Shown: positions 1-64,000 of the stretch, piece by piece
Numbering within the stretch: the first letter of the stretch is position 1
Layout of the letters: each line of letters begins with the position of its first letter
IMG/VR virus record: IMGVR_UViG_3300025362_000004
Location: 1-64,000 of that record
Source of the DNA: a virus
Length of the DNA: 64,000 bases
Reading direction: 5' to 3' (one strand)
The notes under the pieces: model-generated
Database searches by the model: none
What the model was told of the DNA's origin: nothing
Seen by the model: the letters and a program-made list of their open reading frames with translations, nothing else
Translations under genes and position numbers: made by a program

Positions 1-2120
1 ATACTAGCTGTACGAGTAGCTAATCCTATTCCCATTGTACTCCAACCAACCCTATATGCAAAATAAGAAGATGCGTTATTTGATGTTTGCCCCTTTATTT
101 TAAAAGTCATTACATAATCATGTTCAAGTATTAAAGCATAATCATCTAAATATAATCTCATTCCACCTCACATAGTCCTTCCTGCTGGTGTTGGATAAAT
201 AAGATTTGCTGGTCTATAAATTCTATAACCATCGGTAGTTAATGTGACTAAGCAATTTGATTGTGTGTAAGAAGATAATCCATCTTCAAAAACTTGATTA
301 TTTATTGCATCATCTAATAACTGAGCTTTATTTTCATACTCATAAATTTCATTTATAAAAAAATTCCCTTGATTATCTAAACTTGCTTTACTTTTATATA
401 AATTTGATATATCAGTCGAAGATAATGCTGTAGAATATATCCTTACGTCATCTAAATCTGCATCTATTCCTCAAGTAGTATTAGCGTAAGCGCCAATACC
501 TAAATCTTCAGTATATCCACTTGGAGTACCACTATAAGAAAAGTTTAATTTTAAAATATTATCTATATATAATTTAGCTGATGATATCCCATCATGAGTA
601 GCAACTACATGATTTCATACACCTATTGTAAGACCTGATGTAGATGATTGAGATTGAGTTGGATTCCATAACCTATAATAAATTGAAGTACCATTAGTAT
701 AAAGTTCTATTTGACCACCTTTTCTAAAAATGGCGCCAGTTGCTGCAGAATTTGTTCTAATCCAAAAAGATATTGTAAAAGGTAAATTAACTCCTATTCT
801 TGGTAATACAGAAGCTCCAAGTGAAATAACTTTACTGCCTGATGAACTTCCTCCGATACCATTAAAATACAAAGTATTACTTCCTGTTTTTGAATCTGAT
901 ATTGTCACAGGGCTTGTACTTACTGCAACTGTTCCATTATTTCCATAAGGACTGATATCTTGTATTCCTATATTTCTAGTTGTTTCTGTATAAGAAGAAG
1001 CATATTCTCCTATTTCTCATTGTGCTCCTGCTCAAACAAAATACCCAGCAAAACTACCATCAATTACTCCATTTTTATAAGGATAAAAATATCCAGTCAT
1101 ATTACCATCAGATATAGCCTTTCTAGAAACTTTTTGTCAAGTTCCTTTTTTAGTCATATCATATAAATAGGTAAAATTAGCATCAGCCTCACTTCCTGTT
1201 TCTCCTTCTATTGTTACTCTAGAAGCATCTATATCACAATCTTCTGAAACTAATAACCATGCAGAGTAAGTTCCGTACTCTCCAGAAGCTGCTCCAGTAA
1301 AAGACATTCCCATGTACCCATAAGAATTACCACTTCAAGTAGAACTTAAAGCACCAGTTGTAAATTTATATGCTCTGGTATCTTTACCTATTAATTCATA
1401 TGGTAAAAAACCCGTCCAATCTTCTCTCGGTGTTCTAAGATTAGAAGCGCTAGCCATATCTCCATAATAATTTGTTGTAGCTTGTTCTTCAGGATTATTA
1501 AAATTATAATGTAAAACTTTTGCTTGCGCAATCAAATATATCTGTTTATCTGAAAGAACTTCATCATAAACTCTCACATCATTTAATTTTCCCTGATAGT
1601 TTCATTCAGGTGCAGATGAATCATCTGTACCTATATTCAATCCTCCAGTCCCGCCTGTTTTATCTCAAATGGTGCTGGTTTTAAATATTCCATTTACATA
1701 AATTTTTACGAATCCATTTATTCTATCAAAAACTCCAGTTATATGATTCCACTGATTCACTAACCCTGTTGATTGAGCTGAAACAGTAGGGTTATTATTT
1801 ACTGAAGCTATTGCAGTAGTACCGTTTATATATATACTTATACCAGTATAAACGGGAGGATTGAGACCTATAATCTGACCACTTGTTGCTTGTGATGCTC
1901 AACCCATAAGGGTGTAGGATTTATCCACTGTCGTAGTAATTGGTGTGCTTATATATAAAGCCGCGTTACTATGCACATAACTATATAAATTATTTATTAA
2001 ATAAGATGTACCTATTTTTCCAGTTTCACCTGAAGTACAACTATGATTTGTTGCATGGTTATTATTGCCACTTATATCGTTTGTATTTCCATCTAATGGC
2101 CAATGTGCTATTAAACTCAT
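1..2120 (-). CDS. LamG/concanavalin-like repeat virion protein (receptor-binding/fibre-associated), runs off the left edge; TGA=Trp
   Basis: ORF pieces 1899-2120, 1335-1577 and 615-908 share one frame and each ends at TGA. Motifs HWPLDGN, *NHVVATHDG, LNDVRVYD and LDDVRIYSTALS are typical LamG repeats. Confidence 0.8.
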
Positions 2121-2255
2121 TTTTTCACCTTCCTTCAGAAGTAAAGAAAATACTTCTATTTTTTTCTTCTGCCTTTCATTAACGAAGGCGGCGATACGAT
2201 AAATATTATGCGCATCGCCGCTTTAGTTAATGGGGGAGTTAGATTCCCACCATTT

Positions 2256-2657
2256 TTAACTAAATATAAAATCTAAACTTAATGTTGTTGTATTATATTT
2301 CATTTGTACTGCGCCTGTTATAAACCCATTCACTCCAGCTGTTATTCCACCACTTGCATCTCTATAGGGTATAGTACTTGCAGTACCAGCTACAACCGCA
2401 TTAGATGTAACCGTGAATGTTGTTGCACTACTTTGATTTGCTGTAAATGTGTCTGAACCAGAAAGTCCCAACCCCGATACATTCATAGTTAAAGTAGCAT
2501 TATTAACAATTGGTAATTCAGTATACTTTGCTACTCGAACGGCCGCATTATTATCATCACCGTATCATAGTAAATCTTGAGTAACTCCAAGCTCACCATG
2601 TAATAGTGAGCCTGCTGTATTACTATCTGTTTTTCTTTGTATTTTTATTGTTGCCAT
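2256..2657 (-). CDS. small tail fibre-associated protein (TGA=Trp)
   Basis: ATG at 2657 (MATIKIQRKT) is in frame with ORF 2256-2486 through internal TGAs. The N-terminus resembles that of the adjacent fibre gene. Confidence 0.65.
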
Positions 2658-2669
2658 ATTATTTCCCCC

Positions 2670-4709
2670 TTATGACCAAGTTCCGCCATCAATAGTTCCT
2701 TCTATAATGTTTGCTGTGAATGAACCTGACCATGTTAATTGACTCGTTCCTGCAGCTGGTGTAGCATCTGAGCTTAAATTGCCAGAAACTGCTGCTACGA
2801 ATCTTTTATATGAACCAGCAGTTATTGAACCATCTAAGATATCATTTCCTAATGTGAATACTGTTGGTATTGTTGGGAATGTTGTCCATACTGGCTCTGC
2901 AATGAGTCCAGCTCCTGCTAAATATTTACCACTTGTTCCTCCTATGCCTGGTGCATAGAATGTTGGTGATGCATTAAGGATATTATTCATTGTTATAGCG
3001 TTTGCTGTATACCCACTTGGGTTAGTTGCATTATATGGTGTGAAACCTAACGCACCAGTAATATCAGCGCTTGCCAATGTTAATGCATGGCTGTGCGTTC
3101 CTGTAGCAACTGCATTTGTTGTAGAACCTGTTACCGTGCTTGGTGTACCCATAGTAATTGTTCCACTAGTTGTGAATGTAGTGAAGTCCATACCATCTCC
3201 GAATGCTACTTGAGTTACTGTACCTGTTGTTGAACTAGTTCCTGCTCCGATTGCTGCTCTAAACAATGCTTTTGTATATGTTGTTATAGTATTGTTATCA
3301 TTAATACCAATGAAACTTTCCACAGAAACATTAGTTAATTTAAGTAAATTATAACCTACTGTAGTCGCACCATGGACTGCTGTAGTTGTATTTTGTGAAT
3401 GTGTATATGCTGTATCTCATTCTGTTTGTGTTACTGCTGCTGCTGAGATTAAACCACTTAATTTTGTTGCATCTAATGTTGAAGCTGCAGTTAAGTAGGT
3501 TTGTAAATCTGAAATATCGTCTTCTGTTATTGCTCTAAAATCTGGTATACTTGCGGATGTTCCTGCCATAAGTGCGTGTCTTGCTGTTTTAGCCGCATAA
3601 GGATTCTTTGTATCTCCGTAACTATCTGATAAACTAATAACTGGTGCTGTAGTCCCACTTGACACGACTGGACTTGTTGCAGTTACTCCGGTTACTGTAC
3701 CTTGGGGTATATCCGGAAATGTTGTTCATACAGGCGCTGTAGTAGTTCCTGCAGAAGCTAAATAACTTCCTGACGCCACTGCTGTACGTCTGGATAAAGT
3801 AGTTGCTGTACTTGCGTATAACAAGTCACCAACAACATAAGAACCTTGTCCTGTACCACCATAACCTGCTGCTATTGTACTTGCAGTTCAAGTACCGGCT
3901 GTAAGTGTTCCAACACTTACTATAGACGTATTACCAGCTCAAGTAGTTGATGATTCGTCGGCCATCGTTCCTAAACCTAAATCTATTTTTACATTCGCAT
4001 AGGTTCTATGTGTAACGCTGTTATCAACATTTGTTCTAAGATAACCAAGAGCACTTGGATTGGTTAAAGTTGCGAGGCTACTACCAATTGTAGTGAACTC
4101 AGTGTTAGTTTGGAATGTTTCAAAATCTGCGATATTAAAAGCGCTATTGTAATCAACCATTGCCATTACTAAGTCTCCGACTTGTAATACACCTAATCCC
4201 GTATTAGTACCTGCTGAACTTACTTTAAAAGCTCAACCTGCTGAATACCCTGTAAGGTCACCGCTATTTGATATAATTTTCCCATCTAAAGTAGGGTCTA
4301 CAAGTGAAGTAATAACTCCTGTGAAAGTCATTGAACCTTTTAATACTACAGCATCTGTTGCTGCAGCTACGCTATCTACGTAAGCTTTATTTGTTAAATC
4401 ATAATCTGTTGATGGTGTTAAAGCAGTTCTTAAATAGCCACCCATTGCATAATATTTTGTAGTACCAGCCGCATTAGCAAAAATAACACTCTGAGTTATA
4501 TCATTTGTTAAATATTGAAATGTATTAGCTTGACTAAAATTATTTATATCATTTTGTGCTGCAGCGAATTTAGCAACTACCGAAGCTACTCCGCCAGAGT
4601 TTGGTCCTCATCCTAAAAAAGAACCAGATATCCCAAGTTCTCCTTCGTATAATACATCTGTTCCTATGGTAGGATTTCCAGTTTTTCTTTTTACTTTTAT
4701 ACTTGCCAT
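2670..4709 (-). CDS. tail fibre protein, about 679 aa, Gly/Thr/Ser-rich (TGA=Trp)
   Basis: ATG at 4709 (MASIKVKRKTG) has a GAGGTG RBS. ORF pieces 4233-4445, 3939-4166, 3417-3665 and 2670-3323 share a frame and are split at TGA. Fibre-like motifs include NKAYVD, GTVTGV and ALGFTPYNATNPSGY. Confidence 0.75.
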
Positions 4710-4722
4710 TTAATTCACCTCA

Positions 4723-5118
4723 TTATCAGCCACCTACATCTAGTACGTCGCTTGTTATCCATGTTGTTGCACTATTCACTAATATCTGTCCATCTGTCCC
4801 ATCGGGTAATGAGCTTCCACCACCTGAAATTAAATTTGGAACTCCAGAAGCATTATAATAATAAATACTATAAGTACCACTAGTGTTTAATATAACAAAG
4901 TTATTTGCGAATGAAGTATTTGTTGCCAATGTGTCAGTAGTTGTAATCAACTTGCTAACGATAACAGCACATCTATACCCCCCTACATCTTCGTAATACA
5001 TACCTTCGTCTGTAAAGAATTTCTGTCCAGCAGAATATGGATAGAACGGTGTTCCGTCTGTTACTGAGAAATAGTAAACAGAACTTTGCGCTATTCGTTT
5101 TATTAAATTTTTTGCCAT
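4723..5118 (-). CDS. virion/tail fibre-associated protein
   Basis: ORF with RBS and an upstream sigmaA-like promoter. Ends TGA-TAA; contains LPDGTDGQIL fibre-like motif. Confidence 0.55.
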
Positions 5119-5243
5119 ATTCTCACCTCTTTAATTCATTATAACATAAAATTGAAAAAATTACAAATTATGTTACCGTTTGAATCGAAACATTTCGGCC
5201 ATTATAGCCGCAATGTTCCCAATCAAGCGGGGGGATTACTCCC

Positions 5244-5486
5244 CTACTTTACTACGTGTTTTCCAGTAATTTCTTCAATGTGCTTAGCTGTACCAGCCGC
5301 ATTATATAACCAATCTTCTAACATTTTAAGAAAACTAATTACAGTCGTTGGCATACCAGGTATTAAACCTAAGATAAGCCCCAACACAGAAACGAATGGA
5401 ACGAGAACATTAGTAATTGTATTCGGAATTTCCTTGAATATAATTAATAATCTCTTTTTGAACTTTTGCCATTTTGTCATTTTCAT
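5244..5486 (-). CDS. putative holin-like membrane protein
   Basis: 80 aa with a basic N-terminus and one hydrophobic segment; GGAGG RBS; lies at the end of the tail genes. Confidence 0.45.
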   Translation of the reverse strand: MKMTKWQKFKKRLLIIFKEIPNTITNVLVPFVSVLGLILGLIPGMPTTVISFLKMLEDWLYNAAGTAKHIEEITGKHVVK

Positions 5487-5501
5487 TCTAATACCTCCGT
5501 A

Positions 5502-8174
5502 TTAAACAATGCCGATAAGTAATTTCTCTAACATTGCTATTGTATTTTTAATTCTATCTACTGTGAGAGATATATTTGAACTATCTCGCAAGCTTCTAGA
5601 AATTGCTGTTACTTTTAATTCATTTAGAAAAGCGGGGATTAAATCTAATTCATAATCTTTAACTGAAATAAAATCTCCAACTTCTATTTTATCAATTTCA
5701 ACCCCGATAATATCACTAATATCTAAATAAGTTATACTATATGTATCTTGAGGATTAATATATTTTGCATGGTATAAAATTGCTTGATTATATAAACTTG
5801 CTTGGTCTACTTCAATATCATTTTTATAATAACCCTCAAGTAAGAATTGTCCATAGTCTCTCTTAATTTGATACCATAATAGATTTTTTTCTGCTTTTAT
5901 AGTTGCGTATTGAGTTATTAAAGGAATGCCACCAGATGGCGTAGGGTCAACATATCCATCTTCATATTCGCTAAACAATAACCATAATCAATTATAAATT
6001 CCCATTTTTGATGTTTCATCTGTATTATGTATAAAGGGGTCAAGGTCTGTAGACTCATCATGAGTCCATGTTCCACATTGTAATGTTTTATCATCATAAT
6101 CTGTTTTTTTATTCGTATATTCCGCATCTAACAAAATATATAATTCAGTAGTGACACCATGAGCGGCTTCTTCTGTATCTCTTTCCGCTAGAGCGCTATT
6201 TCGTGCTTCTTCTATTATGTCTCTTTCATCTATTAATTCTACTAAATAATCTCTGTGTACTGCTAATTTCGCAGCTACTTCAGTGAATCCATTATAACTA
6301 GTCACTAAATCAAAATAATCATAGTAATCTTGGTCAGCAGTAGTATAATTAATAGAAAGTTTAGTCCAAGCTGCGGCTATAGTAGTACCAATAGTTAATT
6401 CACTACCAGAGCTCGTATAAGGGCCTCAAACTATTTGATAAACATAATATCTACCTTGGTCAACCATATAAATACCGTCTCCAACAGTATAACTACCAAA
6501 ACTCGGAAGTGTTGAACCAAGAATTTGTACGGCAGTCTCTATTCATGGTATTCGAACTCAAGCATCTATATTTTTTAAAGATTTATTTTGTGATGTTATA
6601 CCACTATTAGTAATTATAGCATCAGGAGTCACAGGGCTAGTCGCAATCCCCAATTGTATTGTAAATTGGTATCTAGTATCTGGAGTGCCTGATATTTCTA
6701 TTGTTTTTGATATAAGACCGCTTGAACTAGTTATACTTGTGTATCTATCATGTTTTGTTAAATTAATATCTAAATCAAAACTATATTCAGTTGGGAAATA
6801 AAAATTGTTAATATCAAATGTATCGGGCGTAATTGTATATACCCATTTAGTAGTGTATGAAATATCAGCTCTTAATCCATATGCATCAGTAAAATCTACT
6901 TCAACGCCTATCATAAACAAATCATCTATTTTTTGTTTTGAATTTATTATTTCTTCTCCTGTTTTAGCTTTCACCAAAATTTGACATTCAGTTAAAATCT
7001 GAGACTCAATATTATAAATATCTGACGACATGGTATATTTTTTTCTAATTACATCTTGATATCTGATATTAATTTTTCTTAACTCATTAAAAATTTTATC
7101 AAACAAATCATTGTTATCAGCCTCTGTTATTAAACTATTTTCTAAAAAATAATCTAAATTTATAATAAAATTATCTAAATAGGGAATCCTATCAATAATA
7201 GCGATTAAATCAGTATAGTCACCTTCTATACCTAGGTCGTCTCATACACTTGAATAATACCCTTCATTTGGTGTGTCTTTATTCGCTCAGTCAGCATAAG
7301 TTACATCGCGAATTCCGGTAGGTGGAGCTGATTCTCAGTCTATATTAAGAAATTCTTGTGGTAAAGTCGGGGTCAAACCAACATTCAATCCATAGTCATC
7401 TTCGCCTCCAGTCACAAATAATAATGAATATAATTGTTCTCCATTGTAATCTAATGAAAGGTCTTGTATATTTATATTCGGTGATAATTGATAATTTTTA
7501 TAAAAGCTATCATCATCCCTAGGATAATAAGTTACTGATAAAGTAGTTGAATAATAATTTATTTTCATTTGAGTATCTGTTAAATTTGCTAATTCAATTA
7601 ACGCATTATATGTATTTGAATCAGACAAACTAATATTAAATAAATCGGTATAAGTAGAAAATACTTCTCAACCATTAGTACTATTTCTTAATCCTCCTCT
7701 TTCTAATAAAAAATTACCTAAATCAACTATATTATTTGTTACAGTTTCCGCATCGAGTAAATCATTCCACTCTTCGTTCTCAATACTATCGAAAGTTAAA
7801 CCAATATTATTTCTTGTAAGAATATAACTAAAATAATCTATTGATGTTATATTATAAATTATATTTGAATTAGACTCTTGAGGAGTAATTGATTGTATAA
7901 TAAAATCTATATAATTATCTCCTTCATGATTCTCGCATTCAAGTCTTAACTTTCTACCAATTCTAAGGTAATCACTTATCTTAAATGTTGAGGAAAATCT
8001 GCTTGAGGAAGCTATATCAGAAGTAAAAGAAAATGTTAAATTGAATTGGTCATTTTCATTTTCTTCTAAATTTTCATTAAAAGTTATATTTGTATTAATA
8101 CTATCGGGCTCATATTGAGAAAATAGTATTGCATTGTTGCTATTGTCGTAAAGATAAAGTTTAAATCCTTTCAT
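5502..8174 (-). CDS. tail hub/Tal-like minor tail protein, about 890 aa (TGA=Trp)
   Basis: Five in-frame ORF pieces (7668-8174, 7335-7628, 6558-7106, 5988-6305, 5502-5978) are joined at TGAs. Follows the distal tail gene; C-terminal IEVGDFISVKD is typical of tail hub proteins. Confidence 0.7.
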
Positions 8175-8269
8175 GTGTTCACCTCGGCTTGCTTGCTATC
8201 GGATGCGGCGATTTGGTTCCCATTGGAGCCGAGGCGCCGCATCAGATAACAAAGGGAAAAGTCCCTAAG

Positions 8270-9475
8270 TTAAATTATTTCTCTTGAAATTGGAGTTACA
8301 GTAACATAATCTCCATTCATAATATCATAATTAGTATAGACTGCCTTTATATATATATTTTCTGAGTACTCGATCCCTTTTAATCAAACACTACTTACTT
8401 CAATAAATTCATTATTTTCGTCTAAACCTATACCATACTCTGTATAAATTGTTGCATTAAGTATCTGTGTAGTATAGACATCATAGCTACCCGATGCCCA
8501 AAAAATTCTAAAATCTGTAATAGTATAGTTGGCTCAAACTGCAGATGTTATAGGGTCCGTATCAATAATACCAGTGGAACCTATACTAAATCTATAATAA
8601 GTTCCACCGTATGTAGTCCCGTTACTAATATATACTCCTAATTGATATAAATCAGCTCAATCATCATAAGTACTTGTTCTTACAAGCCCGGGACCCTGTC
8701 CAAGAAAATATAATCCGTTTTCGTAAGCAGTCGTTTGTCCAGTTAATAAAATTAAATCACCTTCTTGGAGTTCGTAGCCATCATATACATCAAGTTCTGC
8801 AACCGTAGCTAATACAATGTTACTGTCTATTAAGACTTCAGCAGTATCATAATTATTTAAACTTCATGACACTTTGAAATAATTTGTTGTATTATTATAG
8901 TTATAAACATAAAAATATGTATCAATTGGGACTATAAAATTATTACCTTCTGAATTATTAATGTAGTCACCAGTAGCATCTCAATGTAATATATCGGGAG
9001 TATCTAAAGTCCCAATTCATCTAGCTGCTCAGTCATTCTTAGTAATAAAATTAACCGTCATGTCAACATTATATAACGGACTACCGCCATTTCAGTTTAC
9101 TACATATTTTGCTTCCGTAATAGAATTAACTTTTACATCATACCCATAATTAGCATTGTAATCGAAAGATAATACTCCTTCACCATTCCCATCTAACCAT
9201 CTTAATACATCTCTATATTCAGTTAAGGTTATGTCTTCGAAAGCAATTGGAAAACTAAACTCTCTAGCTTCTCTTGTCGTTCCTATAAAATAACTTTGAT
9301 TACCAAACTGGGGCGTTGTAAAATCGTGTGAGAAAGAAGGATTGAAAAATGTTAAATCAAGTCCCTCATTCACTACGAAACCTCCGAAATCGGCATTTAA
9401 TCTATAGCCGTCAAAAGGTGATGTTCCCGTATAGTCACTTTTCTTATAATTAAAACTTAAATAATTGTCTGCCAT
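8270..9475 (-). CDS. distal tail (Dit-like) protein, about 401 aa (TGA=Trp)
   Basis: ORF 9092-9475 continues through several TGAs to TAA at 8270. Directly follows the tape measure gene; contains REFSFPIAF and WLDG..GVLSFD. Confidence 0.7.
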
Positions 9476-9486
9476 TTACATCACCT

Positions 9487-12400
9487 CTATCGTTTAGTAT
9501 TCATATTTAACCCACGACGTGATATCGCTGTGTTAAATGCTTCTGCAAGAGTAACTCCTGCTGTTTTGAAATCTTGATTATTGTTTAATTTATTTGTTTG
9601 AATAGTTATATTTTCTACTACCACTGATGAACCACCTTTTCCGTCTATTGCAACTTTTGAAAGTATATCTCGTAAGTTTGCAAATAACTCAGTTTGACCT
9701 GCACTAAGAAAAGCTTCAGGATTTGAAGAAGTTCCGTGGACCATTGCCGGTCCAGTGTAATCAACTAATCCACCTTTTTTGTAAAGTTTTTTTCCATTTT
9801 GATATCTACCAACGCCATTCCAAAGAGCACTCGCTGTATCTTCAGCACTAACACTTGGGTCAAAATTGTTATTATTTCTAATCCAGTCTTTACCATCACT
9901 AGTTAATTCATTATAAGAGCTATATTGTTTTAATGCTTGTGTAATATTATTGAAATATTCTTCTCATTGACTCTCTTTAAATGCAATTGTAGCATTTTCT
10001 AAAACTGTATTTCCAAGAGTATCAAGATAATCCTCTACGCTCAAACCACTACTAGTAAAATCACTATAGGTCCCTCCCATTTCAGTTATTAAAGGTTCGA
10101 TATCTACTCTGTTTGGGTTATCTACGTTAGGTAGAGTTTGAGTAGTTGTAATCGGAGTTGTAGGATTATATACTTCTGGCAAGATACCAAATGAATCGTA
10201 ATTAGTTTGTTCAGTAAATGCAGTTCCTGCTCCGGGGTCTCTATTAACCCGTCCACCTTCCATTAACGGATTGACTGCTATTATAGGCTCAATTATATCC
10301 TCTCCAAGTGCAGTTAAACCAGCGTTGTACTCGTCTAATGTTATTCCTCCAGCTGCATATAGGCTATCTAAATAAGCTTTAGCTGCTGATACCCCTCCAT
10401 CTTCCATAGCTGTTACCATCGTAGTCGCTATGTTTTCTCAAATTGCTTCATACTCTGTTTTTTCAAACTCAAGTCTATCAAGTAAATCATCTCTAGATTG
10501 TTCTCTTAGAGTGTCTGCAGCATCTTCATCAAGATTAATTAAGTCTTTTCTTAAATCTTTTGCTTTTTGACGAGAGGCTTCATCAGTAGCTCCTTCAAGT
10601 CTTTGAAGTTGTTTAACTATATCTTCTCTTGTTTGTTCTGTATCTCTTTTTTCTTCTAGTCTGTCAAGAGCATCAAAGTAATCTTCATAAGTTTTAATTT
10701 TTTCATCTAGCATTTCTTCATTATTTTCTACTGCAGCATCTTTAACTGTAATGAAACCATCTATTATGGTATCTACATACTCTTGACTCTTAGTTTGATA
10801 CTTGTCTAAGTAATCTTCGTAATTACCCATAAGTGTTTGATAAAGGTCAATATTTTTAATAGTTACTACTCCATTTATTATTTCAAATATATCAGACATT
10901 TTATATCCACTATCTTCTATTGCCTTATTATATTCTGTCTTTAAATCGTTAAGATTTTCTTCAGTTTGTTTTATAGTTTGTCCTGTTGTAATAATTAATA
11001 AATTCATCTGTTTTTTAGAGATTTCACTATTTTCTATACCCATATCTTGTAACTTAGTATATTGTTTATATATTTCGTTATATTTAACTTGAGTTTTTGT
11101 TAACCCTTTTAAAGAACCATTATATGCTAAAAGCATTTCCAATCTTGTTATTTCTAATTGAATCCCAGCTTTTTCCTCTTCATTGACAACAGCTAAACTA
11201 GCTCTTAATACTAATAAATCAGATTCATATTGTTTTTTAATTTCTTGTAAATTTTCCACAAGATACAAACCTAAATCAGTTCCCTCTTTAAAGGCTTCAA
11301 CAAAATCTTCATTTTTGAATAAATCTGGATGGTCGTCTACGAAATCATAGAAATCTTCGTTAGACATTTCGCCATTTCTATACTTTTCTTGTGCTTCTGC
11401 GATGGCTGTAATTGAATTTTCAATCTTATCTAAAGATTGAGCTGTAGTTTTTGTACTTTCTCCCATAGCCATATTAAATAATTTCGCTCTTAAAACTTCA
11501 TCATCTGTTGCTAGTCCCAATTCTACTAAAGCTTGAGTATAAGCCATCGTAGGCCCAACCCCATCATCCATTATTTCAGAAGTTCTCTTGACTAAACCTT
11601 TAAAAACAGTAGTTGCATCAAGTTCATACTCACTTAATAATGTTTCAAATGCATCAAAAGTTTCAACGCTAAATCCAAACTCATTCAAGAAATCTCAAAA
11701 ATTATCATCTTTAGTTTTTGTTTTAAAGTTCTCATAAATATATTCTAAGTCTTTAAATTGTGTAATTAAAGCGTTAAAAGCTGCAGAGTCCAATTGTAAA
11801 TTTTCTTTTAAATTAGAAAAGATTTTATATTTATCAGACAATGATTCCGCTTCAGCCATTTTGTCTTCTAAATCATCGAAGTTCCCTATAAATTTACTTA
11901 TAACCGCCTCTATATTAGAATCAGTATATCATGCCTCTAAATCACTTTTAGTCATCCTACTATCTGTATCTAATAGTCCAGAACTTTCTATATATTTAGT
12001 TAATGCATTTTTTTGGTCTGTAGACATATCTTCGCCAGTATCCCATTCATATTGTAATGAAATATATGATGTAGCAGCCTTAGCAAATTCTTCTTGACTT
12101 AATTTTTCTTTCATTGCTTTATTTCATGCTCTTCTAAAAACTTCTGCCATATTCTCAATCATTTCTTGTTGATTGTCCCTCATAGCTTTGTTCAAAGCTT
12201 TCATTGTTGCATCCCAATCAACTTCGCCGTTTAGAGTAATAAAATATTTTCCATTTTCTAGGGTTTCTATTTCATCTCTTAATACTTCAAGAGCCTCTAA
12301 ATCTTCATCTGTTTTTATTGATTTCGAACTCAATTCATCATATTTATCAATTAGTTTTTGTAATGATTTATTTGTTTTGTTTAATTCATAGTTCGCTGCA

Positions 12401-14895
12401 GCCATTTGTTGAGAAAGCTTATCATAAGATATAGTCGCTTTCCCAATAACCTTTATTAACGCAATGACTCCAACTACTATTGCAGCTATAATCGCTATGC
12501 CCGCTAATACCATAAGGTTTCAAGCTAATTGAACCGCTATAGCTTTTATTTTCAATGCTATCGCTTTCTTATTAAGTACACTTTTTATTCTCTGAAGTCC
12601 TATATTTTTTATAGTTTGCAACGCTTGTTTTTTATCGGTTACAAGTTGAGCTTGGGCAAAGTATATACTCTTTATACTCAAGGCGACTGAAGTAGCCTCG
12701 CCTGCATTTTCTTTTGCCTTTAACATAATATTTACTTTTGTTCAAAAAGCTTTCAACTTGCTTGCCGCTATTAGACCAATAATTAAAGTCATCATTACTT
12801 GGCTTTGTTGCCCAAAAATACCAACGACCTTATTTAATCCATTTAATAATCCTGTGATTGTCTTTATGATCCCTATCATTAAATCGCTACTAGTAATAGT
12901 GGTAATAAACTTTTGATAAGCATTTTGTAAATTAGTTAATGCAGCTTGCATACTTTCCATGTATTCAAGATGTTGAGCGCTAGTAGCGCCAGCTGACGCT
13001 TCTGACTCTTCAACTAATTCTAATGTTCTATCGAAATTTTGGAATACAGCAAGTAAACGAGATTGTTGACGTGTACCAGCAAGCGCAACAGCTGTTGCAG
13101 CCTTTTGGTTTGTGTTTAACGTATCCCACGTTCCACCAACTTCTCTTAAAACTGTTTCCATTTCTCTAAATTGTCCATTCGCATCCATTAAAGAAACACC
13201 AATAGACTTTAATGCTCCCTCAACACGACTGACATCCATTCCATCTTCCAGTGTTTTTCCATAATCACTAATTTCACGCATACGCGCTAAAACTGTTTTC
13301 ATCGCAGTACCAATTGATTCTGGTGCTTCACGAGTTGTTTCGACACCTTTCGCAAGCATACCAAGTGCAAAGTCCATAGACAATCCAGCGATATTTGCTT
13401 GTGCTGCATATTTACTAAGACCAACTGCAAGTTCTTCATAACTTGATGCTGATGTTGCAGCTAAAGCCGCGAACTTATCTGAGACAGACAATGCTTTTTC
13501 AGCCGCTAATCCAAATCCATTAATTGCAGATGTTAAGTAGTCAGCTGATTCCTGCGCTGAAATTCCAGCTACACGAGCCGCCTTTGCCGCAACTCTTGTT
13601 AGGTTAATAACATCTGTTAAAGACTTACCTTGACGGAAATAAACCGTAGAAAGTTTAGCGATCTCAGTTGTAGCGAATCCAGTTTCTACAGCTAATCCTT
13701 GGAATGTTTCAATTAGCCCTCAAGTTTCTTTTCTATTCAGTTGTGTAACAATAGCCATTTCTGTTAAGGCACTATCTAATTCCTTAATAGTTTTAATTGT
13801 TTCTCGATAAACTCTACGTAATAATTGTATTGCTAAACCATAATTTAATATGTTTTTAGCAGCCTTACCAATTGACGTACTATTAGAAGTCGTTGCAGTA
13901 GTATTTTTATTAGTTAATTCTGTATTCTCTCTTGTTTTTTTATTTTTTATAGATTGTTGGTGATTGTATTCAGCTGTTAATTTAGATATCGCTTGTATAT
14001 TTTTTTGAATTTCAATTCCTTCGTTGCCCTTAATCCCACCTTGTGCTTCTTTTTCTTTCTTTATGGCAAGGGCAACTTTGTCTCGTTCGAGATTTGCTTG
14101 GTCTACTATACCCTGAGCTGCTGATATTTGTTTCCCTTTTTCTTTATAAGCATTTTTTCTATCTATAATATCCTTATCTTCTTTTGCAAAAAATGCGGCC
14201 GAAGCTTGACTTTCTTTTTCAAAAGCCACAGTTGTCATTTTTATATTGTTTTCTGAAAGTGCTAATGCTAATTCCTGCTCAGCAAGTGCTTTAGCTTTCT
14301 TAGTAACTTCCTCTCCTTTCCTTTGAGCTTCAAGAGTTTTTAAAGTTTCAATTGTTAAATTTTTCTGAATAGTCTCAATTTTTTCTTTCATAGCAACAGC
14401 TGTTGCATAGGACTTAGCTTTTTCTCCAGATGCACCCAATAAACCAGGAGACTCTTTATCAAAAAACTTAGCTTTGGCACTATCACTTGTTACTGTTTTA
14501 CCTTTCTTATCTGTTTTTAATCCGAAAGCAGTTTTACTAGAGTTCATTTTAGCTGCTTTTAACTCACCTACTACTTTTTTAATAACACCTTCAGCCTTCG
14601 CCATATCTGCTTGCAATTCTTTACTAACGGCACTCATCATGTGTTTACGCAAACCATCAGTAGTATTTAAAAGCTTTTTGTATTTAGCTTCCATTTGAGC
14701 CATTAATTCACTACTCATACCACCTTTATTGATAGTCGCTATTAACCCTTTCATTTCATTTTCTATCAATTTTATTTTTGCTTTAGCATCTTTGCTATTT
14801 AAAAACTTTTTAGAGGTTTTTAGAAGGTCTTTAATATCTTTTACACCGTCTACAACATATTTAAGTTTAACTTCTTGAACTATTTGGTCTCCCAT
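9487..14895 (-). CDS. tail tape measure protein, about 1802 aa (TGA=Trp)
   Basis: Eight ORF pieces lie in one frame, split at TGA. Contains a TP901-type core (SYEELAVGLSK...PESIGTAMKT), coiled coil, TM segments and C-terminal GGLVDYTGPAMVHG. Confidence 0.9.
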
Positions 14896-14907
14896 TTATA
14901 ACACCTC

Positions 14908-15276
14908 TTATTTGAGAGTTTTTATTGTTTCTCCCAATTCGTCCCTCTGTTTTTCTAATTCTTCTAAACTAAAATTCTTTAATAAAGTTTGTATCGTTTC
15001 AGAATTTGTTAGCTTAGTAATAATCTCTACTATTTTGTTTGAAATTCTTTCTTCATCTAGAGTTTCTAACCACTCATTCATTTGTTCCATAAGTGAATTA
15101 TTTGCTTTTTGATAATTAAAGTAATTTTTATATAATTCCATTAATGGAATCCTTGTTGTTTTATAATAATCACTCAATCTGTATTCTTTTTCCCAAGATT
15201 TAATTAACTCTATCGAGTCTAAGAATGTTGAGTAATATGCTTCGTCTAAAACACTTAATATTTCTATTTTATTCAT
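14908..15276 (-). CDS. putative tail assembly chaperone
   Basis: Helical 122 aa ORF immediately upstream of the tape measure gene. Confidence 0.45.
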   Translation of the reverse strand: MNKIEILSVLDEAYYSTFLDSIELIKSWEKEYRLSDYYKTTRIPLMELYKNYFNYQKANNSLMEQMNEWLETLDEERISNKIVEIITKLTNSETIQTLLKNFSLEELEKQRDELGETIKTLK

Positions 15277-16671
15277 TTATTTTCTCCCTTTGGCATTAGC
15301 CAGATTTATTGTATATCACACTTGTGATATCATTGTATTATGTTTAATTTGTGGACCAATGCCCGCAAGTTCTTTATATATATCATCGCTACTACTTAAA
15401 CCTTTAAGTTTTTTTCTTTTGTTTTTTCATAGTGTTTTTAACTGTGATTTATTTGCTTTAGTATCCCATTTATTAACTCGGTAACTAATAACAGTACCGT
15501 CTTTTTTACTAACTTTATTTTTTAAATCTTTTACTATCATTTCTAAGACATCTGATGTCCATAGGAATCCGCCTTGGAATGAAATTAATACTGAATAATA
15601 TTCTTTACCATTTCTGATACCATCTAAAGCAGATATCAAATTATTATAAAAAGCTAATTCTCGCTCTATCTTAAAGAACTTCCTATAAATAACTTTAAAT
15701 TTATTTTCAGCTGCCATATCCTCTCCATAGTCTAAACTATATAATTGTAAAGCACCTAAGTTTCTTCTAATATAATTTAATTCCTTTCTATATTTTGTAA
15801 AATTAATACTCTCATTAGACTCAAAATTGGCTCTCTTTATAGAGTATTTTTCTGCTTGTGACTTAACGTTAATACCAAATGGTTGTTTTTTCCCATTTAA
15901 TATAATCTGTAAATCAATTACAGTGCCTGCGTCTTTCAATTCTTCACCAACAAGCAATGTATTTAAGGTTCTACTAATTGCTAATTTAGTTAATGGCTCT
16001 ATTGTCCAACCTACGTCTATAGTATGTTTTACAGCCATTTTAAATAATTTATTTAACGCATCTCTATCCATTGGACTAGTATTATAACCCGTAGCAAACT
16101 TTAATAAATTTTGAACAGATTCTCCATAAACCCCTGCTTTAGCATCATCAGATGTAGCACCTTTTTTAATAAGGTCTCCATACGATAATACATATTCTAC
16201 ATATGCACTTCCAATTTCTTGCATTTGTGTATTAAAATATTCAACAGCTTCTTTTTCAGCTTTATCTATATCTTCCTTAGTGCCTTTAGTGTTCTTACTT
16301 GTTTTCTTTGTAGCTTTTGGGTCTTTTTTTATTTTAGCTTTTAGTTTTTTTCAATCACCAACTGCAACATTAACCTTACTAGTCCCTTCTCCAAATTCTG
16401 CATCTAAACTTTCAATAAGATTTTCTTTAGTAGATTCTTCTTTCCCTGGAGTTTGCTTATAGGCTTCAATAAATTCTTTTTCTTTACTTTTTATAAGAAT
16501 TATTTGTTCTCTTACTTGTTTTTGAACTCTTAAATTAATCTTACTTAATCAAGTTTCATATTTATCAAAAGCGAGTTTATTTTCATATGTTCTAACAAAA
16601 GTTTCTTTATGAGTATGAGTATAAGTATTAAAAAGACTATCATCTTTTAAAAATATTGGTCTCCATTCCAT
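15277..16671 (-). CDS. hypothetical tail-region protein, about 464 aa (TGA=Trp)
   Basis: ATG at 16671 is in frame with ORF 15427-16224 and reads through TGAs to TAA at 15277, abutting both neighbours. Confidence 0.65.
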
Positions 16672-16673
16672 AA

Positions 16674-17396
16674 TTAATCCTCGAATATAATATAGTTATT
16701 TACGTCATCAATTATAATGAATTCAATAGGAATTTTGATTAAATCTTTAGGTATGAAATTAAATTCAACCATTGATTTTAAAGCAACTTTTCCAAGTTTA
16801 ATAATAATATTTTTTGTTTGTTTATCTATATTACCAACTCCTTGAATTTGGATTGACATATACGGTACATTAGATTGGTCTAAACTATACTTTGTGCCAA
16901 CTATTTCAGAAGAAAAAGAAATAGTGTAGTCTAATCCGTCTGTGATATTGGGACTTGTAAAAGAATTTGACGCGGCTGTATAGGTTACATCAGTAATCTT
17001 AGTAAAACTAGAATCGTATATAATAGCTGAAGTATCATCATAAACTTCTTTATTCATATATATAACGTTTCCACTTGCCGTTAAAACTGAAAATTCTTTT
17101 TTACCTTCACTAACTGTATCACCTGTATAGGCAATTAATAAGCTAACTATTTTTTTAGTTAATGATACTTGTCCAATTATTAAACTTTCTAGTCCTTTTA
17201 AGTTATAACTAACTACGTTTTTAACTGCAGAACCTTGTTTATTAAATTCTTTATATTTTAATAGTGTTAAAGCGTCTTTTATGTAAATATACGGTTCATC
17301 AGCCGCATACGTTTTTCCATTTATTATAGTCTCTACAACAAAGCTAATAATAATATTCGCTTTACTGCCTACTTCTATTAAACTCTTACCTGTCAT
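16674..17396 (-). CDS. hypothetical tail-region protein
   Basis: Intact 240 aa ORF with GAGGTG RBS and its own upstream promoter-like sequence. Confidence 0.6.
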   Translation of the reverse strand: MTGKSLIEVGSKANIIISFVVETIINGKTYAADEPYIYIKDALTLLKYKEFNKQGSAVKNVVSYNLKGLESLIIGQVSLTKKIVSLLIAYTGDTVSEGKKEFSVLTASGNVIYMNKEVYDDTSAIIYDSSFTKITDVTYTAASNSFTSPNITDGLDYTISFSSEIVGTKYSLDQSNVPYMSIQIQGVGNIDKQTKNIIIKLGKVALKSMVEFNFIPKDLIKIPIEFIIIDDVNNYIIFED

Positions 17397-17552
17397 ATTA
17401 ACACCTCTTTTAGAAGTCTATTCTTACCCTTCTATAAATATTATAACACAGAATACCTAAAAAAACAATTCCTTATCAACTAAGAATGGAATATCTAAAG
17501 CATAAAAAAAGAACCCATAAATTGGGTCCTTTAGTTTTGTTGTGTATATATA

Positions 17553-18365
17553 TTATGTTACTTTTTCTGTTATATAGAAGAAGTCTCCAGCTGCATTAGG
17601 GAATAATTCCCCAGCAAGCGACATAATTCCTAAATCTCCTTCCGATTCCATATTTATATTAAATATACCATCAGTTAAGAACTCAGGGAATACTAGCCAA
17701 ATATTTTCTACTTCTCCATCTGCCTTATTAACGACTGCAGTGTTACCTACGATTGCATAAGCATTTGGAAACGAATCATCGACTGATATAGTGTTTCCAT
17801 CAGTTGAAACATTAGCTCCCCCTATAATAGAAAGCGCATCTTTATTGAATACAACTCCTTCCATTTCAAGTCTCATAGTTTTCCCATAACGAACACAAGG
17901 TTTAGCTTCAGTTCCTCCTCTTACTTCTTTACGAGGGCCTTCTTGAGTTACGTTTGAAATTGTTAAACACTCTAGCGTTGCATCTTTTCTGATATAAGTA
18001 GCTAAAGCCGTACTAGACGGAATTAGTTCTGAAGCATCATGTGCGTCTATAACAAGAACTGCTACAGAAGCAGTGCTCATAGTAACTGAACCATCGCTTA
18101 AATCAATAGTTGCTGTACCATTAGTAGTGCTGGTTAATAATATTGTATTCAGAGAAGTTGTAACTGAAGCTATAGTTTCTCCTCCTACTGAACTGGTTGC
18201 CATTAAGGCCTCAAGTGCAGTGCTCTGCGCTGCAAGTTCAACAGGAACATCAACTGTTCCAGCCGCACCTACAACTAAATCATAACTTTTTCCTTCTGTA
18301 AATGCAGTATCAATGATATCTACATCCATTACTGTGACAAATGCTAAATTAGCTGCTAAAGCCAT
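17553..18365 (-). CDS. major tail (tube) protein paralog with about 100 aa insertion
   Basis: Shares MAL.NLAFVTVMDV and ECLTISN.TQEGPRKE.RGG.EAKPC.RYGKTMRLEME with 18379-18891. A hairpin/terminator follows at about 17505-17535. Confidence 0.65.
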   Translation of the reverse strand: MALAANLAFVTVMDVDIIDTAFTEGKSYDLVVGAAGTVDVPVELAAQSTALEALMATSSVGGETIASVTTSLNTILLTSTTNGTATIDLSDGSVTMSTASVAVLVIDAHDASELIPSSTALATYIRKDATLECLTISNVTQEGPRKEVRGGTEAKPCVRYGKTMRLEMEGVVFNKDALSIIGGANVSTDGNTISVDDSFPNAYAIVGNTAVVNKADGEVENIWLVFPEFLTDGIFNINMESEGDLGIMSLAGELFPNAAGDFFYITEKVT

Positions 18366-18378
18366 TATCTATCACCTC

Positions 18379-18891
18379 TTAACCAGTAATAACGAAGTAG
18401 TTACCATCATCATCGGCGAATAGTTCTCCCGCAAGAGAAATCATTCCGATATCCCCTTCTGATTCCATAGTAATATTCATTACTGAGTCTGGTAAAAAGT
18501 TATTAAATGTAATTGTTGCTTCTTGTCTCTCTCCTGTCGAATTGTCAACTACATAAGTAGTTCCTACAATCTTAAGTTGACCAGCGAATGTGTCTGTAAA
18601 TTTAACAGTATCAGCTGTATCAATGTCTGCCCCAAAGAAGGCGTTCATTAAAGATTTTCTCATAACTACATCTTCCATTTCTAGTCTCATTGTTTTGCCG
18701 TAACGGATGCAAGGTTTTGCTTCACGACCGCCACGAGCTTCTTTACGAGGCCCTTCTTGAGTGATATTTGAGATTGTCAAACATTCGATTGTTCCTAGGA
18801 GATTAGTCCATGTGTCATTCCCTAACACAGTTTCATTATAGATTGATACATCCATAACTGTGACAAAAGCTAAGTTTGTTGGTAATGCCAT
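18379..18891 (-). CDS. major tail (tube) protein
   Basis: Beta-rich 170 aa ORF between the neck and tape measure genes; paralog of the adjacent gene. Confidence 0.65.
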   Translation of the reverse strand: MALPTNLAFVTVMDVSIYNETVLGNDTWTNLLGTIECLTISNITQEGPRKEARGGREAKPCIRYGKTMRLEMEDVVMRKSLMNAFFGADIDTADTVKFTDTFAGQLKIVGTTYVVDNSTGERQEATITFNNFLPDSVMNITMESEGDIGMISLAGELFADDDGNYFVITG

Positions 18892-18903
18892 TTATTTCAC
18901 CTC

Positions 18904-19608
18904 TTATTTTTCTATAAAGTATTTATGTTTTTTTGCTAAACCGTTACCAGCCGCTATTTTACTTACTTCATAGTTTGCAATTTTCCCCACATACTTAAAT
19001 AAATAGTATATGGTATATAAATTCATTTGCATTAAATCCTCAATTTTATATTGTGGAAATTCATAAAGGATAGCCGCAAACAAATCTTCAAAAGACGTAC
19101 CCTCTTTATTTTGTGCATTTCTACGAATTTTTGCAACTCGTAGTTTTGCTTGTTTTTCTTTCTTAGTAAATTCATCATCATCGTCATTTATTATTATTTT
19201 TTCTTTGTCTATACTCAGTAAAATAACTCGAATAATCTCATTAAATAATTTTTCATTTACTATTATATTTTTAATTTTTAGTACTTTATCAAAAATTATG
19301 CCATCTATCATTGAGGATAGCCCTTCTAAAATGCTGCTAGATAGAGTCTCGAATGTCGGGTTTGTAGTTCTTAAACTACAAATCAAATGAACGAAACTAT
19401 AATAACTTTTTATTGGTGTATTAATCATTTTTTGAATCTCTTCTAAATCTTGTTGGAAAAAATTTATACAAAATGACAAATCATCATTAGAATACAAAGA
19501 TTCTACAGTTGGCAATTTTAATTCAAATTGTATTTCTTCTTCTCCTGTAAAGATTACTGGCTTATTCGCTAATAGATAAAATTTTGTTGCATTATGTTTA
19601 AAATTCAT
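18904..19608 (-). CDS. hypothetical morphogenesis protein (chaperone-like)
   Basis: Intact 234 aa ORF within the structural operon. Confidence 0.55.
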   Translation of the reverse strand: MNFKHNATKFYLLANKPVIFTGEEEIQFELKLPTVESLYSNDDLSFCINFFQQDLEEIQKMINTPIKSYYSFVHLICSLRTTNPTFETLSSSILEGLSSMIDGIIFDKVLKIKNIIVNEKLFNEIIRVILLSIDKEKIIINDDDDEFTKKEKQAKLRVAKIRRNAQNKEGTSFEDLFAAILYEFPQYKIEDLMQMNLYTIYYLFKYVGKIANYEVSKIAAGNGLAKKHKYFIEK

Positions 19609-20092
19609 ACTCTCATCCAGCTCCTTCTTCTAGTCCGAAAATAACCATATATCCTGAGATTTCCTCGTTCAACACAACTAGCTGTGAACTCATAAAATGT
19701 AGCTTATGACTTATATCAAACTTCCTATTATTTAATAGATTATAAACATTCTCAATTATCTCTAACGGTCTAATTTTTTCATCATCTAATTCTCATAAAG
19801 TGTTTTTACACATGATATTAACTCGTAAAGCCCCTTCGAAGAGACTTTCTTCTTTATTCTCACTAAATTCTACCAAATTAATAGTAATAAAATTAGATTT
19901 GTTGAATGGTTCAACGTTAATATTAAAAACTGGATTCAAATAAATATAATCATTTATTAAAGAATAATCTACATCATCTTTTGCCAATGCATCGCTTGTT
20001 CCGTAATATAATAATTTTCTCAAATCAGAATTACCCTTTAAAGAGCTCTTTATTTGAAATAACGAAGTTTGTAAATTAGTAAAAATTCCCAT
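19598..20092 (-). CDS. tail terminator/completion protein (TGA=Trp)
   Basis: ORF 19793-20092 continues (L*ELDDEKIRPLEI) to TAA at 19598; neck position. Confidence 0.6.
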
Positions 20093-20901
20093 TATGTAGT
20101 CACCTCGTAAGCTGTAACAACATCTTCACTACTAACATTATGAGTCGTGATATCTATTGAATCAAAACCGAAAGGTAATTTGAATGTTACAGTCGTAGCT
20201 GTTCTTGATATTATATTTATGTTTTCGCTACCAGCAAGGTACGCGTCATAAGTATCAAATGTATATTCTACCATAGGATGTAATATATCGCTATCTTCTG
20301 GAGTAAATGTTTCGATTGCTTCATTTTTAATAGTTGTTCTTTCTACATATAAGTAATTAATTCCATCGTTACTAATCTTATCATAATCAATTATTTTCCA
20401 ACCTTTTGTTCCGACAGTAATTTCTGTATTAATATCGAAACTTGAATCAGTTGGCATAATTAATAGTGCTGTCTCATCAGGCAATAATGCCGCATCGTTT
20501 TCCAAAGTATTAAAACTCTTTTGACGAATCCCGCTTATAAAATAAGCATAATAAGAAGTCGAACCAAGTGTCACTCTAACATTACATTCTAGCGATTTTT
20601 GTTTCTTCCAAACTAGCGTTGAATCTGTTAATTTTCTATTTTCATAAACCAAATAATAATTTTCATCATATATATAATAATCTCCTTTTAAAAGACTATC
20701 TTCGATTAAAGTAAAAATTATACTTTCATCTGGACCCTCTTTGTCTGTTATAACAACGGCGGCCTTAATATCCTTATCTAATCTTACATGTGTAATATCT
20801 TGTGATAAGCGGCCTTCAGTAATGAAAGCGGCTGACCTTTCATCATAACATGAAGTTTTTATCGCTTGTACTTTTCGAAAAGTGTCATAGACACTACTCA
20901 T
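20092..20901 (-). CDS. head closure/neck protein
   Basis: ORF with GAGGAG RBS before ATG at 20901; neck position. Confidence 0.55.
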   Translation of the reverse strand: MSSVYDTFRKVQAIKTSCYDERSAAFITEGRLSQDITHVRLDKDIKAAVVITDKEGPDESIIFTLIEDSLLKGDYYIYDENYYLVYENRKLTDSTLVWKKQKSLECNVRVTLGSTSYYAYFISGIRQKSFNTLENDAALLPDETALLIMPTDSSFDINTEITVGTKGWKIIDYDKISNDGINYLYVERTTIKNEAIETFTPEDSDILHPMVEYTFDTYDAYLAGSENINIISRTATTVTFKLPFGFDSIDITTHNVSSEDVVTAYEVTT

Positions 20902-21382
20902 TAATATCTCCTCATTTAGATGTCCCATCTGCATTTACTCTGTAATAATCATACTCTGTATCCTTCGCTTCTTTTTTAAATGTTTTATACATTTTATCTA
21001 GCTTATCTAGGGTATTCCCAGGCGAGTGCATTCTAATTTCTTTATCATAATATGCATTCGTAAAATTTCTTTCTGCTGATATTTGAAATTCAATTCAAAG
21101 TTGTTTCATGCGAGAGACAATTACATTGTATTCTCTTTGAGTAATAGGATAAGTTGTTTCATCAAAATAATAACCTTTTGCTATATCTGTGATATCAGTA
21201 TTAACAGTATCATCCCACGAATAACTTAATGAAATCTGTGGAAACTTGAACTTTGCAATTGCTCTAATAGCCAATTTGTCTAGTTCTCCTTGTATATCGT
21301 AATCGGTATATTCTGATATAGTACAACTATCTATTGATTGCAGGAACTGAGGAAATAGGGTATCTTCCCAGTAACTAGCCAT
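20894..21382 (-). CDS. head-tail adaptor protein (TGA=Trp)
   Basis: ORF 21095-21382 reads through TGA (MKQL*IE...HSPGNTLDKL) to TAG at 20894. Confidence 0.6.
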
Positions 21383-21911
21383 CTAAGTCGACATCGTCTA
21401 AGATTGCGCTATAAGTTTCTTTGATATAGTTTATAGTTCCGTAATTTAATTTTTCACGGACAGCTCTAGCTGCACCAACAAAATCTCTAATTAGTTTACC
21501 ATTAGCATTGCCCATCAACGTTTTAATTACGCTAAGGTCGTTTTTAATTAATGCTTTTCTCATTTCTTTTATAGTAATCTTAGGGTCTTTAATAGAGTCA
21601 GGTACATATAGTCCTTCACTCTCAGCCAATTCAATTAACAAATCTAAATCTTTAAAAGCAATATATCCTTTATCTAATTGATTAAGCGCTCCATCTGTTG
21701 TGAATACTCCTAATGCTCATTTAGTAGGCACTACTTGGAATTCTTTATCATATCTCATGCTAATAGTTCTTCCAGGTGCTGATAAATCAAATGGTTCTAG
21801 AAAGACTGAAATACCGCCTCTATAGTTTTTTACCATCGTGAAGTTTTGTGGATATACTTTTGTTGCTTCTCCATCTTTTAGTGTTTGTTCTTTTCTTATA
21901 AATTGTGTCAT
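21375..21911 (-). CDS. hypothetical head-associated protein (TGA=Trp)
   Basis: ORFs 21717-21911 and 21375-21641 are in frame across one TGA. Confidence 0.6.
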
Positions 21912-21991
21912 TTTATTTCTCCTTTTTTTAAGAATAGGCTAGTAGGCTCTACTAGCCTATAATTATTTTAATAATATTCTTAATCGTACTA

Positions 21992-23008
21992 TTATACTGT
22001 TGTATCTTCGTATAATCCGATATTGTTGCTTAATAATAAGCTAACTCCAACTTGTTTGTGTCCATTTTGTTCTTTTGAACCAGTTGGATGTACATCTTCA
22101 GTAATATAAAAGTCTCCTTTTAATGCTACTTTGATAGGTTTAACGTCTCCAGGTAAGATAAATAAGAAACTTTCATCTAATAACCAAGTCGCGTTAGTAA
22201 CTTCGTTTGTAATGTAGTTAGGTAAAACTACTACTGGTGTTCCTTTGTATTTCCCAACATAGCCTTGAGCTTTAATTTCATCTAAATCTGAATTTGGAGC
22301 TGTAGCTGTTGAGTATGCAGGAGCCGCAATAATGTTATTGATTTTATCAACAACTGAACGGAATCCTAAAATCATTGGTGAGCCATAAGCTGCAATAATT
22401 CTTATGATTGGATCGATTGAAGCTTGAACGAATCCTGATGCTGTAGTCGCATTTGCTGCTGGAGAGTAACTTCCTGCTGTTTGTAATGCTTCAATTACTT
22501 GAACATACATTCTTTCAACGAATCCATCAAGGATGTTATTCATTAAGTCAACTAAACTTTCTTTACCTAAAATAATTTCTTCTAGTGTAACGAATACTCC
22601 AACAGTTTCAACCCATGTTTCCATAGCCATGTAAGCGTTGTCTAATCTAGCTGCTTGGTAAATTCCACCACGTGAACCTTTCTTGATTGTTAACCAAGCA
22701 CGTCTTTTACCTTTTTTGTTAATTTTGAACATAACTTCGTCATCACGAGCGAAGTTTTTAACTTCTGCGAATTGTCCTACTCTTTCTTGTAATGCTCTTG
22801 GTAATTCAATATCAAGAACTTCTTCGATTAATGCGAACATTTCATCTTTGTGAATACGAATTTCACGTGGAGAAAGGTCTTTTAATCCGTAGAATTCAAT
22901 TAGTGCATTTCTTGTAGCTGATTCTGTATCTGCGAAGTCGATACCTGCTACAGGTCTAAAGTTTGCTAATAATAAAGCTTTTAATTGTGTTTTTTCCATT
23001 ATTATCAC
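21992..23008 (-). CDS. major capsid protein
   Basis: About 335 aa, downstream of the scaffold and decoration genes. G.YKGTPVVVLPN is capsid-like; a hairpin follows at about 21935-21960. Confidence 0.8.
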   Translation of the reverse strand: MIIMEKTQLKALLLANFRPVAGIDFADTESATRNALIEFYGLKDLSPREIRIHKDEMFALIEEVLDIELPRALQERVGQFAEVKNFARDDEVMFKINKKGKRRAWLTIKKGSRGGIYQAARLDNAYMAMETWVETVGVFVTLEEIILGKESLVDLMNNILDGFVERMYVQVIEALQTAGSYSPAANATTASGFVQASIDPIIRIIAAYGSPMILGFRSVVDKINNIIAAPAYSTATAPNSDLDEIKAQGYVGKYKGTPVVVLPNYITNEVTNATWLLDESFLFILPGDVKPIKVALKGDFYITEDVHPTGSKEQNGHKQVGVSLLLSNNIGLYEDTTV

Positions 23009-23011
23009 CTA

Positions 23012-23548
23012 TTACGCGTGAGCTGCATATAACAATGAGTTATATAGTCCCAAGTAAGTTAATCTAACTGCTGCATCGCCAGTAGGTAGAGTTGATGCTT
23101 CAGAAGCAAAGATTGTATCTTTATCTGCTGATGTTTGTAAAGTTATTTTTCCAGATACTGCTTTCGCAAAAGCTTGTGTTGCTGGTGTTCCTGTAAATCT
23201 GTCTGTAGTAAATGTATCTCCTACATATAATCCGATTAGACGAGGATAAATTTCGTCGTCTGCGTCTTCTTCTACTGCGAAGTATTTTAATGCATCCATA
23301 TATGTATTAAGTTCTTCTGTGTAGTGTAGGAAAGGTTGTGTATGTGTTCCAATCGCAAAGTCTGCTATTTCTAAGTCGCTACCTAAACCTAAAATTGCAC
23401 CATTTTCTAAAAAGTCATTAGTGTAAGTTTCGTTTAAAGTAACACCAGAGCCAGCTAAGTATTGCGCTAGAACGTGTCCCATTCTTAATCCAGCTAGTGA
23501 GTTAACCTCTACTACTGGAAAAGTTGGTAAGTTGTCTAAAAATGCCAT
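23012..23548 (-). CDS. capsid decoration/minor head protein
   Basis: 178 aa beta-rich ORF (LENGAILG...LYVGDTFTT) between scaffold and capsid. Confidence 0.6.
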   Translation of the reverse strand: MAFLDNLPTFPVVEVNSLAGLRMGHVLAQYLAGSGVTLNETYTNDFLENGAILGLGSDLEIADFAIGTHTQPFLHYTEELNTYMDALKYFAVEEDADDEIYPRLIGLYVGDTFTTDRFTGTPATQAFAKAVSGKITLQTSADKDTIFASEASTLPTGDAAVRLTYLGLYNSLLYAAHA

Positions 23549-23561
23549 TTATTTCACCTCT

Positions 23562-25067
23562 TTATTTGTATTGCTCGACTAAAGCTTTTATAGCAGATTC
23601 TCTGCTACTTTTCATCTTTGTCGCGTTTATTAGTAATGGGTTCATTACTGTTTTGTTTTTTTCGAACTCTCTCTCTTCTTTTTTTATTCGAGTGAATTCT
23701 TTTGATAGTGTAGTTTCTAATTCATCATAAGAAAAATTATCCACCATATTAACAACTTCTTTAATAAAGTCGCTTGATAAGTCCTCTCTGAAAGATTCAA
23801 CTAACGTTAATTTTCTTTCTTTTCTAAGGGCTTCAAGTTCTGCTCTTTCACCACTATCAAGTGTGGTTGAGCTAAACTCTTGTTCTTCTTGTTCTTCTTC
23901 ATCGTCTTGTCCTTCTTCGAACTCGTCTTTTTCTTCAAGTTCTTGTTCATCTGTTCCACCTTCTTGTTGGTCTTCTACAGATGTTTCATTTTCAAACTCG
24001 CCTTCTGATTCCTCTTCATCATTTTCTTCTTCATGATTTTCTTCTTCAAATTCTTCTTTTTCTTCTTCGTTTTCTTCTTCTTCAAAATCATTTTCTTCTT
24101 CGTTAGCGCCCAGGTCAGAAGATTCGTCTTCAAAGTCATCATCATGTTGTTCATAATCGTTCATAGTTTTTTCCCATTGAGAAATTTCTTCTGCTGTTAA
24201 GTATCTTGGATAAACTTGAATTTTATCACCAAATACTGTATTATCTTCTTCAGAAGTAAAAGAAATTCTAAAAGTATTAGCTTCATATGTTTCTTCATCA
24301 AATATAGTAACTATTACATAGTTCTCGAATAAATCGTTAATGTAGAAATAGTTATATTGAGTCGATAAACTTTTAGCCATGTCTTTCATTTTTTCAGTAT
24401 AGGTTTTTTCTATGAAGATGTTTGTTGCTTTGAATAAATCAAATTCCATTTCTTCATTACCTCTTTTTGTGCTCTCGTCGTATTTTTCTCATTCCGTATT
24501 AAATCCTTTAATAATATCTGTAAGGTCTTTTTGTAGCTTAAAGAATTCAGAGCCAGTAAATGCTGGTTGTTGGTCGTCTCCTAAGACGCTAAGTCCTAAT
24601 AGAGAACCAGTTTTAAATTCAATTGCTTCAACTTTCCCTTCTGCGTTCTTATGTACTTCATAAGTAACATCATCTGGATTTAATTCTAAAGAGTGAGGTT
24701 GTCCTACAATTTTTTGAGCGATTTCTCCCGTTTCGTCTTTTCTACCAGTATATAAGATTACATCGCATATTGCAAATTCTTTGCCATCTTCTTTTTCATA
24801 ATCTACTTGTGTGCTTTCTGGAACAACACCATAAATATACTGATTACTGTGATGTCCTTTAAAATCTTCTTTTTCTTTATCATAGAATCCTACCACGGGC
24901 ACGTAAGGTAGTGTCTTTAATAAATTGTCTGAAAACTCTTTTGTAAATAATCTCTTATCTGGAGTCATTCCAACATAAAAAATTTTCAATTTAGCAATAG
25001 AGTATAAAGGATTTTCACTTTCTTTGTAGTCGAAGACAGTAACAGGAATACTTAAATTAATATCCAT
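23562..25067 (-). CDS. prohead protease-scaffold protein, fused through TGA at 24489, with internal start at 24449
   Basis: The protease-like N-domain (LPYVPVVG, HSLEL, GLSVLG...PAF) is in frame with the acidic scaffold ORF; the linker has no TAA/TAG. Confidence 0.75.
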
Positions 25068-25082
25068 TTTGTCACCCTCTTT

Positions 25083-26624
25083 TTACTTAGCTTTGTCATT
25101 CACTGCTGGCGTTTTTGTTTCTTCCTTTGGCTTGTCTGCTGTAGGTTCTGTTGTTCCCGGTGCTGAATCGGTTGATGTATCTTTGCCAGATTGTGTATGC
25201 GAGCTTTGTAATGGTTGTAATATTTCTTCTAGTTTCAAATAAGTTTCAAGTTCTGCTTTTGGAGTAATATGTTTTTGCTTCGTTCCAGACGCAACAATAA
25301 ACTCCAATATGCCAACACCGTATTCGGCATTACTTCTATAAAGTTCCAACGATTCAGCTTTGTTATAGTGTGTAATTGGTAGCATAGTAAGCTCCACTTG
25401 ATAACCTTTGAAATTATATAAATTGTTCAGCGTTAAGTTGTAAAAACTTACTAACTGTTCAATAAATTTTCATGTAGTCGCGGCATCTTTTGCTAAAGAC
25501 ATAGCTAGTGATTTATCACTATCGCCATTAAATATGTTTGTATTTAATCCGCCTGCGCTATATATAGCATTATGTGCTTTTTCTAAAATCTCGTTTTGAA
25601 TCTTATCATTCTCACCTAAATGATGAACTTCTAAATCTCCAAAAGTTGTAAGCAAACGAGTTCTACTGTTAGAAGCAAGTTGTGCTTTCATTGAAGTATG
25701 TAAATCATGAACTTCCTCAACCTCGAATAATAATTGGTCCTCATAAGACGGTATCTTATGACTTATAATTTTATCTAGTTGAGCGCTATTTCTTTCTACT
25801 TCATTTGCTCGGTATGTGTCATAATCAAAAATACTTTTGATTACTGATAATTTTGTTGGGAAATTCAAATCGTTTAATCTAAGAAACGTTCCGTATCTTC
25901 CGTCAATTATATGATATCTTTGATTTCTATCTGTTTGATAATCTGAATATGCTTGAGTTAATTCCTTAGGATAAAGTTTTAAAACTTCATCTCTAGTATC
26001 AACATTAAGCCCTAAGTTATCAAAATAAGTTGCATCGAACTGATAAATACCTGTTCCGTATTGACTCATCATAATTGGTTGGCAATATGCTGGGTCTAAT
26101 AAGAAAGTAATAACAGTTTGAGAAGATGTATCTTTAGATGTATAAAGATAAACTATTCCATCTTTGTATAAATTTGTTAGAATTATTGGAAAAATGACTT
26201 CTATGTTTAATCCATCGACAACGCTAGTCATCAAATCATAAATTTCGGTATAGTCAGCACTAACCTCTTTTTTCGCTTTTACTGGCATATAGAAATATCT
26301 TCATAAATACATATTAGATAAGAAATCAACTATTGTAGCATAATTGCTATTTGTTCCATAGGCATAATCTGTTAATTGTTTTGCTCTGTCCCAGTTAAAA
26401 CTACTAGAACCTGCACTATTTAATATAGTTGTTAAGTTCGAACTTGTAAAAATACTAGCTGCGGAACTTGTTGATTTTCTAACGAATGTTCTAACCCCAG
26501 TAGTATCGCTATACATTTGTTTAATAGCTTTTCTACGGATAGACATTTTAGAATTTCTTTCTGTTTCTTCTAATTTTAGTTTTTCTTCTAATTCTGACGT
26601 TAATGTTTTATTTATTTCATCCAT
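25083..26624 (-). CDS. portal protein, about 513 aa (TGA=Trp)
   Basis: Three in-frame pieces joined at TGAs; lies between terminase and protease. Confidence 0.75.
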
Positions 26625-26636
26625 TATATCGCCCCT

Positions 26637-28436
26637 TTAATCTACAAAAACTCATGACTTAGCATTTTTTCCTCTACGTCTACGTTTTTTATAGTATTCT
26701 AACTCTATGTATTGGTTCACGCCATAGATAGCGTATTCAGCTGCGGAGAAAAAGTCCTTTTGGATATTTGAATCTCTGCGCTTAATTTTCATTGTTTTGT
26801 TAATATTATCTTGAATATCAGCAATTTCTATATTACGAAGTTCTAATTCCATTTCATCCATAAATCTATATGGTCTTAATTTTCTTTCTCTTGTTGGATT
26901 GCTTGCTCTTTTAAATCCTTCAAGTCCAGCAAATTTAGCAATCGCTTCTTGACTTTTTATAAGAAATCTAATAGAACCATTACTTATTCTTGAAAAGAAT
27001 AAATTATGTATTTGTTCAGCTTTCTGTCCAGTCGCTTTTATTTCATAACATATTGTTTTATCTTTTGGGTATTTGATTACATCTTTTTCTGCATTAGTAG
27101 GCGGGTTAATAATTCCTAATCCGTCTAATGGGATGCCATCATGAGTAATACTTCTTTTGTTTAATCAGTCGCGGATAGCCGCACCGATACCATTAGCATC
27201 ATAGATTAATAGTCGTGCTTCATATACTAGAACTGTTCGTTTTAATATATTCGATATAACTTCATAATCTGTGCTATCGATTCTAAATAAATTAACTAAT
27301 TTATAATTAAACATATATTCTTTTGGGGTAACTTTGAATATTTCAACTACAGTAGCTGCAGTCCCATCTTTCGCCATATCGGCTGATACAGCATAAAATG
27401 ATTCATTGTCATCTTCTCTTGCTTTATATTCTGCTCTAACTATCTTGCGTAATGCTGTAATAGTTGCTGCAGAGAATGCTGCTCCTTTAGTAGCCCCACT
27501 CCATATGCTCATATACTCTCTTTCAAATGACTCTCTTGTAAAACTTGGTGCTGATATTATTTCTTGAATAGTTTTTTCTTCTAATAAACCATGCATTACT
27601 GGTATTTGATAACTACCGCCCATAAAACCATAATTGTCTGGGTCGATAACTGTATAACAAAGTGTTTCAATTAATTTGTCATAAGCATAAGTTCCTTGAT
27701 AACCAGCTGTTGTAACGAAAATCTTACTACTATTCGGTTCTTTAAGATTTACATTGCCTCTAATATCTTCTCTAGGTTTATTAAGTAGTGGAATAACTTG
27801 CTCATTAATATAAGTAGCATCCAACTGAATAACTTCCTCAAAAATACCTGAGTTACGTCTGAATCCACGAATTGTTCCACCAACAACATCAAATATTCCG
27901 CCGTGTGTGAATCTAAATTCTGCGTATCCATTACCTTGAACGAAAGCGGCTTTTCATTGTCCTGCTTTCTTTACTTTTTGCATTTCATTCATTAATAGCG
28001 GGAATCTTACTCATAAGTCCCCTTCAATTTTTTCTTTCGCGATTTGCGCAGCTTGTTCTTTTGTTCCTGCTGTAACAAACGCTTTATGTCTAGGAACTAA
28101 CATAGTCGTTACATATCTACTATAGAAAGCCAAAAATGATTTTGAAAATCCACGAGTAAATGTAAAAAAGCTTTGTCTAGTTCTTGCCATTTCTCTTAAT
28201 ACCATTCTTTGCATAAAGAACATTGAAAAACTTGAATCTTCAGGTGTCATTATATCTGCTAGAATATCTGGATAAGTAAGAAAAGTATTAATTGCATTAC
28301 CAATTTTATCTAAATTCTTATCAATTCTAGACTTAGGCACGATGTTTGGAGAACTTTGAGTATTCTTATTAAGAAAATCAAAATATTCCTTAATCTCAGG
28401 CTCTATACTACTCGTCATCAAAGTACGCATAATCAT
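26637..28436 (-). CDS. terL: terminase large subunit, about 599 aa (TGA=Trp)
   Basis: Walker A-like TRGFSKSF, Walker B RGFRRNSGIFEEV, coupling motif VTTAG, nuclease SADMAK / YDANGIG / KDFFSA. Pieces are in frame across TGAs. Confidence 0.88.
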
Positions 28437-29415
28437 CTTCCTGTATATAATCTTCTATACTATCGTTCTCTAATTCTTCATCAAACTCTTGATTGTGCTT
28501 ATCTTTAGCGGCATCATATAGATTTTCTAAAGATACTTTCTTATAGCTCTCTGATTGTGCTTGAAGTTCTTTTTCGTGCTTTAGAGACTCATTAATTCCT
28601 TCAAAAACTATTTCTAATCCAGTTGCGTCTAAAACAACTCGTTTGATATAATCTTTAATATCTTTCATTGATTTATCAACAACGTCTCTTTCAACGCCAT
28701 CATAATAATTAAATTCAAAATTTTTCTCTTCAAGATAGGCAACTAAATCAGCGACTGTTGCAATAACTTCGCTGCTGGATTGTGTGATAATTTTATCAAT
28801 TTGAGCAGTACTTATAAAGTTTTTATAAGCCTTACTTAAATCATTTATTTGTTTTGTATCTCCGCCCATTATAGCTCTATCGAGTTGAATACTCATTTTA
28901 CAAGCCTTTTTAATAGCATCAATTTGCATTGGGTTACTAATGCTGTTGGCTGCTAGTGTACTAACAAACAAATTCTCTAAATTAACTAATTCTTCAAATG
29001 TATAGTTTGTTGCTCATTTAATCCTATTCCTTAATAGATAAGCTTCCTTAATCGGAGCGATTCTTTCAATTATTTCTTCATGTGTTCTAGCTAAAGCTCA
29101 TTCTTTATCAGCTTCTTTTCAAATGTCCTTAGCCGCAGATTCATATTGTATATTTTCTTCTTCTACAACTCAAGAAATATATTCTTGAAAAGTTTCTTTT
29201 TTATACATTTTAGAAAGCAATATTCATTTTTCTGGGTCAAACGGATAGTTATAAGTTCGACAGAAAAAATCCGCGTCTTCTATATTATTATAATCTAAAT
29301 TAGTAGTAATACAATGTTGACAGACGGACTGCGCTATTGGGTTATTTGAAGGCAAAATGATATTATAATTGCCACATTTTGGACATTTATCTTTTTTAAA
29401 TACCATATTTTTCAC
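28408..29415 (-). CDS. putative terminase small subunit with N-terminal Zn finger (TGA=Trp)
   Basis: ORFs 29224-29415 (CPKC..CQHC) and 28408-28971 are in frame across TGAs; overlaps the terL start. Confidence 0.55.
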
Positions 29416-29435
29416 ACTCCTATTTTTTAATCTAA

Positions 29436-29545
29436 CTAATTATAACTCATTTTCCAAAAAAAATCAAATCTCGGAGGCTTCCATTAAGAACATCAAATAT
29501 CTATTTTTCAAAAATTGATTTTTTAATCAATCTGTGATATAATTA
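29436..29545. promoter_or_regulatory. divergent sigmaA-type promoters for the morphogenesis operon (-) and the 29.6-33 kb operon (+)
   Basis: Plus strand TTGATT-N17-TATAAT with TG extension; a mirrored TTGATT...TTATAAT on the minus strand. Confidence 0.6.
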
Positions 29546-29594
29546 TATTATAAAGGGTAAGAAAAAGATTTTACCTAGCAAAAGGAGGAATAAA

Positions 29595-30068
29595 ATGCTA
29601 AAAGACGTAGTTAAGAAAAACAATGAAATTATTGAAGAAAATTTAAAGAGAGGCTTCGGACCAAATTATGAGGTTAAGGTAAATTGGGGATATCCATTAT
29701 GCCTAGTTAACGTCACTTCAGACAAAGAAGGCGTAAGCACATCTATAAAAGTTGTAATTAATATGGAAACTGAAGATTATAACTTAACAATTCTAGGTAG
29801 TAAGACAACTGAAATATCAAATGAAGATGGAAGTGAAAAATCTTCTGTAACTACTCCAGAACAAGTATCTATTGATAAGAATACAATTGTGTATATAATG
29901 GAATCAGCTCAGAATTTAACTGAACAACTTTCTGTATCTAAAAATATTTTAGAAAATGAAAAAAGACTAGCGGAAGAAGCTGCTAAAAAAGAAAGTGAAG
30001 AAATTGAAGAAGTTGAAGCAGAGATTATTGAAGAACCAGAACCAGCTTTCTTATCGGAAGAAGAATAG
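29595..30068 (+). CDS. hypothetical protein with acidic C-terminus
   Basis: 157 aa ORF with AGGAGG RBS. Confidence 0.7.
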   Translation: MLKDVVKKNNEIIEENLKRGFGPNYEVKVNWGYPLCLVNVTSDKEGVSTSIKVVINMETEDYNLTILGSKTTEISNEDGSEKSSVTTPEQVSIDKNTIVYIMESAQNLTEQLSVSKNILENEKRLAEEAAKKESEEIEEVEAEIIEEPEPAFLSEEE

Positions 30069-30096
30069 GCTTTAATTAAAGCCAAGGAGCCGCAAG

Positions 30097-31068
30097 ATGA
30101 CCTGAATATACTGAGTAATAATGATTATACAATTCATTATTATTATTTCGTTGGCTACCAAAGAACCGCAAGTTATTGAAAAAATTAAAGACGTTTCTGA
30201 AGAGGAACGTCTAAAATTAGAACATGAGAAAACTAAACGATTAGCAGATTTAGAAAAAGAACTTTCAGAGAGACGTCTATCTTTCCAAAAAGAAATATCT
30301 GATAAGCGTGCGGAAGAATTAGAAGAAATTAATAAACTTAAAGAACGGAAGTATAATGAATTAGAATTAACAATAACTACTTGAGAGGAATCTCAAAAAT
30401 TAAGACAAAAAGAATTTTTAAATAAACAAGAAGAATTAAAATCTATGTATGCTGAGGAACTACAATCATCATTACAAGAACAAAAGGAAGAATTTGACGA
30501 TAAAGCCGCACAGGCTAAAGAAGAAACTAAATTAATCGAACAGGGGTTACTTGAATGAAAAACTAAGTATGACTCAGCAGTCGAAGTCTATAAAAAATTA
30601 GAAGAACTAAAGAATGCTGACTCACATTATAGAATTTCTTTTTCTCCTGATGAGAACGAAGAACTCGATGAATTAAATAGAGTTGTTCGTAAATTGAAGA
30701 ACCCGACACCATTTTACAAAGCTATATATGAAATATATTATAAAAATAAAGTTAAACAATTAACTTTAAGAGTTGTAGGCGTAGATAAAATCGCAGGCAT
30801 TTATAAAATTACTCATACAGAAAGCGGTAAATGCTATGTAGGGCAAAGTGTAGATATAGCAAATAGATGAAAACAACATATAAAAAGAGCTGTTGGAGCA
30901 GATACTCGAACAACTAATATGTTATATCCCGCAATGGCAGAATTAGGTATAGGAAGTTTCAATTTTGAAATAGTTGAAGTAGTAAATGACATAAATAAGT
31001 TAAACGAATTAGAAAAATATTGGCAAGAATTTTTAAAAGCAAAAGAATTTGGATTTAGTGTAAGATAA
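30097..31068 (+). CDS. membrane-anchored coiled-coil protein with C-terminal GIY-YIG nuclease domain (TGA=Trp)
   Basis: AAGGAG RBS; N-terminal TM segment MT*IY*VIMIIQFIIIISLA; coiled coil; GIYKITHTESGKCYVGQSVDIANR*KQH; stop TAA at 31066. Confidence 0.75.
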
Positions 31069-31079
31069 GGAGAAATAAA

Positions 31080-31289
31080 ATGAGCAAAGATGCAAGCGCA
31101 AGTGTAAGATTATATTATGTGCAGATTATATATGTTATAGAAACAACATATGATGATTTATTATGTGATGTTAAAGGCGATATTGAAGCAATAAATTTAA
31201 GTAATCTATTAATTCATATTAAACATTATATTGGAGAAGAGCACTACGATAATATAACATATTTAGAAATAACACCGAGAGAAAGATAA
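31080..31289 (+). CDS. hypothetical protein
   Basis: RBS present; translationally coupled to the next gene. Confidence 0.55.
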   Translation: MSKDASASVRLYYVQIIYVIETTYDDLLCDVKGDIEAINLSNLLIHIKHYIGEEHYDNITYLEITPRER

Positions 31290-31828
31290 TGGAATATATT
31301 ACAGTAATTGGTAGTCGTAAAATAACTCCTGAAGAAGAAATGACCTTAATACTTTTTGGTCGCGTATTCCAGCAGTTAGGCTTCACTTTAAGGAGCGGAG
31401 GCGCAGGTGGTGCAGACAATACAGTTACCCATTACCATAGAGTAGAAATATTTATACCATGGAATGGATTTAACAATCTACATCATGACGGAGAGAGAAT
31501 ATTTTCTTTAGATAAACTACCTGATGTTCCTTTAGCAATTAAAAAAATGGAATCAATACATCCCGCCGCAGATAAATTAACTCAAGGTGCAAGGAAACTA
31601 CATACAAGAAATATTTATCAAGTAATTGGTAAGAATGGCGCTAATGGTCAAAAATCTTGTTTGGTTTTATATTGCTCTGATGAAGATATTATGACTAATT
31701 TTCCAGTAGGTGGAACTAGGACAGCTGTATTGTTTGCTAAGGACCTTGGTATTCCAACTATTAACATTAGAACACAAAACATAAATTTAGAAGATTTATT
31801 AGGTAAAATGAAATACACAAGTAAATAA
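31289..31828 (+). CDS. DprA/SLOG-family (Rossmann-like) protein
   Basis: ITVIGSR, LRSGGAGGAD, LHTRN and GGTRTAV motifs. Confidence 0.7.
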   Translation: MEYITVIGSRKITPEEEMTLILFGRVFQQLGFTLRSGGAGGADNTVTHYHRVEIFIPWNGFNNLHHDGERIFSLDKLPDVPLAIKKMESIHPAADKLTQGARKLHTRNIYQVIGKNGANGQKSCLVLYCSDEDIMTNFPVGGTRTAVLFAKDLGIPTINIRTQNINLEDLLGKMKYTSK

Positions 31829-31945
31829 CAGTTTGATTAAAACTGTTAGATAAGAGTCCCTGGCTAGACTTAACCTCCTTTCAGATAGTGATGAGGGGCT
31901 CCTATCTAACAGCTTTAATCGGCACAACACGCCGGAGGAACATAA

Positions 31946-32665
31946 ATGGATAAAAACAAACAATTAGAAGACTGCCTTGAAGAAGGGATGTGCGCATGAA
32001 TAATGTCGCATACAGATGAACCAGTAAGAACAATTTTTACTGCTATAAGAACTTGTTATAGTGAACATGACCAAGAATATTTAGCTTATGAGGAATGGTT
32101 TAAATACTTATGGAAAGTCGCAGAAGGTTATCCAAATGATGCGGTTAGGTTATTATGTAAGGTAGCCGCTATGAAGCACTTAAGCGTTCTTGAACATGTA
32201 TCTTTTACTTTTGGAATAAGAGGGGTATCACGTTCTTTATTGGCGCAATTAACTCGCCATAGAATAGGTTGAAGTTATAGTGTCCAAAGTCAAAGATATG
32301 TAGATTTAGGAAGTGAATCAAAATCAAAAGGATTCAAATATTTTACTCCTGAGGCTATAAAAAATGATAAACCAGCAAATGGCATATTTAAACAAGCTAT
32401 GCGCGATTTACAACGTTCATATGATATACTTAGAATGAATGGTATTAAACCTGAAGATGCGAGATATCTATTACCAAATGCAACAGAAACTAATTTAACG
32501 GTAACTTGTAATTTCCGTGCATTTTTAGACTTCTACTCAAAACGAAGCACTAAAGCCGCACAATGAGAAATCAGAGAACTTGCTGAGGTCATGAAATCTC
32601 GAATTATCGAAATCGAACCAGATTTAGAATTTGTAATTAATGAATATATAAATCAAGGAGAGTAG
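31946..32665 (+). CDS. thyX: FAD-dependent thymidylate synthase (TGA=Trp)
   Basis: HLSVLEH, RHRIG*SYSVQSQRY, EDARYLLP, NFRAFLDF..KR and AQ*EIR motifs; GGAGGA RBS. Confidence 0.92.
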
Positions 32666-32669
32666 CCGC

Positions 32670-32864
32670 ATGGAGACCATTGAAAAATATGTAATAATCG
32701 AACAAACTTTTCATGGGATGCGGATAGTTTCTGAATCATATGATTCTGAAGAAATTATATTTGTTTTAACAACGTTTAAGCATAAAAATAAAAATGTTTA
32801 TTACTTTCTATGAAAAGTTATAGAGTTACAAATTGAAGATGAAATTTGAACTAGAATGGAATAA
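32670..32864 (+). CDS. small hypothetical protein (TGA=Trp)
   Basis: AGGAG RBS; open frame with two TGAs to TAA; terminator at about 32950-32975. Confidence 0.4.
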
Positions 32865-33126
32865 GAATTTTGAACCGATATTAATTAAACTTATATTGTA
32901 TTAGTATTAGTTTTGGTTAGTCTTTTCAGAAGAAATAAAAATAGTATTTTGAGAGCCGTTGAGGCTCTTTTTTATTTGGAGCGGCTTCATGGCTTTCGTT
33001 GGGGTGTTGTAAAAAAATTGCACAAATTCCTACTATACCCCTACATGCAGTCTGCCCTATTTCTGGCGGTTTTTTGGGATTGACCACCCCCCCCATATAG
33101 ATATTTAATTATTTATGCTATATCCC

Positions 33127-33155
33127 TTGACATGGTTGTCTATCCGTGATATAAT
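33127..33155 (+). promoter_or_regulatory. consensus sigmaA promoter containing a half-site (GGTTGTCTA) of the array palindrome
   Basis: TTGACA-tggttgtctatccgtga-TATAAT, 17-bp spacer. Confidence 0.7.
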
Positions 33156-33210
33156 TGACATATAAAGAGTTAGAAAACATCAACCCTTTAAAAAGAGAGA
33201 GAGCCAAAAA

Positions 33211-33768
33211 ATGGAAGATTACAAACAAATCTATGACTTATCAAAAAGAGATATACAAGCACTATGTATCAAGGAAATTGAGAGAGTTCAATTTTTACCT
33301 AGCACGAAAACAAACAGAGCAACAATTAAAAGAATGTTTACTATTTATGATATGGTTAATAATGCAAGTGAAAACTTTATTGCTCAAAATGTTGAGGGCG
33401 TTCGTGGAAATTTTGAAATAAGAGATTTCGAAATGTTTAATATTGGTTCAATGCTAGAGTGTTTAGTAGAACATTATACAACAGGAAAAGACCATTGTTC
33501 AAAATCATTTTTTGACCAAAATGACTTAGAAAACGGCTTCATGCCTTACGAAATAAAAACGAGTTTGGATAATGCAAGGTGTACTGTAAACACTAAAGCC
33601 CAAACTGTAAAGTTTATAAATAATAAAGGTTCATATATAATTAAAAAAAGCGCATATGAAACTATCAAAAAAGACAGTAAAAGCAAGTTATACGAGAATA
33701 TGGACTACTCGCAATTTGAAGGTGTAAGACTTAATCACTCGTTAAGTGTAAAGTTAGGGCTTATCTAA
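33211..33768 (+). CDS. hypothetical early protein (possible PD-(D/E)xK-like motif D...YEIK)
   Basis: 185 aa ORF behind a strong promoter; a hairpin overlaps the stop. Confidence 0.6.
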   Translation: MEDYKQIYDLSKRDIQALCIKEIERVQFLPSTKTNRATIKRMFTIYDMVNNASENFIAQNVEGVRGNFEIRDFEMFNIGSMLECLVEHYTTGKDHCSKSFFDQNDLENGFMPYEIKTSLDNARCTVNTKAQTVKFINNKGSYIIKKSAYETIKKDSKSKLYENMDYSQFEGVRLNHSLSVKLGLI

Positions 33769-33804
33769 AAGCCCTAACACCCTAACGGGGGAAAGCGAGA
33801 TATT

Positions 33805-33975
33805 ATGAAAAAATTATATAGTTTAATAAATAAGATAACAAAAAACGATATATATTATGCAGTTCAAGATTATGACGGTATCATTAGAGTAATGGGGACA
33901 AGCAAGACCATAGTAAAGTATATGAATAAGAATAAGTTATGGAATAAGGTAAGCTATAGTGTAGTGATATTATAA
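33805..33975 (+). CDS. small hypothetical protein
   Basis: 56 aa open frame, ATG to TAA. Confidence 0.45.
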   Translation: MKKLYSLINKITKNDIYYAVQDYDGIIRVMGTSKTIVKYMNKNKLWNKVSYSVVIL

Positions 33976-34088
33976 TCACACTACATATACAGAAAGGAGT
34001 TGATGCCATTATGGTGTTATGAGTGACAGTCACACGTGAGTAAATACGCCAAGATAATAGGTGGTAGCGTGTGACAGTGTATTATGCA

Positions 34089-34177
34089 CACAGTGCCGTG
34101 TGTGTCGGTATGTGGGGTGTGTGTATCCACAGTACCATGTGTGTCGGTATATACCCACAGTGCCGTGTGTGTCGGTG
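34089..34177. repeat. three imperfect direct repeats CACAGTGCCGTGTGTGTCGGT
   Basis: Copies at about 34089, 34128 and 34156. Confidence 0.85.
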
Positions 34178-34211
34178 TCGGTGGTAGACAACCAAATTTT
34201 TTTGTCTGTCT

Positions 34212-34347
34212 ATGTAAGCGCTTACATATAGGGTGATGTAAGCGCTTACATATAGGGTGATGTAAGCGCTTACATATAGGGTGATGTAAGCGCTTACATA
34301 TAGGGTGATGTAAGCGCTTACATATAGGGTGATGTAAGCGCTTACAT
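34212..34347. repeat. six tandem 24-bp units, each containing the perfect palindrome ATGTAAGCGCTTACAT (cre/LacI-family operator consensus)
   Basis: Copies at 34212, 34236, 34260, 34284, 34308 and 34332 with spacer ATAGGGTG. Confidence 0.95.
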
Positions 34348-34439
34348 AGGTTGGTTGTCTGAGGCAGACAACCTAAAAAACTTGTAAAGTTTCTCAAAAT
34401 ATGATATAATTGGGTAAAGATAAAAAGGGGGTTCCAAAA

Positions 34440-34775
34440 ATGTGTGTAAAAGATATAGTAAAAAATAAAGGTGCAACTTTAACAAAAACATTAAGAAAGT
34501 CAATATTAAAAACGGGTTATATGGTTAGTATTAAAGGTTATGAAATACAAGTAGACGCAAGTGATTTTACAAAATTGAGTAACGAAATTTTTAAAACACA
34601 ACAACTTTCAAAATTTCATAAAAATTCTTATATTGGAATTTGGATTGAAGATGAAATTGCTTATATTGATTTAAGTGTTAATATTAAAGATTTAAAAGAA
34701 GCAACTAGCTTCGGAACAGAAAATGAGCAACTTGCAATTTATGGAATTAAAAATAGTGAATTACTTTATATTTAA
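34440..34775 (+). CDS. putative phage SAM lyase-like protein (cassette 1)
   Basis: The pattern GIW.E..AYID.S...EA..FG.EN.QLAIY resembles the T3-type SAMase family; recognised by motif only. Confidence 0.45.
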   Translation: MCVKDIVKNKGATLTKTLRKSILKTGYMVSIKGYEIQVDASDFTKLSNEIFKTQQLSKFHKNSYIGIWIEDEIAYIDLSVNIKDLKEATSFGTENEQLAIYGIKNSELLYI

Positions 34776-34893
34776 GGGCTGAAAAGTCCTTTTTATTTAA
34801 GGTAAGAGGCTGTCTGAGACAGACAACCTAAAAAACTTGTAAAGTTTCTCAAAATATGATATAATTGGGTAAAGATAAAAAGGGGGTTTCAAA

Positions 34894-35163
34894 ATGTTAG
34901 GACTAAATACGCCATTAACAGAGGAACAAAAAAACGAGGTTGAATATCAAACACACTTAGTATGTTTAAATTTAGTAAACACACAACGCAACTATTTAAT
35001 AATGCAAGCAAATGAGGAGTATTTCAACGTAATAGACGACTACGATTTCAAATTTGTAATACGCAATGATTTCAAATACTATGACGATATCAAATGGAAA
35101 TATGTAAACTTTAACAAAGTTAAAGCCTACATCGTAGAAACATTAACAGAGTTAAGAGCCTGA
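34894..35163 (+). CDS. hypothetical protein (cassette 2)
   Basis: Promoter/RBS nearly identical to cassette 1; ends TGA inside the terminator hairpin. Confidence 0.65.
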   Translation: MLGLNTPLTEEQKNEVEYQTHLVCLNLVNTQRNYLIMQANEEYFNVIDDYDFKFVIRNDFKYYDDIKWKYVNFNKVKAYIVETLTELRA

Positions 35164-35257
35164 AAAAGGGCTCTTTTTTTATTAACGCAAGTGGGTTGTC
35201 TACCATAGACAACCTAAAAAACTTGCATTATTTCGGTGTATATGATATAATATAAGT

Positions 35258-35390
35258 ATAGAGATAAGGTAGTCAATACCTCATCTCTCCACCAAAACTT
35301 TATTAGGCAAACCCACACTAACACGTGGAACCGTTGAATAAGTAAACTCTCTCTAAAAAACCCTATTGTGGCGATAGGGTTTAGAGAATA
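35258..35390 (+). ncRNA. candidate small RNA (cassette 3, no ORF)
   Basis: Promoter TTGCAT-N17-TATAAT; hairpin ending CTCCACCA; terminal hairpin AACCCTATTG/CGATAGGGTT; no RBS-led ORF. Confidence 0.45.
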
Positions 35391-35482
35391 TGCGCAAGGG
35401 GTTGTCTGCGGTAGACAACCTTTTTAATTTGACTTATTTCTTTATATATGGTATAATTACTATATAAGAAAGAGGTAATAAA

Positions 35483-35770
35483 ATGAAAAAAATAATAGTA
35501 TTAGTTGACGATAAAGAGAACTGTATTTTAGCGACGTTAGATTTAGAAAAGAGAAAAGTTGATGTAACACCAGTTAAAAGATTTAAAGAATTATCATTTT
35601 TAGGACAAGCAAGATTTCAAAATAAATTAGAAAGAGCACTTTTAGAAACAACCAGACTCAACGACGAAGAAAAAGAAAACGCAATCTCTAATTTAGTTTA
35701 TAAAAGATTTCTTGACGAGTCTCCAGAATTAGAAGAAATAATGGAATTAGTCGAATTAATGAAAGACTAA
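35483..35770 (+). CDS. hypothetical protein (cassette 4)
   Basis: Own promoter, RBS and terminator. Confidence 0.7.
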   Translation: MKKIIVLVDDKENCILATLDLEKRKVDVTPVKRFKELSFLGQARFQNKLERALLETTRLNDEEKENAISNLVYKRFLDESPELEEIMELVELMKD

Positions 35771-35907
35771 TTAATCGAAAAAAGAAAGTAGTCCTCCTCC
35801 TCTACTTTCTTCTTTATTGTAAGTATTAGGTTGTCTACGGTAGACAACCTAAAAAACTTGCTATTATTGAGTTTATATGTTATAATATATATAAGAGGTG
35901 AGAGATT

Positions 35908-36147
35908 ATGTTAGTATTACAAAGAAAGCATTATATTATGAGTGAGATTTTAAACGGTGGGAATACCTTAAAAGTTATACCAAAAAATGGGCTTGACAAT
36001 TACAGAGTAGGTCAAACAGTTAGAGTTTTTCATGAAATTAACTCGCAGAAATACCGAGAAGGAAAAATCACAAAAGTAAGACAACACGCATTTGAGTTTG
36101 GTTTTAGTGTTGGAACAACTGAATTGCCGAGAGTTATTATTTTATAA
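35908..36147 (+). CDS. hypothetical protein (cassette 5)
   Basis: Own promoter, RBS and terminator. Confidence 0.65.
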   Translation: MLVLQRKHYIMSEILNGGNTLKVIPKNGLDNYRVGQTVRVFHEINSQKYREGKITKVRQHAFEFGFSVGTTELPRVIIL

Positions 36148-36320
36148 ATTAAGACTTATAAGAGAAACAAATAGATAGGTCTGTGTTGAAGAAAAGGAAA
36201 CTTTGAAAAATCCTTTTCTTCTTTTATAATTCATGGTAGGTTGTCTGCCGTAGACAACCGAAAAGATTTGACATCATATCTAAATTATGATATAATATAA
36301 GTATAAAAGGGGTGAATTAA

Positions 36321-36575
36321 ATGGAATTTAAAACAGAGTTAAAAGTAAATATTCATTTTGAAAACAGAACAGTTTTTACAGATGAGGTAGTAAGGGATAG
36401 TATCACAGGCGAAGTTATCGCTGAATTAGTAAATGATATTGATATGGGAACTGCTACTACAGTAGAAAATGATATACTAAAAGATGGTTCTTGTATTTTA
36501 TCAGTAACAAAAGAAACAAGTGGCTTCAATGCTGAAACTGGGTTTTACGACTTAGATTTAACAATTGAAATGTAG
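36321..36575 (+). CDS. acidic hypothetical protein (cassette 6)
   Basis: Own promoter and RBS; 3' trailer homologous to that of cassette 5. Confidence 0.65.
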   Translation: MEFKTELKVNIHFENRTVFTDEVVRDSITGEVIAELVNDIDMGTATTVENDILKDGSCILSVTKETSGFNAETGFYDLDLTIEM

Positions 36576-36742
36576 TTAAGGCTTATAGAATCTAAAATAG
36601 ATAGGCTTGTTTGGAAGAAAAGGAAACTTTGAAAACTCCTTTTCTTCCTTTATAAAATGATAGAGGTTGTCTGCAGTAGACAACCTTATTCGTTTGACTT
36701 AAAATAATATATATGGTATAATATATGTAAGAGGTGAGATGT

Positions 36743-37225
36743 ATGAAAAAGAAATTATATTTTGATATGGACGGTATTTTAGCCGATTTTGACAATGAGC
36801 CAAACGCTTTAACACGTTTTAAAAAAGAAAAAGGCTTTTTCGCAACACTACAACCAATAGAAGAAAATATTAAGGCTGTAAAAAAACTTATCGCAGAGGG
36901 TAAAAAAGTTTATATATTAAGTGTAAGTCCTAACAGACAAGCCGACACTGACAAAAAATCTTGGCTTAAGAAATATCTACCAGAAGTAAAAGAAAAGAAT
37001 ATATATATTATAAGGACAGGAACGCCAAAGAATAAAGCCGTAAAAGTAAAGAGAGCAATATTGTTTGACGATTACCGATTAAATGTTAGAAAATGGATTG
37101 ACGCTGGTGGCTACCTTGCTATAAAAATAACACAAAGAACAGATAAAAAACTCAAAGCCGAATATCAAGCAAGAACTTTAGAACAAAGTATTTCAAGATT
37201 AAAAATGTTTGGGGTGATACAATGA
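36743..37225 (+). CDS. HAD-family 5'(3')-deoxyribonucleotidase (NT5C-like; cassette 7)
   Basis: YFDMDGILADF, ILS, K..WL and ILFDD motifs. Confidence 0.8.
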   Translation: MKKKLYFDMDGILADFDNEPNALTRFKKEKGFFATLQPIEENIKAVKKLIAEGKKVYILSVSPNRQADTDKKSWLKKYLPEVKEKNIYIIRTGTPKNKAVKVKRAILFDDYRLNVRKWIDAGGYLAIKITQRTDKKLKAEYQARTLEQSISRLKMFGVIQ

Positions 37226-37380
37226 AAACTATTTATATTGTGTCATGGGAAAGAAAACATGATATATTAAATGACGAAGAAATGGAAAAAATATTAAATG
37301 GTGGAGTAATAATAAAAGACGGTATAAGATATGTTTCTTTGTGGGGTTATATTGATATAAATATAGAGATTGAAAAATAA
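37222..37380 (+). CDS. small hypothetical protein (second gene of cassette 7)
   Basis: ATGA overlap with the upstream gene; 52 aa; terminator overlaps the stop. Confidence 0.55.
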   Translation: MKTIYIVSWERKHDILNDEEMEKILNGGVIIKDGIRYVSLWGYIDINIEIEK

Positions 37381-37520
37381 TCTCTTTTTCTTTCTTTTGA
37401 GTAGGTTGTCTGCGGTAGACAACCTAATTTATTTGACATTGTTTTCTTTCTATGGTATAATATATACATAAGATAAAGAAAGATATTACTAAACTTTATC
37501 AAAAAAAGGGGTAACATATT

Positions 37521-37781
37521 ATGGCTAAAGTAACAAAAAAAGTAACAGAGTTGAGCGATAAAGCGAAAGAAATTTTAGTGGTTTTGCAAGGTGCTGACAA
37601 GGGTTTGACACTACAAGAAATCACAAGCAAGGGCGTTGTAAAGCCTAATGGCTCACACTTAAAAGCACTTGAAAACAGAAATCTTGTTACAAGCGTTGAT
37701 GTTGAAATTATCGTGCCAACTACAAGAACAGTAAAATCTTATTCTGTTGTTGTGGCTGAAGAAGAAACACCAGCCGAGTAA
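37521..37781 (+). CDS. small winged-helix-like protein (cassette 8); paralog of 45970 and 57205
   Basis: LSDKAKEILVVL..GLTLQEI...HLKALENRNLV...YSV. Confidence 0.65.
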   Translation: MAKVTKKVTELSDKAKEILVVLQGADKGLTLQEITSKGVVKPNGSHLKALENRNLVTSVDVEIIVPTTRTVKSYSVVVAEEETPAE

Positions 37782-37900
37782 AAAACTAAAGCGAGAAATC
37801 GCTTTTTTTTCTATTCGCAAGTGGTTGTCTGCGGTAGACAACCTAAATGACTTGACTTATTTTAGTATCTATGGTATAATATATATAAGAGGTGATAAAT

Positions 37901-38224
37901 ATGTTATTTAATAATGAGTATTATAATATTCTAAAAAGAGAAGAAAGAGAAATGAAACAAGAGGCTTTAATCGAAAGGTCAAAAGAATTTACTAAAATGG
38001 TTTTAAAAACCGAAGAAGCAATATTACATTTTAACTTTAGTAAAAAATTAAAAACTAAAATTAGTATAATAACTTATGTGTGGTTAGGTCTTGCTACTTT
38101 TAGAAAAGAGTTTAAAGAATATTTTTATAGAGAGTACAAAGAAATGGAAATTGATATAGTTAGTATAGAATATGACAAATCTGAATTCTGTCACGATTTC
38201 ATTCTCAAATTGAAAAAGAGATAA
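37901..38224 (+). CDS. hypothetical protein (cassette 9)
   Basis: Own promoter, RBS and terminator. Confidence 0.6.
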   Translation: MLFNNEYYNILKREEREMKQEALIERSKEFTKMVLKTEEAILHFNFSKKLKTKISIITYVWLGLATFRKEFKEYFYREYKEMEIDIVSIEYDKSEFCHDFILKLKKR

Positions 38225-38324
38225 TCTCTCTTTTTTTATTGTAGTTAGGTTGTCTGCGGTAGACAACCTAAGTGACTTGACTTATTTTAGTATCTATGGT
38301 ATAATATATATAAGAGGTGAGAAT

Positions 38325-38786
38325 ATGAAAAACTTAATCAAAGTATTAAATGAAATTACAAACGAAAAAATTATTGTTTCGGCTCGTGGTGGTAGCCCCA
38401 TCATAAACACAAATCAGCGTAGCGTTATAAAGCAAAGAATAGAAAAAGCATTTTTAACAGACTTGCAAGAAATTTTTGCTGAAACCGATTTAGTCCATAT
38501 TATTGGTAGGGCTGAAAAAGGTATAATGTTAGCCATAGAGCATAATGATTTAGTAGATAATGCAAAAACTGAAGGCGAAATTGCTTTAGAATTTAATATC
38601 AAAGTAAGCAATTTAGATTTTGACACAGACACAGAAATTAGACTACACACAAAAGAACAAGCTAACAAAGAAATAGAAAAACAAGAAAAAGCACTTGCAA
38701 AGAAAAGAAAAATTGCAAGAGATAAAAAAGATAGAGCAGATAGAAAAAAAATAAAAGAACAAAAATTAGCCAAGTTAAACGGCTAG
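38325..38786 (+). CDS. hypothetical protein with basic coiled-coil tail (cassette 10); paralog of 45012 and 56521
   Basis: Shares GI...I.H/N and LE...K...L.FD motifs and a K/R-rich C-terminus. Confidence 0.7.
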   Translation: MKNLIKVLNEITNEKIIVSARGGSPIINTNQRSVIKQRIEKAFLTDLQEIFAETDLVHIIGRAEKGIMLAIEHNDLVDNAKTEGEIALEFNIKVSNLDFDTDTEIRLHTKEQANKEIEKQEKALAKKRKIARDKKDRADRKKIKEQKLAKLNG

Positions 38787-38884
38787 TTTTTCTTTGACTT
38801 TCTAGAGGTTGTCTGCAGTAGACAACCTTCAATTTTTGACATTCTACTTAGTTTATGGTATAATATATATAAGAGGTGATAGAT

Positions 38885-39379
38885 ATGAAATTTAATGATG
38901 TAGTTGTAAAAATGGGCGAGTTAGTAAGTGGTTTTTTATCTGCTGTAAGTCCTGCGATATCTGTATCATTTGACAATTTTTCAAGTTTTGACCCTGAAGA
39001 AAATGTTATATATATAGGTCTATTGCCTATGACTGAAGAAAATCCCTATGACGATTTTCATAAAGGCTATTACAGAGCAAGTGGCTTTGATTATGAAAGT
39101 TATGGTATATCATTTGAAACTTTTACAATATTGCACGAGTTAGGACATATGGAAAGCAACCCAACAGAAAAAGAATACCAAGAATATTATAGATTAACAA
39201 ATATAATAAATAATTCAAATATGGAATTATCTACAAAAGCAAATAAATACTTTGCATTAGATTTAGAATATAAAGCAAATCAATGGGCTTTCAACTTCTT
39301 AAAAGATAATTTAGATATTGTTAGAGTGTTTGATAAAGCATTCAACCTCCTAAAAAGCGAATTACTCAATTGCGAGTAA
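38885..39379 (+). CDS. HExxH zinc metallopeptidase-like protein (ImmA/IrrE-like; cassette 11)
   Basis: TILHELGH...LEYKANQWA. Confidence 0.7.
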   Translation: MKFNDVVVKMGELVSGFLSAVSPAISVSFDNFSSFDPEENVIYIGLLPMTEENPYDDFHKGYYRASGFDYESYGISFETFTILHELGHMESNPTEKEYQEYYRLTNIINNSNMELSTKANKYFALDLEYKANQWAFNFLKDNLDIVRVFDKAFNLLKSELLNCE

Positions 39380-39478
39380 TTTCTTTTTCTTCTGGGTTGG
39401 TTGTCTACGGCAGACAACCGCATTCGTTTGACTTAAGGCATTATATATGGTATAATATTTATATAAGAGGTGATAAAT

Positions 39479-40180
39479 ATGTTTTGTTCAAATACAACTA
39501 CAAGCGATTATATATTTTTAATAGTAACTCACGAGTGCGATAGGAATTGTGCTTTCTGCGTAGATAAGGACAGAGGAAAACAAGAATATATTACAATGGA
39601 AAATGCGGCGAAAGCAGTCCAATATTGTTTAGATAATGATATTAAAACGATTACTATATTAGGTGGCGAACCCACACTACACCCATTTATTGCATCAATA
39701 TGTTCTATGATAAGATATTATGGTATAAATATTGTAATGACTACAAATTACAGTAAACCTTCAGTTGTTGCTTACCTAGATAAATTTGTAAGTAGTTTTA
39801 ATATATCTTATTATGACCAAAAACACTTACCAAAGCAAAAAGATTTTAATGCCGACCTTACATTATCAAAGTTATTGTTTAAAGGTGGTATCGACACAAG
39901 AGAAAAACTAGACAACTTTATTGATAAACATCAAAATGATTTCAATGACTTAAAGTTCTCTACACTAACAGATATAAATAAGTTTACCCACGACCACAAA
40001 GACTTACTATTCTTAGACCAACTACCAATAGATAAAAAGGTAACTATTATGGGCGAAATTCAAGGTCATTATTATAGAGGTTATTTAATTAAGAGATTTG
40101 ATTTGAAAGCGACTGAAAATTATTATTGTCAAAGGTCAATGAAAATGCATACCAACGGGGAATTAAAAAGAGAGTGGTAA
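39479..40180 (+). CDS. radical SAM protein (cassette 12)
   Basis: CDRNCAFC (CxxxCxxC), GGEPTLHP, TTN. Confidence 0.85.
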   Translation: MFCSNTTTSDYIFLIVTHECDRNCAFCVDKDRGKQEYITMENAAKAVQYCLDNDIKTITILGGEPTLHPFIASICSMIRYYGINIVMTTNYSKPSVVAYLDKFVSSFNISYYDQKHLPKQKDFNADLTLSKLLFKGGIDTREKLDNFIDKHQNDFNDLKFSTLTDINKFTHDHKDLLFLDQLPIDKKVTIMGEIQGHYYRGYLIKRFDLKATENYYCQRSMKMHTNGELKREW

Positions 40181-40289
40181 CACTCTTTTATTTTAAATTG
40201 AGAAGGTTGTCTACGGCAGACAACCGCATTTGTTTGACTTAATAATAAATATATGGTATAATTAAGTAAAGAAAAAGGGGTATTAAGAA

Positions 40290-40853
40290 ATGGAATATTA
40301 CGGTAGAAATGATTTAAAGAGGGCTATCAAGAGATTTGAGAATGTCAAAAAGATAGCATTAAAATTAAAAGAGTTAGACATTCGTATAGGTCAACCGTTT
40401 AGGGTTAAACAGTTAGGCAATACGATTACTCATTCTGGGACTTTGTTTATGCAACTTGTAAACTCTGGAGTTCTAAAGGTTGTTGAAGTAAGGAAAGAGG
40501 TTTGCCCTTATATCAATAGAGGCGTTGAAACTGTTACAAGTTATAAGCGCATAACAGATGGCTGTATCATTAGCGCTGAAATGTATCACGATATGAATTG
40601 GCGCGGTAGAGATAAATATATTGGATGCCAAAAATCTTTTAAACCTGCTATGAGTAAATACAATGTATATGCAATTCAAGAGAATTGGCGTGGCATTCTT
40701 GTTAAAGAAATCAAAGAATTACAAGGTGCAGTTACGAACATTATTGCAAGAGAAACCAAATGGTTCGTAAACTCAGTTCAAGAATTAACTACTTTCTTTA
40801 AAAACGACGAATGGTCATTAAGAAGAGAAATAAGAAGAATTGAAAACTGCTAA
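40290..40853 (+). CDS. hypothetical protein (cassette 13); distant paralog of 42241
   Basis: G..FR.K..G...L...G...VVE.R is shared with cassette 16. Confidence 0.65.
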   Translation: MEYYGRNDLKRAIKRFENVKKIALKLKELDIRIGQPFRVKQLGNTITHSGTLFMQLVNSGVLKVVEVRKEVCPYINRGVETVTSYKRITDGCIISAEMYHDMNWRGRDKYIGCQKSFKPAMSKYNVYAIQENWRGILVKEIKELQGAVTNIIARETKWFVNSVQELTTFFKNDEWSLRREIRRIENC

Positions 40854-40951
40854 AAGACCGCAAGGTCTTTTTTCCCGTGTAAGGTAGGTTGTCTGCCGTA
40901 GACAACCTAAAATATTTGACAAACTTAACTCTATATGGTATAATATATGTA

Positions 40952-41275
40952 TAAGGTTGAGATAGAAACTCGTAAAAACGAAACATTGTTTAAACTCAAT
41001 TTGTAGTAGGAACCTTATAAAATGTGCTTATGTTAGCGAACCAGCGACTAACTAAAATTGCAAGTGTGAATGTGGAACTTGCAGGTATCCATTGCCTACA
41101 GCTATGGCGTAATTAGAAATTTTAACGACAAAAAAACCGTATACCTTGTTTGTGGTGCTTGTAACGATAACGAAAGTAACCGCCAAAGTCCTGTGGTAAA
41201 GGCAAAATAGGTTGAGAAATGTGGACTTTCTCATTAAATAAAGACTAATGCATAACTATTAGCCTATTTTTTTTA
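40952..41275 (+). ncRNA. candidate ncRNA of about 320 nt (cassette 14, no plus-strand ORF)
   Basis: TTGACA-N17-TATAAT promoter, multiple hairpins, terminal hairpin plus T run, no RBS-led ORF. Confidence 0.5.
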
Positions 41276-41371
41276 CGCAAGGAGTGGTTGTCTGCCACAG
41301 ACAACCGAATAATTTGACAATGTAAGCGTTTTATGATATAATATAGGTAGTTAAGAAAGGACTTGACAAAA

Positions 41372-42130
41372 ATGAGCGAAAAAGAAAAAATCTTAATTTT
41401 AGATACAGAGGTCAACGGGAAATTTGTTTATGATATTGGTTTTATTATCGCTGAGGAAAGCGAAAAGGGTTTTTATCACGCCGTAGAAAAGCATCAATTT
41501 TTAGTAGAACAGATATATTATAATCATAGATTATTTACTACTGATTATTACGCAAAGAAACGGAAAACTTATACAAAACTAATGAAAGGTAGAAATGCAA
41601 TATCTAAAAAGTTTGGTTATATAACACAAATAATCGCACACACCATCAAAAAACATGATATTAAAAAAGTTTATGCTTATAATAGTAATTATGATAAAAC
41701 AAGGTTTGCATTTACAAGTAATGATTTCAAAGTTATAAATCCGTTTGATAAAATAGAATGGCACGATATAATGGCTATCTCTAATCACTTTATACATTTA
41801 AGTGAAAAATATATCAATTTCGCTATTGAGAATGAGTATATCAATTCAAGTGGTTTTATTGAAACAACAGCCGAAACAACTTATCAATTTGTAGATAGCA
41901 ATATTGATTTTAAAGAGGAACACACCTCACTTGCTGACTGTGAAATAGAAATGGAAATATTAAACTATTGCATAGCAAAGGGATACAATAAAGAACAAGT
42001 TTACAAAACAAAAAATATCCCAAGTGATAAATTGCAAGTATTAACAGTAATTCACGAAAGCACCGAACATAAATTTGGTTATGTAAAAAGAAAAAATAGT
42101 TATTTAAAAAATCAAATTACTCTCACATAG
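41372..42130 (+). CDS. DEDDh 3'-5' exonuclease (cassette 15)
   Basis: ILDTEV, AYNSNYD and EEHTSLAD motifs. Confidence 0.8.
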   Translation: MSEKEKILILDTEVNGKFVYDIGFIIAEESEKGFYHAVEKHQFLVEQIYYNHRLFTTDYYAKKRKTYTKLMKGRNAISKKFGYITQIIAHTIKKHDIKKVYAYNSNYDKTRFAFTSNDFKVINPFDKIEWHDIMAISNHFIHLSEKYINFAIENEYINSSGFIETTAETTYQFVDSNIDFKEEHTSLADCEIEMEILNYCIAKGYNKEQVYKTKNIPSDKLQVLTVIHESTEHKFGYVKRKNSYLKNQITLT

Positions 42131-42240
42131 AGAGTTTTTTGCTTTTAATTTAATTAGGTTGTCTGCGGTAGACAACCGCATAAGTTTGACAAGTTTCTTT
42201 GTATATGGTATAATATAAGTATAGAAAAGGGGTAATAAAT

Positions 42241-42669
42241 ATGTTAAATGTAAATGTAGTAGACACTTACAGCGCGAGGGCGCTTGTCCGTGATTTTAGA
42301 ACTATCTATAGCAAGGTAGGGACATCAATTTTTAGGTCTAAAGAGGTTGGCGAACATTATCGCGCTGAATTAGAAAAGTTAAAAAGATACGGTCTTTGTA
42401 GAGTTGTAGAAACAAGACATCAACAAGTAGTAGATACAAGCCGTTGTTACAGAAACGATATGACTTTGGTAAATACAAGAAACCAAGATACAGTCGATGA
42501 AATTGAAAACGCCGTAGAGGGCGAAACTTACAAAGCCGTAAAAGGTAGAGTAATTAAAGGCGAGTTTTATACATACCAATTAACTTGTAATAGTATTAGT
42601 GACTTAATTGATGAAATCGAAAACCAATTATTCAAAGCCGGAAAAGATTTAAGAATGCATTTTTGTTAA
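42241..42669 (+). CDS. hypothetical protein (cassette 16)
   Basis: Own promoter, RBS and terminator; similar to 40290. Confidence 0.65.
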   Translation: MLNVNVVDTYSARALVRDFRTIYSKVGTSIFRSKEVGEHYRAELEKLKRYGLCRVVETRHQQVVDTSRCYRNDMTLVNTRNQDTVDEIENAVEGETYKAVKGRVIKGEFYTYQLTCNSISDLIDEIENQLFKAGKDLRMHFC

Positions 42670-42794
42670 AAGACCGAAAGGTCTTTTTTTGTTTTTGAGG
42701 TGGTTGTCTGCCGTAGACAACCTATTCAGAAGAAAATAAATTGACAAATGTTCGGCGATATGGTATAATCAGTATATAGAAAAGGGGTATTATT

Positions 42795-43085
42795 ATGAAA
42801 AAAATAAAAAAAGCATTAGACTTAATAGAAAATGAATTCTCAAAAATAATTGCAAAAATTACGGAAGATCTTGGGGTTGTAGTTTACTATTATGGCAAAT
42901 TAGAATTTCATCATGGGGTAGAATTTATCCAAAAAATTGAGTTTACAAGAAGTGACGAAGAATTCCTTTTTTACTTGACAGCAAATATAAAAGATATGAA
43001 ATTTAAAGCCGATATAAATAATATATTTCATCATAATTCATTTGAATTTGAAACTGTAAAGAGAATTGTAAAAGACTTTAACTAG
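42795..43085 (+). CDS. hypothetical protein (cassette 17)
   Basis: Own promoter, RBS and terminator. Confidence 0.65.
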   Translation: MKKIKKALDLIENEFSKIIAKITEDLGVVVYYYGKLEFHHGVEFIQKIEFTRSDEEFLFYLTANIKDMKFKADINNIFHHNSFEFETVKRIVKDFN

Positions 43086-43188
43086 TCTTTTTTAAAAATT
43101 AAAGTGGTTGTCTGCCGTAGACAACCGCATTTGTTTGACTTAAAACGTTATGTATGATATAATATAAGTATAGAAAAGGGGTATCAAA

Positions 43189-43578
43189 ATGAAAAAAATG
43201 TTATTATTATTAGTAGTATTAGTTATTGGGTTCGGTTTTGTAGGTTGCGACCAAGCGAGTGTGGCCGCCGATAATATCAGCACAGGTGCAGACAATTTTG
43301 AAGTTCTTAGAAAAGTAGTTTTCTATAATGGGATTACAGACGAGTATATGTATGCAATTGAAGGCTATTGTTCTATCAAGCAAGACAACATTGATAATCA
43401 ATTAGAAGTAACTTGTAAAACGGGCGAAGACGCCTATGTAAAACACTATTTATATTTGAGTGATAATATCACATACATGGTTATTCAGTTAGAGACTGTC
43501 AATGTAGACACCTATCATTATAGGTTTATTTTAAGACCGAATGTTTTAATTCCTGATATTGAAGTCGATTTACCGTAG
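43189..43578 (+). CDS. phage lipoprotein (cassette 18)
   Basis: Signal peptide with lipobox FVGC, followed by ADNFEV.R.VVFYNGITD. Confidence 0.75.
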   Translation: MKKMLLLLVVLVIGFGFVGCDQASVAADNISTGADNFEVLRKVVFYNGITDEYMYAIEGYCSIKQDNIDNQLEVTCKTGEDAYVKHYLYLSDNITYMVIQLETVNVDTYHYRFILRPNVLIPDIEVDLP

Positions 43579-43696
43579 TTAAATTAAGACCTTCGGGTCT
43601 TTTTTTTGTGAGTTGAATGGTTGTCTGCCGTAGACAACCGCATTTATTTGACTTAAAGCGTTGTGTATGGTATAATATATGTATGAGGTGATAGGT

Positions 43697-44110
43697 GTGG
43701 AAAAGTTAATATTTGAAGATAAAATGAGTGGTATTAGAGTTAATTTAAGTAAAGAATTAAGAGAAGAAATGAACGAGATAACAATGGGCTTAGATTATAT
43801 GACACCGAAAGACGTCCCTGATTTTGTTTTGTACGGTATTTGGTGGAGTTTTAAAGGTATGTTTTTAGAGATACTTTTTGAGAAAGACAGTACTAACGTA
43901 AAACTTAGAAAATCTGGTAAAACTGAAGAAATTTTAGTTAGTGAGTATTATTCTAAAAGTCTCTTTGACAGTTTAGTTGGTATGCTAGATAACGACGACC
44001 AAATAAAAGTTTGGCTATATACAAATCGCAAAGACATTTGGGAACAATTAGTTGATAAATTCGGTAGCGAAAAAAATGTGTTTGACGAATATATTAGATT
44101 TAACCATTAG
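43697..44110 (+). CDS. hypothetical protein (cassette 19)
   Basis: GAGGTG RBS, GTG start, terminator overlapping the stop. Confidence 0.6.
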   Translation: MEKLIFEDKMSGIRVNLSKELREEMNEITMGLDYMTPKDVPDFVLYGIWWSFKGMFLEILFEKDSTNVKLRKSGKTEEILVSEYYSKSLFDSLVGMLDNDDQIKVWLYTNRKDIWEQLVDKFGSEKNVFDEYIRFNH

Positions 44111-44222
44111 GTTAAATCTTTTTTATTTTAAGGTGGTTGTCTGCCGTAGACAACCTAAAATAATTGACAATTTAAAATATATATGATATAATATGTATAT
44201 AGAATTAAAAAGGAGAAATAAT

Positions 44223-44615
44223 ATGAAAAAGATTTATGCGTTCGGTTTCACCTACGATGATTTTGCGGACGGTGGTTTTAGTCCTAATTTTATTAGTTTT
44301 AGTAAAGAAGAATGTTTTAATAAATTAAAAAAAGAAAATAATGACTATGCAGTTGTGTCCTATGATTTTGAAAAAGATTTTGATTATGACGAAATTGAAA
44401 TAATTGCTATTGTTAGAGATGGCCAATTTACTATTTTAACAGATTTAGAAGAATTAAAAGAAAAAGCATTTCAGTTGGGTAAAAATTTAATATCAACTAT
44501 GAACATTATTAACGAACCAAATGAAGAACAATATACTTTCATAGATAATGAGTTTAAAAAAATGGGTTTACCAAATTTTGCTTCATTCCAAGTTTTTGAA
44601 AGGCTTTTTACATAA
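44223..44615 (+). CDS. hypothetical protein (cassette 20)
   Basis: Own promoter, AAGGAG RBS and terminator. Confidence 0.65.
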   Translation: MKKIYAFGFTYDDFADGGFSPNFISFSKEECFNKLKKENNDYAVVSYDFEKDFDYDEIEIIAIVRDGQFTILTDLEELKEKAFQLGKNLISTMNIINEPNEEQYTFIDNEFKKMGLPNFASFQVFERLFT

Positions 44616-45011
44616 GCCTTTTTTTTATAAATTGTATGGTTGTCTGCCGTAGACAACCAATTAGTTGAATGTTTAGGTTGTCTGCCAAAAATGAACGAAT
44701 AAAGGAATGAGTTTACTTTTCGTTCACTGTTCAGGAGAAAAATAAATATACGCCGACCGTTATTTACCATACCAAGAAAACCCCATTCATTATTCACTAT
44801 TCATTATACGCAAGAACACCGTGCCGTTCATTATTCATTATTAACACGCAAGAAGCAGCAGGCCTATGTTCATTATTCATTATTAAACACGCAAGAGTGA
44901 ACTAAAAATTATTTTATTTTTTATTTCTAAATACACTTGACAAAGTTGCCGAAATATGGTATAATATATATAAGAGATAAGGAAAATATTTTATCTCAAA
45001 AAGGGGTAATA

Positions 45012-45410
45012 ATGAAAAATTTAGAAAAGTTGTTTAATGAATTAAGAGTAAGTGAAATTCAAGTTTCCAAGCGTAAAGGTGCAAAAGTAATCAGTCAGAA
45101 ACAGTTGTCCACTATTAAACAGTCAATCATGAACGCAATATTGAATGATATCAAAGAGGTATTAAGTGAATCTGAGTTCGTGGGTATTAACGAAAACGGC
45201 ATTGTAATTGAAATAATGAACGACCAAGTTGACTCATTATCATTTGAAATGAATCCTAAAATTAAAGGTTTAGAGTTCGACGCTTACTATTCAGTATTGG
45301 ACTTCAATATGGAACAAGAAGCCAAACGTGAACGTGCGGCTCAACGAAAGAAAGATGCCAAAGCGAAATTCACTAATGCGCAAGCACAAAGGAAAACTAC
45401 TGCAAAGTAG
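45012..45410 (+). CDS. hypothetical protein, paralog of 38325 and 56521
   Basis: Consensus promoter at 44937-44965; shared motifs. Confidence 0.7.
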   Translation: MKNLEKLFNELRVSEIQVSKRKGAKVISQKQLSTIKQSIMNAILNDIKEVLSESEFVGINENGIVIEIMNDQVDSLSFEMNPKIKGLEFDAYYSVLDFNMEQEAKRERAAQRKKDAKAKFTNAQAQRKTTAK

Positions 45411-45969
45411 TTTTTTTTTGCAACATTATGAGTCAATAATGAATGTTCATTTTTATTATTATATGATTAATAATGAATAAAAATCACCTATTTTAGCCCA
45501 TTTTAGTGCATTTTATGCGTATTTTACGCCATTTTACATCATTTTAGTACAAAAATGAACAATAATCGTTCATTATTAATGATTATTGTTATTAAATAAA
45601 CGTGAATATAATGTGGTAATGTTTACTTAGTTTTATCCTCGTTGCCAAAACGTGACAACGTGAGACTATCGATACTCGATGGATCAGGTGTACCGTACGA
45701 ACCGCCGCATAGTCTACATATATTCACGCAAGAACACGCAAGGTTTTTGGAATTGTAGATTTGACTTTTTATGTAGTCTGTGATATACTTATAGTATAAA
45801 GAGTAAGAGATAAAGTGAGAAAAGGTTCTATCTAACTTGGTAACTACCATAAAGTAATGGAAATATAAACTTGACTTTATATCTAATCTATGATATACTA
45901 TATATGTAATAGAGTAGAGATACTTTATATACACTTGGTAGGCAAACCCTACCCGAAAGGAGAATTACA

Positions 45970-46215
45970 ATGGCTAAAGGTAAATTGACTGAAGGAACTG
46001 CGAACGCGTTAGAGGCATTAAAGGGCTTAGGCGGAAAAGCAACTTTCGCAGATGTTAAAGCAACTGGTGCTAAAGTAGGTACTTCTAACTTCACTGCATT
46101 GGTAAATGCTGGGTTAGTAACTGCTGAAAAAGTAACCAAAGTTAAGACTGTTGAGTACGAAGTTAACGAGTACACAGTAGTTGAAGTTGAAGCAACTGAA
46201 GAAGTTGCTGAGTAA
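45970..46215 (+). CDS. small winged-helix-like protein, paralog of 37521 and 57205
   Basis: LTEGTANALEALKGLGGKATFADV...FTALVNAGLV; tandem promoters upstream. Confidence 0.7.
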   Translation: MAKGKLTEGTANALEALKGLGGKATFADVKATGAKVGTSNFTALVNAGLVTAEKVTKVKTVEYEVNEYTVVEVEATEEVAE

Positions 46216-46265
46216 TACCCCACCTGAATAAATAGAGTTGGGGAGTGCCGAACTCCCCGTTACAT

Positions 46266-46342
46266 GCTCCCATAGACAAAACGGTAAAGTCACTAGGCTT
46301 TCAACCTAGAATTTGCGGGTTCAAACCCCGTTGGGAACACCA
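46266..46342 (+). tRNA. tRNA-Glu(TTC)
   Basis: Anticodon arm CTAGG-CTTTCAA-CCTAG, T-loop GGTTCAAACC, encoded CCA. Confidence 0.85.
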
Positions 46343-46485
46343 AATGGCCAATATGCGAATGGTCGCAACCAATTCGCCGCAGGGCTAAACCCTGCTAGGT
46401 CTCCAAAACGAGCGAAAGTCGTCCAGCCAAGGGCGTAACTCTTCTTGAGCTTCTCTAGAGTATAAAGAAAGAAAGGCTCACCCAT

Positions 46486-46567
46486 GGGGTTGTAAGGGTT
46501 CGACAGTATTGTAAACCAACAAACGGAGCAATGCTGGACAGGGGTTCAACTCCCCTCAATTCCACCA
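46486..46567 (+). ncRNA. tmRNA tRNA-like domain only (mini-ssrA, 82 nt)
   Basis: 5' GGGGTTGTAAGGGTTCGAC, P2 CAGTATTGT/GCAATGCTG, 3' GGACAGGGGTTCAACTCCCCTCAATTCCACCA, G3:U pair; no tag reading frame. Confidence 0.75.
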
Positions 46568-46619
46568 ATAACTGGAATATAGATTTGACTTTATTAGTAA
46601 TCTATGATATAATTATAAT

Positions 46620-47525
46620 ATAAGAAAAAGAAAAAAATAATTTTAGTCGCCTGAGCACTAACAGGTTCCATAATCTTAGGAATAATTAACCCGTATGAGT
46701 AGGAATAAAATATCAGCGATAGACCATTGGGAAAGATACGGATAGTTCGCGCCGTTCTAAAGACTAAATTATAATTTTCTCTATTGCACTGAGTGTTAGG
46801 TTCCCCCTAAGCCTAGCCCCGAGTGGAGCAGAGAAATACTGCATAGTCAGAGTAACGCCTGTATAAATCTCGCGTTTGAAAAAAGGGAATGGAGAGTAAC
46901 AGCCCTAGAAAAGACTTTCCGCGTTCGGGCTTGTGTTACTAATTTTATGGAGCCTTGCTACCCAGCAAAATCAAAAAAAATAGCGATAGGTTGTGAGCTT
47001 AATGAGGTTGAAAGAATACCAAACCAAACTCTCCTATATGTCGCATAGCTCAATTGGATAGAGCAACTTTAAATAAGAGACAGGGTTTGATTCCCCAAAC
47101 GGCACCGTGGCAGTAGATGGAGCTGACTGGATAAAACTACCGAGTGTGAGGACGCACTATAAACACAGTCACCTGACCAGTTTGAAATCTGGTGTATCAA
47201 AATTTATTGCGTGGTCTTAGGAAAGGCGCCCCAATAGGGGAGAAGTTGGTTCGATTCCATCCGCAACGGGGTAGCTCCCCATGTCCTGCAGGACTATAGT
47301 CTTTTAGTGTTTTATATACTCTTAATAAATCACTGTGTATGGGTTCCACCAGAAAACCTAGGCCTAAGAGTTCGGCCTTCAGAATTGAATCGGAGGAGCG
47401 GCAACCTCGGCGCAGAAAACCGCCCTTAATTTATAAGAATCTGCATTATCGTTTATATAAGACGACTGGGCGTCTATAAAAATTCCCTATACTTTAAAAG
47501 CTATCCTTTATTGGATAGCTTTTTT
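46620..47525 (+). ncRNA. candidate long ncRNA or ncRNA cluster containing two tRNA-like elements
   Basis: Promoter at about 46585-46613, terminator AAAAGCTATCC/GGATAGCTTTTT at about 47496-47525, no ORF of 60 aa or more, many hairpins. Confidence 0.5.
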
Positions 47526-47659
47526 CTATAACATTCCCTCCCAATAATGAATATTCATTTTTAATATTCAATAATAAAAATAAACAAAAATATGCCTCTA
47601 AAAGCGAAAATAAAAAATTTTCGTATTTAGCCACGCAAATTATCGATTATCGATAAACC

Positions 47660-48040
47660 AATAAAAAAGAAGACAACACTTTGGTTTCCACACCATACAT
47701 GTTATCTTCTCTTTTGCCACTTTTCGCTGGCAACGCTGGATACGTATCTCGAGCTCGTTCATCCTAGTTAAACGTCGTTGGTAAACAAGTCTTGGGTTAG
47801 TCTCGACGGCATGATGTTTTCGCGCACATGCTTTACTACACCTCACATTTTATAGAGCTAGAGGTTTCCTACCGCTTTTATGGTACGTTTAAAGCTGGTT
47901 AAATTCCGTGTCCTTTACGAGACAAGTCGTCGCTACTTATTGAGCAATAGTCAAATCTCTTTTGCCGACTAAACAAGGCAGATTATTCCCTTTGTATAAA
48001 GAAAAATACTCAAGTAATTACTCTCTTTCTTTATCTTTAT
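47660..48040 (-). ncRNA. candidate ncRNA of about 370 nt
   Basis: Minus-strand promoter at about 48045-48075; terminator hairpin AGAAGATAAC/GTTGTCTTCT plus T run; only a weak 68-aa ORF. Confidence 0.45.
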
Positions 48041-48469
48041 AACTAATTATATCATAGATTAAGTAAAAAGTCAAATCTAAAAAAATAAAATATTTTTGTG
48101 GCTCTATTATCGACTATCGATAGTGCTATGACTAACTAAAAATTCATCGATATTATAATGATAGGTTAATTTTTCTCTATATTCTGGCTTCCCTAAAGCA
48201 ACAAAATCGCAATCCCGAACTCCAACCACAATTCACAATTTCCTCTCTCTGAGGGTAATTGATGCGGCGATACGGTCAATCGTTTCTATTACTCCTGAAT
48301 AACAACTCACCTAGTCTCTTAAGTCTGAGTTTACTTACTCTCAAGTGCTTTCTTAATGCGTTTAAATTCCTCTGTATTCCTTATCCATTCCCAGCTATCC
48401 TTACCAGTATCCACATTTAACAAACTTATTACTCCTTCACCAAGCCACTCTAAATCATTCAGTAATCTG

Positions 48470-48757
48470 TTATTTTCCATCATTTTTCTCCAACTCGTTT
48501 ACTTTCTCTTCGAATACTTCAATCACAAAACATATCGCAAGGTTAAATATATCAGTTGCAACGTTTTCTAGATTATCTTGAACCATAATAATACGCTCAA
48601 TTTGTTCCTTAGCTTCTTTGCATTCAGGAGAATCTATTCCCTTAAACATTGTCACAAGTTTATAATGTTCTATTGCTATTAATTTTGCTTCCTCTAATTC
48701 ATTTAATATAAGAATATAAGCTTTTGCTCGTTTTCTTTCAATTCTACTTTTTCCCAT
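48470..48757 (-). CDS. hypothetical helical protein
   Basis: 95 aa ORF with AAGGA RBS. Confidence 0.55.
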   Translation of the reverse strand: MGKSRIERKRAKAYILILNELEEAKLIAIEHYKLVTMFKGIDSPECKEAKEQIERIIMVQDNLENVATDIFNLAICFVIEVFEEKVNELEKNDGK

Positions 48758-49260
48758 TTATTTCAATTTCCTTTCGTTAATTTTTATAATGCTTCGTTTA
48801 CTTTTGCTATTTCGTATCTAAGTGGTTATGCTTCGCCAGAGCTATCCATAGTCAGAAAAAGTGCGCCCGAAGATTGATTTAGACACGCCCAAGGGAATGA
48901 GCTCGGAGAGCGATTTTCCTTGTCCCCCTTGGGGGGTTGGGGGCAACTAACCTAAGAGCCTCGGTGCGGCTACTTCAACTTAATATAGAGCGGGAGTGGA
49001 AATGAGATTACATACCCCACCCCTACCCCTCCCAAGGGAGGGGATTCAAGACGTCAGGCCTTCGGCCTTCGTCATATCAGGAGAATAAATAAATTTCGGC
49101 TTAATTCCTTTTATGATAGGTTTAGGTCGGTGAAACAAATTATATTAAGATATAGTCCTACGGACGTTATCGAAGACTTAGCAGTCTTCTATTAATATTA
49201 TAACATAATCTTAAAACTTTTACAAATTTGCCACTATTTTTTTCATATTTTTCTTGTAGG

Positions 49261-50148
49261 TCACTCTTTATCCTCAATAATCTCCCATAATTTTATATAA
49301 TTCCAAGTAATTTGTAACTCTTTTTCAATATCATTTAATTCAACGTTTTTAAAAGCCTTCGTTGTATCTATTACATCAAGTCTTTTTAGCATGGCAATAG
49401 AATTTAGCTTCGGATTATTAGTATATCTGATACCAATAGGATTGCCATTATACTTACCTGCGGTTTTACGCTCTCCACGAAGGAAACCATAAAAGTTACC
49501 ACTATCAACTTCTAACTCTTGTGCGGCTTTGTAGGCTGTAAGATAAGTTCCTATTATTTGTTTACTATTCATATTATATACTTCCACTCCATTAGTAAAT
49601 TCAAGAGTTTGCATACGCCTACTTAAATGATTTTCTATATTTACTTTACTAAAATCTTTAACGAAAGCGAAAGTAAAACCATTTGCAATAAAATGACCAT
49701 CTTTTCTATGACATATATTTGAAATACTCGTTGGGGCGATATCCAACTTTTTACCCATAGCTGTTACACTATCTTCTTGAGAAATTATTTCAAATGTCCA
49801 AGCGTGTATTTGGTATACAGGCTTAGAATTTTTCTTGCTCAAACCACCCATACTTCGACCACCATTTGCTATATTATAACCTTTTGGTATCTTAGTGTCA
49901 AAATTAGAAATATAAAATATTTCCTTATCATCTAATTCGCTGTTCGGAATGTCGCCTTCGACTTCCTCAATTTTAAACTTATCAAAGCCATATTTTACCA
50001 TTGCAGATAAGATTGCTGAGTTATGCGAAATACTAGCAGATTTATGCCCGTATTTATAATTATTCCAACGATTTCCAATTGCTTGAGTTGTAAGCCCAAT
50101 ATAAATCTTATCATTTACTGAATTTGTTATTTTGTATATAAAACCCAT
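49261..50148 (-). CDS. free-standing GIY-YIG homing endonuclease with NUMOD1-like DNA-binding repeats
   Basis: GFIYKITN..NDKIYIGLT...RW, GYNIANGG, KPVYQ...SV..., AAQEL; own promoter. Confidence 0.85.
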   Translation of the reverse strand: MGFIYKITNSVNDKIYIGLTTQAIGNRWNNYKYGHKSASISHNSAILSAMVKYGFDKFKIEEVEGDIPNSELDDKEIFYISNFDTKIPKGYNIANGGRSMGGLSKKNSKPVYQIHAWTFEIISQEDSVTAMGKKLDIAPTSISNICHRKDGHFIANGFTFAFVKDFSKVNIENHLSRRMQTLEFTNGVEVYNMNSKQIIGTYLTAYKAAQELEVDSGNFYGFLRGERKTAGKYNGNPIGIRYTNNPKLNSIAMLKRLDVIDTTKAFKNVELNDIEKELQITWNYIKLWEIIEDKE

Positions 50149-50308
50149 TAAATCACCTCTTTTATCTTTATAATATAATTATACCATAAAGTGCATTTAA
50201 TGTCAAATTTAGAAAATTTTTAATGGAATAAATTTTAATCTATTCAGCCGCGAGCGGTGTAACCAGAGTATATATTTTTGATACACCGCGTGCGGCGATT
50301 TAGGCTTA

Positions 50309-50557
50309 TTAAGCGACCTTTATATCTTCTTCTCTACGAACAAAATATCCAGTTTTTAATCCAAAGGTAACAATCCCTTGATAGAAAGCAGTTAAATAAT
50401 TTAACATACCTAAATAACCACCACTTGCAATCACTTCTTTGTCTAACAATATTTGTAATTGAATTTCTGTGGTAAAATTAATTTCTATATCAATGTTTAC
50501 TTCTCGTATTTTGTTTATAATTCCGTTTATTTGATTAATTGCTTGTTGTAATTCCAT
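50309..50557 (-). CDS. hypothetical protein
   Basis: ORF in the minus-strand small-gene block. Confidence 0.55.
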   Translation of the reverse strand: MELQQAINQINGIINKIREVNIDIEINFTTEIQLQILLDKEVIASGGYLGMLNYLTAFYQGIVTFGLKTGYFVRREEDIKVA

Positions 50558-50738
50558 GCGGCGACCTACCCTCTATAATACTTATCTATGACGATAAATA
50601 AATTCACTAAATTAACTCCAAATACCAAACCATAAAAAAATGCAGATATGGCAAAACCTGAAATTATAGCCGATATACCTAATGTTAAGGTGAAGATTAT
50701 AAGAAGAATAGTTATTTCTAATAATGCATATTTACTCA

Positions 50739-51062
50739 TTATTCCACCAAACTAACTCTGATATAATCTACATCTTCATCATCAGATATTCTATCTATTA
50801 CATAATTGTCTTGAAAACCTAATTCATACAAGATAGTAGCCATACATTTTTCTTGTATAAGAACTTCAACTAAACTCCAAGTTCTTTCTTCAGAATCTTT
50901 TATCATACTAGCAACATATAAAGGATTATATATTTCATGCATTTTCTTTATAATGTCGGCTTCTGTTGCTTCAAAATCCTTTTCATAATAAATTCTTTTT
51001 GAATATTCTACTTTAAATTTCATTGCATTCCTCCAATATCTGTCTTGTTTTTCTATTTTCAT
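50739..51062 (-). CDS. hypothetical protein
   Basis: ORF with RBS; alternative start at 51023. Confidence 0.55.
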   Translation of the reverse strand: MKIEKQDRYWRNAMKFKVEYSKRIYYEKDFEATEADIIKKMHEIYNPLYVASMIKDSEERTWSLVEVLIQEKCMATILYELGFQDNYVIDRISDDEDVDYIRVSLVE

Positions 51063-51071
51063 AATTATCTC

Positions 51072-51437
51072 CTATAATCCCATTACTATTGAAATTAAAT
51101 CATTTCTAATATCTTCTGTTAAACCAATATTTTCACCCTTAATTGAGGCTATTATCAATTTTTTTACAAAATCATTCATTCTTGGTTCAATAGATTTTCT
51201 ACCATCTAAAAATTCTTGTATTTTATCTACTTCTTTATTCCAATTTTGGATAGCACGCTTAGGTGCTTTAATTTCTTTGTCTCTATCATAAATATCATCT
51301 GCAGATGCTTGTATTATTCCACATTTAGGACATTTATACATATAGTTTGTCTGGCCTGGATAGCCATGTCCATTACCTCTTCCCATATCTTTTGCTACTA
51401 ATTGCGGCTCTGCGCCACATATTGCACAATTTTTCAT
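51072..51437 (-). CDS. Zn-ribbon protein resembling the Lar restriction-alleviation family
   Basis: CAICG...CPKCG...AIQNWN. Confidence 0.55.
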   Translation of the reverse strand: MKNCAICGAEPQLVAKDMGRGNGHGYPGQTNYMYKCPKCGIIQASADDIYDRDKEIKAPKRAIQNWNKEVDKIQEFLDGRKSIEPRMNDFVKKLIIASIKGENIGLTEDIRNDLISIVMGL

Positions 51438-51530
51438 AGTTTCCTTCCTTTTCTTTTCGTTATAATGAAAACACTGTTTCAAGTGTCCAAGATAAAACAT
51501 TCTCTGGAGTATATATTTTAAGTGTTAACA

Positions 51531-51713
51531 TTAGTATTCCCTCTGTAATTCCGATTTTAATTCTTTAATTTTTTGTTTAGTTTCAGCAATTCTGCGCTTA
51601 AGAAAAGATATTACTTCTACTTCTTTATAACAAGTAAAGAATAATCTATTTTTAAACATTTCTAAGTCTTGCTCTAATTCTTTAATTTTTCTTTTTTTAT
51701 TAAATTTATTCAT
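51531..51713 (-). CDS. small basic hypothetical protein
   Basis: RBS and promoter at about 51745-51780. Confidence 0.5.
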   Translation of the reverse strand: MNKFNKKRKIKELEQDLEMFKNRLFFTCYKEVEVISFLKRRIAETKQKIKELKSELQREY

Positions 51714-51881
51714 TTTATTTCTCCATGTTCTTATATCTTATACTATAATTATAACATAGACTATTAAAAAAATCAAATCTAAAATTCCATTTCAGTAGAA
51801 AAGAAAAGATTTAATTCTTGATACACCGCGTGCGGCGACTTAAGCCTAATTCATATATTTGGAATATCGTTACGCAATACT

Positions 51882-52145
51882 TTATATTCGATATTCCCAT
51901 GAGATTTTGTATCCTTGAACTCTACAAAAATCTACTTCGCTATAAACTGGCTTTACATAATAACCTTTATGAGTTAAAAAATCTCTTAAAGAAGGATGCA
52001 TTTGTCGATACTGTCCTGTTGTATAAATAATTTTATATTCACCTTTTTCAGCGGCTTTTATAATTCCATTCTCTATCTTTGTAATCTGTTCATGTAATTC
52101 ATTATAGCAATCCGCTATCTCTAATGCTTCTTTTGCTCTAATCAT
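51882..52145 (-). CDS. hypothetical protein
   Basis: GAGGAG RBS; I..AA.KG...L..KGY.V...ISW pattern common in phage proteins. Confidence 0.55.
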   Translation of the reverse strand: MIRAKEALEIADCYNELHEQITKIENGIIKAAEKGEYKIIYTTGQYRQMHPSLRDFLTHKGYYVKPVYSEVDFCRVQGYKISWEYRI

Positions 52146-52593
52146 TTTCTTTCTCCTCTTTTTCGTATGTTGCTCTTTCTTCATCAACCCATTTATGCCA
52201 ATGATTTCCACAGCACCATTCATCTAACATATAAATCGTTACACGTGCAGCCCAAGCATTCATTCCGATAATCATCCATTCTTCGAACGTAGGTTCTGTT
52301 TTCTTCATAGTTATAGTCGGTTCTTCTTTTTGTCTTTTCCAAAATCTTAACATTCTATACATTGTCCTATCCATACGTAAAAGACGCATAATCATTTCCC
52401 ACTCATTAGCTCTATCTATAACTTGTGAGATAATACTAAATAACGTGGAATCTGTTGGTTCTCCTTCGTATGTTCCATAATATTTTTTATAATGTTCTTT
52501 TGTTCTACCGTCTTTTAAAGCAAAAATCCAAAGAACATCTCTTTTGTCTAATTTGTTTATAGTTTCGTTCATTTTTTTCTCCTTATTTTTCAT
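52138..52593 (-). CDS. hypothetical Trp-rich protein
   Basis: Intact ORF; all Trp codons are TGG. Confidence 0.6.
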   Translation of the reverse strand: MKNKEKKMNETINKLDKRDVLWIFALKDGRTKEHYKKYYGTYEGEPTDSTLFSIISQVIDRANEWEMIMRLLRMDRTMYRMLRFWKRQKEEPTITMKKTEPTFEEWMIIGMNAWAARVTIYMLDEWCCGNHWHKWVDEERATYEKEEKEND

Positions 52594-52756
52594 AATCTAT
52601 ATAGACTTTTATTGGTTTTGTTTTTGGTCTCGCCCTATGAGCCTTTTTAATTTCACAGATAGCCGCATAAAGTGCCCAAAAGAAATATATCCATACAAAT
52701 GCTGGGTGAATAATCACACCAAGTAAAATCGGCAAGGGATATAATATTCTCTTCAT

Positions 52757-53029
52757 TTAATACATCTCTTGAATAAAATAACTTATATCCTCAATCTTTG
52801 TAACTCCAGAGGTTCTATCTTCATAATTTGTATAGATTTCACTTTTTTCAAAATCCATTTCAAGATACAAATCGTAATCTTCATTTATTAAACATTCGAC
52901 TGCATTTTCAGCTTGTTCTTTAGTATCATATATAATATTGATACAGAACGGAAACGTTCTATCATCTATACAATCGCGTGTTCCGTATATTACAAATCCT
53001 TTACAGTTATCCATATTAACACTCCTCAC
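52757..53029 (-). CDS. hypothetical protein
   Basis: ORF in a coupled operon. Confidence 0.55.
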   Translation of the reverse strand: MRSVNMDNCKGFVIYGTRDCIDDRTFPFCINIIYDTKEQAENAVECLINEDYDLYLEMDFEKSEIYTNYEDRTSGVTKIEDISYFIQEMY

Positions 53030-53249
53030 TTAAATCACTAAGGTCTAGTAATTCAACATTATCATTCATAGAATAGAAGTCTTGCAAAGCCCAAAGACAA
53101 ATCTCTGCATCTTCTAAATCGCTAAATTTTGCTATAATTTCATCATTCACGCAAACTAACTTATTAAAAGGTTTATTCACAATATCCACCATATCTATCC
53201 CAAGAGCTTGTTTTATAATTTTTAATCGCGTCAAATAGTCTATTAACAT
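53016..53249 (-). CDS. hypothetical protein
   Basis: ORF in a coupled operon; the start may be further downstream. Confidence 0.45.
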   Translation of the reverse strand: MLIDYLTRLKIIKQALGIDMVDIVNKPFNKLVCVNDEIIAKFSDLEDAEICLWALQDFYSMNDNVELLDLSDLSEEC

Positions 53250-53598
53250 CCTCTACTCTTTCAATAGAATAAATATCCTCAATTGAAAACTCTTTTTCGA
53301 GACTCCAAGAAGCAAAAACATAAAATCTTTTATCATATAATTTAACTCTACCATCAGAATAAACTTCATATTTATGATTATTATAATAGTATTCAAAAAA
53401 ATCTCTACCAACTTCAAAAAGAGGGAGTGCTTTTTTAACTTCTTTTACACATTTCTTAATATTTTCTTCTAAATCATTTGCTGTTTTTAAAGTATCAAAG
53501 ACTGATACCTTTTCTTTTCTACTTAAATCTTTTAACACTCTAAAAAAAGTTGCTCTATCATCAAGTAATTTCTTATAGCCTCTACTCATTTTTCCCAT
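53173..53598 (-). CDS. hypothetical protein
   Basis: AAGGAG RBS; intact ORF. Confidence 0.6.
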   Translation of the reverse strand: MGKMSRGYKKLLDDRATFFRVLKDLSRKEKVSVFDTLKTANDLEENIKKCVKEVKKALPLFEVGRDFFEYYYNNHKYEVYSDGRVKLYDKRFYVFASWSLEKEFSIEDIYSIERVEDVNRLFDAIKNYKTSSWDRYGGYCE

Positions 53599-53619
53599 TG
53601 TTCTCTCCTTTATTTTTCA

Positions 53620-54000
53620 TTAGTTAAATCTCCTCCAGTATATTCTTAATCCTTTTCCAAGATAACTCCAATCAACTTTAAGTTCCTCTTCAGTTAAATA
53701 ACGAACTATTTCACCATATGCTCCGTCATCAGTATTCGACCTGTCATCATACATTATATCGCGAATGTGTTCGTCCCAATTTGCATAATCTTCATCAGAC
53801 CAATAATATTCTTCATCTCGGTCTAAACCAAAAGTATTGTCAAAACTATCAGCCTCTTCCATAGCAACTTCTATCATTCCTGAATGGATTACTCTAACTA
53901 ATTCATTTTTTCCAAGTTCTTTTTCTAATCTTTCAATTATATTATCTGCTAATTTAGTTTCATCTTCTTGTTCTTGTTTATATTTTTCCATAATTACCAA
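53620..54000 (-). CDS. acidic hypothetical protein
   Basis: Promoter at about 54032-54066; D/E-rich. Confidence 0.6.
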   Translation of the reverse strand: MVIMEKYKQEQEDETKLADNIIERLEKELGKNELVRVIHSGMIEVAMEEADSFDNTFGLDRDEEYYWSDEDYANWDEHIRDIMYDDRSNTDDGAYGEIVRYLTEEELKVDWSYLGKGLRIYWRRFN

Positions 54001-54280
54001 CTTCTAAATATATTTTTTTATCTTTATAAGTAATTATATCACAGATTAGTAAAAAAGTCAAATCTAATATTCCAATATATTAAAAAGACATATTATATAT
54101 GTCTTATTATATTTTTGTAATTACAACAACTATACCTTCACAGTATAATTTAACCTTTTCAAATCCCATATCAAAAAGTTTATTAACTTCTGGACTTACG
54201 TGACTAACTTCTTCACTTAGTATTTCTTTGGTTTCTCTTACAAACTCTCTAATTCTATATTTTGGCATTATAAACTCCTC

Positions 54281-54472
54281 TTATACTTCAAAAATTACAA
54301 CATCAGATTCTTTATAGGGAACTTCTATCACTATTTCAAAACTTGAATCGCATTCTTCATTATAACAAAGACACTCTTGATGATAACAAACTTTACCACC
54401 ATCAAGATATGTATCGTTTTGCATTACTTCATAATTTTCACTCCCACAAACGGGACACTTAAATCTACTCAT
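54281..54472 (-). CDS. small Zn-ribbon protein
   Basis: CPVCGS...CYNEEC. Confidence 0.55.
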   Translation of the reverse strand: MSRFKCPVCGSENYEVMQNDTYLDGGKVCYHQECLCYNEECDSSFEIVIEVPYKESDVVIFEV

Positions 54473-54473
54473 A

Positions 54474-54824
54474 TTACCCACTCCCAACTGCAAGTTTAAC
54501 AGTAAGAATACTATTAGACAAGCGATACTCATATACTTCACCAGCAATTTTCTTGCCATTAACTTCTAAATTCCACATTTCCCAATCCCTATCCATCATA
54601 GTAAATTCTTCTTTTGTGATTTTAGCACTCGCACCTCTACAAGAAAATGTTTTCTTACTTTTCGGTCCGCCATTCCATGGAATCATTCTACCATGGCTAT
54701 CCCAATAAAAACTTAATCTTATGTGCAAATCAGTTCCTTCAACTAATACTGATTCTCTAACATTTGTTTTATCAAAACGCGTTGTAACTGACTTGCCTAT
54801 TGTTTCATCTACTTTAAATTCCAT
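54474..54824 (-). CDS. hypothetical protein
   Basis: Promoter at about 54858-54892; RBS. Confidence 0.6.
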   Translation of the reverse strand: MEFKVDETIGKSVTTRFDKTNVRESVLVEGTDLHIRLSFYWDSHGRMIPWNGGPKSKKTFSCRGASAKITKEEFTMMDRDWEMWNLEVNGKKIAGEVYEYRLSNSILTVKLAVGSG

Positions 54825-54945
54825 ATTTTAATCCCTTTTTCTTATCCTTATAATATAATTATACCATAGGTTAAATAAAAAATCAAATCTAATATTCCAA
54901 TAAAAAAGGAAATGCGTAAACATTTCCTACTTAATTTTATTTTTA

Positions 54946-55587
54946 CTAAAACTTTGGATAAAACTCATGTAATCTTACTTGTGCATTACGTGTTTTATAT
55001 GTATATAAACCACAATTGAAATCTACTGCTTTTGCTACTTCGCCGCAGCGGTCTACTAACACAACAGCCTCACGACAACTTATCATACGAGATTCTAAAT
55101 GGAACTCATAACCCATACTGCAGTCATCACGGACATACAATCTTTCTGGCGCACATACTTCAGTAATACGTTCTAACATAAAGTCAGCCCAGCCCCAAAG
55201 TCCATTATCAATATTTAAAGAGTATCTAAATGTTTCTCTTGCTTCACTAAATTTTAATCCAGTAATTCTTGCGAAGGCGTCGCGATATTTCATCATATCA
55301 TTGTTAACTCCGAAAGAACCAGTTCTTGCGTCGTGGTTATACAAGTTATGACTTACAATTACTTTTTGTCCAACTTCGAAGGTTGGTTGGAAAATATCTT
55401 CGAACATATCCATTGACCAATACCAACGACTCCCTTGTAATGTGATACCATCTTCACAAACTCTTGTTACTTTAAGATACTTCCCTTTTGATTCTACCAT
55501 ATCCCAATTCACACGGTAACGATAACACTTGCAAACGTTTAAATTTCTTTTAATTCTTACATAATCTCCTGCTTTTAATCTACTCAT
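54946..55587 (-). CDS. protein with tandem SH3/KOW-like repeats
   Basis: Two repeats of (K/V)GD/QKV.I...VN.DM...G...W..(D)M(F/L)E. Confidence 0.6.
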   Translation of the reverse strand: MSRLKAGDYVRIKRNLNVCKCYRYRVNWDMVESKGKYLKVTRVCEDGITLQGSRWYWSMDMFEDIFQPTFEVGQKVIVSHNLYNHDARTGSFGVNNDMMKYRDAFARITGLKFSEARETFRYSLNIDNGLWGWADFMLERITEVCAPERLYVRDDCSMGYEFHLESRMISCREAVVLVDRCGEVAKAVDFNCGLYTYKTRNAQVRLHEFYPKF

Positions 55588-55829
55588 TTACTTCTCCTTT
55601 TATTTTTTTATTTTCTAATTCTACTGTCTCTACTGTTTCTACTTGCTCTTTTATTTGTTTTAATATATTTCTTCTACCTAAGGTTTGTTTAGCAAGTCTA
55701 ATTATTTCTTCTAATTCTTTATCACTATATAACCCGTAGTAAATAGTTTTATTCATATTTAAACCTACTTTCCTTACCTTATAATATAATTATATCATAA
55801 ACTAAACTAAAATTCAAATCTATATTCCA

Positions 55830-56024
55830 TTATTCATGTAATAATGTAAAAATAACTAAGAAAATTATCATTAGTATTGCAAATGCAATTGTTAAAACTA
55901 TTGGTAACCACCAAACCCACACCAATACGAATAAATTAACAAAAATAAATATGAACATTCCAGTTGTTGCAGAACTGAAAAACATTGTCGCTAATAGCGA
56001 TATTAATGCAAATAATTCTCTCAT
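55830..56024 (-). CDS. small membrane protein
   Basis: Two hydrophobic segments. Confidence 0.55.
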   Translation of the reverse strand: MRELFALISLLATMFFSSATTGMFIFIFVNLFVLVWVWWLPIVLTIAFAILMIIFLVIFTLLHE

Positions 56025-56025
56025 A

Positions 56026-56283
56026 TTAATCTCCTAACATTGCGATTAACATTACAATAAAACCAAAAATAAATACTATTAATGGGACTATCGCAAAGAA
56101 AATCATTGCACTAAGAAATGTTAATGCCACTGGTATCCATAGCGGCGCAGTTACCCACCACCAAGACCAAGCAATAACTCCTACTAATTTTAGTATTAGG
56201 AATACTATAAATGTAGTGCCACACAATCCCATTCCACTTCTGCTATAAACAATTGTTTCTTTAAACTCTGTTTTATTCTCCAT
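56026..56283 (-). CDS. membrane protein with WSWWWV.APLW motif
   Basis: LILKLVGVIAWSWWWVTAPLW, a common phage TM family. Confidence 0.7.
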   Translation of the reverse strand: MENKTEFKETIVYSRSGMGLCGTTFIVFLILKLVGVIAWSWWWVTAPLWIPVALTFLSAMIFFAIVPLIVFIFGFIVMLIAMLGD

Positions 56284-56521
56284 CTTCTTCTCCTCGTAGC
56301 GAGTCCAAATTTCTTCTTGCTACTTTTACTCTAATCTTATCAACCATTTGGTCAATGATTTGATGTTGATATTTCTTTGGATAGCCTGTATATGTTTTAG
56401 TCACATAATGCAAGCAATCAATATAAATATCCCAATACTGTTCTTCACACATTTTTACACCATATTGAACTAAATCTAACTGTTCAATAAATTGTTTATC
56501 ATACTCATTCAACGGTATCAT
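56273..56521 (-). CDS. hypothetical protein
   Basis: Coupled ORF. Confidence 0.55.
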   Translation of the reverse strand: MIPLNEYDKQFIEQLDLVQYGVKMCEEQYWDIYIDCLHYVTKTYTGYPKKYQHQIIDQMVDKIRVKVARRNLDSLRGEEDGE

Positions 56522-57039
56522 TATTCTTCATCATCTTCTTTTTCTTCTGCTTCTTGTTCTTTTTGAAGATAGCGTTCTATTTTCTTCTCTTTAACTCTTT
56601 TCTTCTCTGCTCTAGCTTCTGCATCTCGTTTAATTTTTCTATCACGTTCTGCGGCTTTAGAGCGAGCTTTTTCTTCATCTTGCTCTTTCTTAAAAGCATA
56701 TTCTCTTTGTTGCTCTGACGCATCATAATCAAGATTTTTAATCTTTAATCCAATTTCTAATGAAATCATACCATTACATAAATCATCTTCATCTTTAGTT
56801 ATAACTTGTCTTTCAACTTTTTCATTATGGATTTCTAAAATCGGTCCATCCTTTGTAATGTAGACTTCAACACCCATTTCTTCTCCCAGTTCCTTTAAAC
56901 CTTCAAATAAGGCTTCAACTAATAAAGCCTTTTCTTGATTTCTTTCGGTTTGTTGAACTGATAAAACTCCTCGACTGGTTCCGACGGCTAAGTCTTTGTC
57001 TTTGAGTTCTTGCACTTTTGTAATAAATGCTTCAAACAT
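56521..57039 (-). CDS. hypothetical protein, paralog of 38325 and 45012
   Basis: GPILEIHN...ISLEIGLKIKNLDYD followed by a charged coiled coil. Confidence 0.7.
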   Translation of the reverse strand: MFEAFITKVQELKDKDLAVGTSRGVLSVQQTERNQEKALLVEALFEGLKELGEEMGVEVYITKDGPILEIHNEKVERQVITKDEDDLCNGMISLEIGLKIKNLDYDASEQQREYAFKKEQDEEKARSKAAERDRKIKRDAEARAEKKRVKEKKIERYLQKEQEAEEKEDDEE

Positions 57040-57204
57040 CTTATCAATCTCCTTTTAAAGTATATCTTTCACCTTATATAATAATTATATCATAGATTAA
57101 GTAAAATTGCAAATCTAAATTTAAGAAATATTTCAATTTGGAATTTTTTTTGTTGAAAAAAGGACATTATTATCAATGTCCTTTTTTTGATAAAATCTTA
57201 ATAA

Positions 57205-57477
57205 TTACTCTGCGTCTTCACTATAAAGAGCGCCTGCTTCAGTTAGAGTATACACATTTCTTTTAGATTTGTGGTTGCATGTTGGACATACGAACTCTGT
57301 CATTTCTGCACTAATTAATTGACGTCTTTTTAGTTGAGTCATGTTCGCACTAGCGACTGCTTCTTCTAAACCTTCGTTTAATTCAGCAAGTGTAACTCCA
57401 CCCTCAACGTTTCTCATAGCATTTAATGCATCCCATGATTTTTCAGTTAAGTTAGTTAATTTAGCTTCTGTTGGCAT
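57205..57477 (-). CDS. winged-helix-like protein with CPTC knuckle, paralog of 37521 and 45970
   Basis: LTEKSWDALNAM...VTLAEL...MTQLKRRQLI...YTLTEAG. Confidence 0.7.
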   Translation of the reverse strand: MPTEAKLTNLTEKSWDALNAMRNVEGGVTLAELNEGLEEAVASANMTQLKRRQLISAEMTEFVCPTCNHKSKRNVYTLTEAGALYSEDAE

Positions 57478-57601
57478 TTGTAGTTCCTCCTTTTTCTTTG
57501 TCGATAAAATAGTTTATTTTTATTTTATCTTTATATCTATATTATATCATAACTTTAACAAAAGTCAATTTTAAGATATAATAAAATAACCATTTTTTAG
57601 A

Positions 57602-57934
57602 CTATCCGCAGATGAAATATACGCCATCACCAAGTATAGAATTTATAAGATATAATCGACCACGTATTTCATAAAGTTCTACTAAAAATTCCTTAGTTTC
57701 TACATAATCTATTTCATCAAAGTCTCTTTTAATAAGCATAGCATTTATTCTATTTTCAGTTTTTCTAATATATTCACTCACATCTTCGATTGCTAAACTT
57801 ATATCTTCTAACTCTGTATCTTGGTTATAGGCAATACTATAATTTTCAAGTATATATTGAACTGTGTCTGTATTCCTTGACATAGAAAATATTGTTTCAC
57901 CTGTTTTTGTTTTAAACGTTAAATATGCACTCAT
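57602..57934 (-). CDS. hypothetical protein
   Basis: Own promoter and AGGAG RBS. Confidence 0.6.
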   Translation of the reverse strand: MSAYLTFKTKTGETIFSMSRNTDTVQYILENYSIAYNQDTELEDISLAIEDVSEYIRKTENRINAMLIKRDFDEIDYVETKEFLVELYEIRGRLYLINSILGDGVYFICG

Positions 57935-58156
57935 TTTTCATCACTCCTTTTACTTTTATACTTTATTATATCATAATCTAAATAAAATTACAAATCTGGT
58001 TGTGTTATTTCAGAAGAAAAAGAAAAGTTTAGTTACACCGAGCGGCGACTTGGCTTCAATAAAGGCTTTAACTCTCCTAAAAATTTGGAGTATAGACTTG
58101 ATTTATTTTATAGGTTATGATATAATTATATTATAAAGATAAGAAAAGGAGTTACT

Positions 58157-58534
58157 ATGAATTATTTTCACGTCGATAAAACAGATAATAAATGGGGTCC
58201 AAGATGTAACTGCCTTGGATATGCTTTGAACACTAAAGAATGGGTTTGTTTTGACCGTTTTAATCAAAGTTGCTATGAAGAATTAGTTTCTGATTTAGAA
58301 GCAGATTTTGAATGGACTCGTATATCTAAAAAAGACATGATTTTAGGCAAAGATTATGTAGCATTAAGATTTGCTGGAAATGACTATCATTTTATGTGGC
58401 GTGGTAAAAAAGGACACTGGAGACATAAGATGGGTAGACAACCAGTTGAAGCAATTTCACAAAAAGAAGTATTTAGTAGGTATTGGTATGGAGATTATTT
58501 TGGAACTATCTTCTTATTTGAAGTAAAAAGATAA
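58157..58534 (+). CDS. papain-like Cys-His fold protein (putative amidase/peptidase)
   Basis: NCLGYAL...DYHF...WRHKMG. Confidence 0.55.
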   Translation: MNYFHVDKTDNKWGPRCNCLGYALNTKEWVCFDRFNQSCYEELVSDLEADFEWTRISKKDMILGKDYVALRFAGNDYHFMWRGKKGHWRHKMGRQPVEAISQKEVFSRYWYGDYFGTIFLFEVKR

Positions 58535-58770
58535 AGCGCCGAGGAGTGACAGGCGGGTATAAAAGGTCAAAGTTGGGTAGGGTTATTGATGTGCTGGCAT
58601 AGTAAAGGGGATATAGCAGTATTTTATGTTTAAATCCGAATCGTTGTCGAACAAATCATAAACCAAACGGAGAGTAGAAATACTCTCCACATTTTTATAG
58701 TGATTTAGATTTGATTTTTTTATTAGATTATGTTATAATTATATTATAAGAGATAGAAAAGGAGTTAAAA

Positions 58771-59487
58771 ATGAGAGATTATTCAACATACTTCAATTTA
58801 ATGAGTGCTAACTTAAAAGAGAAAGCCGACTTTATAATCAAAGAGTTAGATAACGAACGCTATGATATAGTTTATGACTTTGGTTGTGCTAATGGCGATT
58901 TAACAAGATTATTAGCAGAGCAATTTCCTAATATTAAGTTTATTGGTATTGAGGTAAATGAAGAAGTTCGTAAAATAAATCAAAAAGAAAACATTTTTAA
59001 CAATATATATTACAACAGGAATATGAGTGAATTTACAAAAAATACTATGGTAATTTTTTCAAGTGTATTACATGAAATATTTAGTTTTATGGAAGAAAAT
59101 GAGATTATAAAATTACTTAATCAATGTAGACAAGCAAAATCTATTTTAATTAGAGATATGCTTTTTACTGATACTGAACTAATTAACTCATATGAAACAA
59201 ATGAACATGAAAACTATGTAAATCAATTTTTTAATGGATTAAAGCAAACAAATCAAACTTTTGCTCATTTCTTGATGAAAGTTAGATATAAAATTAATTG
59301 GTTTGAAGAATTAAAAGAAGATTATTTTGCAACAGATTGGGATTTAATACTTGATATGTTTAAAAATGATTATACCATCAAAGAACATAATTATTATATA
59401 AATGAATATCTTGCAAAGGAAATTCCTGATTTAGAAAAATATACAAAAACGACACATATAAAATTATTGTTGAGGAGGAAAGATTAA
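58771..59487 (+). CDS. class I SAM-dependent methyltransferase
   Basis: VYDFGCANG, GIE, FSSVLHE and IRD motifs. Confidence 0.8.
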   Translation: MRDYSTYFNLMSANLKEKADFIIKELDNERYDIVYDFGCANGDLTRLLAEQFPNIKFIGIEVNEEVRKINQKENIFNNIYYNRNMSEFTKNTMVIFSSVLHEIFSFMEENEIIKLLNQCRQAKSILIRDMLFTDTELINSYETNEHENYVNQFFNGLKQTNQTFAHFLMKVRYKINWFEELKEDYFATDWDLILDMFKNDYTIKEHNYYINEYLAKEIPDLEKYTKTTHIKLLLRRKD

Positions 59488-59709
59488 TGGCTATAGTTAA
59501 TTCAAAAGGTAAAATAAAAGCATTACCAGTTCTTTCAGTAGAACAAAAAAATAGAGTTTTAGAAGTTAGAGGCAAATGCTGGGACAAGCCTGTATCAATG
59601 TGGAAGAAAATGCACTTTGATAAGAGTAAAATATCTTTTGTAGGCAAGAGATAAAAAACTACTAATGTAGATTTGATTTTTATATCAGTTTATGATATAA
59701 TTATATTAT

Positions 59710-60612
59710 AAAGATAAGAAATAAATATTTTTATCTTCGGTTGAGATACCCTACGGCACAGGTCGTTAAAAGAGGCGTGTTATCCGCCATACGGCACAGG
59801 TCGTTAAAAGGAACTAAGGCGAGCCATACCCGCGTGTGGTGTAACTCCACCAAATATGGTTTCTCCATGGTAATCGCCGCCTTATGAAAATGATATTTAA
59901 GTAATAAAGATACGGGTTTATACATTCTCCCAGCGATAAAAAATGTTTTGCGTTAAACTCTTATACAGAAAAGGGTGGGCTTAAAGGCGGGTCAGCATAA
60001 TGGTCTGGGCGTGTGGCGTCAGTAAAAATCCATGTGGCAGTTGTGGCTATGTCAATAGAAAATGTCATAAGTAGTAATACTTTCATTCGAAAGACGTAAA
60101 AATTATAGTGTTACGCAAAATTAGTAGAGAACACTTAAAATAAACGATACTGACATGATTATATGTTAAATAACACAGTTCAACAGGTTAGATTCAAACC
60201 GTCGCTGAGAGTAAGAGTCGTGTCTAAGGAAGCACTCTACCTCGCTTGAAGATTAAACACTAGCGAGTAAGAAATAAGAAAAGCGCTTTGGCGAAAATCC
60301 AAATGAGTCAACATAGAGGTGTTGGCCTAGAGCAAACTAGGTAGGGAAAACAACGCTGAGAGTTAGAGTTGCGTGTATTGATTAACCACTTTACTTTAAA
60401 CACTCTACCGTAAGGTCTGGAAGCTGTTACCTTATGAGCAACTATATTAAAAACAGCGTATTATTTAATTGCCTGTCGAGGAAAAGTAATATTAAACTAT
60501 ATGAGAATGACGACACGAATAAAATCCTTTCCAAAGGACTGCCCGCGATAAAGTGAACGGCGCAACGGCATGCGAAAGAAGACATCAAGGTTGGAAACTT
60601 GGTGTTTTTTTT
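59710..60612 (+). ncRNA. candidate large structured ncRNA (about 900 nt)
   Basis: Promoter at about 59668-59701; terminator ACATCAAG/CTTGGTGT plus T run; no plus-strand ORF; GC-richer than flanks; 21-nt direct repeat near the 5' end. Confidence 0.55.
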
Positions 60613-60709
60613 TATGAGTTTTTGGAATATAAGATTTGCTTTTTTTTTAAATCTATGATATAATAAAGTATAAAGATAAAAATATACTATTTTTGTGAGG
60701 TGTTGAAAT

Positions 60710-61093
60710 ATGAATAAACGATATACATTATTCCTTGCTATGGCGGGGACATATGACCCAAACTTAATAACAAGCAATTTAGTGCCTGTGGAATATGATT
60801 TCACAAAAATAAAACGGTCTTATCGTAAAGTGAAAAAAATATTGAAATATAATAATGTTGTAATAGAAATTCACGATAGACTGTTAGGTTTTAAAATTCC
60901 ATATATTTTAGTAATACCTGCAAAAGGAGTAGATAATACTCTATGGTATATGGAAAGAGGTTGGGTAGAAATAGATAAAAAATATGCTTATTTTAATAAG
61001 CGAAAAGAATTGAAAAGAAAAGTACCAAGAGAACATATAATACAATTAGACAATAAAGAATTATTAAATGAATATTTAGAAGGGAATGATTAA
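60710..61093 (+). CDS. hypothetical protein
   Basis: Promoter and GAGGTG RBS. Confidence 0.6.
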   Translation: MNKRYTLFLAMAGTYDPNLITSNLVPVEYDFTKIKRSYRKVKKILKYNNVVIEIHDRLLGFKIPYILVIPAKGVDNTLWYMERGWVEIDKKYAYFNKRKELKRKVPREHIIQLDNKELLNEYLEGND

Positions 61094-61095
61094 AA

Positions 61096-61362
61096 TTGGC
61101 AACTAAATTCAAAGAACTAATGAAATTAAAAGGTTATACACAAACACAACTAAGCAAAATTAGTGGTGTTGCTCAATCCAATTTGAGTATTTATTGTAAT
61201 CACAGAGAAACACTAGAGGTATCAACAATGGTTACTCGAGCAAGATTGGCAGGCGCTTTTAGTATGACAGTAAAAGAATTTGAAGAATATTTAGATTTAG
61301 AACCTGCAACACTAATCGCATCAAATAAACAAACAGGCAACTTTACATTACACAAAAACTAA
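61096..61362 (+). CDS. XRE-family helix-turn-helix protein
   Basis: KGYTQTQLSKISGVAQSNLSIY. Confidence 0.75.
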   Translation: MATKFKELMKLKGYTQTQLSKISGVAQSNLSIYCNHRETLEVSTMVTRARLAGAFSMTVKEFEEYLDLEPATLIASNKQTGNFTLHKN

Positions 61363-61374
61363 GAGGTGAAATAA

Positions 61375-61650
61375 ATGCCATTAACAACTACAAAGATTTT
61401 TGATTATCTCAACAAAAATGAATTAGCACACCAAGTACACATAAGAAACGATGAGATAATTTTTTATCATTGGAATAGGAATATGACAGATTTAATTAAA
61501 TCTGTTGTTTTGCACAATGACAAAATAGAACAAGTATATTATTCAAGGAACATAATTCCCATGTTATATACTTTTATGAATAGTGGAATAGTAAATGATT
61601 TTACTGGAGCAGAGAAGTATGTTAGGGATAAAAGAATTTATGCAAGATAA
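61375..61650 (+). CDS. hypothetical protein
   Basis: GAGGTG RBS. Confidence 0.55.
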   Translation: MPLTTTKIFDYLNKNELAHQVHIRNDEIIFYHWNRNMTDLIKSVVLHNDKIEQVYYSRNIIPMLYTFMNSGIVNDFTGAEKYVRDKRIYAR

Positions 61651-62083
61651 AGAACAACTTGTGTGTGCTATAAAATATTTATTAGATGTTGGACTACCTG
61701 AGAAATTAGTAGTTCTTGTTACTCAAGCAAAACAACCATACGTTAATAAAATTAAAAATGGTAAATTACATAGAAATACAAAAATAGAAGAAGGTTTTAA
61801 ACTAAATTCTGAGCAACAAAATAAATATGAAATCGTTAAAAAGATATTATTTATGCCTGAATTACCTACATCAGGTATAGGAGAGCAAGATGTTATTTAT
61901 ATGCAATTATTAAAGTTTTTTATGATACCGAAAGACAAAATAATTGAACTTTATAATAATTTAGCAAAAGTTAAAGTTAGTAGGTTATTATTAAAAAAGA
62001 AAATTGACTTAGGAAACTTTGATTCAGAATTAATTGGAGTAGATAAAAAAGAATATCTGGAATTAATGATAGAATTTCTGTAG
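61640..62083 (+). CDS. hypothetical protein with HTH-like N-terminus
   Basis: QPYVNKIKNGK resembles an HTH segment. Confidence 0.5.
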   Translation: MQDKEQLVCAIKYLLDVGLPEKLVVLVTQAKQPYVNKIKNGKLHRNTKIEEGFKLNSEQQNKYEIVKKILFMPELPTSGIGEQDVIYMQLLKFFMIPKDKIIELYNNLAKVKVSRLLLKKKIDLGNFDSELIGVDKKEYLELMIEFL

Positions 62084-62348
62084 TGTAGATTTGATTTTTT
62101 TGTGAGTTTATGATATACTATATATAGAAAGATAGAAAAGACTATCTTATTAAAAGAGGTGAAATGCATGAAAAAAGTAATACGATTATTTAGTTATAAT
62201 ATTAGAACAGTTGGGCAAAACCCTAGTTTTTCAGCGCACCTTGATTATATGAGACAAATTTCTGTGAGTAGATACTAACACGACCATAATAGGTCTATTA
62301 GTCCACAGAGATGTGGACTTTTTTTATTAAAGAGAAGGAGAGGATAAT

Positions 62349-63113
62349 ATGAATAAATATTTTGTATTTGGTGATTCACACGGGCATTATGAAGCACTAA
62401 TTTCAAGCCTCGAAGCCGCAGGTTTCGATATAGATAACCCTAATCACATGATAATTGGTTGTGGAGATTACTTTGACAGAGGAGATAGAAACGCACAGAT
62501 ATATAATTTTCTTACTTCTGAAAAACTGATTGGAAGGGTATATCTTGTATATGGCAACCATGACGCAATGCTAAAAGATTTCTTAAGCAAACAAAATGAT
62601 GGCGTATTTAATGCGACATATAATGGCTTAAATAAAACTATTGGAAATTTTGCACAAGTAAGTTGTAATTCAAATATGTTGATGTATGATGGCGATTTTT
62701 ATATTAGTAAAATTAAACAAAATTATCCAAATCTAATGAAGTTCTTACAATCAATGGAAGATAGTTTTACATTAGATGAATACATATTTACTCACGCGGG
62801 ATTAAAGTATGAAAATATGTATGATACTTGGGCTAAACCAATTTGGGTAGTAGACCATTGGGCTAATACACCAACATTTGTAAATGAGTTTAAATCAGTT
62901 GGTAATTATTTAACTGAAGGAAAGAAATTTGTATTTGGACATTGGCATGCTAGAAGATTAAGAAGTGATTTCGGATTAGAACCAAGTAACGAGACATTTA
63001 AGTATAAAAACTTTATTGGATTAGATGCTTGCACTAACGCAAGTGGTTTCGTAAATGTTTTAGTAATTGAAAGCGATAATTTACCTCAAGTTAATAAAAA
63101 TTTGGAATATTAG
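62349..63113 (+). CDS. calcineurin-like metallophosphoesterase
   Basis: GDSHG, GDYFDRG, GNHD, THAG and FGHWH motifs. Confidence 0.88.
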   Translation: MNKYFVFGDSHGHYEALISSLEAAGFDIDNPNHMIIGCGDYFDRGDRNAQIYNFLTSEKLIGRVYLVYGNHDAMLKDFLSKQNDGVFNATYNGLNKTIGNFAQVSCNSNMLMYDGDFYISKIKQNYPNLMKFLQSMEDSFTLDEYIFTHAGLKYENMYDTWAKPIWVVDHWANTPTFVNEFKSVGNYLTEGKKFVFGHWHARRLRSDFGLEPSNETFKYKNFIGLDACTNASGFVNVLVIESDNLPQVNKNLEY

Positions 63114-63315
63114 ATTTGAAATTTTAGTTAGATTATGGTATAATAAAGTATAAAAATAAAGATATAAATATAGATATATGGGAAATGAACTCCCAGTCGT
63201 GCACAGACAAACTGTTCAAGGTACGTAGTCGTTCGGACCGCCAAAAGGTAAGTGAGACAAAGGTGTAGTGGGAGCTACCGATTGGATACCTAGAAACTAA
63301 AGTTCAATCGTATAT

Positions 63316-63394
63316 TGGGATGTGGGCTAATTTGGTAAGCCACCTGCTTTGGGAGCAGGGCATCGTGAGAGTTCAAGTCTCTTCATCCCAACCA
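63316..63394 (+). tRNA. tRNA-Pro(TGG)
   Basis: CCTGC-TTTGGGA-GCAGG arm; CCA end. Confidence 0.88.
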
Positions 63395-63395
63395 T

Positions 63396-63471
63396 GGTGA
63401 TATAGTAGAGTGGTTTAGAATGTCGGTTTGTCGAACCGAAGAACGGGGTTCAATTCCCCGTATCACCGCCA
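63396..63471 (+). tRNA. tRNA-Asp(GTC)
   Basis: TCGGT-TTGTCGA-ACCGA arm; GCCA end. Confidence 0.88.
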
Positions 63472-63484
63472 AAAAAATGAATAT

Positions 63485-63573
63485 GTTGTCTGTGGTGGAA
63501 TGGTAAACACGCTAGGTTGTGGCCCTAGTGCCGATAATTCGGTTTGCGAGTTCAAATCTCGTCAGTCAACCCA
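63485..63573 (+). tRNA. tRNA-His(GTG) with encoded G-1 and a long variable arm
   Basis: CTAGG-TTGTGGC-CCTAG arm; G-1:C73 pair. Confidence 0.75.
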
Positions 63574-63574
63574 T

Positions 63575-63652
63575 TCGAGTGTAGCTTATGTTTGGAAAAG
63601 CACCCACCTTATAAGTGGGAGAGCGTGGGTTCAAACCCCACCACTCGGACCA
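63575..63652 (+). tRNA. tRNA-Ile(TAT)
   Basis: CCCAC-CTTATAA-GTGGG arm; ACCA end. Confidence 0.8.
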
Positions 63653-63656
63653 ATTT

Positions 63657-63730
63657 GGGGATATAGTATAATGGGATTACGGGTGGTTTGCAACCACTTA
63701 ATCGGGGTTCAACTCCCCGTATCTCCACCA
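63657..63730 (+). tRNA. tRNA-Ala(TGC)
   Basis: GGTGG-TTTGCAA-CCACT arm; G3:U70. Confidence 0.85.
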
Positions 63731-63738
63731 AATGAAAT

Positions 63739-63813
63739 GGATTAGTAGCTCAGTGGTAGAGCAAGCGGCTGTTAACCGCTAGGTCGTAGGTTCAAGTCCT
63801 ACTTAGTCCGCCA
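63739..63813 (+). tRNA. tRNA-Asn(GTT)
   Basis: AGCGG-CTGTTAA-CCGCT arm. Confidence 0.92.
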
Positions 63814-63814
63814 T

Positions 63815-63891
63815 GCCGATTTAGTGTTAATGGCTTAACATAAATGCCTTGTAAGCATAAGATATGGGTTCAACTCCTGTAATCGGCACCA
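63815..63891 (+). tRNA. tRNA-Thr(TGT)
   Basis: ATGC-CTTGTAA-GCAT arm; ACCA end. Confidence 0.85.
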
Positions 63892-63892
63892 T

Positions 63893-63966
63893 AGTCCTAT
63901 GGTATAAAGGGAACACACCTGTTTTACAAGCAGGAATTCACGGTTCAAGTCCGTGTGGGACTACCA
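63893..63966 (+). tRNA. tRNA-Val(TAC)
   Basis: CCTGT-TTTACAA-GCAGG arm; ACCA end. Confidence 0.85.
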
Positions 63967-64000
63967 AAAAAAAAAATAACCTAAAACAAAGAGTTTGAAG

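Follow-up and report, generated by a model that had tools for sequence, protein, structure and literature searches.

Gene-class distribution of TGA codons and a UCA tRNA in a phage from salt lake runs

Reading frames in the left part of this viral DNA are interrupted again and again by TGA, and the locus thus raises the question of which phage genes read TGA as a sense codon, as which residue, and by what means. The window analyzed here is a stretch of 64,000 nucleotides (IMG/VR record IMGVR_UViG_3300025362_000004, positions 1 to 64,000) and makes up the opening half of a phage genome that is complete at ~123.4 kb, with a GC content of 0.32, found in public runs labelled salt lake metagenome, none of which is listed as an RNA run. 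Coordinates refer to the window unless marked as genome positions. Our preferred explanation, to which we assign a probability of about 0.8, is that the host uses the standard code, that TGA is read as Trp in 25 genes through a UCA tRNA encoded by the phage, and that the early genes, which contain TGG only, are readable by the host. The phage is probably a tailed phage, presumed virulent, of a low-GC Bacillota-like host with the standard genetic code. Its closest cultured terminases all belong to Bacillota phages, the best terminase match in the GenBank phage collection is Geobacillus virus E3 (36%), and the ThyX homologs bearing names are from Bacillales.

TGA and TGG across gene classes

Coding density was measured in 4-kb bins as coverage by ORFs of at least 60 aa. 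Across 1–32 kb, coverage rises from 0.55–0.93 under code 11 to 0.69–1.00 under code 4; reading TAG as sense in the same bins served as a control and gave 0.61–0.95, without the gain seen under code 4. Coverage is flat in the bins of 36–44 kb (0.77 to 0.78 and 0.81 to 0.81) and likewise at 100–120 kb. The check thus bears out an earlier note, made from the window's letters alone, that TGA interrupts frames left of ~33 kb.

TGA and TGG were then counted in ORFs of at least 100 aa on the dominant strand, a TGA being accepted only where 40 codons or more lay on either side. The late virion module, which extends from 120.4 kb past the genome end as far as 29.4 kb, has 58 TGA and 46 TGG in 25 ORFs, versus 5 TGA, none credible, and 125 TGG in the 53 ORFs of 33.2–88.8 kb (Fisher p = 3.5e-20). 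These five TGA are confined to two ORFs that we rejected as genes. One (34000–34449, 9 TGA under code 4) is a false ORF produced by a perfect tandem repeat of 24 bp in 5.7 copies (34212–34348); the other (44052–44615) has its TGA inside a promoter (44164–44192), upstream of a code-11 start. That Trp right of 33 kb is written TGG, as had been claimed, agrees with the 96 TGG in 71 code-11 ORFs of at least 50 aa at 33.2–63.3 kb and with the WSWWWV motif at 56169, which is all TGG.

Most of the recoded genes in the window lie on the minus strand and encode virion parts. A tail-fibre-like ORF with two Laminin_G_3 repeats (genome 123386..2120, window 1–2120; 720 codons) contains 10 TGA and 7 TGG. 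It is followed by two virion ORFs whose family was not recognised (2256–2657, 1 TGA; 2670–4709, 6 TGA and 3 TGG), two tail or virion ORFs with 8 TGA each (5502–8174, 890 aa, with a weak Prophage_tail match; 8270–9475, with a PHROG annotation of head decoration or virion structural protein), and the tape measure protein (9487–14895; 1802 aa, 8 sense TGA, 5 TGG). Within the virion core, TGA occurs in 15277–16671 (4), 19598–20092 (2), 20894–21382 (2), and 21375–21911 (1). The ORFs at 14908–15276, 16674–17396, 17553–18365, 18379–18891, 18904–19608, 20092–20934, 21992–23008 (phrog_4088, capsid-like), and 23012–23548 are TGA-free. The head and packaging genes comprise an ORF at 23562–25067 (1 TGA), the portal (25083–26624, 2 TGA), the large terminase subunit (26637–28436, 4 TGA), and an ORF at 28408–29415 (5 TGA, 0 TGG). 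On the plus strand, a GIY-YIG domain protein (30097–31068) has 5 sense TGA and a NR-TGA-KQH motif from 30862. ThyX (31946–32665; Thy1, E 6.8e-55), with sense TGA at codons 18, 109, and 207, is the final well-supported recoded gene before the 33-kb boundary.

At this boundary stands the first (33127–33155) of a series of 20 near-consensus sigma-70 promoters on the plus strand of an early block at 33127–44965, which consists of small ORFs with no credible in-frame TGA. The promoters are of the TTGAC(A/T)-17-TATAAT type, mostly with TG before the −10 element. Genome-wide there are 42 such promoters, versus 11.5 ± 2.7 in shuffled sequences, and the late module is free of them on its coding strand. 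Replication genes follow the same pattern. The DNA polymerase has 0 TGA and 14 TGG; those of four recoded relatives have 0 TGA versus 23–26 TGG; and the polymerase, both topoisomerase-like ORFs, DnaB, and primase are TGA-free in the phage and all four relatives. Early genes thus lack TGA as a Trp codon, as proposed before, in both the promoter-rich block and the replication genes.

As a stop codon, TGA is best represented by an NT5C-like 5′-nucleotidase gene (36734–37225, plus strand), the best candidate for such use, whose end forms an ATGA overlap at 37222 with the start of a 52-codon ORF (37222–37380, plus strand). The NT5C profile ends near residue 162/163 of the product, a mild hint that this stop is real; relatives' alignments end before the C-terminus and give no comparison at the stop. 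A GIY-YIG homing-endonuclease-like gene (49261–50148, minus strand, 295 aa) has no internal TGA and also ends in TGA. The overlap is present as described in the earlier note, and the ordinary TGA stops that it envisaged right of 33 kb amount to four early ORFs only.

Beyond the window, 9 internal TGA were counted in five further ORFs of at least 100 aa at 88.8–120.4 kb, and sense TGA also occurs in genes for a class II ribonucleotide reductase (RNR), thioredoxin, a dUTPase-like protein, a RuvC-like resolvase, and two membrane proteins. Region-restricted recoding, the central claim of the earlier note, therefore describes the window and fails for the genome, where TGA follows gene class; in total, 25 genes read TGA as sense, with 89 TGA and 49 TGG. 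The base after the 89 sense TGA is G in 45, A in 31, T in 11, and C in 2, somewhat unlike that after the 49 TGG (A 20, G 14, T 11, C 4). The RNR gene is split by an insert of ~318 bp that has no Rfam match.

Were the host itself a code-4 organism, the phage would simply follow its host's code and there would be no switch. The AT-rich genome resembles code-4 lineages in this respect, and a contig from one relative was binned into a MAG that bears the label uncultured Mollicutes; this MAG, however, carries two PCRF-domain genes. More broadly, relatives' contigs are binned in six MAGs, and all five that were checked have at least two PCRF-domain genes, a result that concerns the relatives and not the phage, and placement in a bin is a weak guide to the host. 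The phage genome gave no match at E ≤ 1 to release-factor or TrpRS profiles (PF00472, PF03462, PF00579), so the search for release-factor homologs suggested by the earlier note found none, as would suit a code-4 host. A host of this kind with an AT-rich phage would nonetheless lead one to expect TGA everywhere, against its absence from credible ORFs at 33.2–88.8 kb and from the replisome in five genomes. A relative with 60% terminase identity keeps the standard code throughout, and the phage brings its own UCA tRNA, although none was detected in one recoded relative. We consider a code-4 host improbable and infer that the host uses code 11.

The residue read at TGA

Relatives were gathered through an alignment of terminase homologs, which yielded 80 loci, and 47 IMG/VR relatives were read at the DNA level; a search of viral_contigs with the portal protein alone found no relative. 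Three terminase columns are Trp in 118–119 of 119 database homologs. One of them is TGG in the phage, and two are TGA, namely columns 142 (Trp in 118/119) and 424 (119/119). The codon in the relatives' DNA is mainly TGG or TGA at all three columns, with TGG/TGA counts of 30/17, 32/8, and 31/7. Of 119 ThyX homologs, 65 have Trp opposite the TGA of codon 207; opposite that of codon 109, 95 have Phe and 18 have Trp. Across 1001 aligned cells of relatives opposite a sense TGA, TGG (405) and TGA (148) precede Tyr (106), Phe (68), and Leu (60), and the 12 commonest residues do not include Gly. Where at least five relatives align, 7 of 21 TGA sites are at least 80% TGG or TGA, the others lying in variable columns. 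The same substitution is visible within one protein, where paralogous LamG repeats write the same Trp once as TGG (WNHI, 1751) and once as TGA (TGA-NHV, from 617 on the minus strand; PF13385, E 3.7e-31). The earlier observation of TGA on conserved Trp positions holds in that all three cited motifs are in the sequence, including AQ-TGA-EIR of ThyX (TGA at 32564–32566). At the DNA level, these comparisons support the reading of TGA as Trp.

If TGA stood for Cys, Sec, or, as in code 25, Gly, or if the frames were pseudogenes or assembly errors, the interchange of TGA and TGG at invariant Trp columns would have to be accommodated. ARAGORN labels the UCA tRNAs "SeC", and one RNR TGA stands opposite Gly in a Thermotoga structure. 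It does so in a variable stretch of the alignment, and the RNR sites were dropped as evidence on the residue for this reason. Bacterial tRNA-Gly has U73 as a rule. The three tRNA-Gly genes of the phage have T or A at this position, versus G73 in the UCA tRNA, which argues against Gly, as do the aligned cells. Decay or misassembly would further have to explain 89 in-frame TGA with no comparable TAG signal and identical sequence in other runs. We give this group of explanations almost no weight.

A UCA tRNA as the likely decoder

The earlier note had correctly reported that the window holds no tRNA-Trp(TCA) and had predicted a UGA suppressor supplied by the phage; the genome-wide check located a tRNA with anticodon UCA at genome 88868–88945 (L002:4868-4945), outside both the window and the phage tRNA array. 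This array begins in the window at 63316–63966 (plus strand), with 40 tRNAs called by ARAGORN between 46266 and 79614, and includes a tRNA-Trp(CCA) (genome 68738–68812). The UCA tRNA has an Rfam match of 43.5 bits and the anticodon loop CUUCAAA. ARAGORN missed it by default and called it tRNA(tca) at -ps95. A "tRNA-Pyl(cta)" called at this setting (genome 67751–67830) was rejected; it has a poor acceptor stem, no Rfam match, and no TAG read-through signal. The acceptor end of the UCA tRNA (GGGAGUA plus G73) is almost the same as the one in the phage tRNA-Trp(CCA) (GCGAGUA plus G73), so the host TrpRS should charge it, presumably with Trp.

Contigs of four other runs cover the UCA tRNA with zero differing letters. 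An exact 40-nt stretch of it had no match in viral_contigs, and BLAST against the records of five relatives returned a single 18-nt match. A tRNA(tca) with a regular anticodon stem occurs in two code-4 relatives, and the standard-code relative has none. The phage tRNA has two non-standard pairs in this stem (NC marks in cmscan) and scores below the ARAGORN default, which makes its efficiency uncertain. Its sigma-70 promoter is of the early-gene type and matches at 12 of 12 positions, with no Rfam match in the 160-nt leader between the two. Since it shares an early-type promoter, the tRNA may be made from the start of infection, which weakens the notion of a sharp switch.

Single ORFs with 8–10 TGA need near-complete suppression. 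If the UCA tRNA were decaying or inefficient, a tRNA-Trp(CCA) of phage or host could read TGA near-cognately once a phage factor had disabled RF2, whose removal such ORFs would require. The irregular stem and low score suit this idea, as does recoded relative G001, in which a UCA tRNA is not detectable and tRNA-Trp(CCA) is present. In the published survey, as far as its text was available, no more than 35% of the genomes of code-4 phages were reported to have suppressor tRNAs (bioRxiv 10.1101/2021.08.26.457843). Decay is hard to reconcile with a sequence identical across four runs, a perfect promoter, a Trp-like acceptor end, and the regular stems of the two relatives' UCA tRNAs, and no candidate RF2 antagonist was found, nor anything else that bears on the RF2 inhibition considered in the earlier note. 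Near-cognate decoding therefore appears quite unlikely to us.

The phage's own UCA tRNA is most likely the decoder, acting on 25 genes that comprise most of the virion module, the plus-strand block at 30.1–32.7 kb, and genes dispersed beyond the window. Under this proposal, the first-acting genes, those of the early block from 33.1 kb and those of the replisome, would be readable by a naive host, and full-length products of the TGA-bearing genes would appear only after the suppressor had accumulated.

Significance and comparison with known systems

A further possibility, for which we see roughly one chance in a handful, is that suppression stays incomplete and that the number of TGA per gene acts as a translational attenuator that sets virion stoichiometry, besides timing. 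The capsid-like protein, its neighbour at 23012–23548, and two paralogous virion proteins are TGA-free, and homologs of the four are TGA-free wherever found in the four recoded relatives (three for 23012–23548). Likely low-copy parts are rich in TGA: the tail fibre (10), the tape measure and 890-aa tail proteins (8 each), and the terminase (4). The UCA tRNA, with its conserved but weakened anticodon stem, heads an operon, directly upstream of two heavily recoded membrane-protein genes. Codon 4 of the first is a TGA; the second, over 144 codons, contains 5. Neither protein matched a family, and no match was obtained for the endolysin families PF01520, PF01510, and PF01183, so a lysis cassette was not located. 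Under the attenuator reading, these putative lysis-type membrane proteins could be the products most dependent on the suppressor. In many bacteria, the RF2 gene requires a frameshift at an in-frame UGA; as a conjectural corollary, less host RF2 would be made in the presence of a strong UGA suppressor, which would thereby reinforce itself.

For annotation, the practical consequence is that code-11 gene callers fragment about 25 genes of this phage. The decoder tRNA was missed by a default scan, which fits the suspicion, voiced in the available text of the survey, that suppressor tRNAs are under-detected (bioRxiv 10.1101/2021.08.26.457843). Three independent marks coincide here, namely promoters of the host type, the functions of the genes, and the use of TGA, which makes the phage a clean case of the code-switch model, and it raises no new question on code switching.

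The same survey describes phages that infect standard-code hosts yet recode TGA (code 4), with a bias toward late genes, including the virulent Agate lineage of ~127 kb, and the pattern seen here matches that account, as the earlier note had anticipated in citing late-gene recoding as known. Compared through the published description, the phage resembles Agate in size (123.4 versus ~127 kb), in TGA read as Trp, in recoded structural genes next to standard-code replication machinery, in a TGA suppressor tRNA, in the rarity of TGA as a stop, in a recoded GIY-YIG endonuclease-type gene, and in a terminase clade that unites standard-code and recoded genomes. It differs in its source, salt lake runs rather than gut, in also recoding nucleotide-metabolism genes, and in that its lysis enzyme was not located. 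[quoted passage not shown] Phages of code-25 Absconditabacteria and Gracilibacteria and of code-4 Mollicutes, as described there, use their host's code, with TGA across gene classes. They share with our phage the reading of in-frame TGA as sense; here, however, TGA is Trp rather than Gly and is absent from early and replication genes.

Block-wise dual coding was reported for crAss-like phages in the Mgcod preprint (10.1101/2022.06.29.495998), and TAG as Gln has metaproteomic proof in them (PMC9523058), in whose accessible text protein-level proof for TGA as Trp was not found. With these phages ours shares a single genome in standard-code and stop-reassigned blocks, the late genes lying in the reassigned block; as far as the sources describe them, they are of another lineage, with hosts in the phylum Bacteroidota and mostly TAG as Gln. 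The phage is thus an already described kind of code switching, in a new example from salt lake runs, outside the gut systems covered in the survey as available (bioRxiv 10.1101/2021.08.26.457843).

Reading of TGA in the late genes

The record is a single contig of 123,582 bases (the window being bases 1–64000) that is rated complete by CheckV in IMG/VR. About 153 terminal bases duplicate its start, leaving ~123.4 kb of unique sequence with a GC content of 0.32; GC skew and ORF direction turn near 29.5, 45.5, and 58 kb. Left of 29.4 kb, the standard code (code 11) breaks the minus-strand ORFs into pieces, and code 4, in which TGA is read as Trp, joins them into long ORFs (1802, 890, 679, 599, 513, 501, 464, and 401 aa). 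PHROGs and Pfam identify among them a tape measure, a portal, a terminase-like protein, virion structural proteins, and a protein with two Laminin_G_3 repeats; tblastn matches to annotated large terminases confirmed the terminase. In 4-kb bins over 1–32 kb, ORF coverage rose from 0.55–0.93 to 0.69–1.00 with code 4, while bins at 36–44 kb were unmoved and a TAG control gave no comparable gain. These densities agree with the earlier note, which had proposed TGA-to-Trp recoding left of about 33 kb and only TGG to the right, and every motif it quoted was found with the codon claimed.

TGA codons were counted in ORFs of at least 100 aa on the dominant strand, with at least 40 open-frame codons on both sides. 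The late module (minus-strand virion genes from 120.4 kb across the genome end to 29.4 kb) holds 58 TGA versus 46 TGG in 25 ORFs, 15 of them TGA-bearing, compared with 5 TGA versus 125 TGG in the 53 ORFs of 33.2–88.8 kb (Fisher p = 3.5e-20). All five of the latter lie in non-genes: four fall in a frame over a perfect 24-bp tandem repeat, and the fifth is within a promoter, 5′ of the ORF's code-11 start. Genome-wide, 25 recoded genes contain 89 TGA and 49 TGG. The tandem repeat (window 34212–34348, 5.7 copies) sits at the start of the early promoter block, and each unit includes a 16-bp palindrome.

Exactly three terminase columns have Trp in at least half of 119 database homologs; Trp occurs there in 118–119 of 119, and the phage has TGA at two of the three and TGG at the remaining one. 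Because database proteins could themselves be code-4 calls, we examined the DNA of 47 of 80 IMG/VR terminase loci (L004–L055 minus the split or partial L041, L043, and L046–L048), with frame problems in four adding noise. The first column reads TGG in 30 and TGA in 17; the second, TGG in 32, TGA in 8, and other codons in 7 (4 TAT); the third, TGG in 31, TGA in 7, and others in 9 (6 Tyr codons). In ThyX, codon 207 (TGA) aligns with Trp in 65 of 119 homologs, codon 109 (TGA) with Phe in 95 and Trp in 18 of 119, and codon 18 (TGA) with a variable column. Opposite sense TGA in the 25 recoded genes, 1001 aligned cells hold TGG (405) and TGA (148), followed by Tyr, Phe, Leu, Ile, and Met; the substitution profile is Trp-like and near that opposite the phage's own TGG. 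Two observations count against a Trp reading: of the 21 sites covered by five or more aligned relatives, just 7 are ≥80% TGG/TGA, and one TGA in the ribonucleotide reductase (RNR) aligns to Gly, in a variable stretch. The terminase columns, the relatives' TGG/TGA codons, and ThyX codon 207 nonetheless establish, at the DNA level, that TGA means Trp, as had been claimed.

Early promoters and genes beyond the window

Searching for TTGACA-16/18-TATAAT and allowing up to one mismatch returned 42 sites, against 11.5 ± 2.7 in 20 mononucleotide shuffles by 1-kb block. Of these sites, twenty are plus-strand ones at 33127–44965, usually with TG ahead of the −10 element and one per small ORF. The first (33127–33155) stands immediately past the last TGA-bearing frames, and the late module has none of the 42 on its coding strand. 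As a separate line of evidence, the promoters mark the TGA-free block as one that the main holoenzyme of the host RNA polymerase transcribes early. That TGA acts as a real stop, suggested previously at 37222, is plausible for four ORFs, best for the NT5C gene, which has an ATGA overlap at its TGA stop and a length agreeing with the Pfam profile.

Restriction of recoding to one region stands within the window but fails genome-wide. Recoded genes outside the window include a class II RNR in two parts (3 + 2 TGA), a thioredoxin (1 TGA), a dUTPase_2/MazG-like gene (3 TGA), a RuvC-like resolvase (1 TGA), and two membrane-protein genes, at genome 88979–89488 (TGA at codon 4) and 89448–89882 (5 TGA). 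Free of TGA are a UvrD-like helicase, the topoisomerase II large subunit, a 765-aa ORF, a Sak4-like protein, DnaB, primase, RecJ, a 1280-aa DNA polymerase (14 TGG), and a 387-aa ORF (11 TGG). In four recoded relatives, the polymerase has 0 TGA and 23–26 TGG, and both topoisomerase-like ORFs, DnaB, and primase likewise lack TGA, whereas UvrD and the 387-aa ORF are recoded; TGA avoidance therefore follows the core replisome, not map position. The RNR is split by a ~318-bp insert (L002:10877–11196, genome 94877–95196; L002 and L001 are stretches beyond the window) with NPCGE and CNLGS motifs on either side. The insert contains no ORF, has no Rfam match at E ≤ 1, and is possibly a small intron.

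A UCA tRNA and a proposed course of infection

The phage-supplied UGA suppressor predicted by the earlier note has a candidate beyond the window. At default settings ARAGORN called 40 tRNAs; Trp(CCA) was among them, and none had a UCA anticodon. The Rfam tRNA model found one further tRNA at genome 88868–88942 (43.5 bits, anticodon loop CUUCAAA), which ARAGORN at relaxed thresholds called tRNA(tca). Bacterial Trp identity consists of G73 and the anticodon. The acceptor stem is GGGAGUA with G73, beside GCGAGUA with G73 in tRNA-Trp(CCA). By itself this acceptor end is no proof of Trp identity, because G1-U72 together with G73 also occurs in three tRNA-Arg genes of the phage. The anticodon stem has two non-standard pairs, which are no assembly error, since the tRNA recurs letter for letter in contigs from four other runs. 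A 12-of-12 promoter lies 160 nt 5′, and a gene with TGA at codon 4 follows 33 nt 3′. The search for release-factor homologs that the note had suggested found none: RF-1, PCRF, and class Ib synthetase domains had no match genome-wide at E ≤ 1, while control genomes matched.

Directly 5′ of the tRNA's promoter lie four small genes that lack TGA, one of which encodes a CBM_5_12 domain; another promoter and then a c-di-GMP-I riboswitch (L002:3009–3083, 49.1 bits) precede them (whole stretch L002:2972–4643, genome 86972–88643). Elsewhere, an 82-nt sequence (window 46486–46567, plus strand) matches the tmRNA model at its two ends (65.1 bits), with a tRNA-like domain and ACCA and no tag-coding part; it adjoins tRNA-Glu in a GC-richer, ORF-poor stretch at 46–49 kb. 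A full-length tmRNA gene lies at L001:13588–13979 (genome 77588–77979; Rfam 94.2 bits and an ARAGORN call), as in the relative G001 (L091:17984–18368). A GOLLD RNA match at L001:18645–19156 (genome 82645–83156) scores 150.4 bits against a gathering score of 150; G001 instead has a ROOL RNA (L092:3878–4455, 215.5 bits). A CTA-anticodon tRNA-like sequence between two tRNAs (L001:3751–3830, genome 67751–67830), called by relaxed ARAGORN only, has a perfect T arm and a poor acceptor stem; no TAG read-through signal was found across the genome.

Most likely, host RNA polymerase would transcribe the tRNA array and the UCA tRNA along with the early cassettes. The TGA-free replisome and early proteins would be produced at once, and full-length products of TGA-bearing messages would have to await a build-up of charged tRNA(UCA). 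The tRNA gene and promoters are present; we infer Trp charging and the timing role. This course has two weak points: some single ORFs require 8–10 TGA read-throughs with RF2 as competitor, and the UCA tRNA combines an early-type promoter with a weak anticodon stem. TGA is absent from a capsid-like protein, its neighbour, and two paralogous virion proteins, as it is from every homolog of these located in the recoded relatives; the genes for tail fibre, tape measure, and terminase have 4–10 each. TGA load appears inverse to expected copy number, in small numbers grouped post hoc. That incomplete suppression tunes protein amounts besides timing is conceivable, if rather unlikely.

Relatives, host, and published recoded phages

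By ORF coverage, the relatives G001, G002, G003 (an incomplete genome), and G005 are TGA-recoded, and G004 uses the standard code (0.862 versus 0.866). G002 (L101:8929–9025) and G005 (L113:247–343, minus strand) encode 97-nt UCA tRNAs with G73 and regular anticodon stems; a near-identical insert makes a long variable arm in both, and their acceptor stems are unlike. No UCA tRNA was found in G001 by ARAGORN or Rfam, nor in G004.

Several indirect lines suggest that the host is Bacillota-like and, we infer, uses the standard code. The nearest cultured terminases are all from Bacillota phages (best, Geobacillus virus E3, 36%), named ThyX homologs are from Bacillales, and a 628-aa early protein (L002:1041–2927, genome 85041–86927; 0 TGA and 15 TGG) carries six Listeria-Bacteroides (Flg_new) repeats. 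The promoters have an extended −10 element, typical of Bacillota. MAGs with relatives' contigs are labelled Acutalibacteraceae, Clostridia, Ezakiella, Mollicutes, Bacilli, and one Gammaproteobacteria; all five checked, the last not among them, have at least two PCRF-domain genes. Six public runs from 2017–2018, all labelled salt lake metagenome, each contain 50% or more of the words sampled from L002:4600–12400 (7.8 kb), with no RNA run among those listed; this DNA may derive from one of the six.

A full-text literature search, a thin basis, found no paper on salt-lake phages of the TGA-recoded kind. One preprint (bioRxiv 10.1101/2021.08.26.457843) covers phages that infect standard-code hosts and read TGA as Trp or TAG as Gln, with structural and lysis genes recoded and replication genes not, suppressor tRNAs detected in 35% of code-4 genomes, recoded and standard-code genomes closely related, and TGA-recoded genomes of ~127 kb in the Agate lineage. 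The Mgcod preprint reports dual coding in blocks, and PMC9523058 reports proteomic proof of TAG=Gln. Given this match, the view of the phage as a further example of already described TGA-recoded phages is well supported.

Follow-up and report, generated by a model that had tools for sequence, protein, structure and literature searches.

Organisation of the array

The DNA described here belongs to an uncultured salt-lake phage with a complete record of 123,582 bases (~124 kb); the window is the 64,000-nucleotide stretch of that record that was analysed. It carries an array of self-contained units, each with promoter, gene and terminator, as the initial annotation had described, bounded by copies of a 21-bp palindrome. 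Allowing up to two mismatches, we found 21 matches to GGTTGTCT-N5-AGACAACC, in agreement with the earlier count, compared to 0.01 expected (100 shuffles). The arms were exact in 20 of the 21 copies, and the remaining copy had a single mismatch in its left arm. In a scan of the whole 123,582-base record, all 21 copies fell within 34353-44658 and none elsewhere; a backwards control also gave no matches. Palindrome starts are 206-871 bp apart. The features of the array are:

33127..33155, + strand: head-of-array promoter, 12/12 consensus; half-site GGTTGTCT (33134-33141) inside the -35/-10 spacer
33211..33768, + strand: head-of-array gene, 185 aa, uncharacterised family; candidate palindrome reader
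34186..34193, + strand: degenerate unit 0, right arm AGACAACC, then 8 bp and TTGTCT
34212..34348, + strand: tandem repeat, 5.7 copies of a 24-bp unit, each with ATGTAAGCGCTTACAT, a perfect match to the CcpA cre consensus
34353..34775, + strand: unit 1, palindrome 34353-34373, -35 at 34382, CDS 34440-34775 (111 aa, phrog_17808)
34808..35163, + strand: unit 2, palindrome 34808-34828 (left arm GGCTGTCT), -35 at 34837, CDS 34894-35163 (89 aa)
35194..35392, + strand: unit 3, palindrome 35194-35214, -35 at 35223, no ORF; RNA of ~135 nt, 35258-35392
35400..35770, + strand: unit 4, palindrome 35400-35420, -35 at 35429, CDS 35483-35770 (95 aa)
35829..36147, + strand: unit 5, palindrome 35829-35849, -35 at 35858, CDS 35908-36147 (79 aa)
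36239..36575, + strand: unit 6, palindrome 36239-36259, -35 at 36268, CDS 36321-36575 (84 aa)
36665..37380, + strand: unit 7, palindrome 36665-36685, -35 at 36694, NT5C-type deoxyribonucleotidase 36743-37225, 52-aa ORF 37222-37380
37404..37781, + strand: unit 8, palindrome 37404-37424, -35 at 37433, long leader, CDS 37521-37781 (86 aa), winged-helix-like by structural neighbours
37823..38224, + strand: unit 9, palindrome 37823-37843, -35 at 37852, CDS 37901-38224; skipped in one contig of run X9
38248..38786, + strand: unit 10, palindrome 38248-38268, -35 at 38277, CDS 38325-38786 (153 aa), paralog of 45012-45410
38807..39379, + strand: unit 11, palindrome 38807-38827, -35 at 38836, CDS 38885-39379 (164 aa), weak M78/metalloprotease match
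39399..40180, + strand: unit 12, palindrome 39399-39419, -35 at 39428, radical SAM protein 39479-40180
40205..40853, + strand: unit 13, palindrome 40205-40225, -35 at 40234, CDS 40290-40853 (187 aa)
40887..41278, + strand: unit 14, palindrome 40887-40907, -35 at 40916, ~330 nt without a convincing ORF, no fold signal
41286..42130, + strand: unit 15, palindrome 41286-41306, -35 at 41314 (7-bp gap), exonuclease-like CDS 41372-42130 (phrog_20187)
42157..42669, + strand: unit 16, palindrome 42157-42177, -35 at 42186, CDS 42241-42669 (142 aa)
42702..43085, + strand: unit 17, palindrome 42702-42722, -35 at 42741 (18-bp gap), CDS 42795-43085 (96 aa)
43106..43578, + strand: unit 18, palindrome 43106-43126, -35 at 43135, lipoprotein-like CDS 43189-43578 (PF25682, phrog_478)
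43619..44110, + strand: unit 19, palindrome 43619-43639, -35 at 43648, CDS 43697-44110 (137 aa)
44135..44615, + strand: unit 20, palindrome 44135-44155, -35 at 44164, CDS 44223-44615 (130 aa); L041 homolog 69% identical
44638..44686, + strand: decayed unit, palindrome 21 (44638-44658), no consensus promoter, -35-like TTGAAT, then truncated left half GGTTGTCTGCC (44676-44686)

The CcpA cre consensus was taken from PMC3463425. The last palindrome lacks a consensus promoter, as had been noted, giving n+1 sites around n units. The 5-bp centres were GCCGT (seven copies), GCGGT (five), GCAGT (two) and ACGGC (two), with ACGGT, GAGGC, GAGAC, ACCAT and GCCAC each seen once. Because these centres form a chain of single substitutions, ACGGC is explained without the site inversion that had been suggested for it.

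Terminator-like hairpins, also reported earlier, were enriched (27 found versus 4.1 expected). Some of the functions first proposed for the cargo were confirmed by Pfam or PHROGs matches: the NT5C nucleotidase, the radical SAM protein and the lipoprotein-like PF25682 protein. The HExxH/M78-like and exonuclease-like (phrog_20187) proteins gave weak matches only, and no search confirmed the 'SAM-lyase-like' product. The identification of the unit 8 product as a wHTH protein is a structural lead only. The view of some units as noncoding RNA units held in part: neither unit 3 nor unit 14 has a sense-strand ORF of at least 40 aa that fits the unit, and the RNA of unit 3 folds well (z -4.6); the RNA of unit 14 gave no fold signal (z 0.22), and Rfam had no match for either. 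In the head-of-array protein, E83, D105 and E114-x-K116 are invariant or near-invariant, making a D-x8-E-x-K pattern with a conserved upstream E. Its best whole-length structural matches were restriction endonucleases, at noise level (Z 4.9, 4.0), and weak homologs of the gene are also found at array heads in distant relatives.

The palindrome is phased to one class of promoters

There is a sigmaA-type promoter of consensus form, TTGNNN-17-TATAAT with a TG extension, behind each of the first 20 palindromes. Its presence had been recognized, and its distance, first given as about 5-20 bp, is stricter: at 18 of the 20 promoters, 8 bp separate the end of the palindrome from the -35 box, although this phasing is partly inherited, the modules being copies of each other, and does not amount to 20 independent observations. 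The exceptions are promoter 15 (7 bp) and promoter 17 (18 bp, one extra helical turn compared to 8 bp). The 8-bp gaps are mostly A-rich (for example, TAAAAAAC and TAAAATAA) and are not U-tracts. Repeated modules of ~100-120 bp, consisting of terminator tail, palindrome, promoter, leader with RBS, and ATG, begin at the palindrome or slightly ahead of it and extend to the ATG. They are 72-97% identical to each other, and the coding sequences that follow are unrelated. Two features of these promoters speak against a protein-binding site: being near consensus they need no activator, and -64 to -44, where the palindrome lies, is not a classical repressor position.

In scans of the window and the whole genome, the palindrome was confined to this promoter class. 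Approximately 18 of 86 genome-wide promoter-pattern matches, mostly at 46-88 kb, have AGAT immediately in front of the -35 box, frequently preceded by GGAATAT. The genome thus has promoter classes with different upstream elements.

Conservation in relatives

Five other metagenome contigs (L034, L041, L042, L046 and L037) have the same palindrome. The right arm AGACAACC was 8 bp from the -35 box in all 22 of their arm-bearing promoters. The spacer between the arms was 5 bp at ten of these promoters, 6 bp at seven and 4 bp at one; the left (distal) arm was absent at three and cut by a contig end at one. Since the right arm is fixed at 8 bp while the spacer varies and the left arm is sometimes absent, the anchor is the right arm and not the dyad centre. 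With one mismatch allowed, every right arm found in the window and the five other contigs was still perfect. The 8-bp gap and the flanks vary between relatives, and the unit proteins are only 36-69% identical. Changes in the left arm are uncompensated: the window has GGCTGTCT, and its 97%-identical variant L047 has AGCTGTCT. This speaks against the functional form being a hairpin. Two promoters of L034, at 928 and 1007, have no arm.

The initial annotation had named fixed cassette order and content as telling against a cassette system, and we found that palindrome-sharing contigs differ in both. The order in L034 is c11-like, c8-like, c10-like, three new units and c15-like; in L046 it is c1-like, c6-like and c7a-like; and in L041 a different gene lies behind the c20 homolog.

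More distant relatives, with a terminase that is 51% identical, have a syntenic early promoter array with a different word, AGACGGA. This word is 16-17 bp from the -35 box at 8 of 21 (G001), 7 of 23 (G002) and 6 of 12 (G005) promoter-pattern matches. It occurs once as a palindrome, CTTCCGTCT-TAG-AGACGGAAG, and is otherwise asymmetric and strand-specific, with 49 forward versus 1 reverse copy in 4.8 kb. Genes for the deoxyribonucleotidase and the exonuclease-like protein are common to all relatives.

Function of the palindrome

Judging from these sequence comparisons, the palindrome is probably a lineage-specific cis-regulatory site for a protein, marking a single class of sigmaA-type, presumably early promoters. 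Its functional core lies at about -51 to -44, exactly 8 bp from the -35 box, and consists of the promoter-proximal arm AGACAACC; the distal arm, in inverted orientation, would provide a second binding position. An operator co-regulating early promoters had been put forward as the main alternative to an integron-like array, and it is the better fit. Binding of a sequence-specific protein to the palindrome would switch all 20 units together. This reader would most likely be phage-encoded and lineage-specific; the nuclease-like head-of-array gene and the winged-helix-like cassette gene are unproven candidates.

It is unlikely, in our estimation, that the palindrome is instead where a site- or structure-specific system crosses over or cleaves to capture, delete and shuffle units, by means of an enzyme other than a classical integrase, possibly the nuclease-like head-of-array protein. 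The D-x8-E-x-K pattern and upstream E of that protein, its noise-level restriction endonuclease matches and its weak homologs at distant array heads are consistent with such a system, as are the n+1 sites and the differing unit content and order of L034, L046 and L041. There are also four half-sites (window 44676, L046 at 332 and 505, and L037), all broken at or in the centre of the palindrome, and the homology block shared by the window and L041 (80% identity) is bounded by palindromes 20 and 21, running from 18 bp before the first to 10 bp after the second. These breaks and block ends count against a protein site and hint that the palindrome itself is a rearrangement seam. However, palindromes are generally prone to deletion, and the half-sites can be explained without a dedicated system. 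In addition, one arm locks the site to the -35 box, the spacer is of variable length, the left arm can be dispensed with, and each unit has its own promoter.

The initial observation that no integrase is visible holds for the complete genome, where we found no tyrosine or serine recombinase and no Y1 transposase (PF00589, PF00239 and PF01797, detected in 14, 12 and 6 of 14 control genomes, respectively). Indel breakpoints had been expected at the palindrome. The sole clean joint, in one run X9 contig that omits unit 9, is to the right of the palindrome, inside 48 identical nt of promoter and leader, a repeat across which it could be a de Bruijn-graph artefact. This contig retains the unit-9 base at +25, right of the palindrome. 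Other joints in the read comparison had a shorter side of at most 24 letters and are unreliable. The integron-like recombination or hairpin site first envisaged is thus unsupported; the lock of the proximal arm to the -35 box, the 4-6 bp spacer and the dispensable distal arm argue against it.

A host transcription factor could bind the palindrome, with the phage borrowing the site so that early expression is tied to the state of the host, much as phi29 ties its expression to host state through Spo0A boxes. We consider this improbable as well, and rank it next. Immediate-early promoters fire before any phage protein exists, the six perfect CcpA cre matches directly upstream indicate that this phage uses words of host regulators, and the arms fit GT-N-AC, the generic dyad of GntR-type operators. 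Against this, in a scan of 185,579 species genomes, the matches listed (at least 120) were only single and taxonomically scattered, as by chance. The use of another word by relatives with a 51% identical terminase is also a better fit to a co-evolving phage protein.

We think it very doubtful that the palindrome works through folding of RNA or single-stranded DNA, either as a back-up terminator or insulator between units or as a signal for the processing or stability of read-through transcripts. In favour of a hairpin, the stem is conserved and the loop differs in both sequence and length (4-6 nt); an inter-arm spacer that ranges from 4 to 6 bp would be uncommon if a rigid dimer bound double-stranded DNA, and a hairpin loop fits it better. 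The palindrome is directly 3' of each terminator, the stem-loops of the PeSL cassettes discussed below are described as terminators (PMC2839356), and seven of the 21 palindromes scored as terminator-like on the + strand in a simple scan, because the gap is T-rich there. But most gaps are A-rich with no U-tracts, separate terminators are already present upstream, and the palindrome is outside the predicted transcription units. Moreover, sites with only the right arm hold the exact 8-bp position, and changes in the arms are uncompensated. Least credible is that the palindrome is functionless in itself and was carried along as a promoter module spread by duplication, as the repeated palindrome-to-ATG modules might suggest, since the right arm is free of mismatches in the window and five contigs while the 8-bp gap, centre and coding sequences diverged, and relatives retain another word at a constant distance.

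Comparison with known systems

Integron attC sites are 57-141 bp long and imperfect, lie at the 3' end of a promoterless ORF, and are used by IntI, a tyrosine recombinase. The array resembles integrons in its small heterogeneous genes split by a recurring palindromic element, its n+1 sites and its variable content among relatives. It differs in lacking IntI or any tyrosine recombinase, in units with their own promoters and terminators, and in a 21-bp site with perfect arms locked to the -35 box.

Phage regulators acting upstream of the core promoter include phi29 p4 (A2c and A3 promoters) and P2 Ogr (sites centred near -55). There too, a dyad-symmetric site upstream of the -35 box is in fixed phase and common to promoters of one temporal class. 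In contrast, we have 20 promoters in one 10-kb array, perfect arms with a variable centre, and candidate readers only; P2 late promoters are activator-dependent, whereas the promoters here are already consensus.

The pre-early region of T5 contains a 5'-deoxyribonucleotidase, and the deoxyribonucleotidase gene of this phage is kept in all relatives. To our knowledge, no invariant palindrome at a fixed promoter distance has been described for early regions of the SPO1 or T5 type. The array is like these regions, including the SPO1 host-takeover module (PMC6873191), in that numerous small early genes are grouped together behind strong host-type promoters.

Cluster A mycobacteriophage stoperators (PMC9283540) are many copies of one repressor-binding word across phage transcription units, and AGACGGA of the distant relatives is similarly asymmetric and strand-specific. 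The site in the window differs in being palindromic and in its place outside the transcription units, behind the terminator and ahead of the promoter. No immunity repressor or integrase is evident in this phage.

The PeSL (promoter-early stem-loop) cassettes of T4-type phages (Arbiol et al. 2010, PMC2839356; Comeau et al. 2014, PMC4122927) are short repeated intergenic modules with a strong host-type early promoter and a stem-loop. Like the modules here, they precede small genes, most of them of unknown function, that lie in a plastic region, and serve as homologous exchange points for adding, deleting and replacing genes. In those accounts, the PeSL stem-loop is itself the terminator, is not conserved in sequence and takes five positions relative to the promoter, whereas here a separate terminator precedes the palindrome and one arm is invariant, 8 bp from the -35 box. 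The host type also differs (sigmaA, low G+C), as does the phage lineage, and PeSL mini-circles were shown by experiment, compared to one contig joint here.

For a protein-binding site in the upstream position, coordinated repression is likelier than activation, because the promoters are near consensus with an extended -10. The likeliest effect would be shut-off of host-takeover genes. The module may be a portable expression unit, with its copies supplying the homology by which general recombination would add, delete and reorder units.

A promoter module with a palindrome at a fixed position

We found 21 matches to GGTTGTCT-N5-AGACAACC in the window (20 exact and one with a single mismatch), where shuffled sequences give an expectation of 0.01. 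The recurrence of this 21-bp palindrome, described in the initial annotation, was thus confirmed by pattern matching. The whole record of 123,582 bases, rated complete by CheckV and of which the window is the first 64 kb, has the same 21 copies and none elsewhere.

Features of the array and its flanks (strand given where noted)
26640-28433 (-): large terminase gene, stop-free only with TGA read as Trp (code 4)
30097-31068 (+): GIY-YIG gene, stop-free only under the same code
33211-33768 (+): head-of-array gene, 185 aa, ahead of unit 1
34212-34348: 24-bp repeat in 5.7 tandem copies, immediately ahead of palindrome 1; every copy holds ATGTAAGCGCTTACAT
34353-44658: array of 21 palindromes, copy-to-copy spacing 206-871 bp
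44760-44900: TTCATTATTCATTATTAA(A)CACGCAAGA, repeated three times, after the array
45012-45410: paralog of the unit-10 gene just outside the array, behind a consensus promoter without a palindrome
46266-46339: tRNA, just after the array
46486-46567: short tmRNA-like match (RF00023, 65.1 bits), just after the array
56521-57039 (-): second paralog of the unit-10 gene outside the array

Copies 1-20 each lie ahead of a sigmaA-type promoter close to consensus: the -35 box is TTGACA, TTGACT or similar, the spacer is 17 bp, and the -10 box is TATAAT extended by TG. Downstream of each promoter are a leader, in which the ribosome-binding site is strong, then a small gene and finally a terminator hairpin. 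We refer to a palindrome with its promoter, gene or RNA and terminator as a unit, numbered 1-20 along the array. The 20 units are each served by a consensus promoter of their own, and a terminator was seen in most; palindrome 21 is promoterless. The promoters had been noticed in the initial annotation, but the loose distance of about 5-20 bp reported there does not hold: the palindrome ends 8 bp from the -35 hexamer at 18 of the 20 promoters, the exceptions being unit 15 (7 bp) and unit 17 (18 bp, one helical turn more). The gaps are mostly A-rich and mostly not T-rich. The G+C-rich hairpin with a U-tract that defines an intrinsic terminator is not a general property of the palindromes, of which only 7 of 21 score as terminators on the + strand, and separate terminators precede them. 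The information content of the right, promoter-proximal arm and of the -10 box is circular, as the selecting pattern required both.

The repeated module is approximately 100-120 bp long, reaching from the terminator tail or the left palindrome edge to the ATG, and its 20 repeats are 72-97% identical. The coding sequences between module copies are unrelated, and no enriched words were found inside the unit ORFs of the window. A word, (C)ACGCAAG, lies between terminator and palindrome in four modules of the window and in many modules of relatives. The array genes are readable with the standard code. The ACGGC centre had been taken as a mark of inverted sites, a view we rejected: single substitutions connect all the centres and all the genes are on one strand.

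The word ATGTAAGCGCTTACAT in the tandem copies before palindrome 1 is palindromic and fits the cre consensus of CcpA, WTGNNARCGNWWWCAW (PMC3463425), without a mismatch. It is possible that these copies act as a sponge for host CcpA, as a roadblock or as a sensor. A near-identical variant of the window (L047) has 48 bp fewer in this stretch, and in another relative (L014) a cre-like word lies beside a promoter.

The promoter-proximal arm in related phages

A metagenome scan for the palindrome followed by a gap and TTG yielded five further contigs of related phages (L034, L041, L042, L046 and L037), together with the near-identical variants L047 (97%) and L044. The right arm AGACAACC was exactly 8 bp from the -35 box at all 22 arm-bearing promoters of the five relatives. 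The spacer between the arms was 5 bp at ten of these promoters, 6 bp at seven and 4 bp at one; the right arm stood alone at three, and one further promoter was cut by the contig end. Two promoters of L034 are without the word altogether. No mismatched right arm was seen in the window or the five relatives, with one mismatch permitted. It is thus the promoter-proximal arm that is conserved and locked in position; the dyad is common but optional.

Unit proteins common to the window and the relatives are 36-69% identical. L044 is probably a chimeric contig: 580 bp are identical to the window and the remainder is unrelated with a higher G+C content, the junction lying inside the unit-17 coding sequence. 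The array had no match among GenBank phages by megablast, and IMG/VR, scanned with the palindrome in its N5 and N6 forms, yielded nothing beyond isolated chance matches. Searching IMG/VR with the exonuclease-like protein returned nothing, and with the radical SAM protein one unrelated phage (L008), which lacks promoters and repeats of this kind. When species genomes were scanned for the palindrome, at least 120 matches were obtained; those listed were single and taxonomically scattered and support neither a host regulon nor a prophage array.

Cargo of the units

Three of the 20 unit proteins scored above a Pfam cut-off, namely the NT5C nucleotidase, the radical SAM protein and a PF25682 member, and six of the 20 had a PHROG match. 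Of the functions proposed initially, nucleotidase and radical SAM were borne out by Pfam, and the "SAM-lyase-like" assignment was not confirmed by the searches. The unit proteins are mutually unrelated, except that unit 10 has a paralog just outside the array. The unit-18 protein (43189-43578) has an N-terminus of the lipoprotein type; its matches are PF25682 (Phage_VG64, 5.5e-48) and phrog_478, "recombination directionality factor", a label that on such a protein was probably carried over in annotation. No fitting ORF was found in units 3 and 14, and neither RNA has an Rfam match. The unit-3 transcript folds far better than shuffled sequences (z = -4.6), and the unit-14 transcript gives no fold signal (z = 0.22).

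Rearrangement of the units

The content and order of units differ among L034, L041, L042 and L046, as the initial annotation had anticipated for related contigs. L034 has homologs of units 11, 8 and 10, then three units without a window counterpart and the start of a unit-15 homolog. In L046, homologs of unit 1, unit 6 and the first gene of unit 7 follow one another, and units 2-5 are missing. L041 has two other units ahead of its unit-20 homolog and a further gene behind it, at the place of the promoterless palindrome 21 of the window.

Two observations weigh against the promoter-element reading given below, and by them the palindrome may also be a seam of rearrangement. Each of four half-sites is broken in the palindrome centre or at it, and palindromes form both ends of the block in common with L041. 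The one clean joint that we found lies elsewhere. We aligned Logan contigs of four sequencing runs to the array, leaving out joints with a shorter side of 24 letters or fewer. In a 432-nt contig of run X9, 37847 is joined to 38273 and unit 9 is skipped, with 48 identical nucleotides on both sides. This contig retains the unit-9 base at +25, which places the exchange in the promoter and leader, to the right of the palindrome and not at the palindrome as had been proposed. The joint may be an artefact of a de Bruijn-type graph over the 48-nt repeat. Many run contigs match the module alone and then diverge (share 0.38-0.89), as expected from related phages; these do not locate breakpoints.

Integrons have an IntI tyrosine recombinase beside an array of promoterless cassettes that are read from a common promoter, and attC, a long imperfect palindrome at the cassette 3' end, is recognised as a folded strand. 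The array resembles an integron in that cassette content and order vary between relatives. However, no tyrosine recombinase (PF00589) was found in the complete 123.6-kb genome (control positive in 14 of 14 control genomes), and the same was true for serine recombinases (12 of 14) and Y1 transposases (6 of 14), so that the recombinase sought in the rest of the genome did not appear in any of these three forms. All 20 units carry promoters themselves, and the site is 21 bp long, locked 8 bp upstream of the -35 box, with a spacer of 4-6 bp and a dispensable left arm. The integron analogy first proposed fails on these grounds: an integrase is lacking, the units bring promoters of their own, and the site goes with the promoter, not with the cassette end.

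A function of the palindrome as folded nucleic acid is likewise disfavoured: of the features seen, the variable length of the loop alone would be in keeping with a hairpin, but right-arm-only sites exist and changes in the left arm (GGCTGTCT in the window, AGCTGTCT in L047) are uncompensated. The right arm as an ECF-type -35 element was rejected, there being no conserved -10 partner.

The PeSLs of T4-type phages are recurring promoter/stem-loop cassettes through which homologous exchange takes place in plastic regions (PMC2839356, PMC4122927). The module resembles them as a repeated intergenic element with a sigma70-type early promoter and a stem-loop, placed ahead of variable, mostly uncharacterised genes in a plastic region, and it may behave like PeSLs too. 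Their homologous recombination between modules (indels, circles) has as its counterpart here the X9 joint, with the reservation already stated. The stem-loop of PeSLs is a terminator, neither conserved in sequence nor fixed in position (PMC2839356), whereas in the array a separate terminator precedes the palindrome and the right arm is invariant and fixed. Searching the literature in full text turned up, outside the PeSL papers, no account of an invariant word in locked phase at arrayed early promoters of phages; PeSLs, the sole printed counterpart found, are without such a word.

Distant relatives and other promoter words

Distant relatives (G001, G002/G004 and G005, with large terminases approximately 51% identical) have a syntenic early-promoter array on the strand opposite the terminase. 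Many of their promoters have AGACGGA 16-17 bp upstream of the -35 box, once as the palindrome CTTCCGTCT-TAG-AGACGGAAG. Of the early genes, tblastn found just two, the nucleotidase and the exonuclease-like gene, in both the window and these relatives. Co-evolution of a DNA-binding protein with its site would give such a picture, in which the word is specific to the lineage and its distance to promoters of one kind is fixed; from these sequences the feature seems to be general. In a 4.8-kb early region of G001 (L023, G001:C1:26000-45999, reverse strand, ~38.8-43.6 kb), AGACGGA occurs 49 times in the forward and once in the reverse orientation, and 31 of these copies are inside ORFs, in all three frames (21/7/3). 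The early regions of G002, G004 and G005 also have copies. This strand bias is indicative of strand-specific selection at the nucleic-acid level, and the word is reminiscent of stoperators or Chi-like words. A 127-bp terminal repeat of G002, considered as a genome-end signal, was rejected because it looks like an assembly overlap.

In the genome of the window, about 18 of 86 genome-wide hits to the promoter pattern, outside the array and mostly at 46-88 kb, have AGAT directly before the -35 box, often with GGAATAT ahead of it, and make up a second consensus-promoter class.

Candidate proteins for reading the palindrome

The head-of-array gene has a promoter with a 12/12 consensus and a half-site, GGTTGTCT, in the promoter spacer. 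One extra 8-mer of this type per strand is expected by chance, as estimated from base composition, so only the place of the half-site is suggestive. Its product belongs to an uncharacterised family with 52 representative clusters (E of 0.001 or less), and no Pfam family matched. Across 44 sequences of the family there is no variation at E83 and K116 and almost none at D105 and E114. A profile of close homologs found weak homologs exactly at the array heads of G002 (E = 5.6e-7) and G001 (E = 7e-4). The protein is a candidate reader of the palindrome. Its D...E-x-K pattern is restriction-endonuclease-like and might fit a PD-(D/E)xK nuclease fold. Its AF2 model (pLDDT 79) had no Foldseek match; the best whole-length VIA match, restriction endonuclease NhoI (Z 4.9, rmsd 6.3, 121 aligned), and the next, the Eco15I N-domain (Z 4.0), are both at noise level. 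Comparisons of the protein with PHROGs, PDB sequence profiles, the Atlas and GenBank phages (tblastn) found nothing, as did IMG/VR searches with queries A1 and P0017.

The unit-8 protein (86 aa, 37521-37781) is a second candidate. Its Atlas neighbours are of the winged-helix type (TM 0.65-0.76, model pLDDT 0.58), and an AF2 model made without an alignment is poor (pLDDT 58). Only three homologs were found in a collection of 5.8 billion proteins. L034 has a homolog; tblastn found none in the distant relatives.

Interpretation

The best reading of the palindrome is that of a putative protein-binding promoter element that would mark one temporal class of genes. As in an operator regulon, the word is at a fixed position and the right arm is conserved beyond the flanks and the coding sequence. 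An operator had been named initially as the main alternative to a recombination site, and it stands as the best reading; for the protein that reads it there are only candidates. Because the promoters are already consensus, coordinated repression would be more likely than activation.

We consider it improbable that the palindrome and the head-of-array gene are an undescribed two-part system, widespread in uncultured large phages, in which the protein reads a lineage-specific word at every early promoter, controls the host-takeover genes as their master switch and also, nicking or cutting the DNA at the dyad, drives the gain, loss and reordering of units. If true, this would be a recombinase-free counterpart of the integron.

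Should the promoter-element reading hold, host-takeover genes would be standardised as plug-in units, any gene arriving behind a module would gain the same strong promoter and switch, and one protein could turn approximately 20 mostly uncharacterised early genes on or off together. The array would then offer a compact, portable promoter-plus-operator part for low-G+C bacteria, and a route by which the master regulator of early development could be sought in phages that are uncultured.
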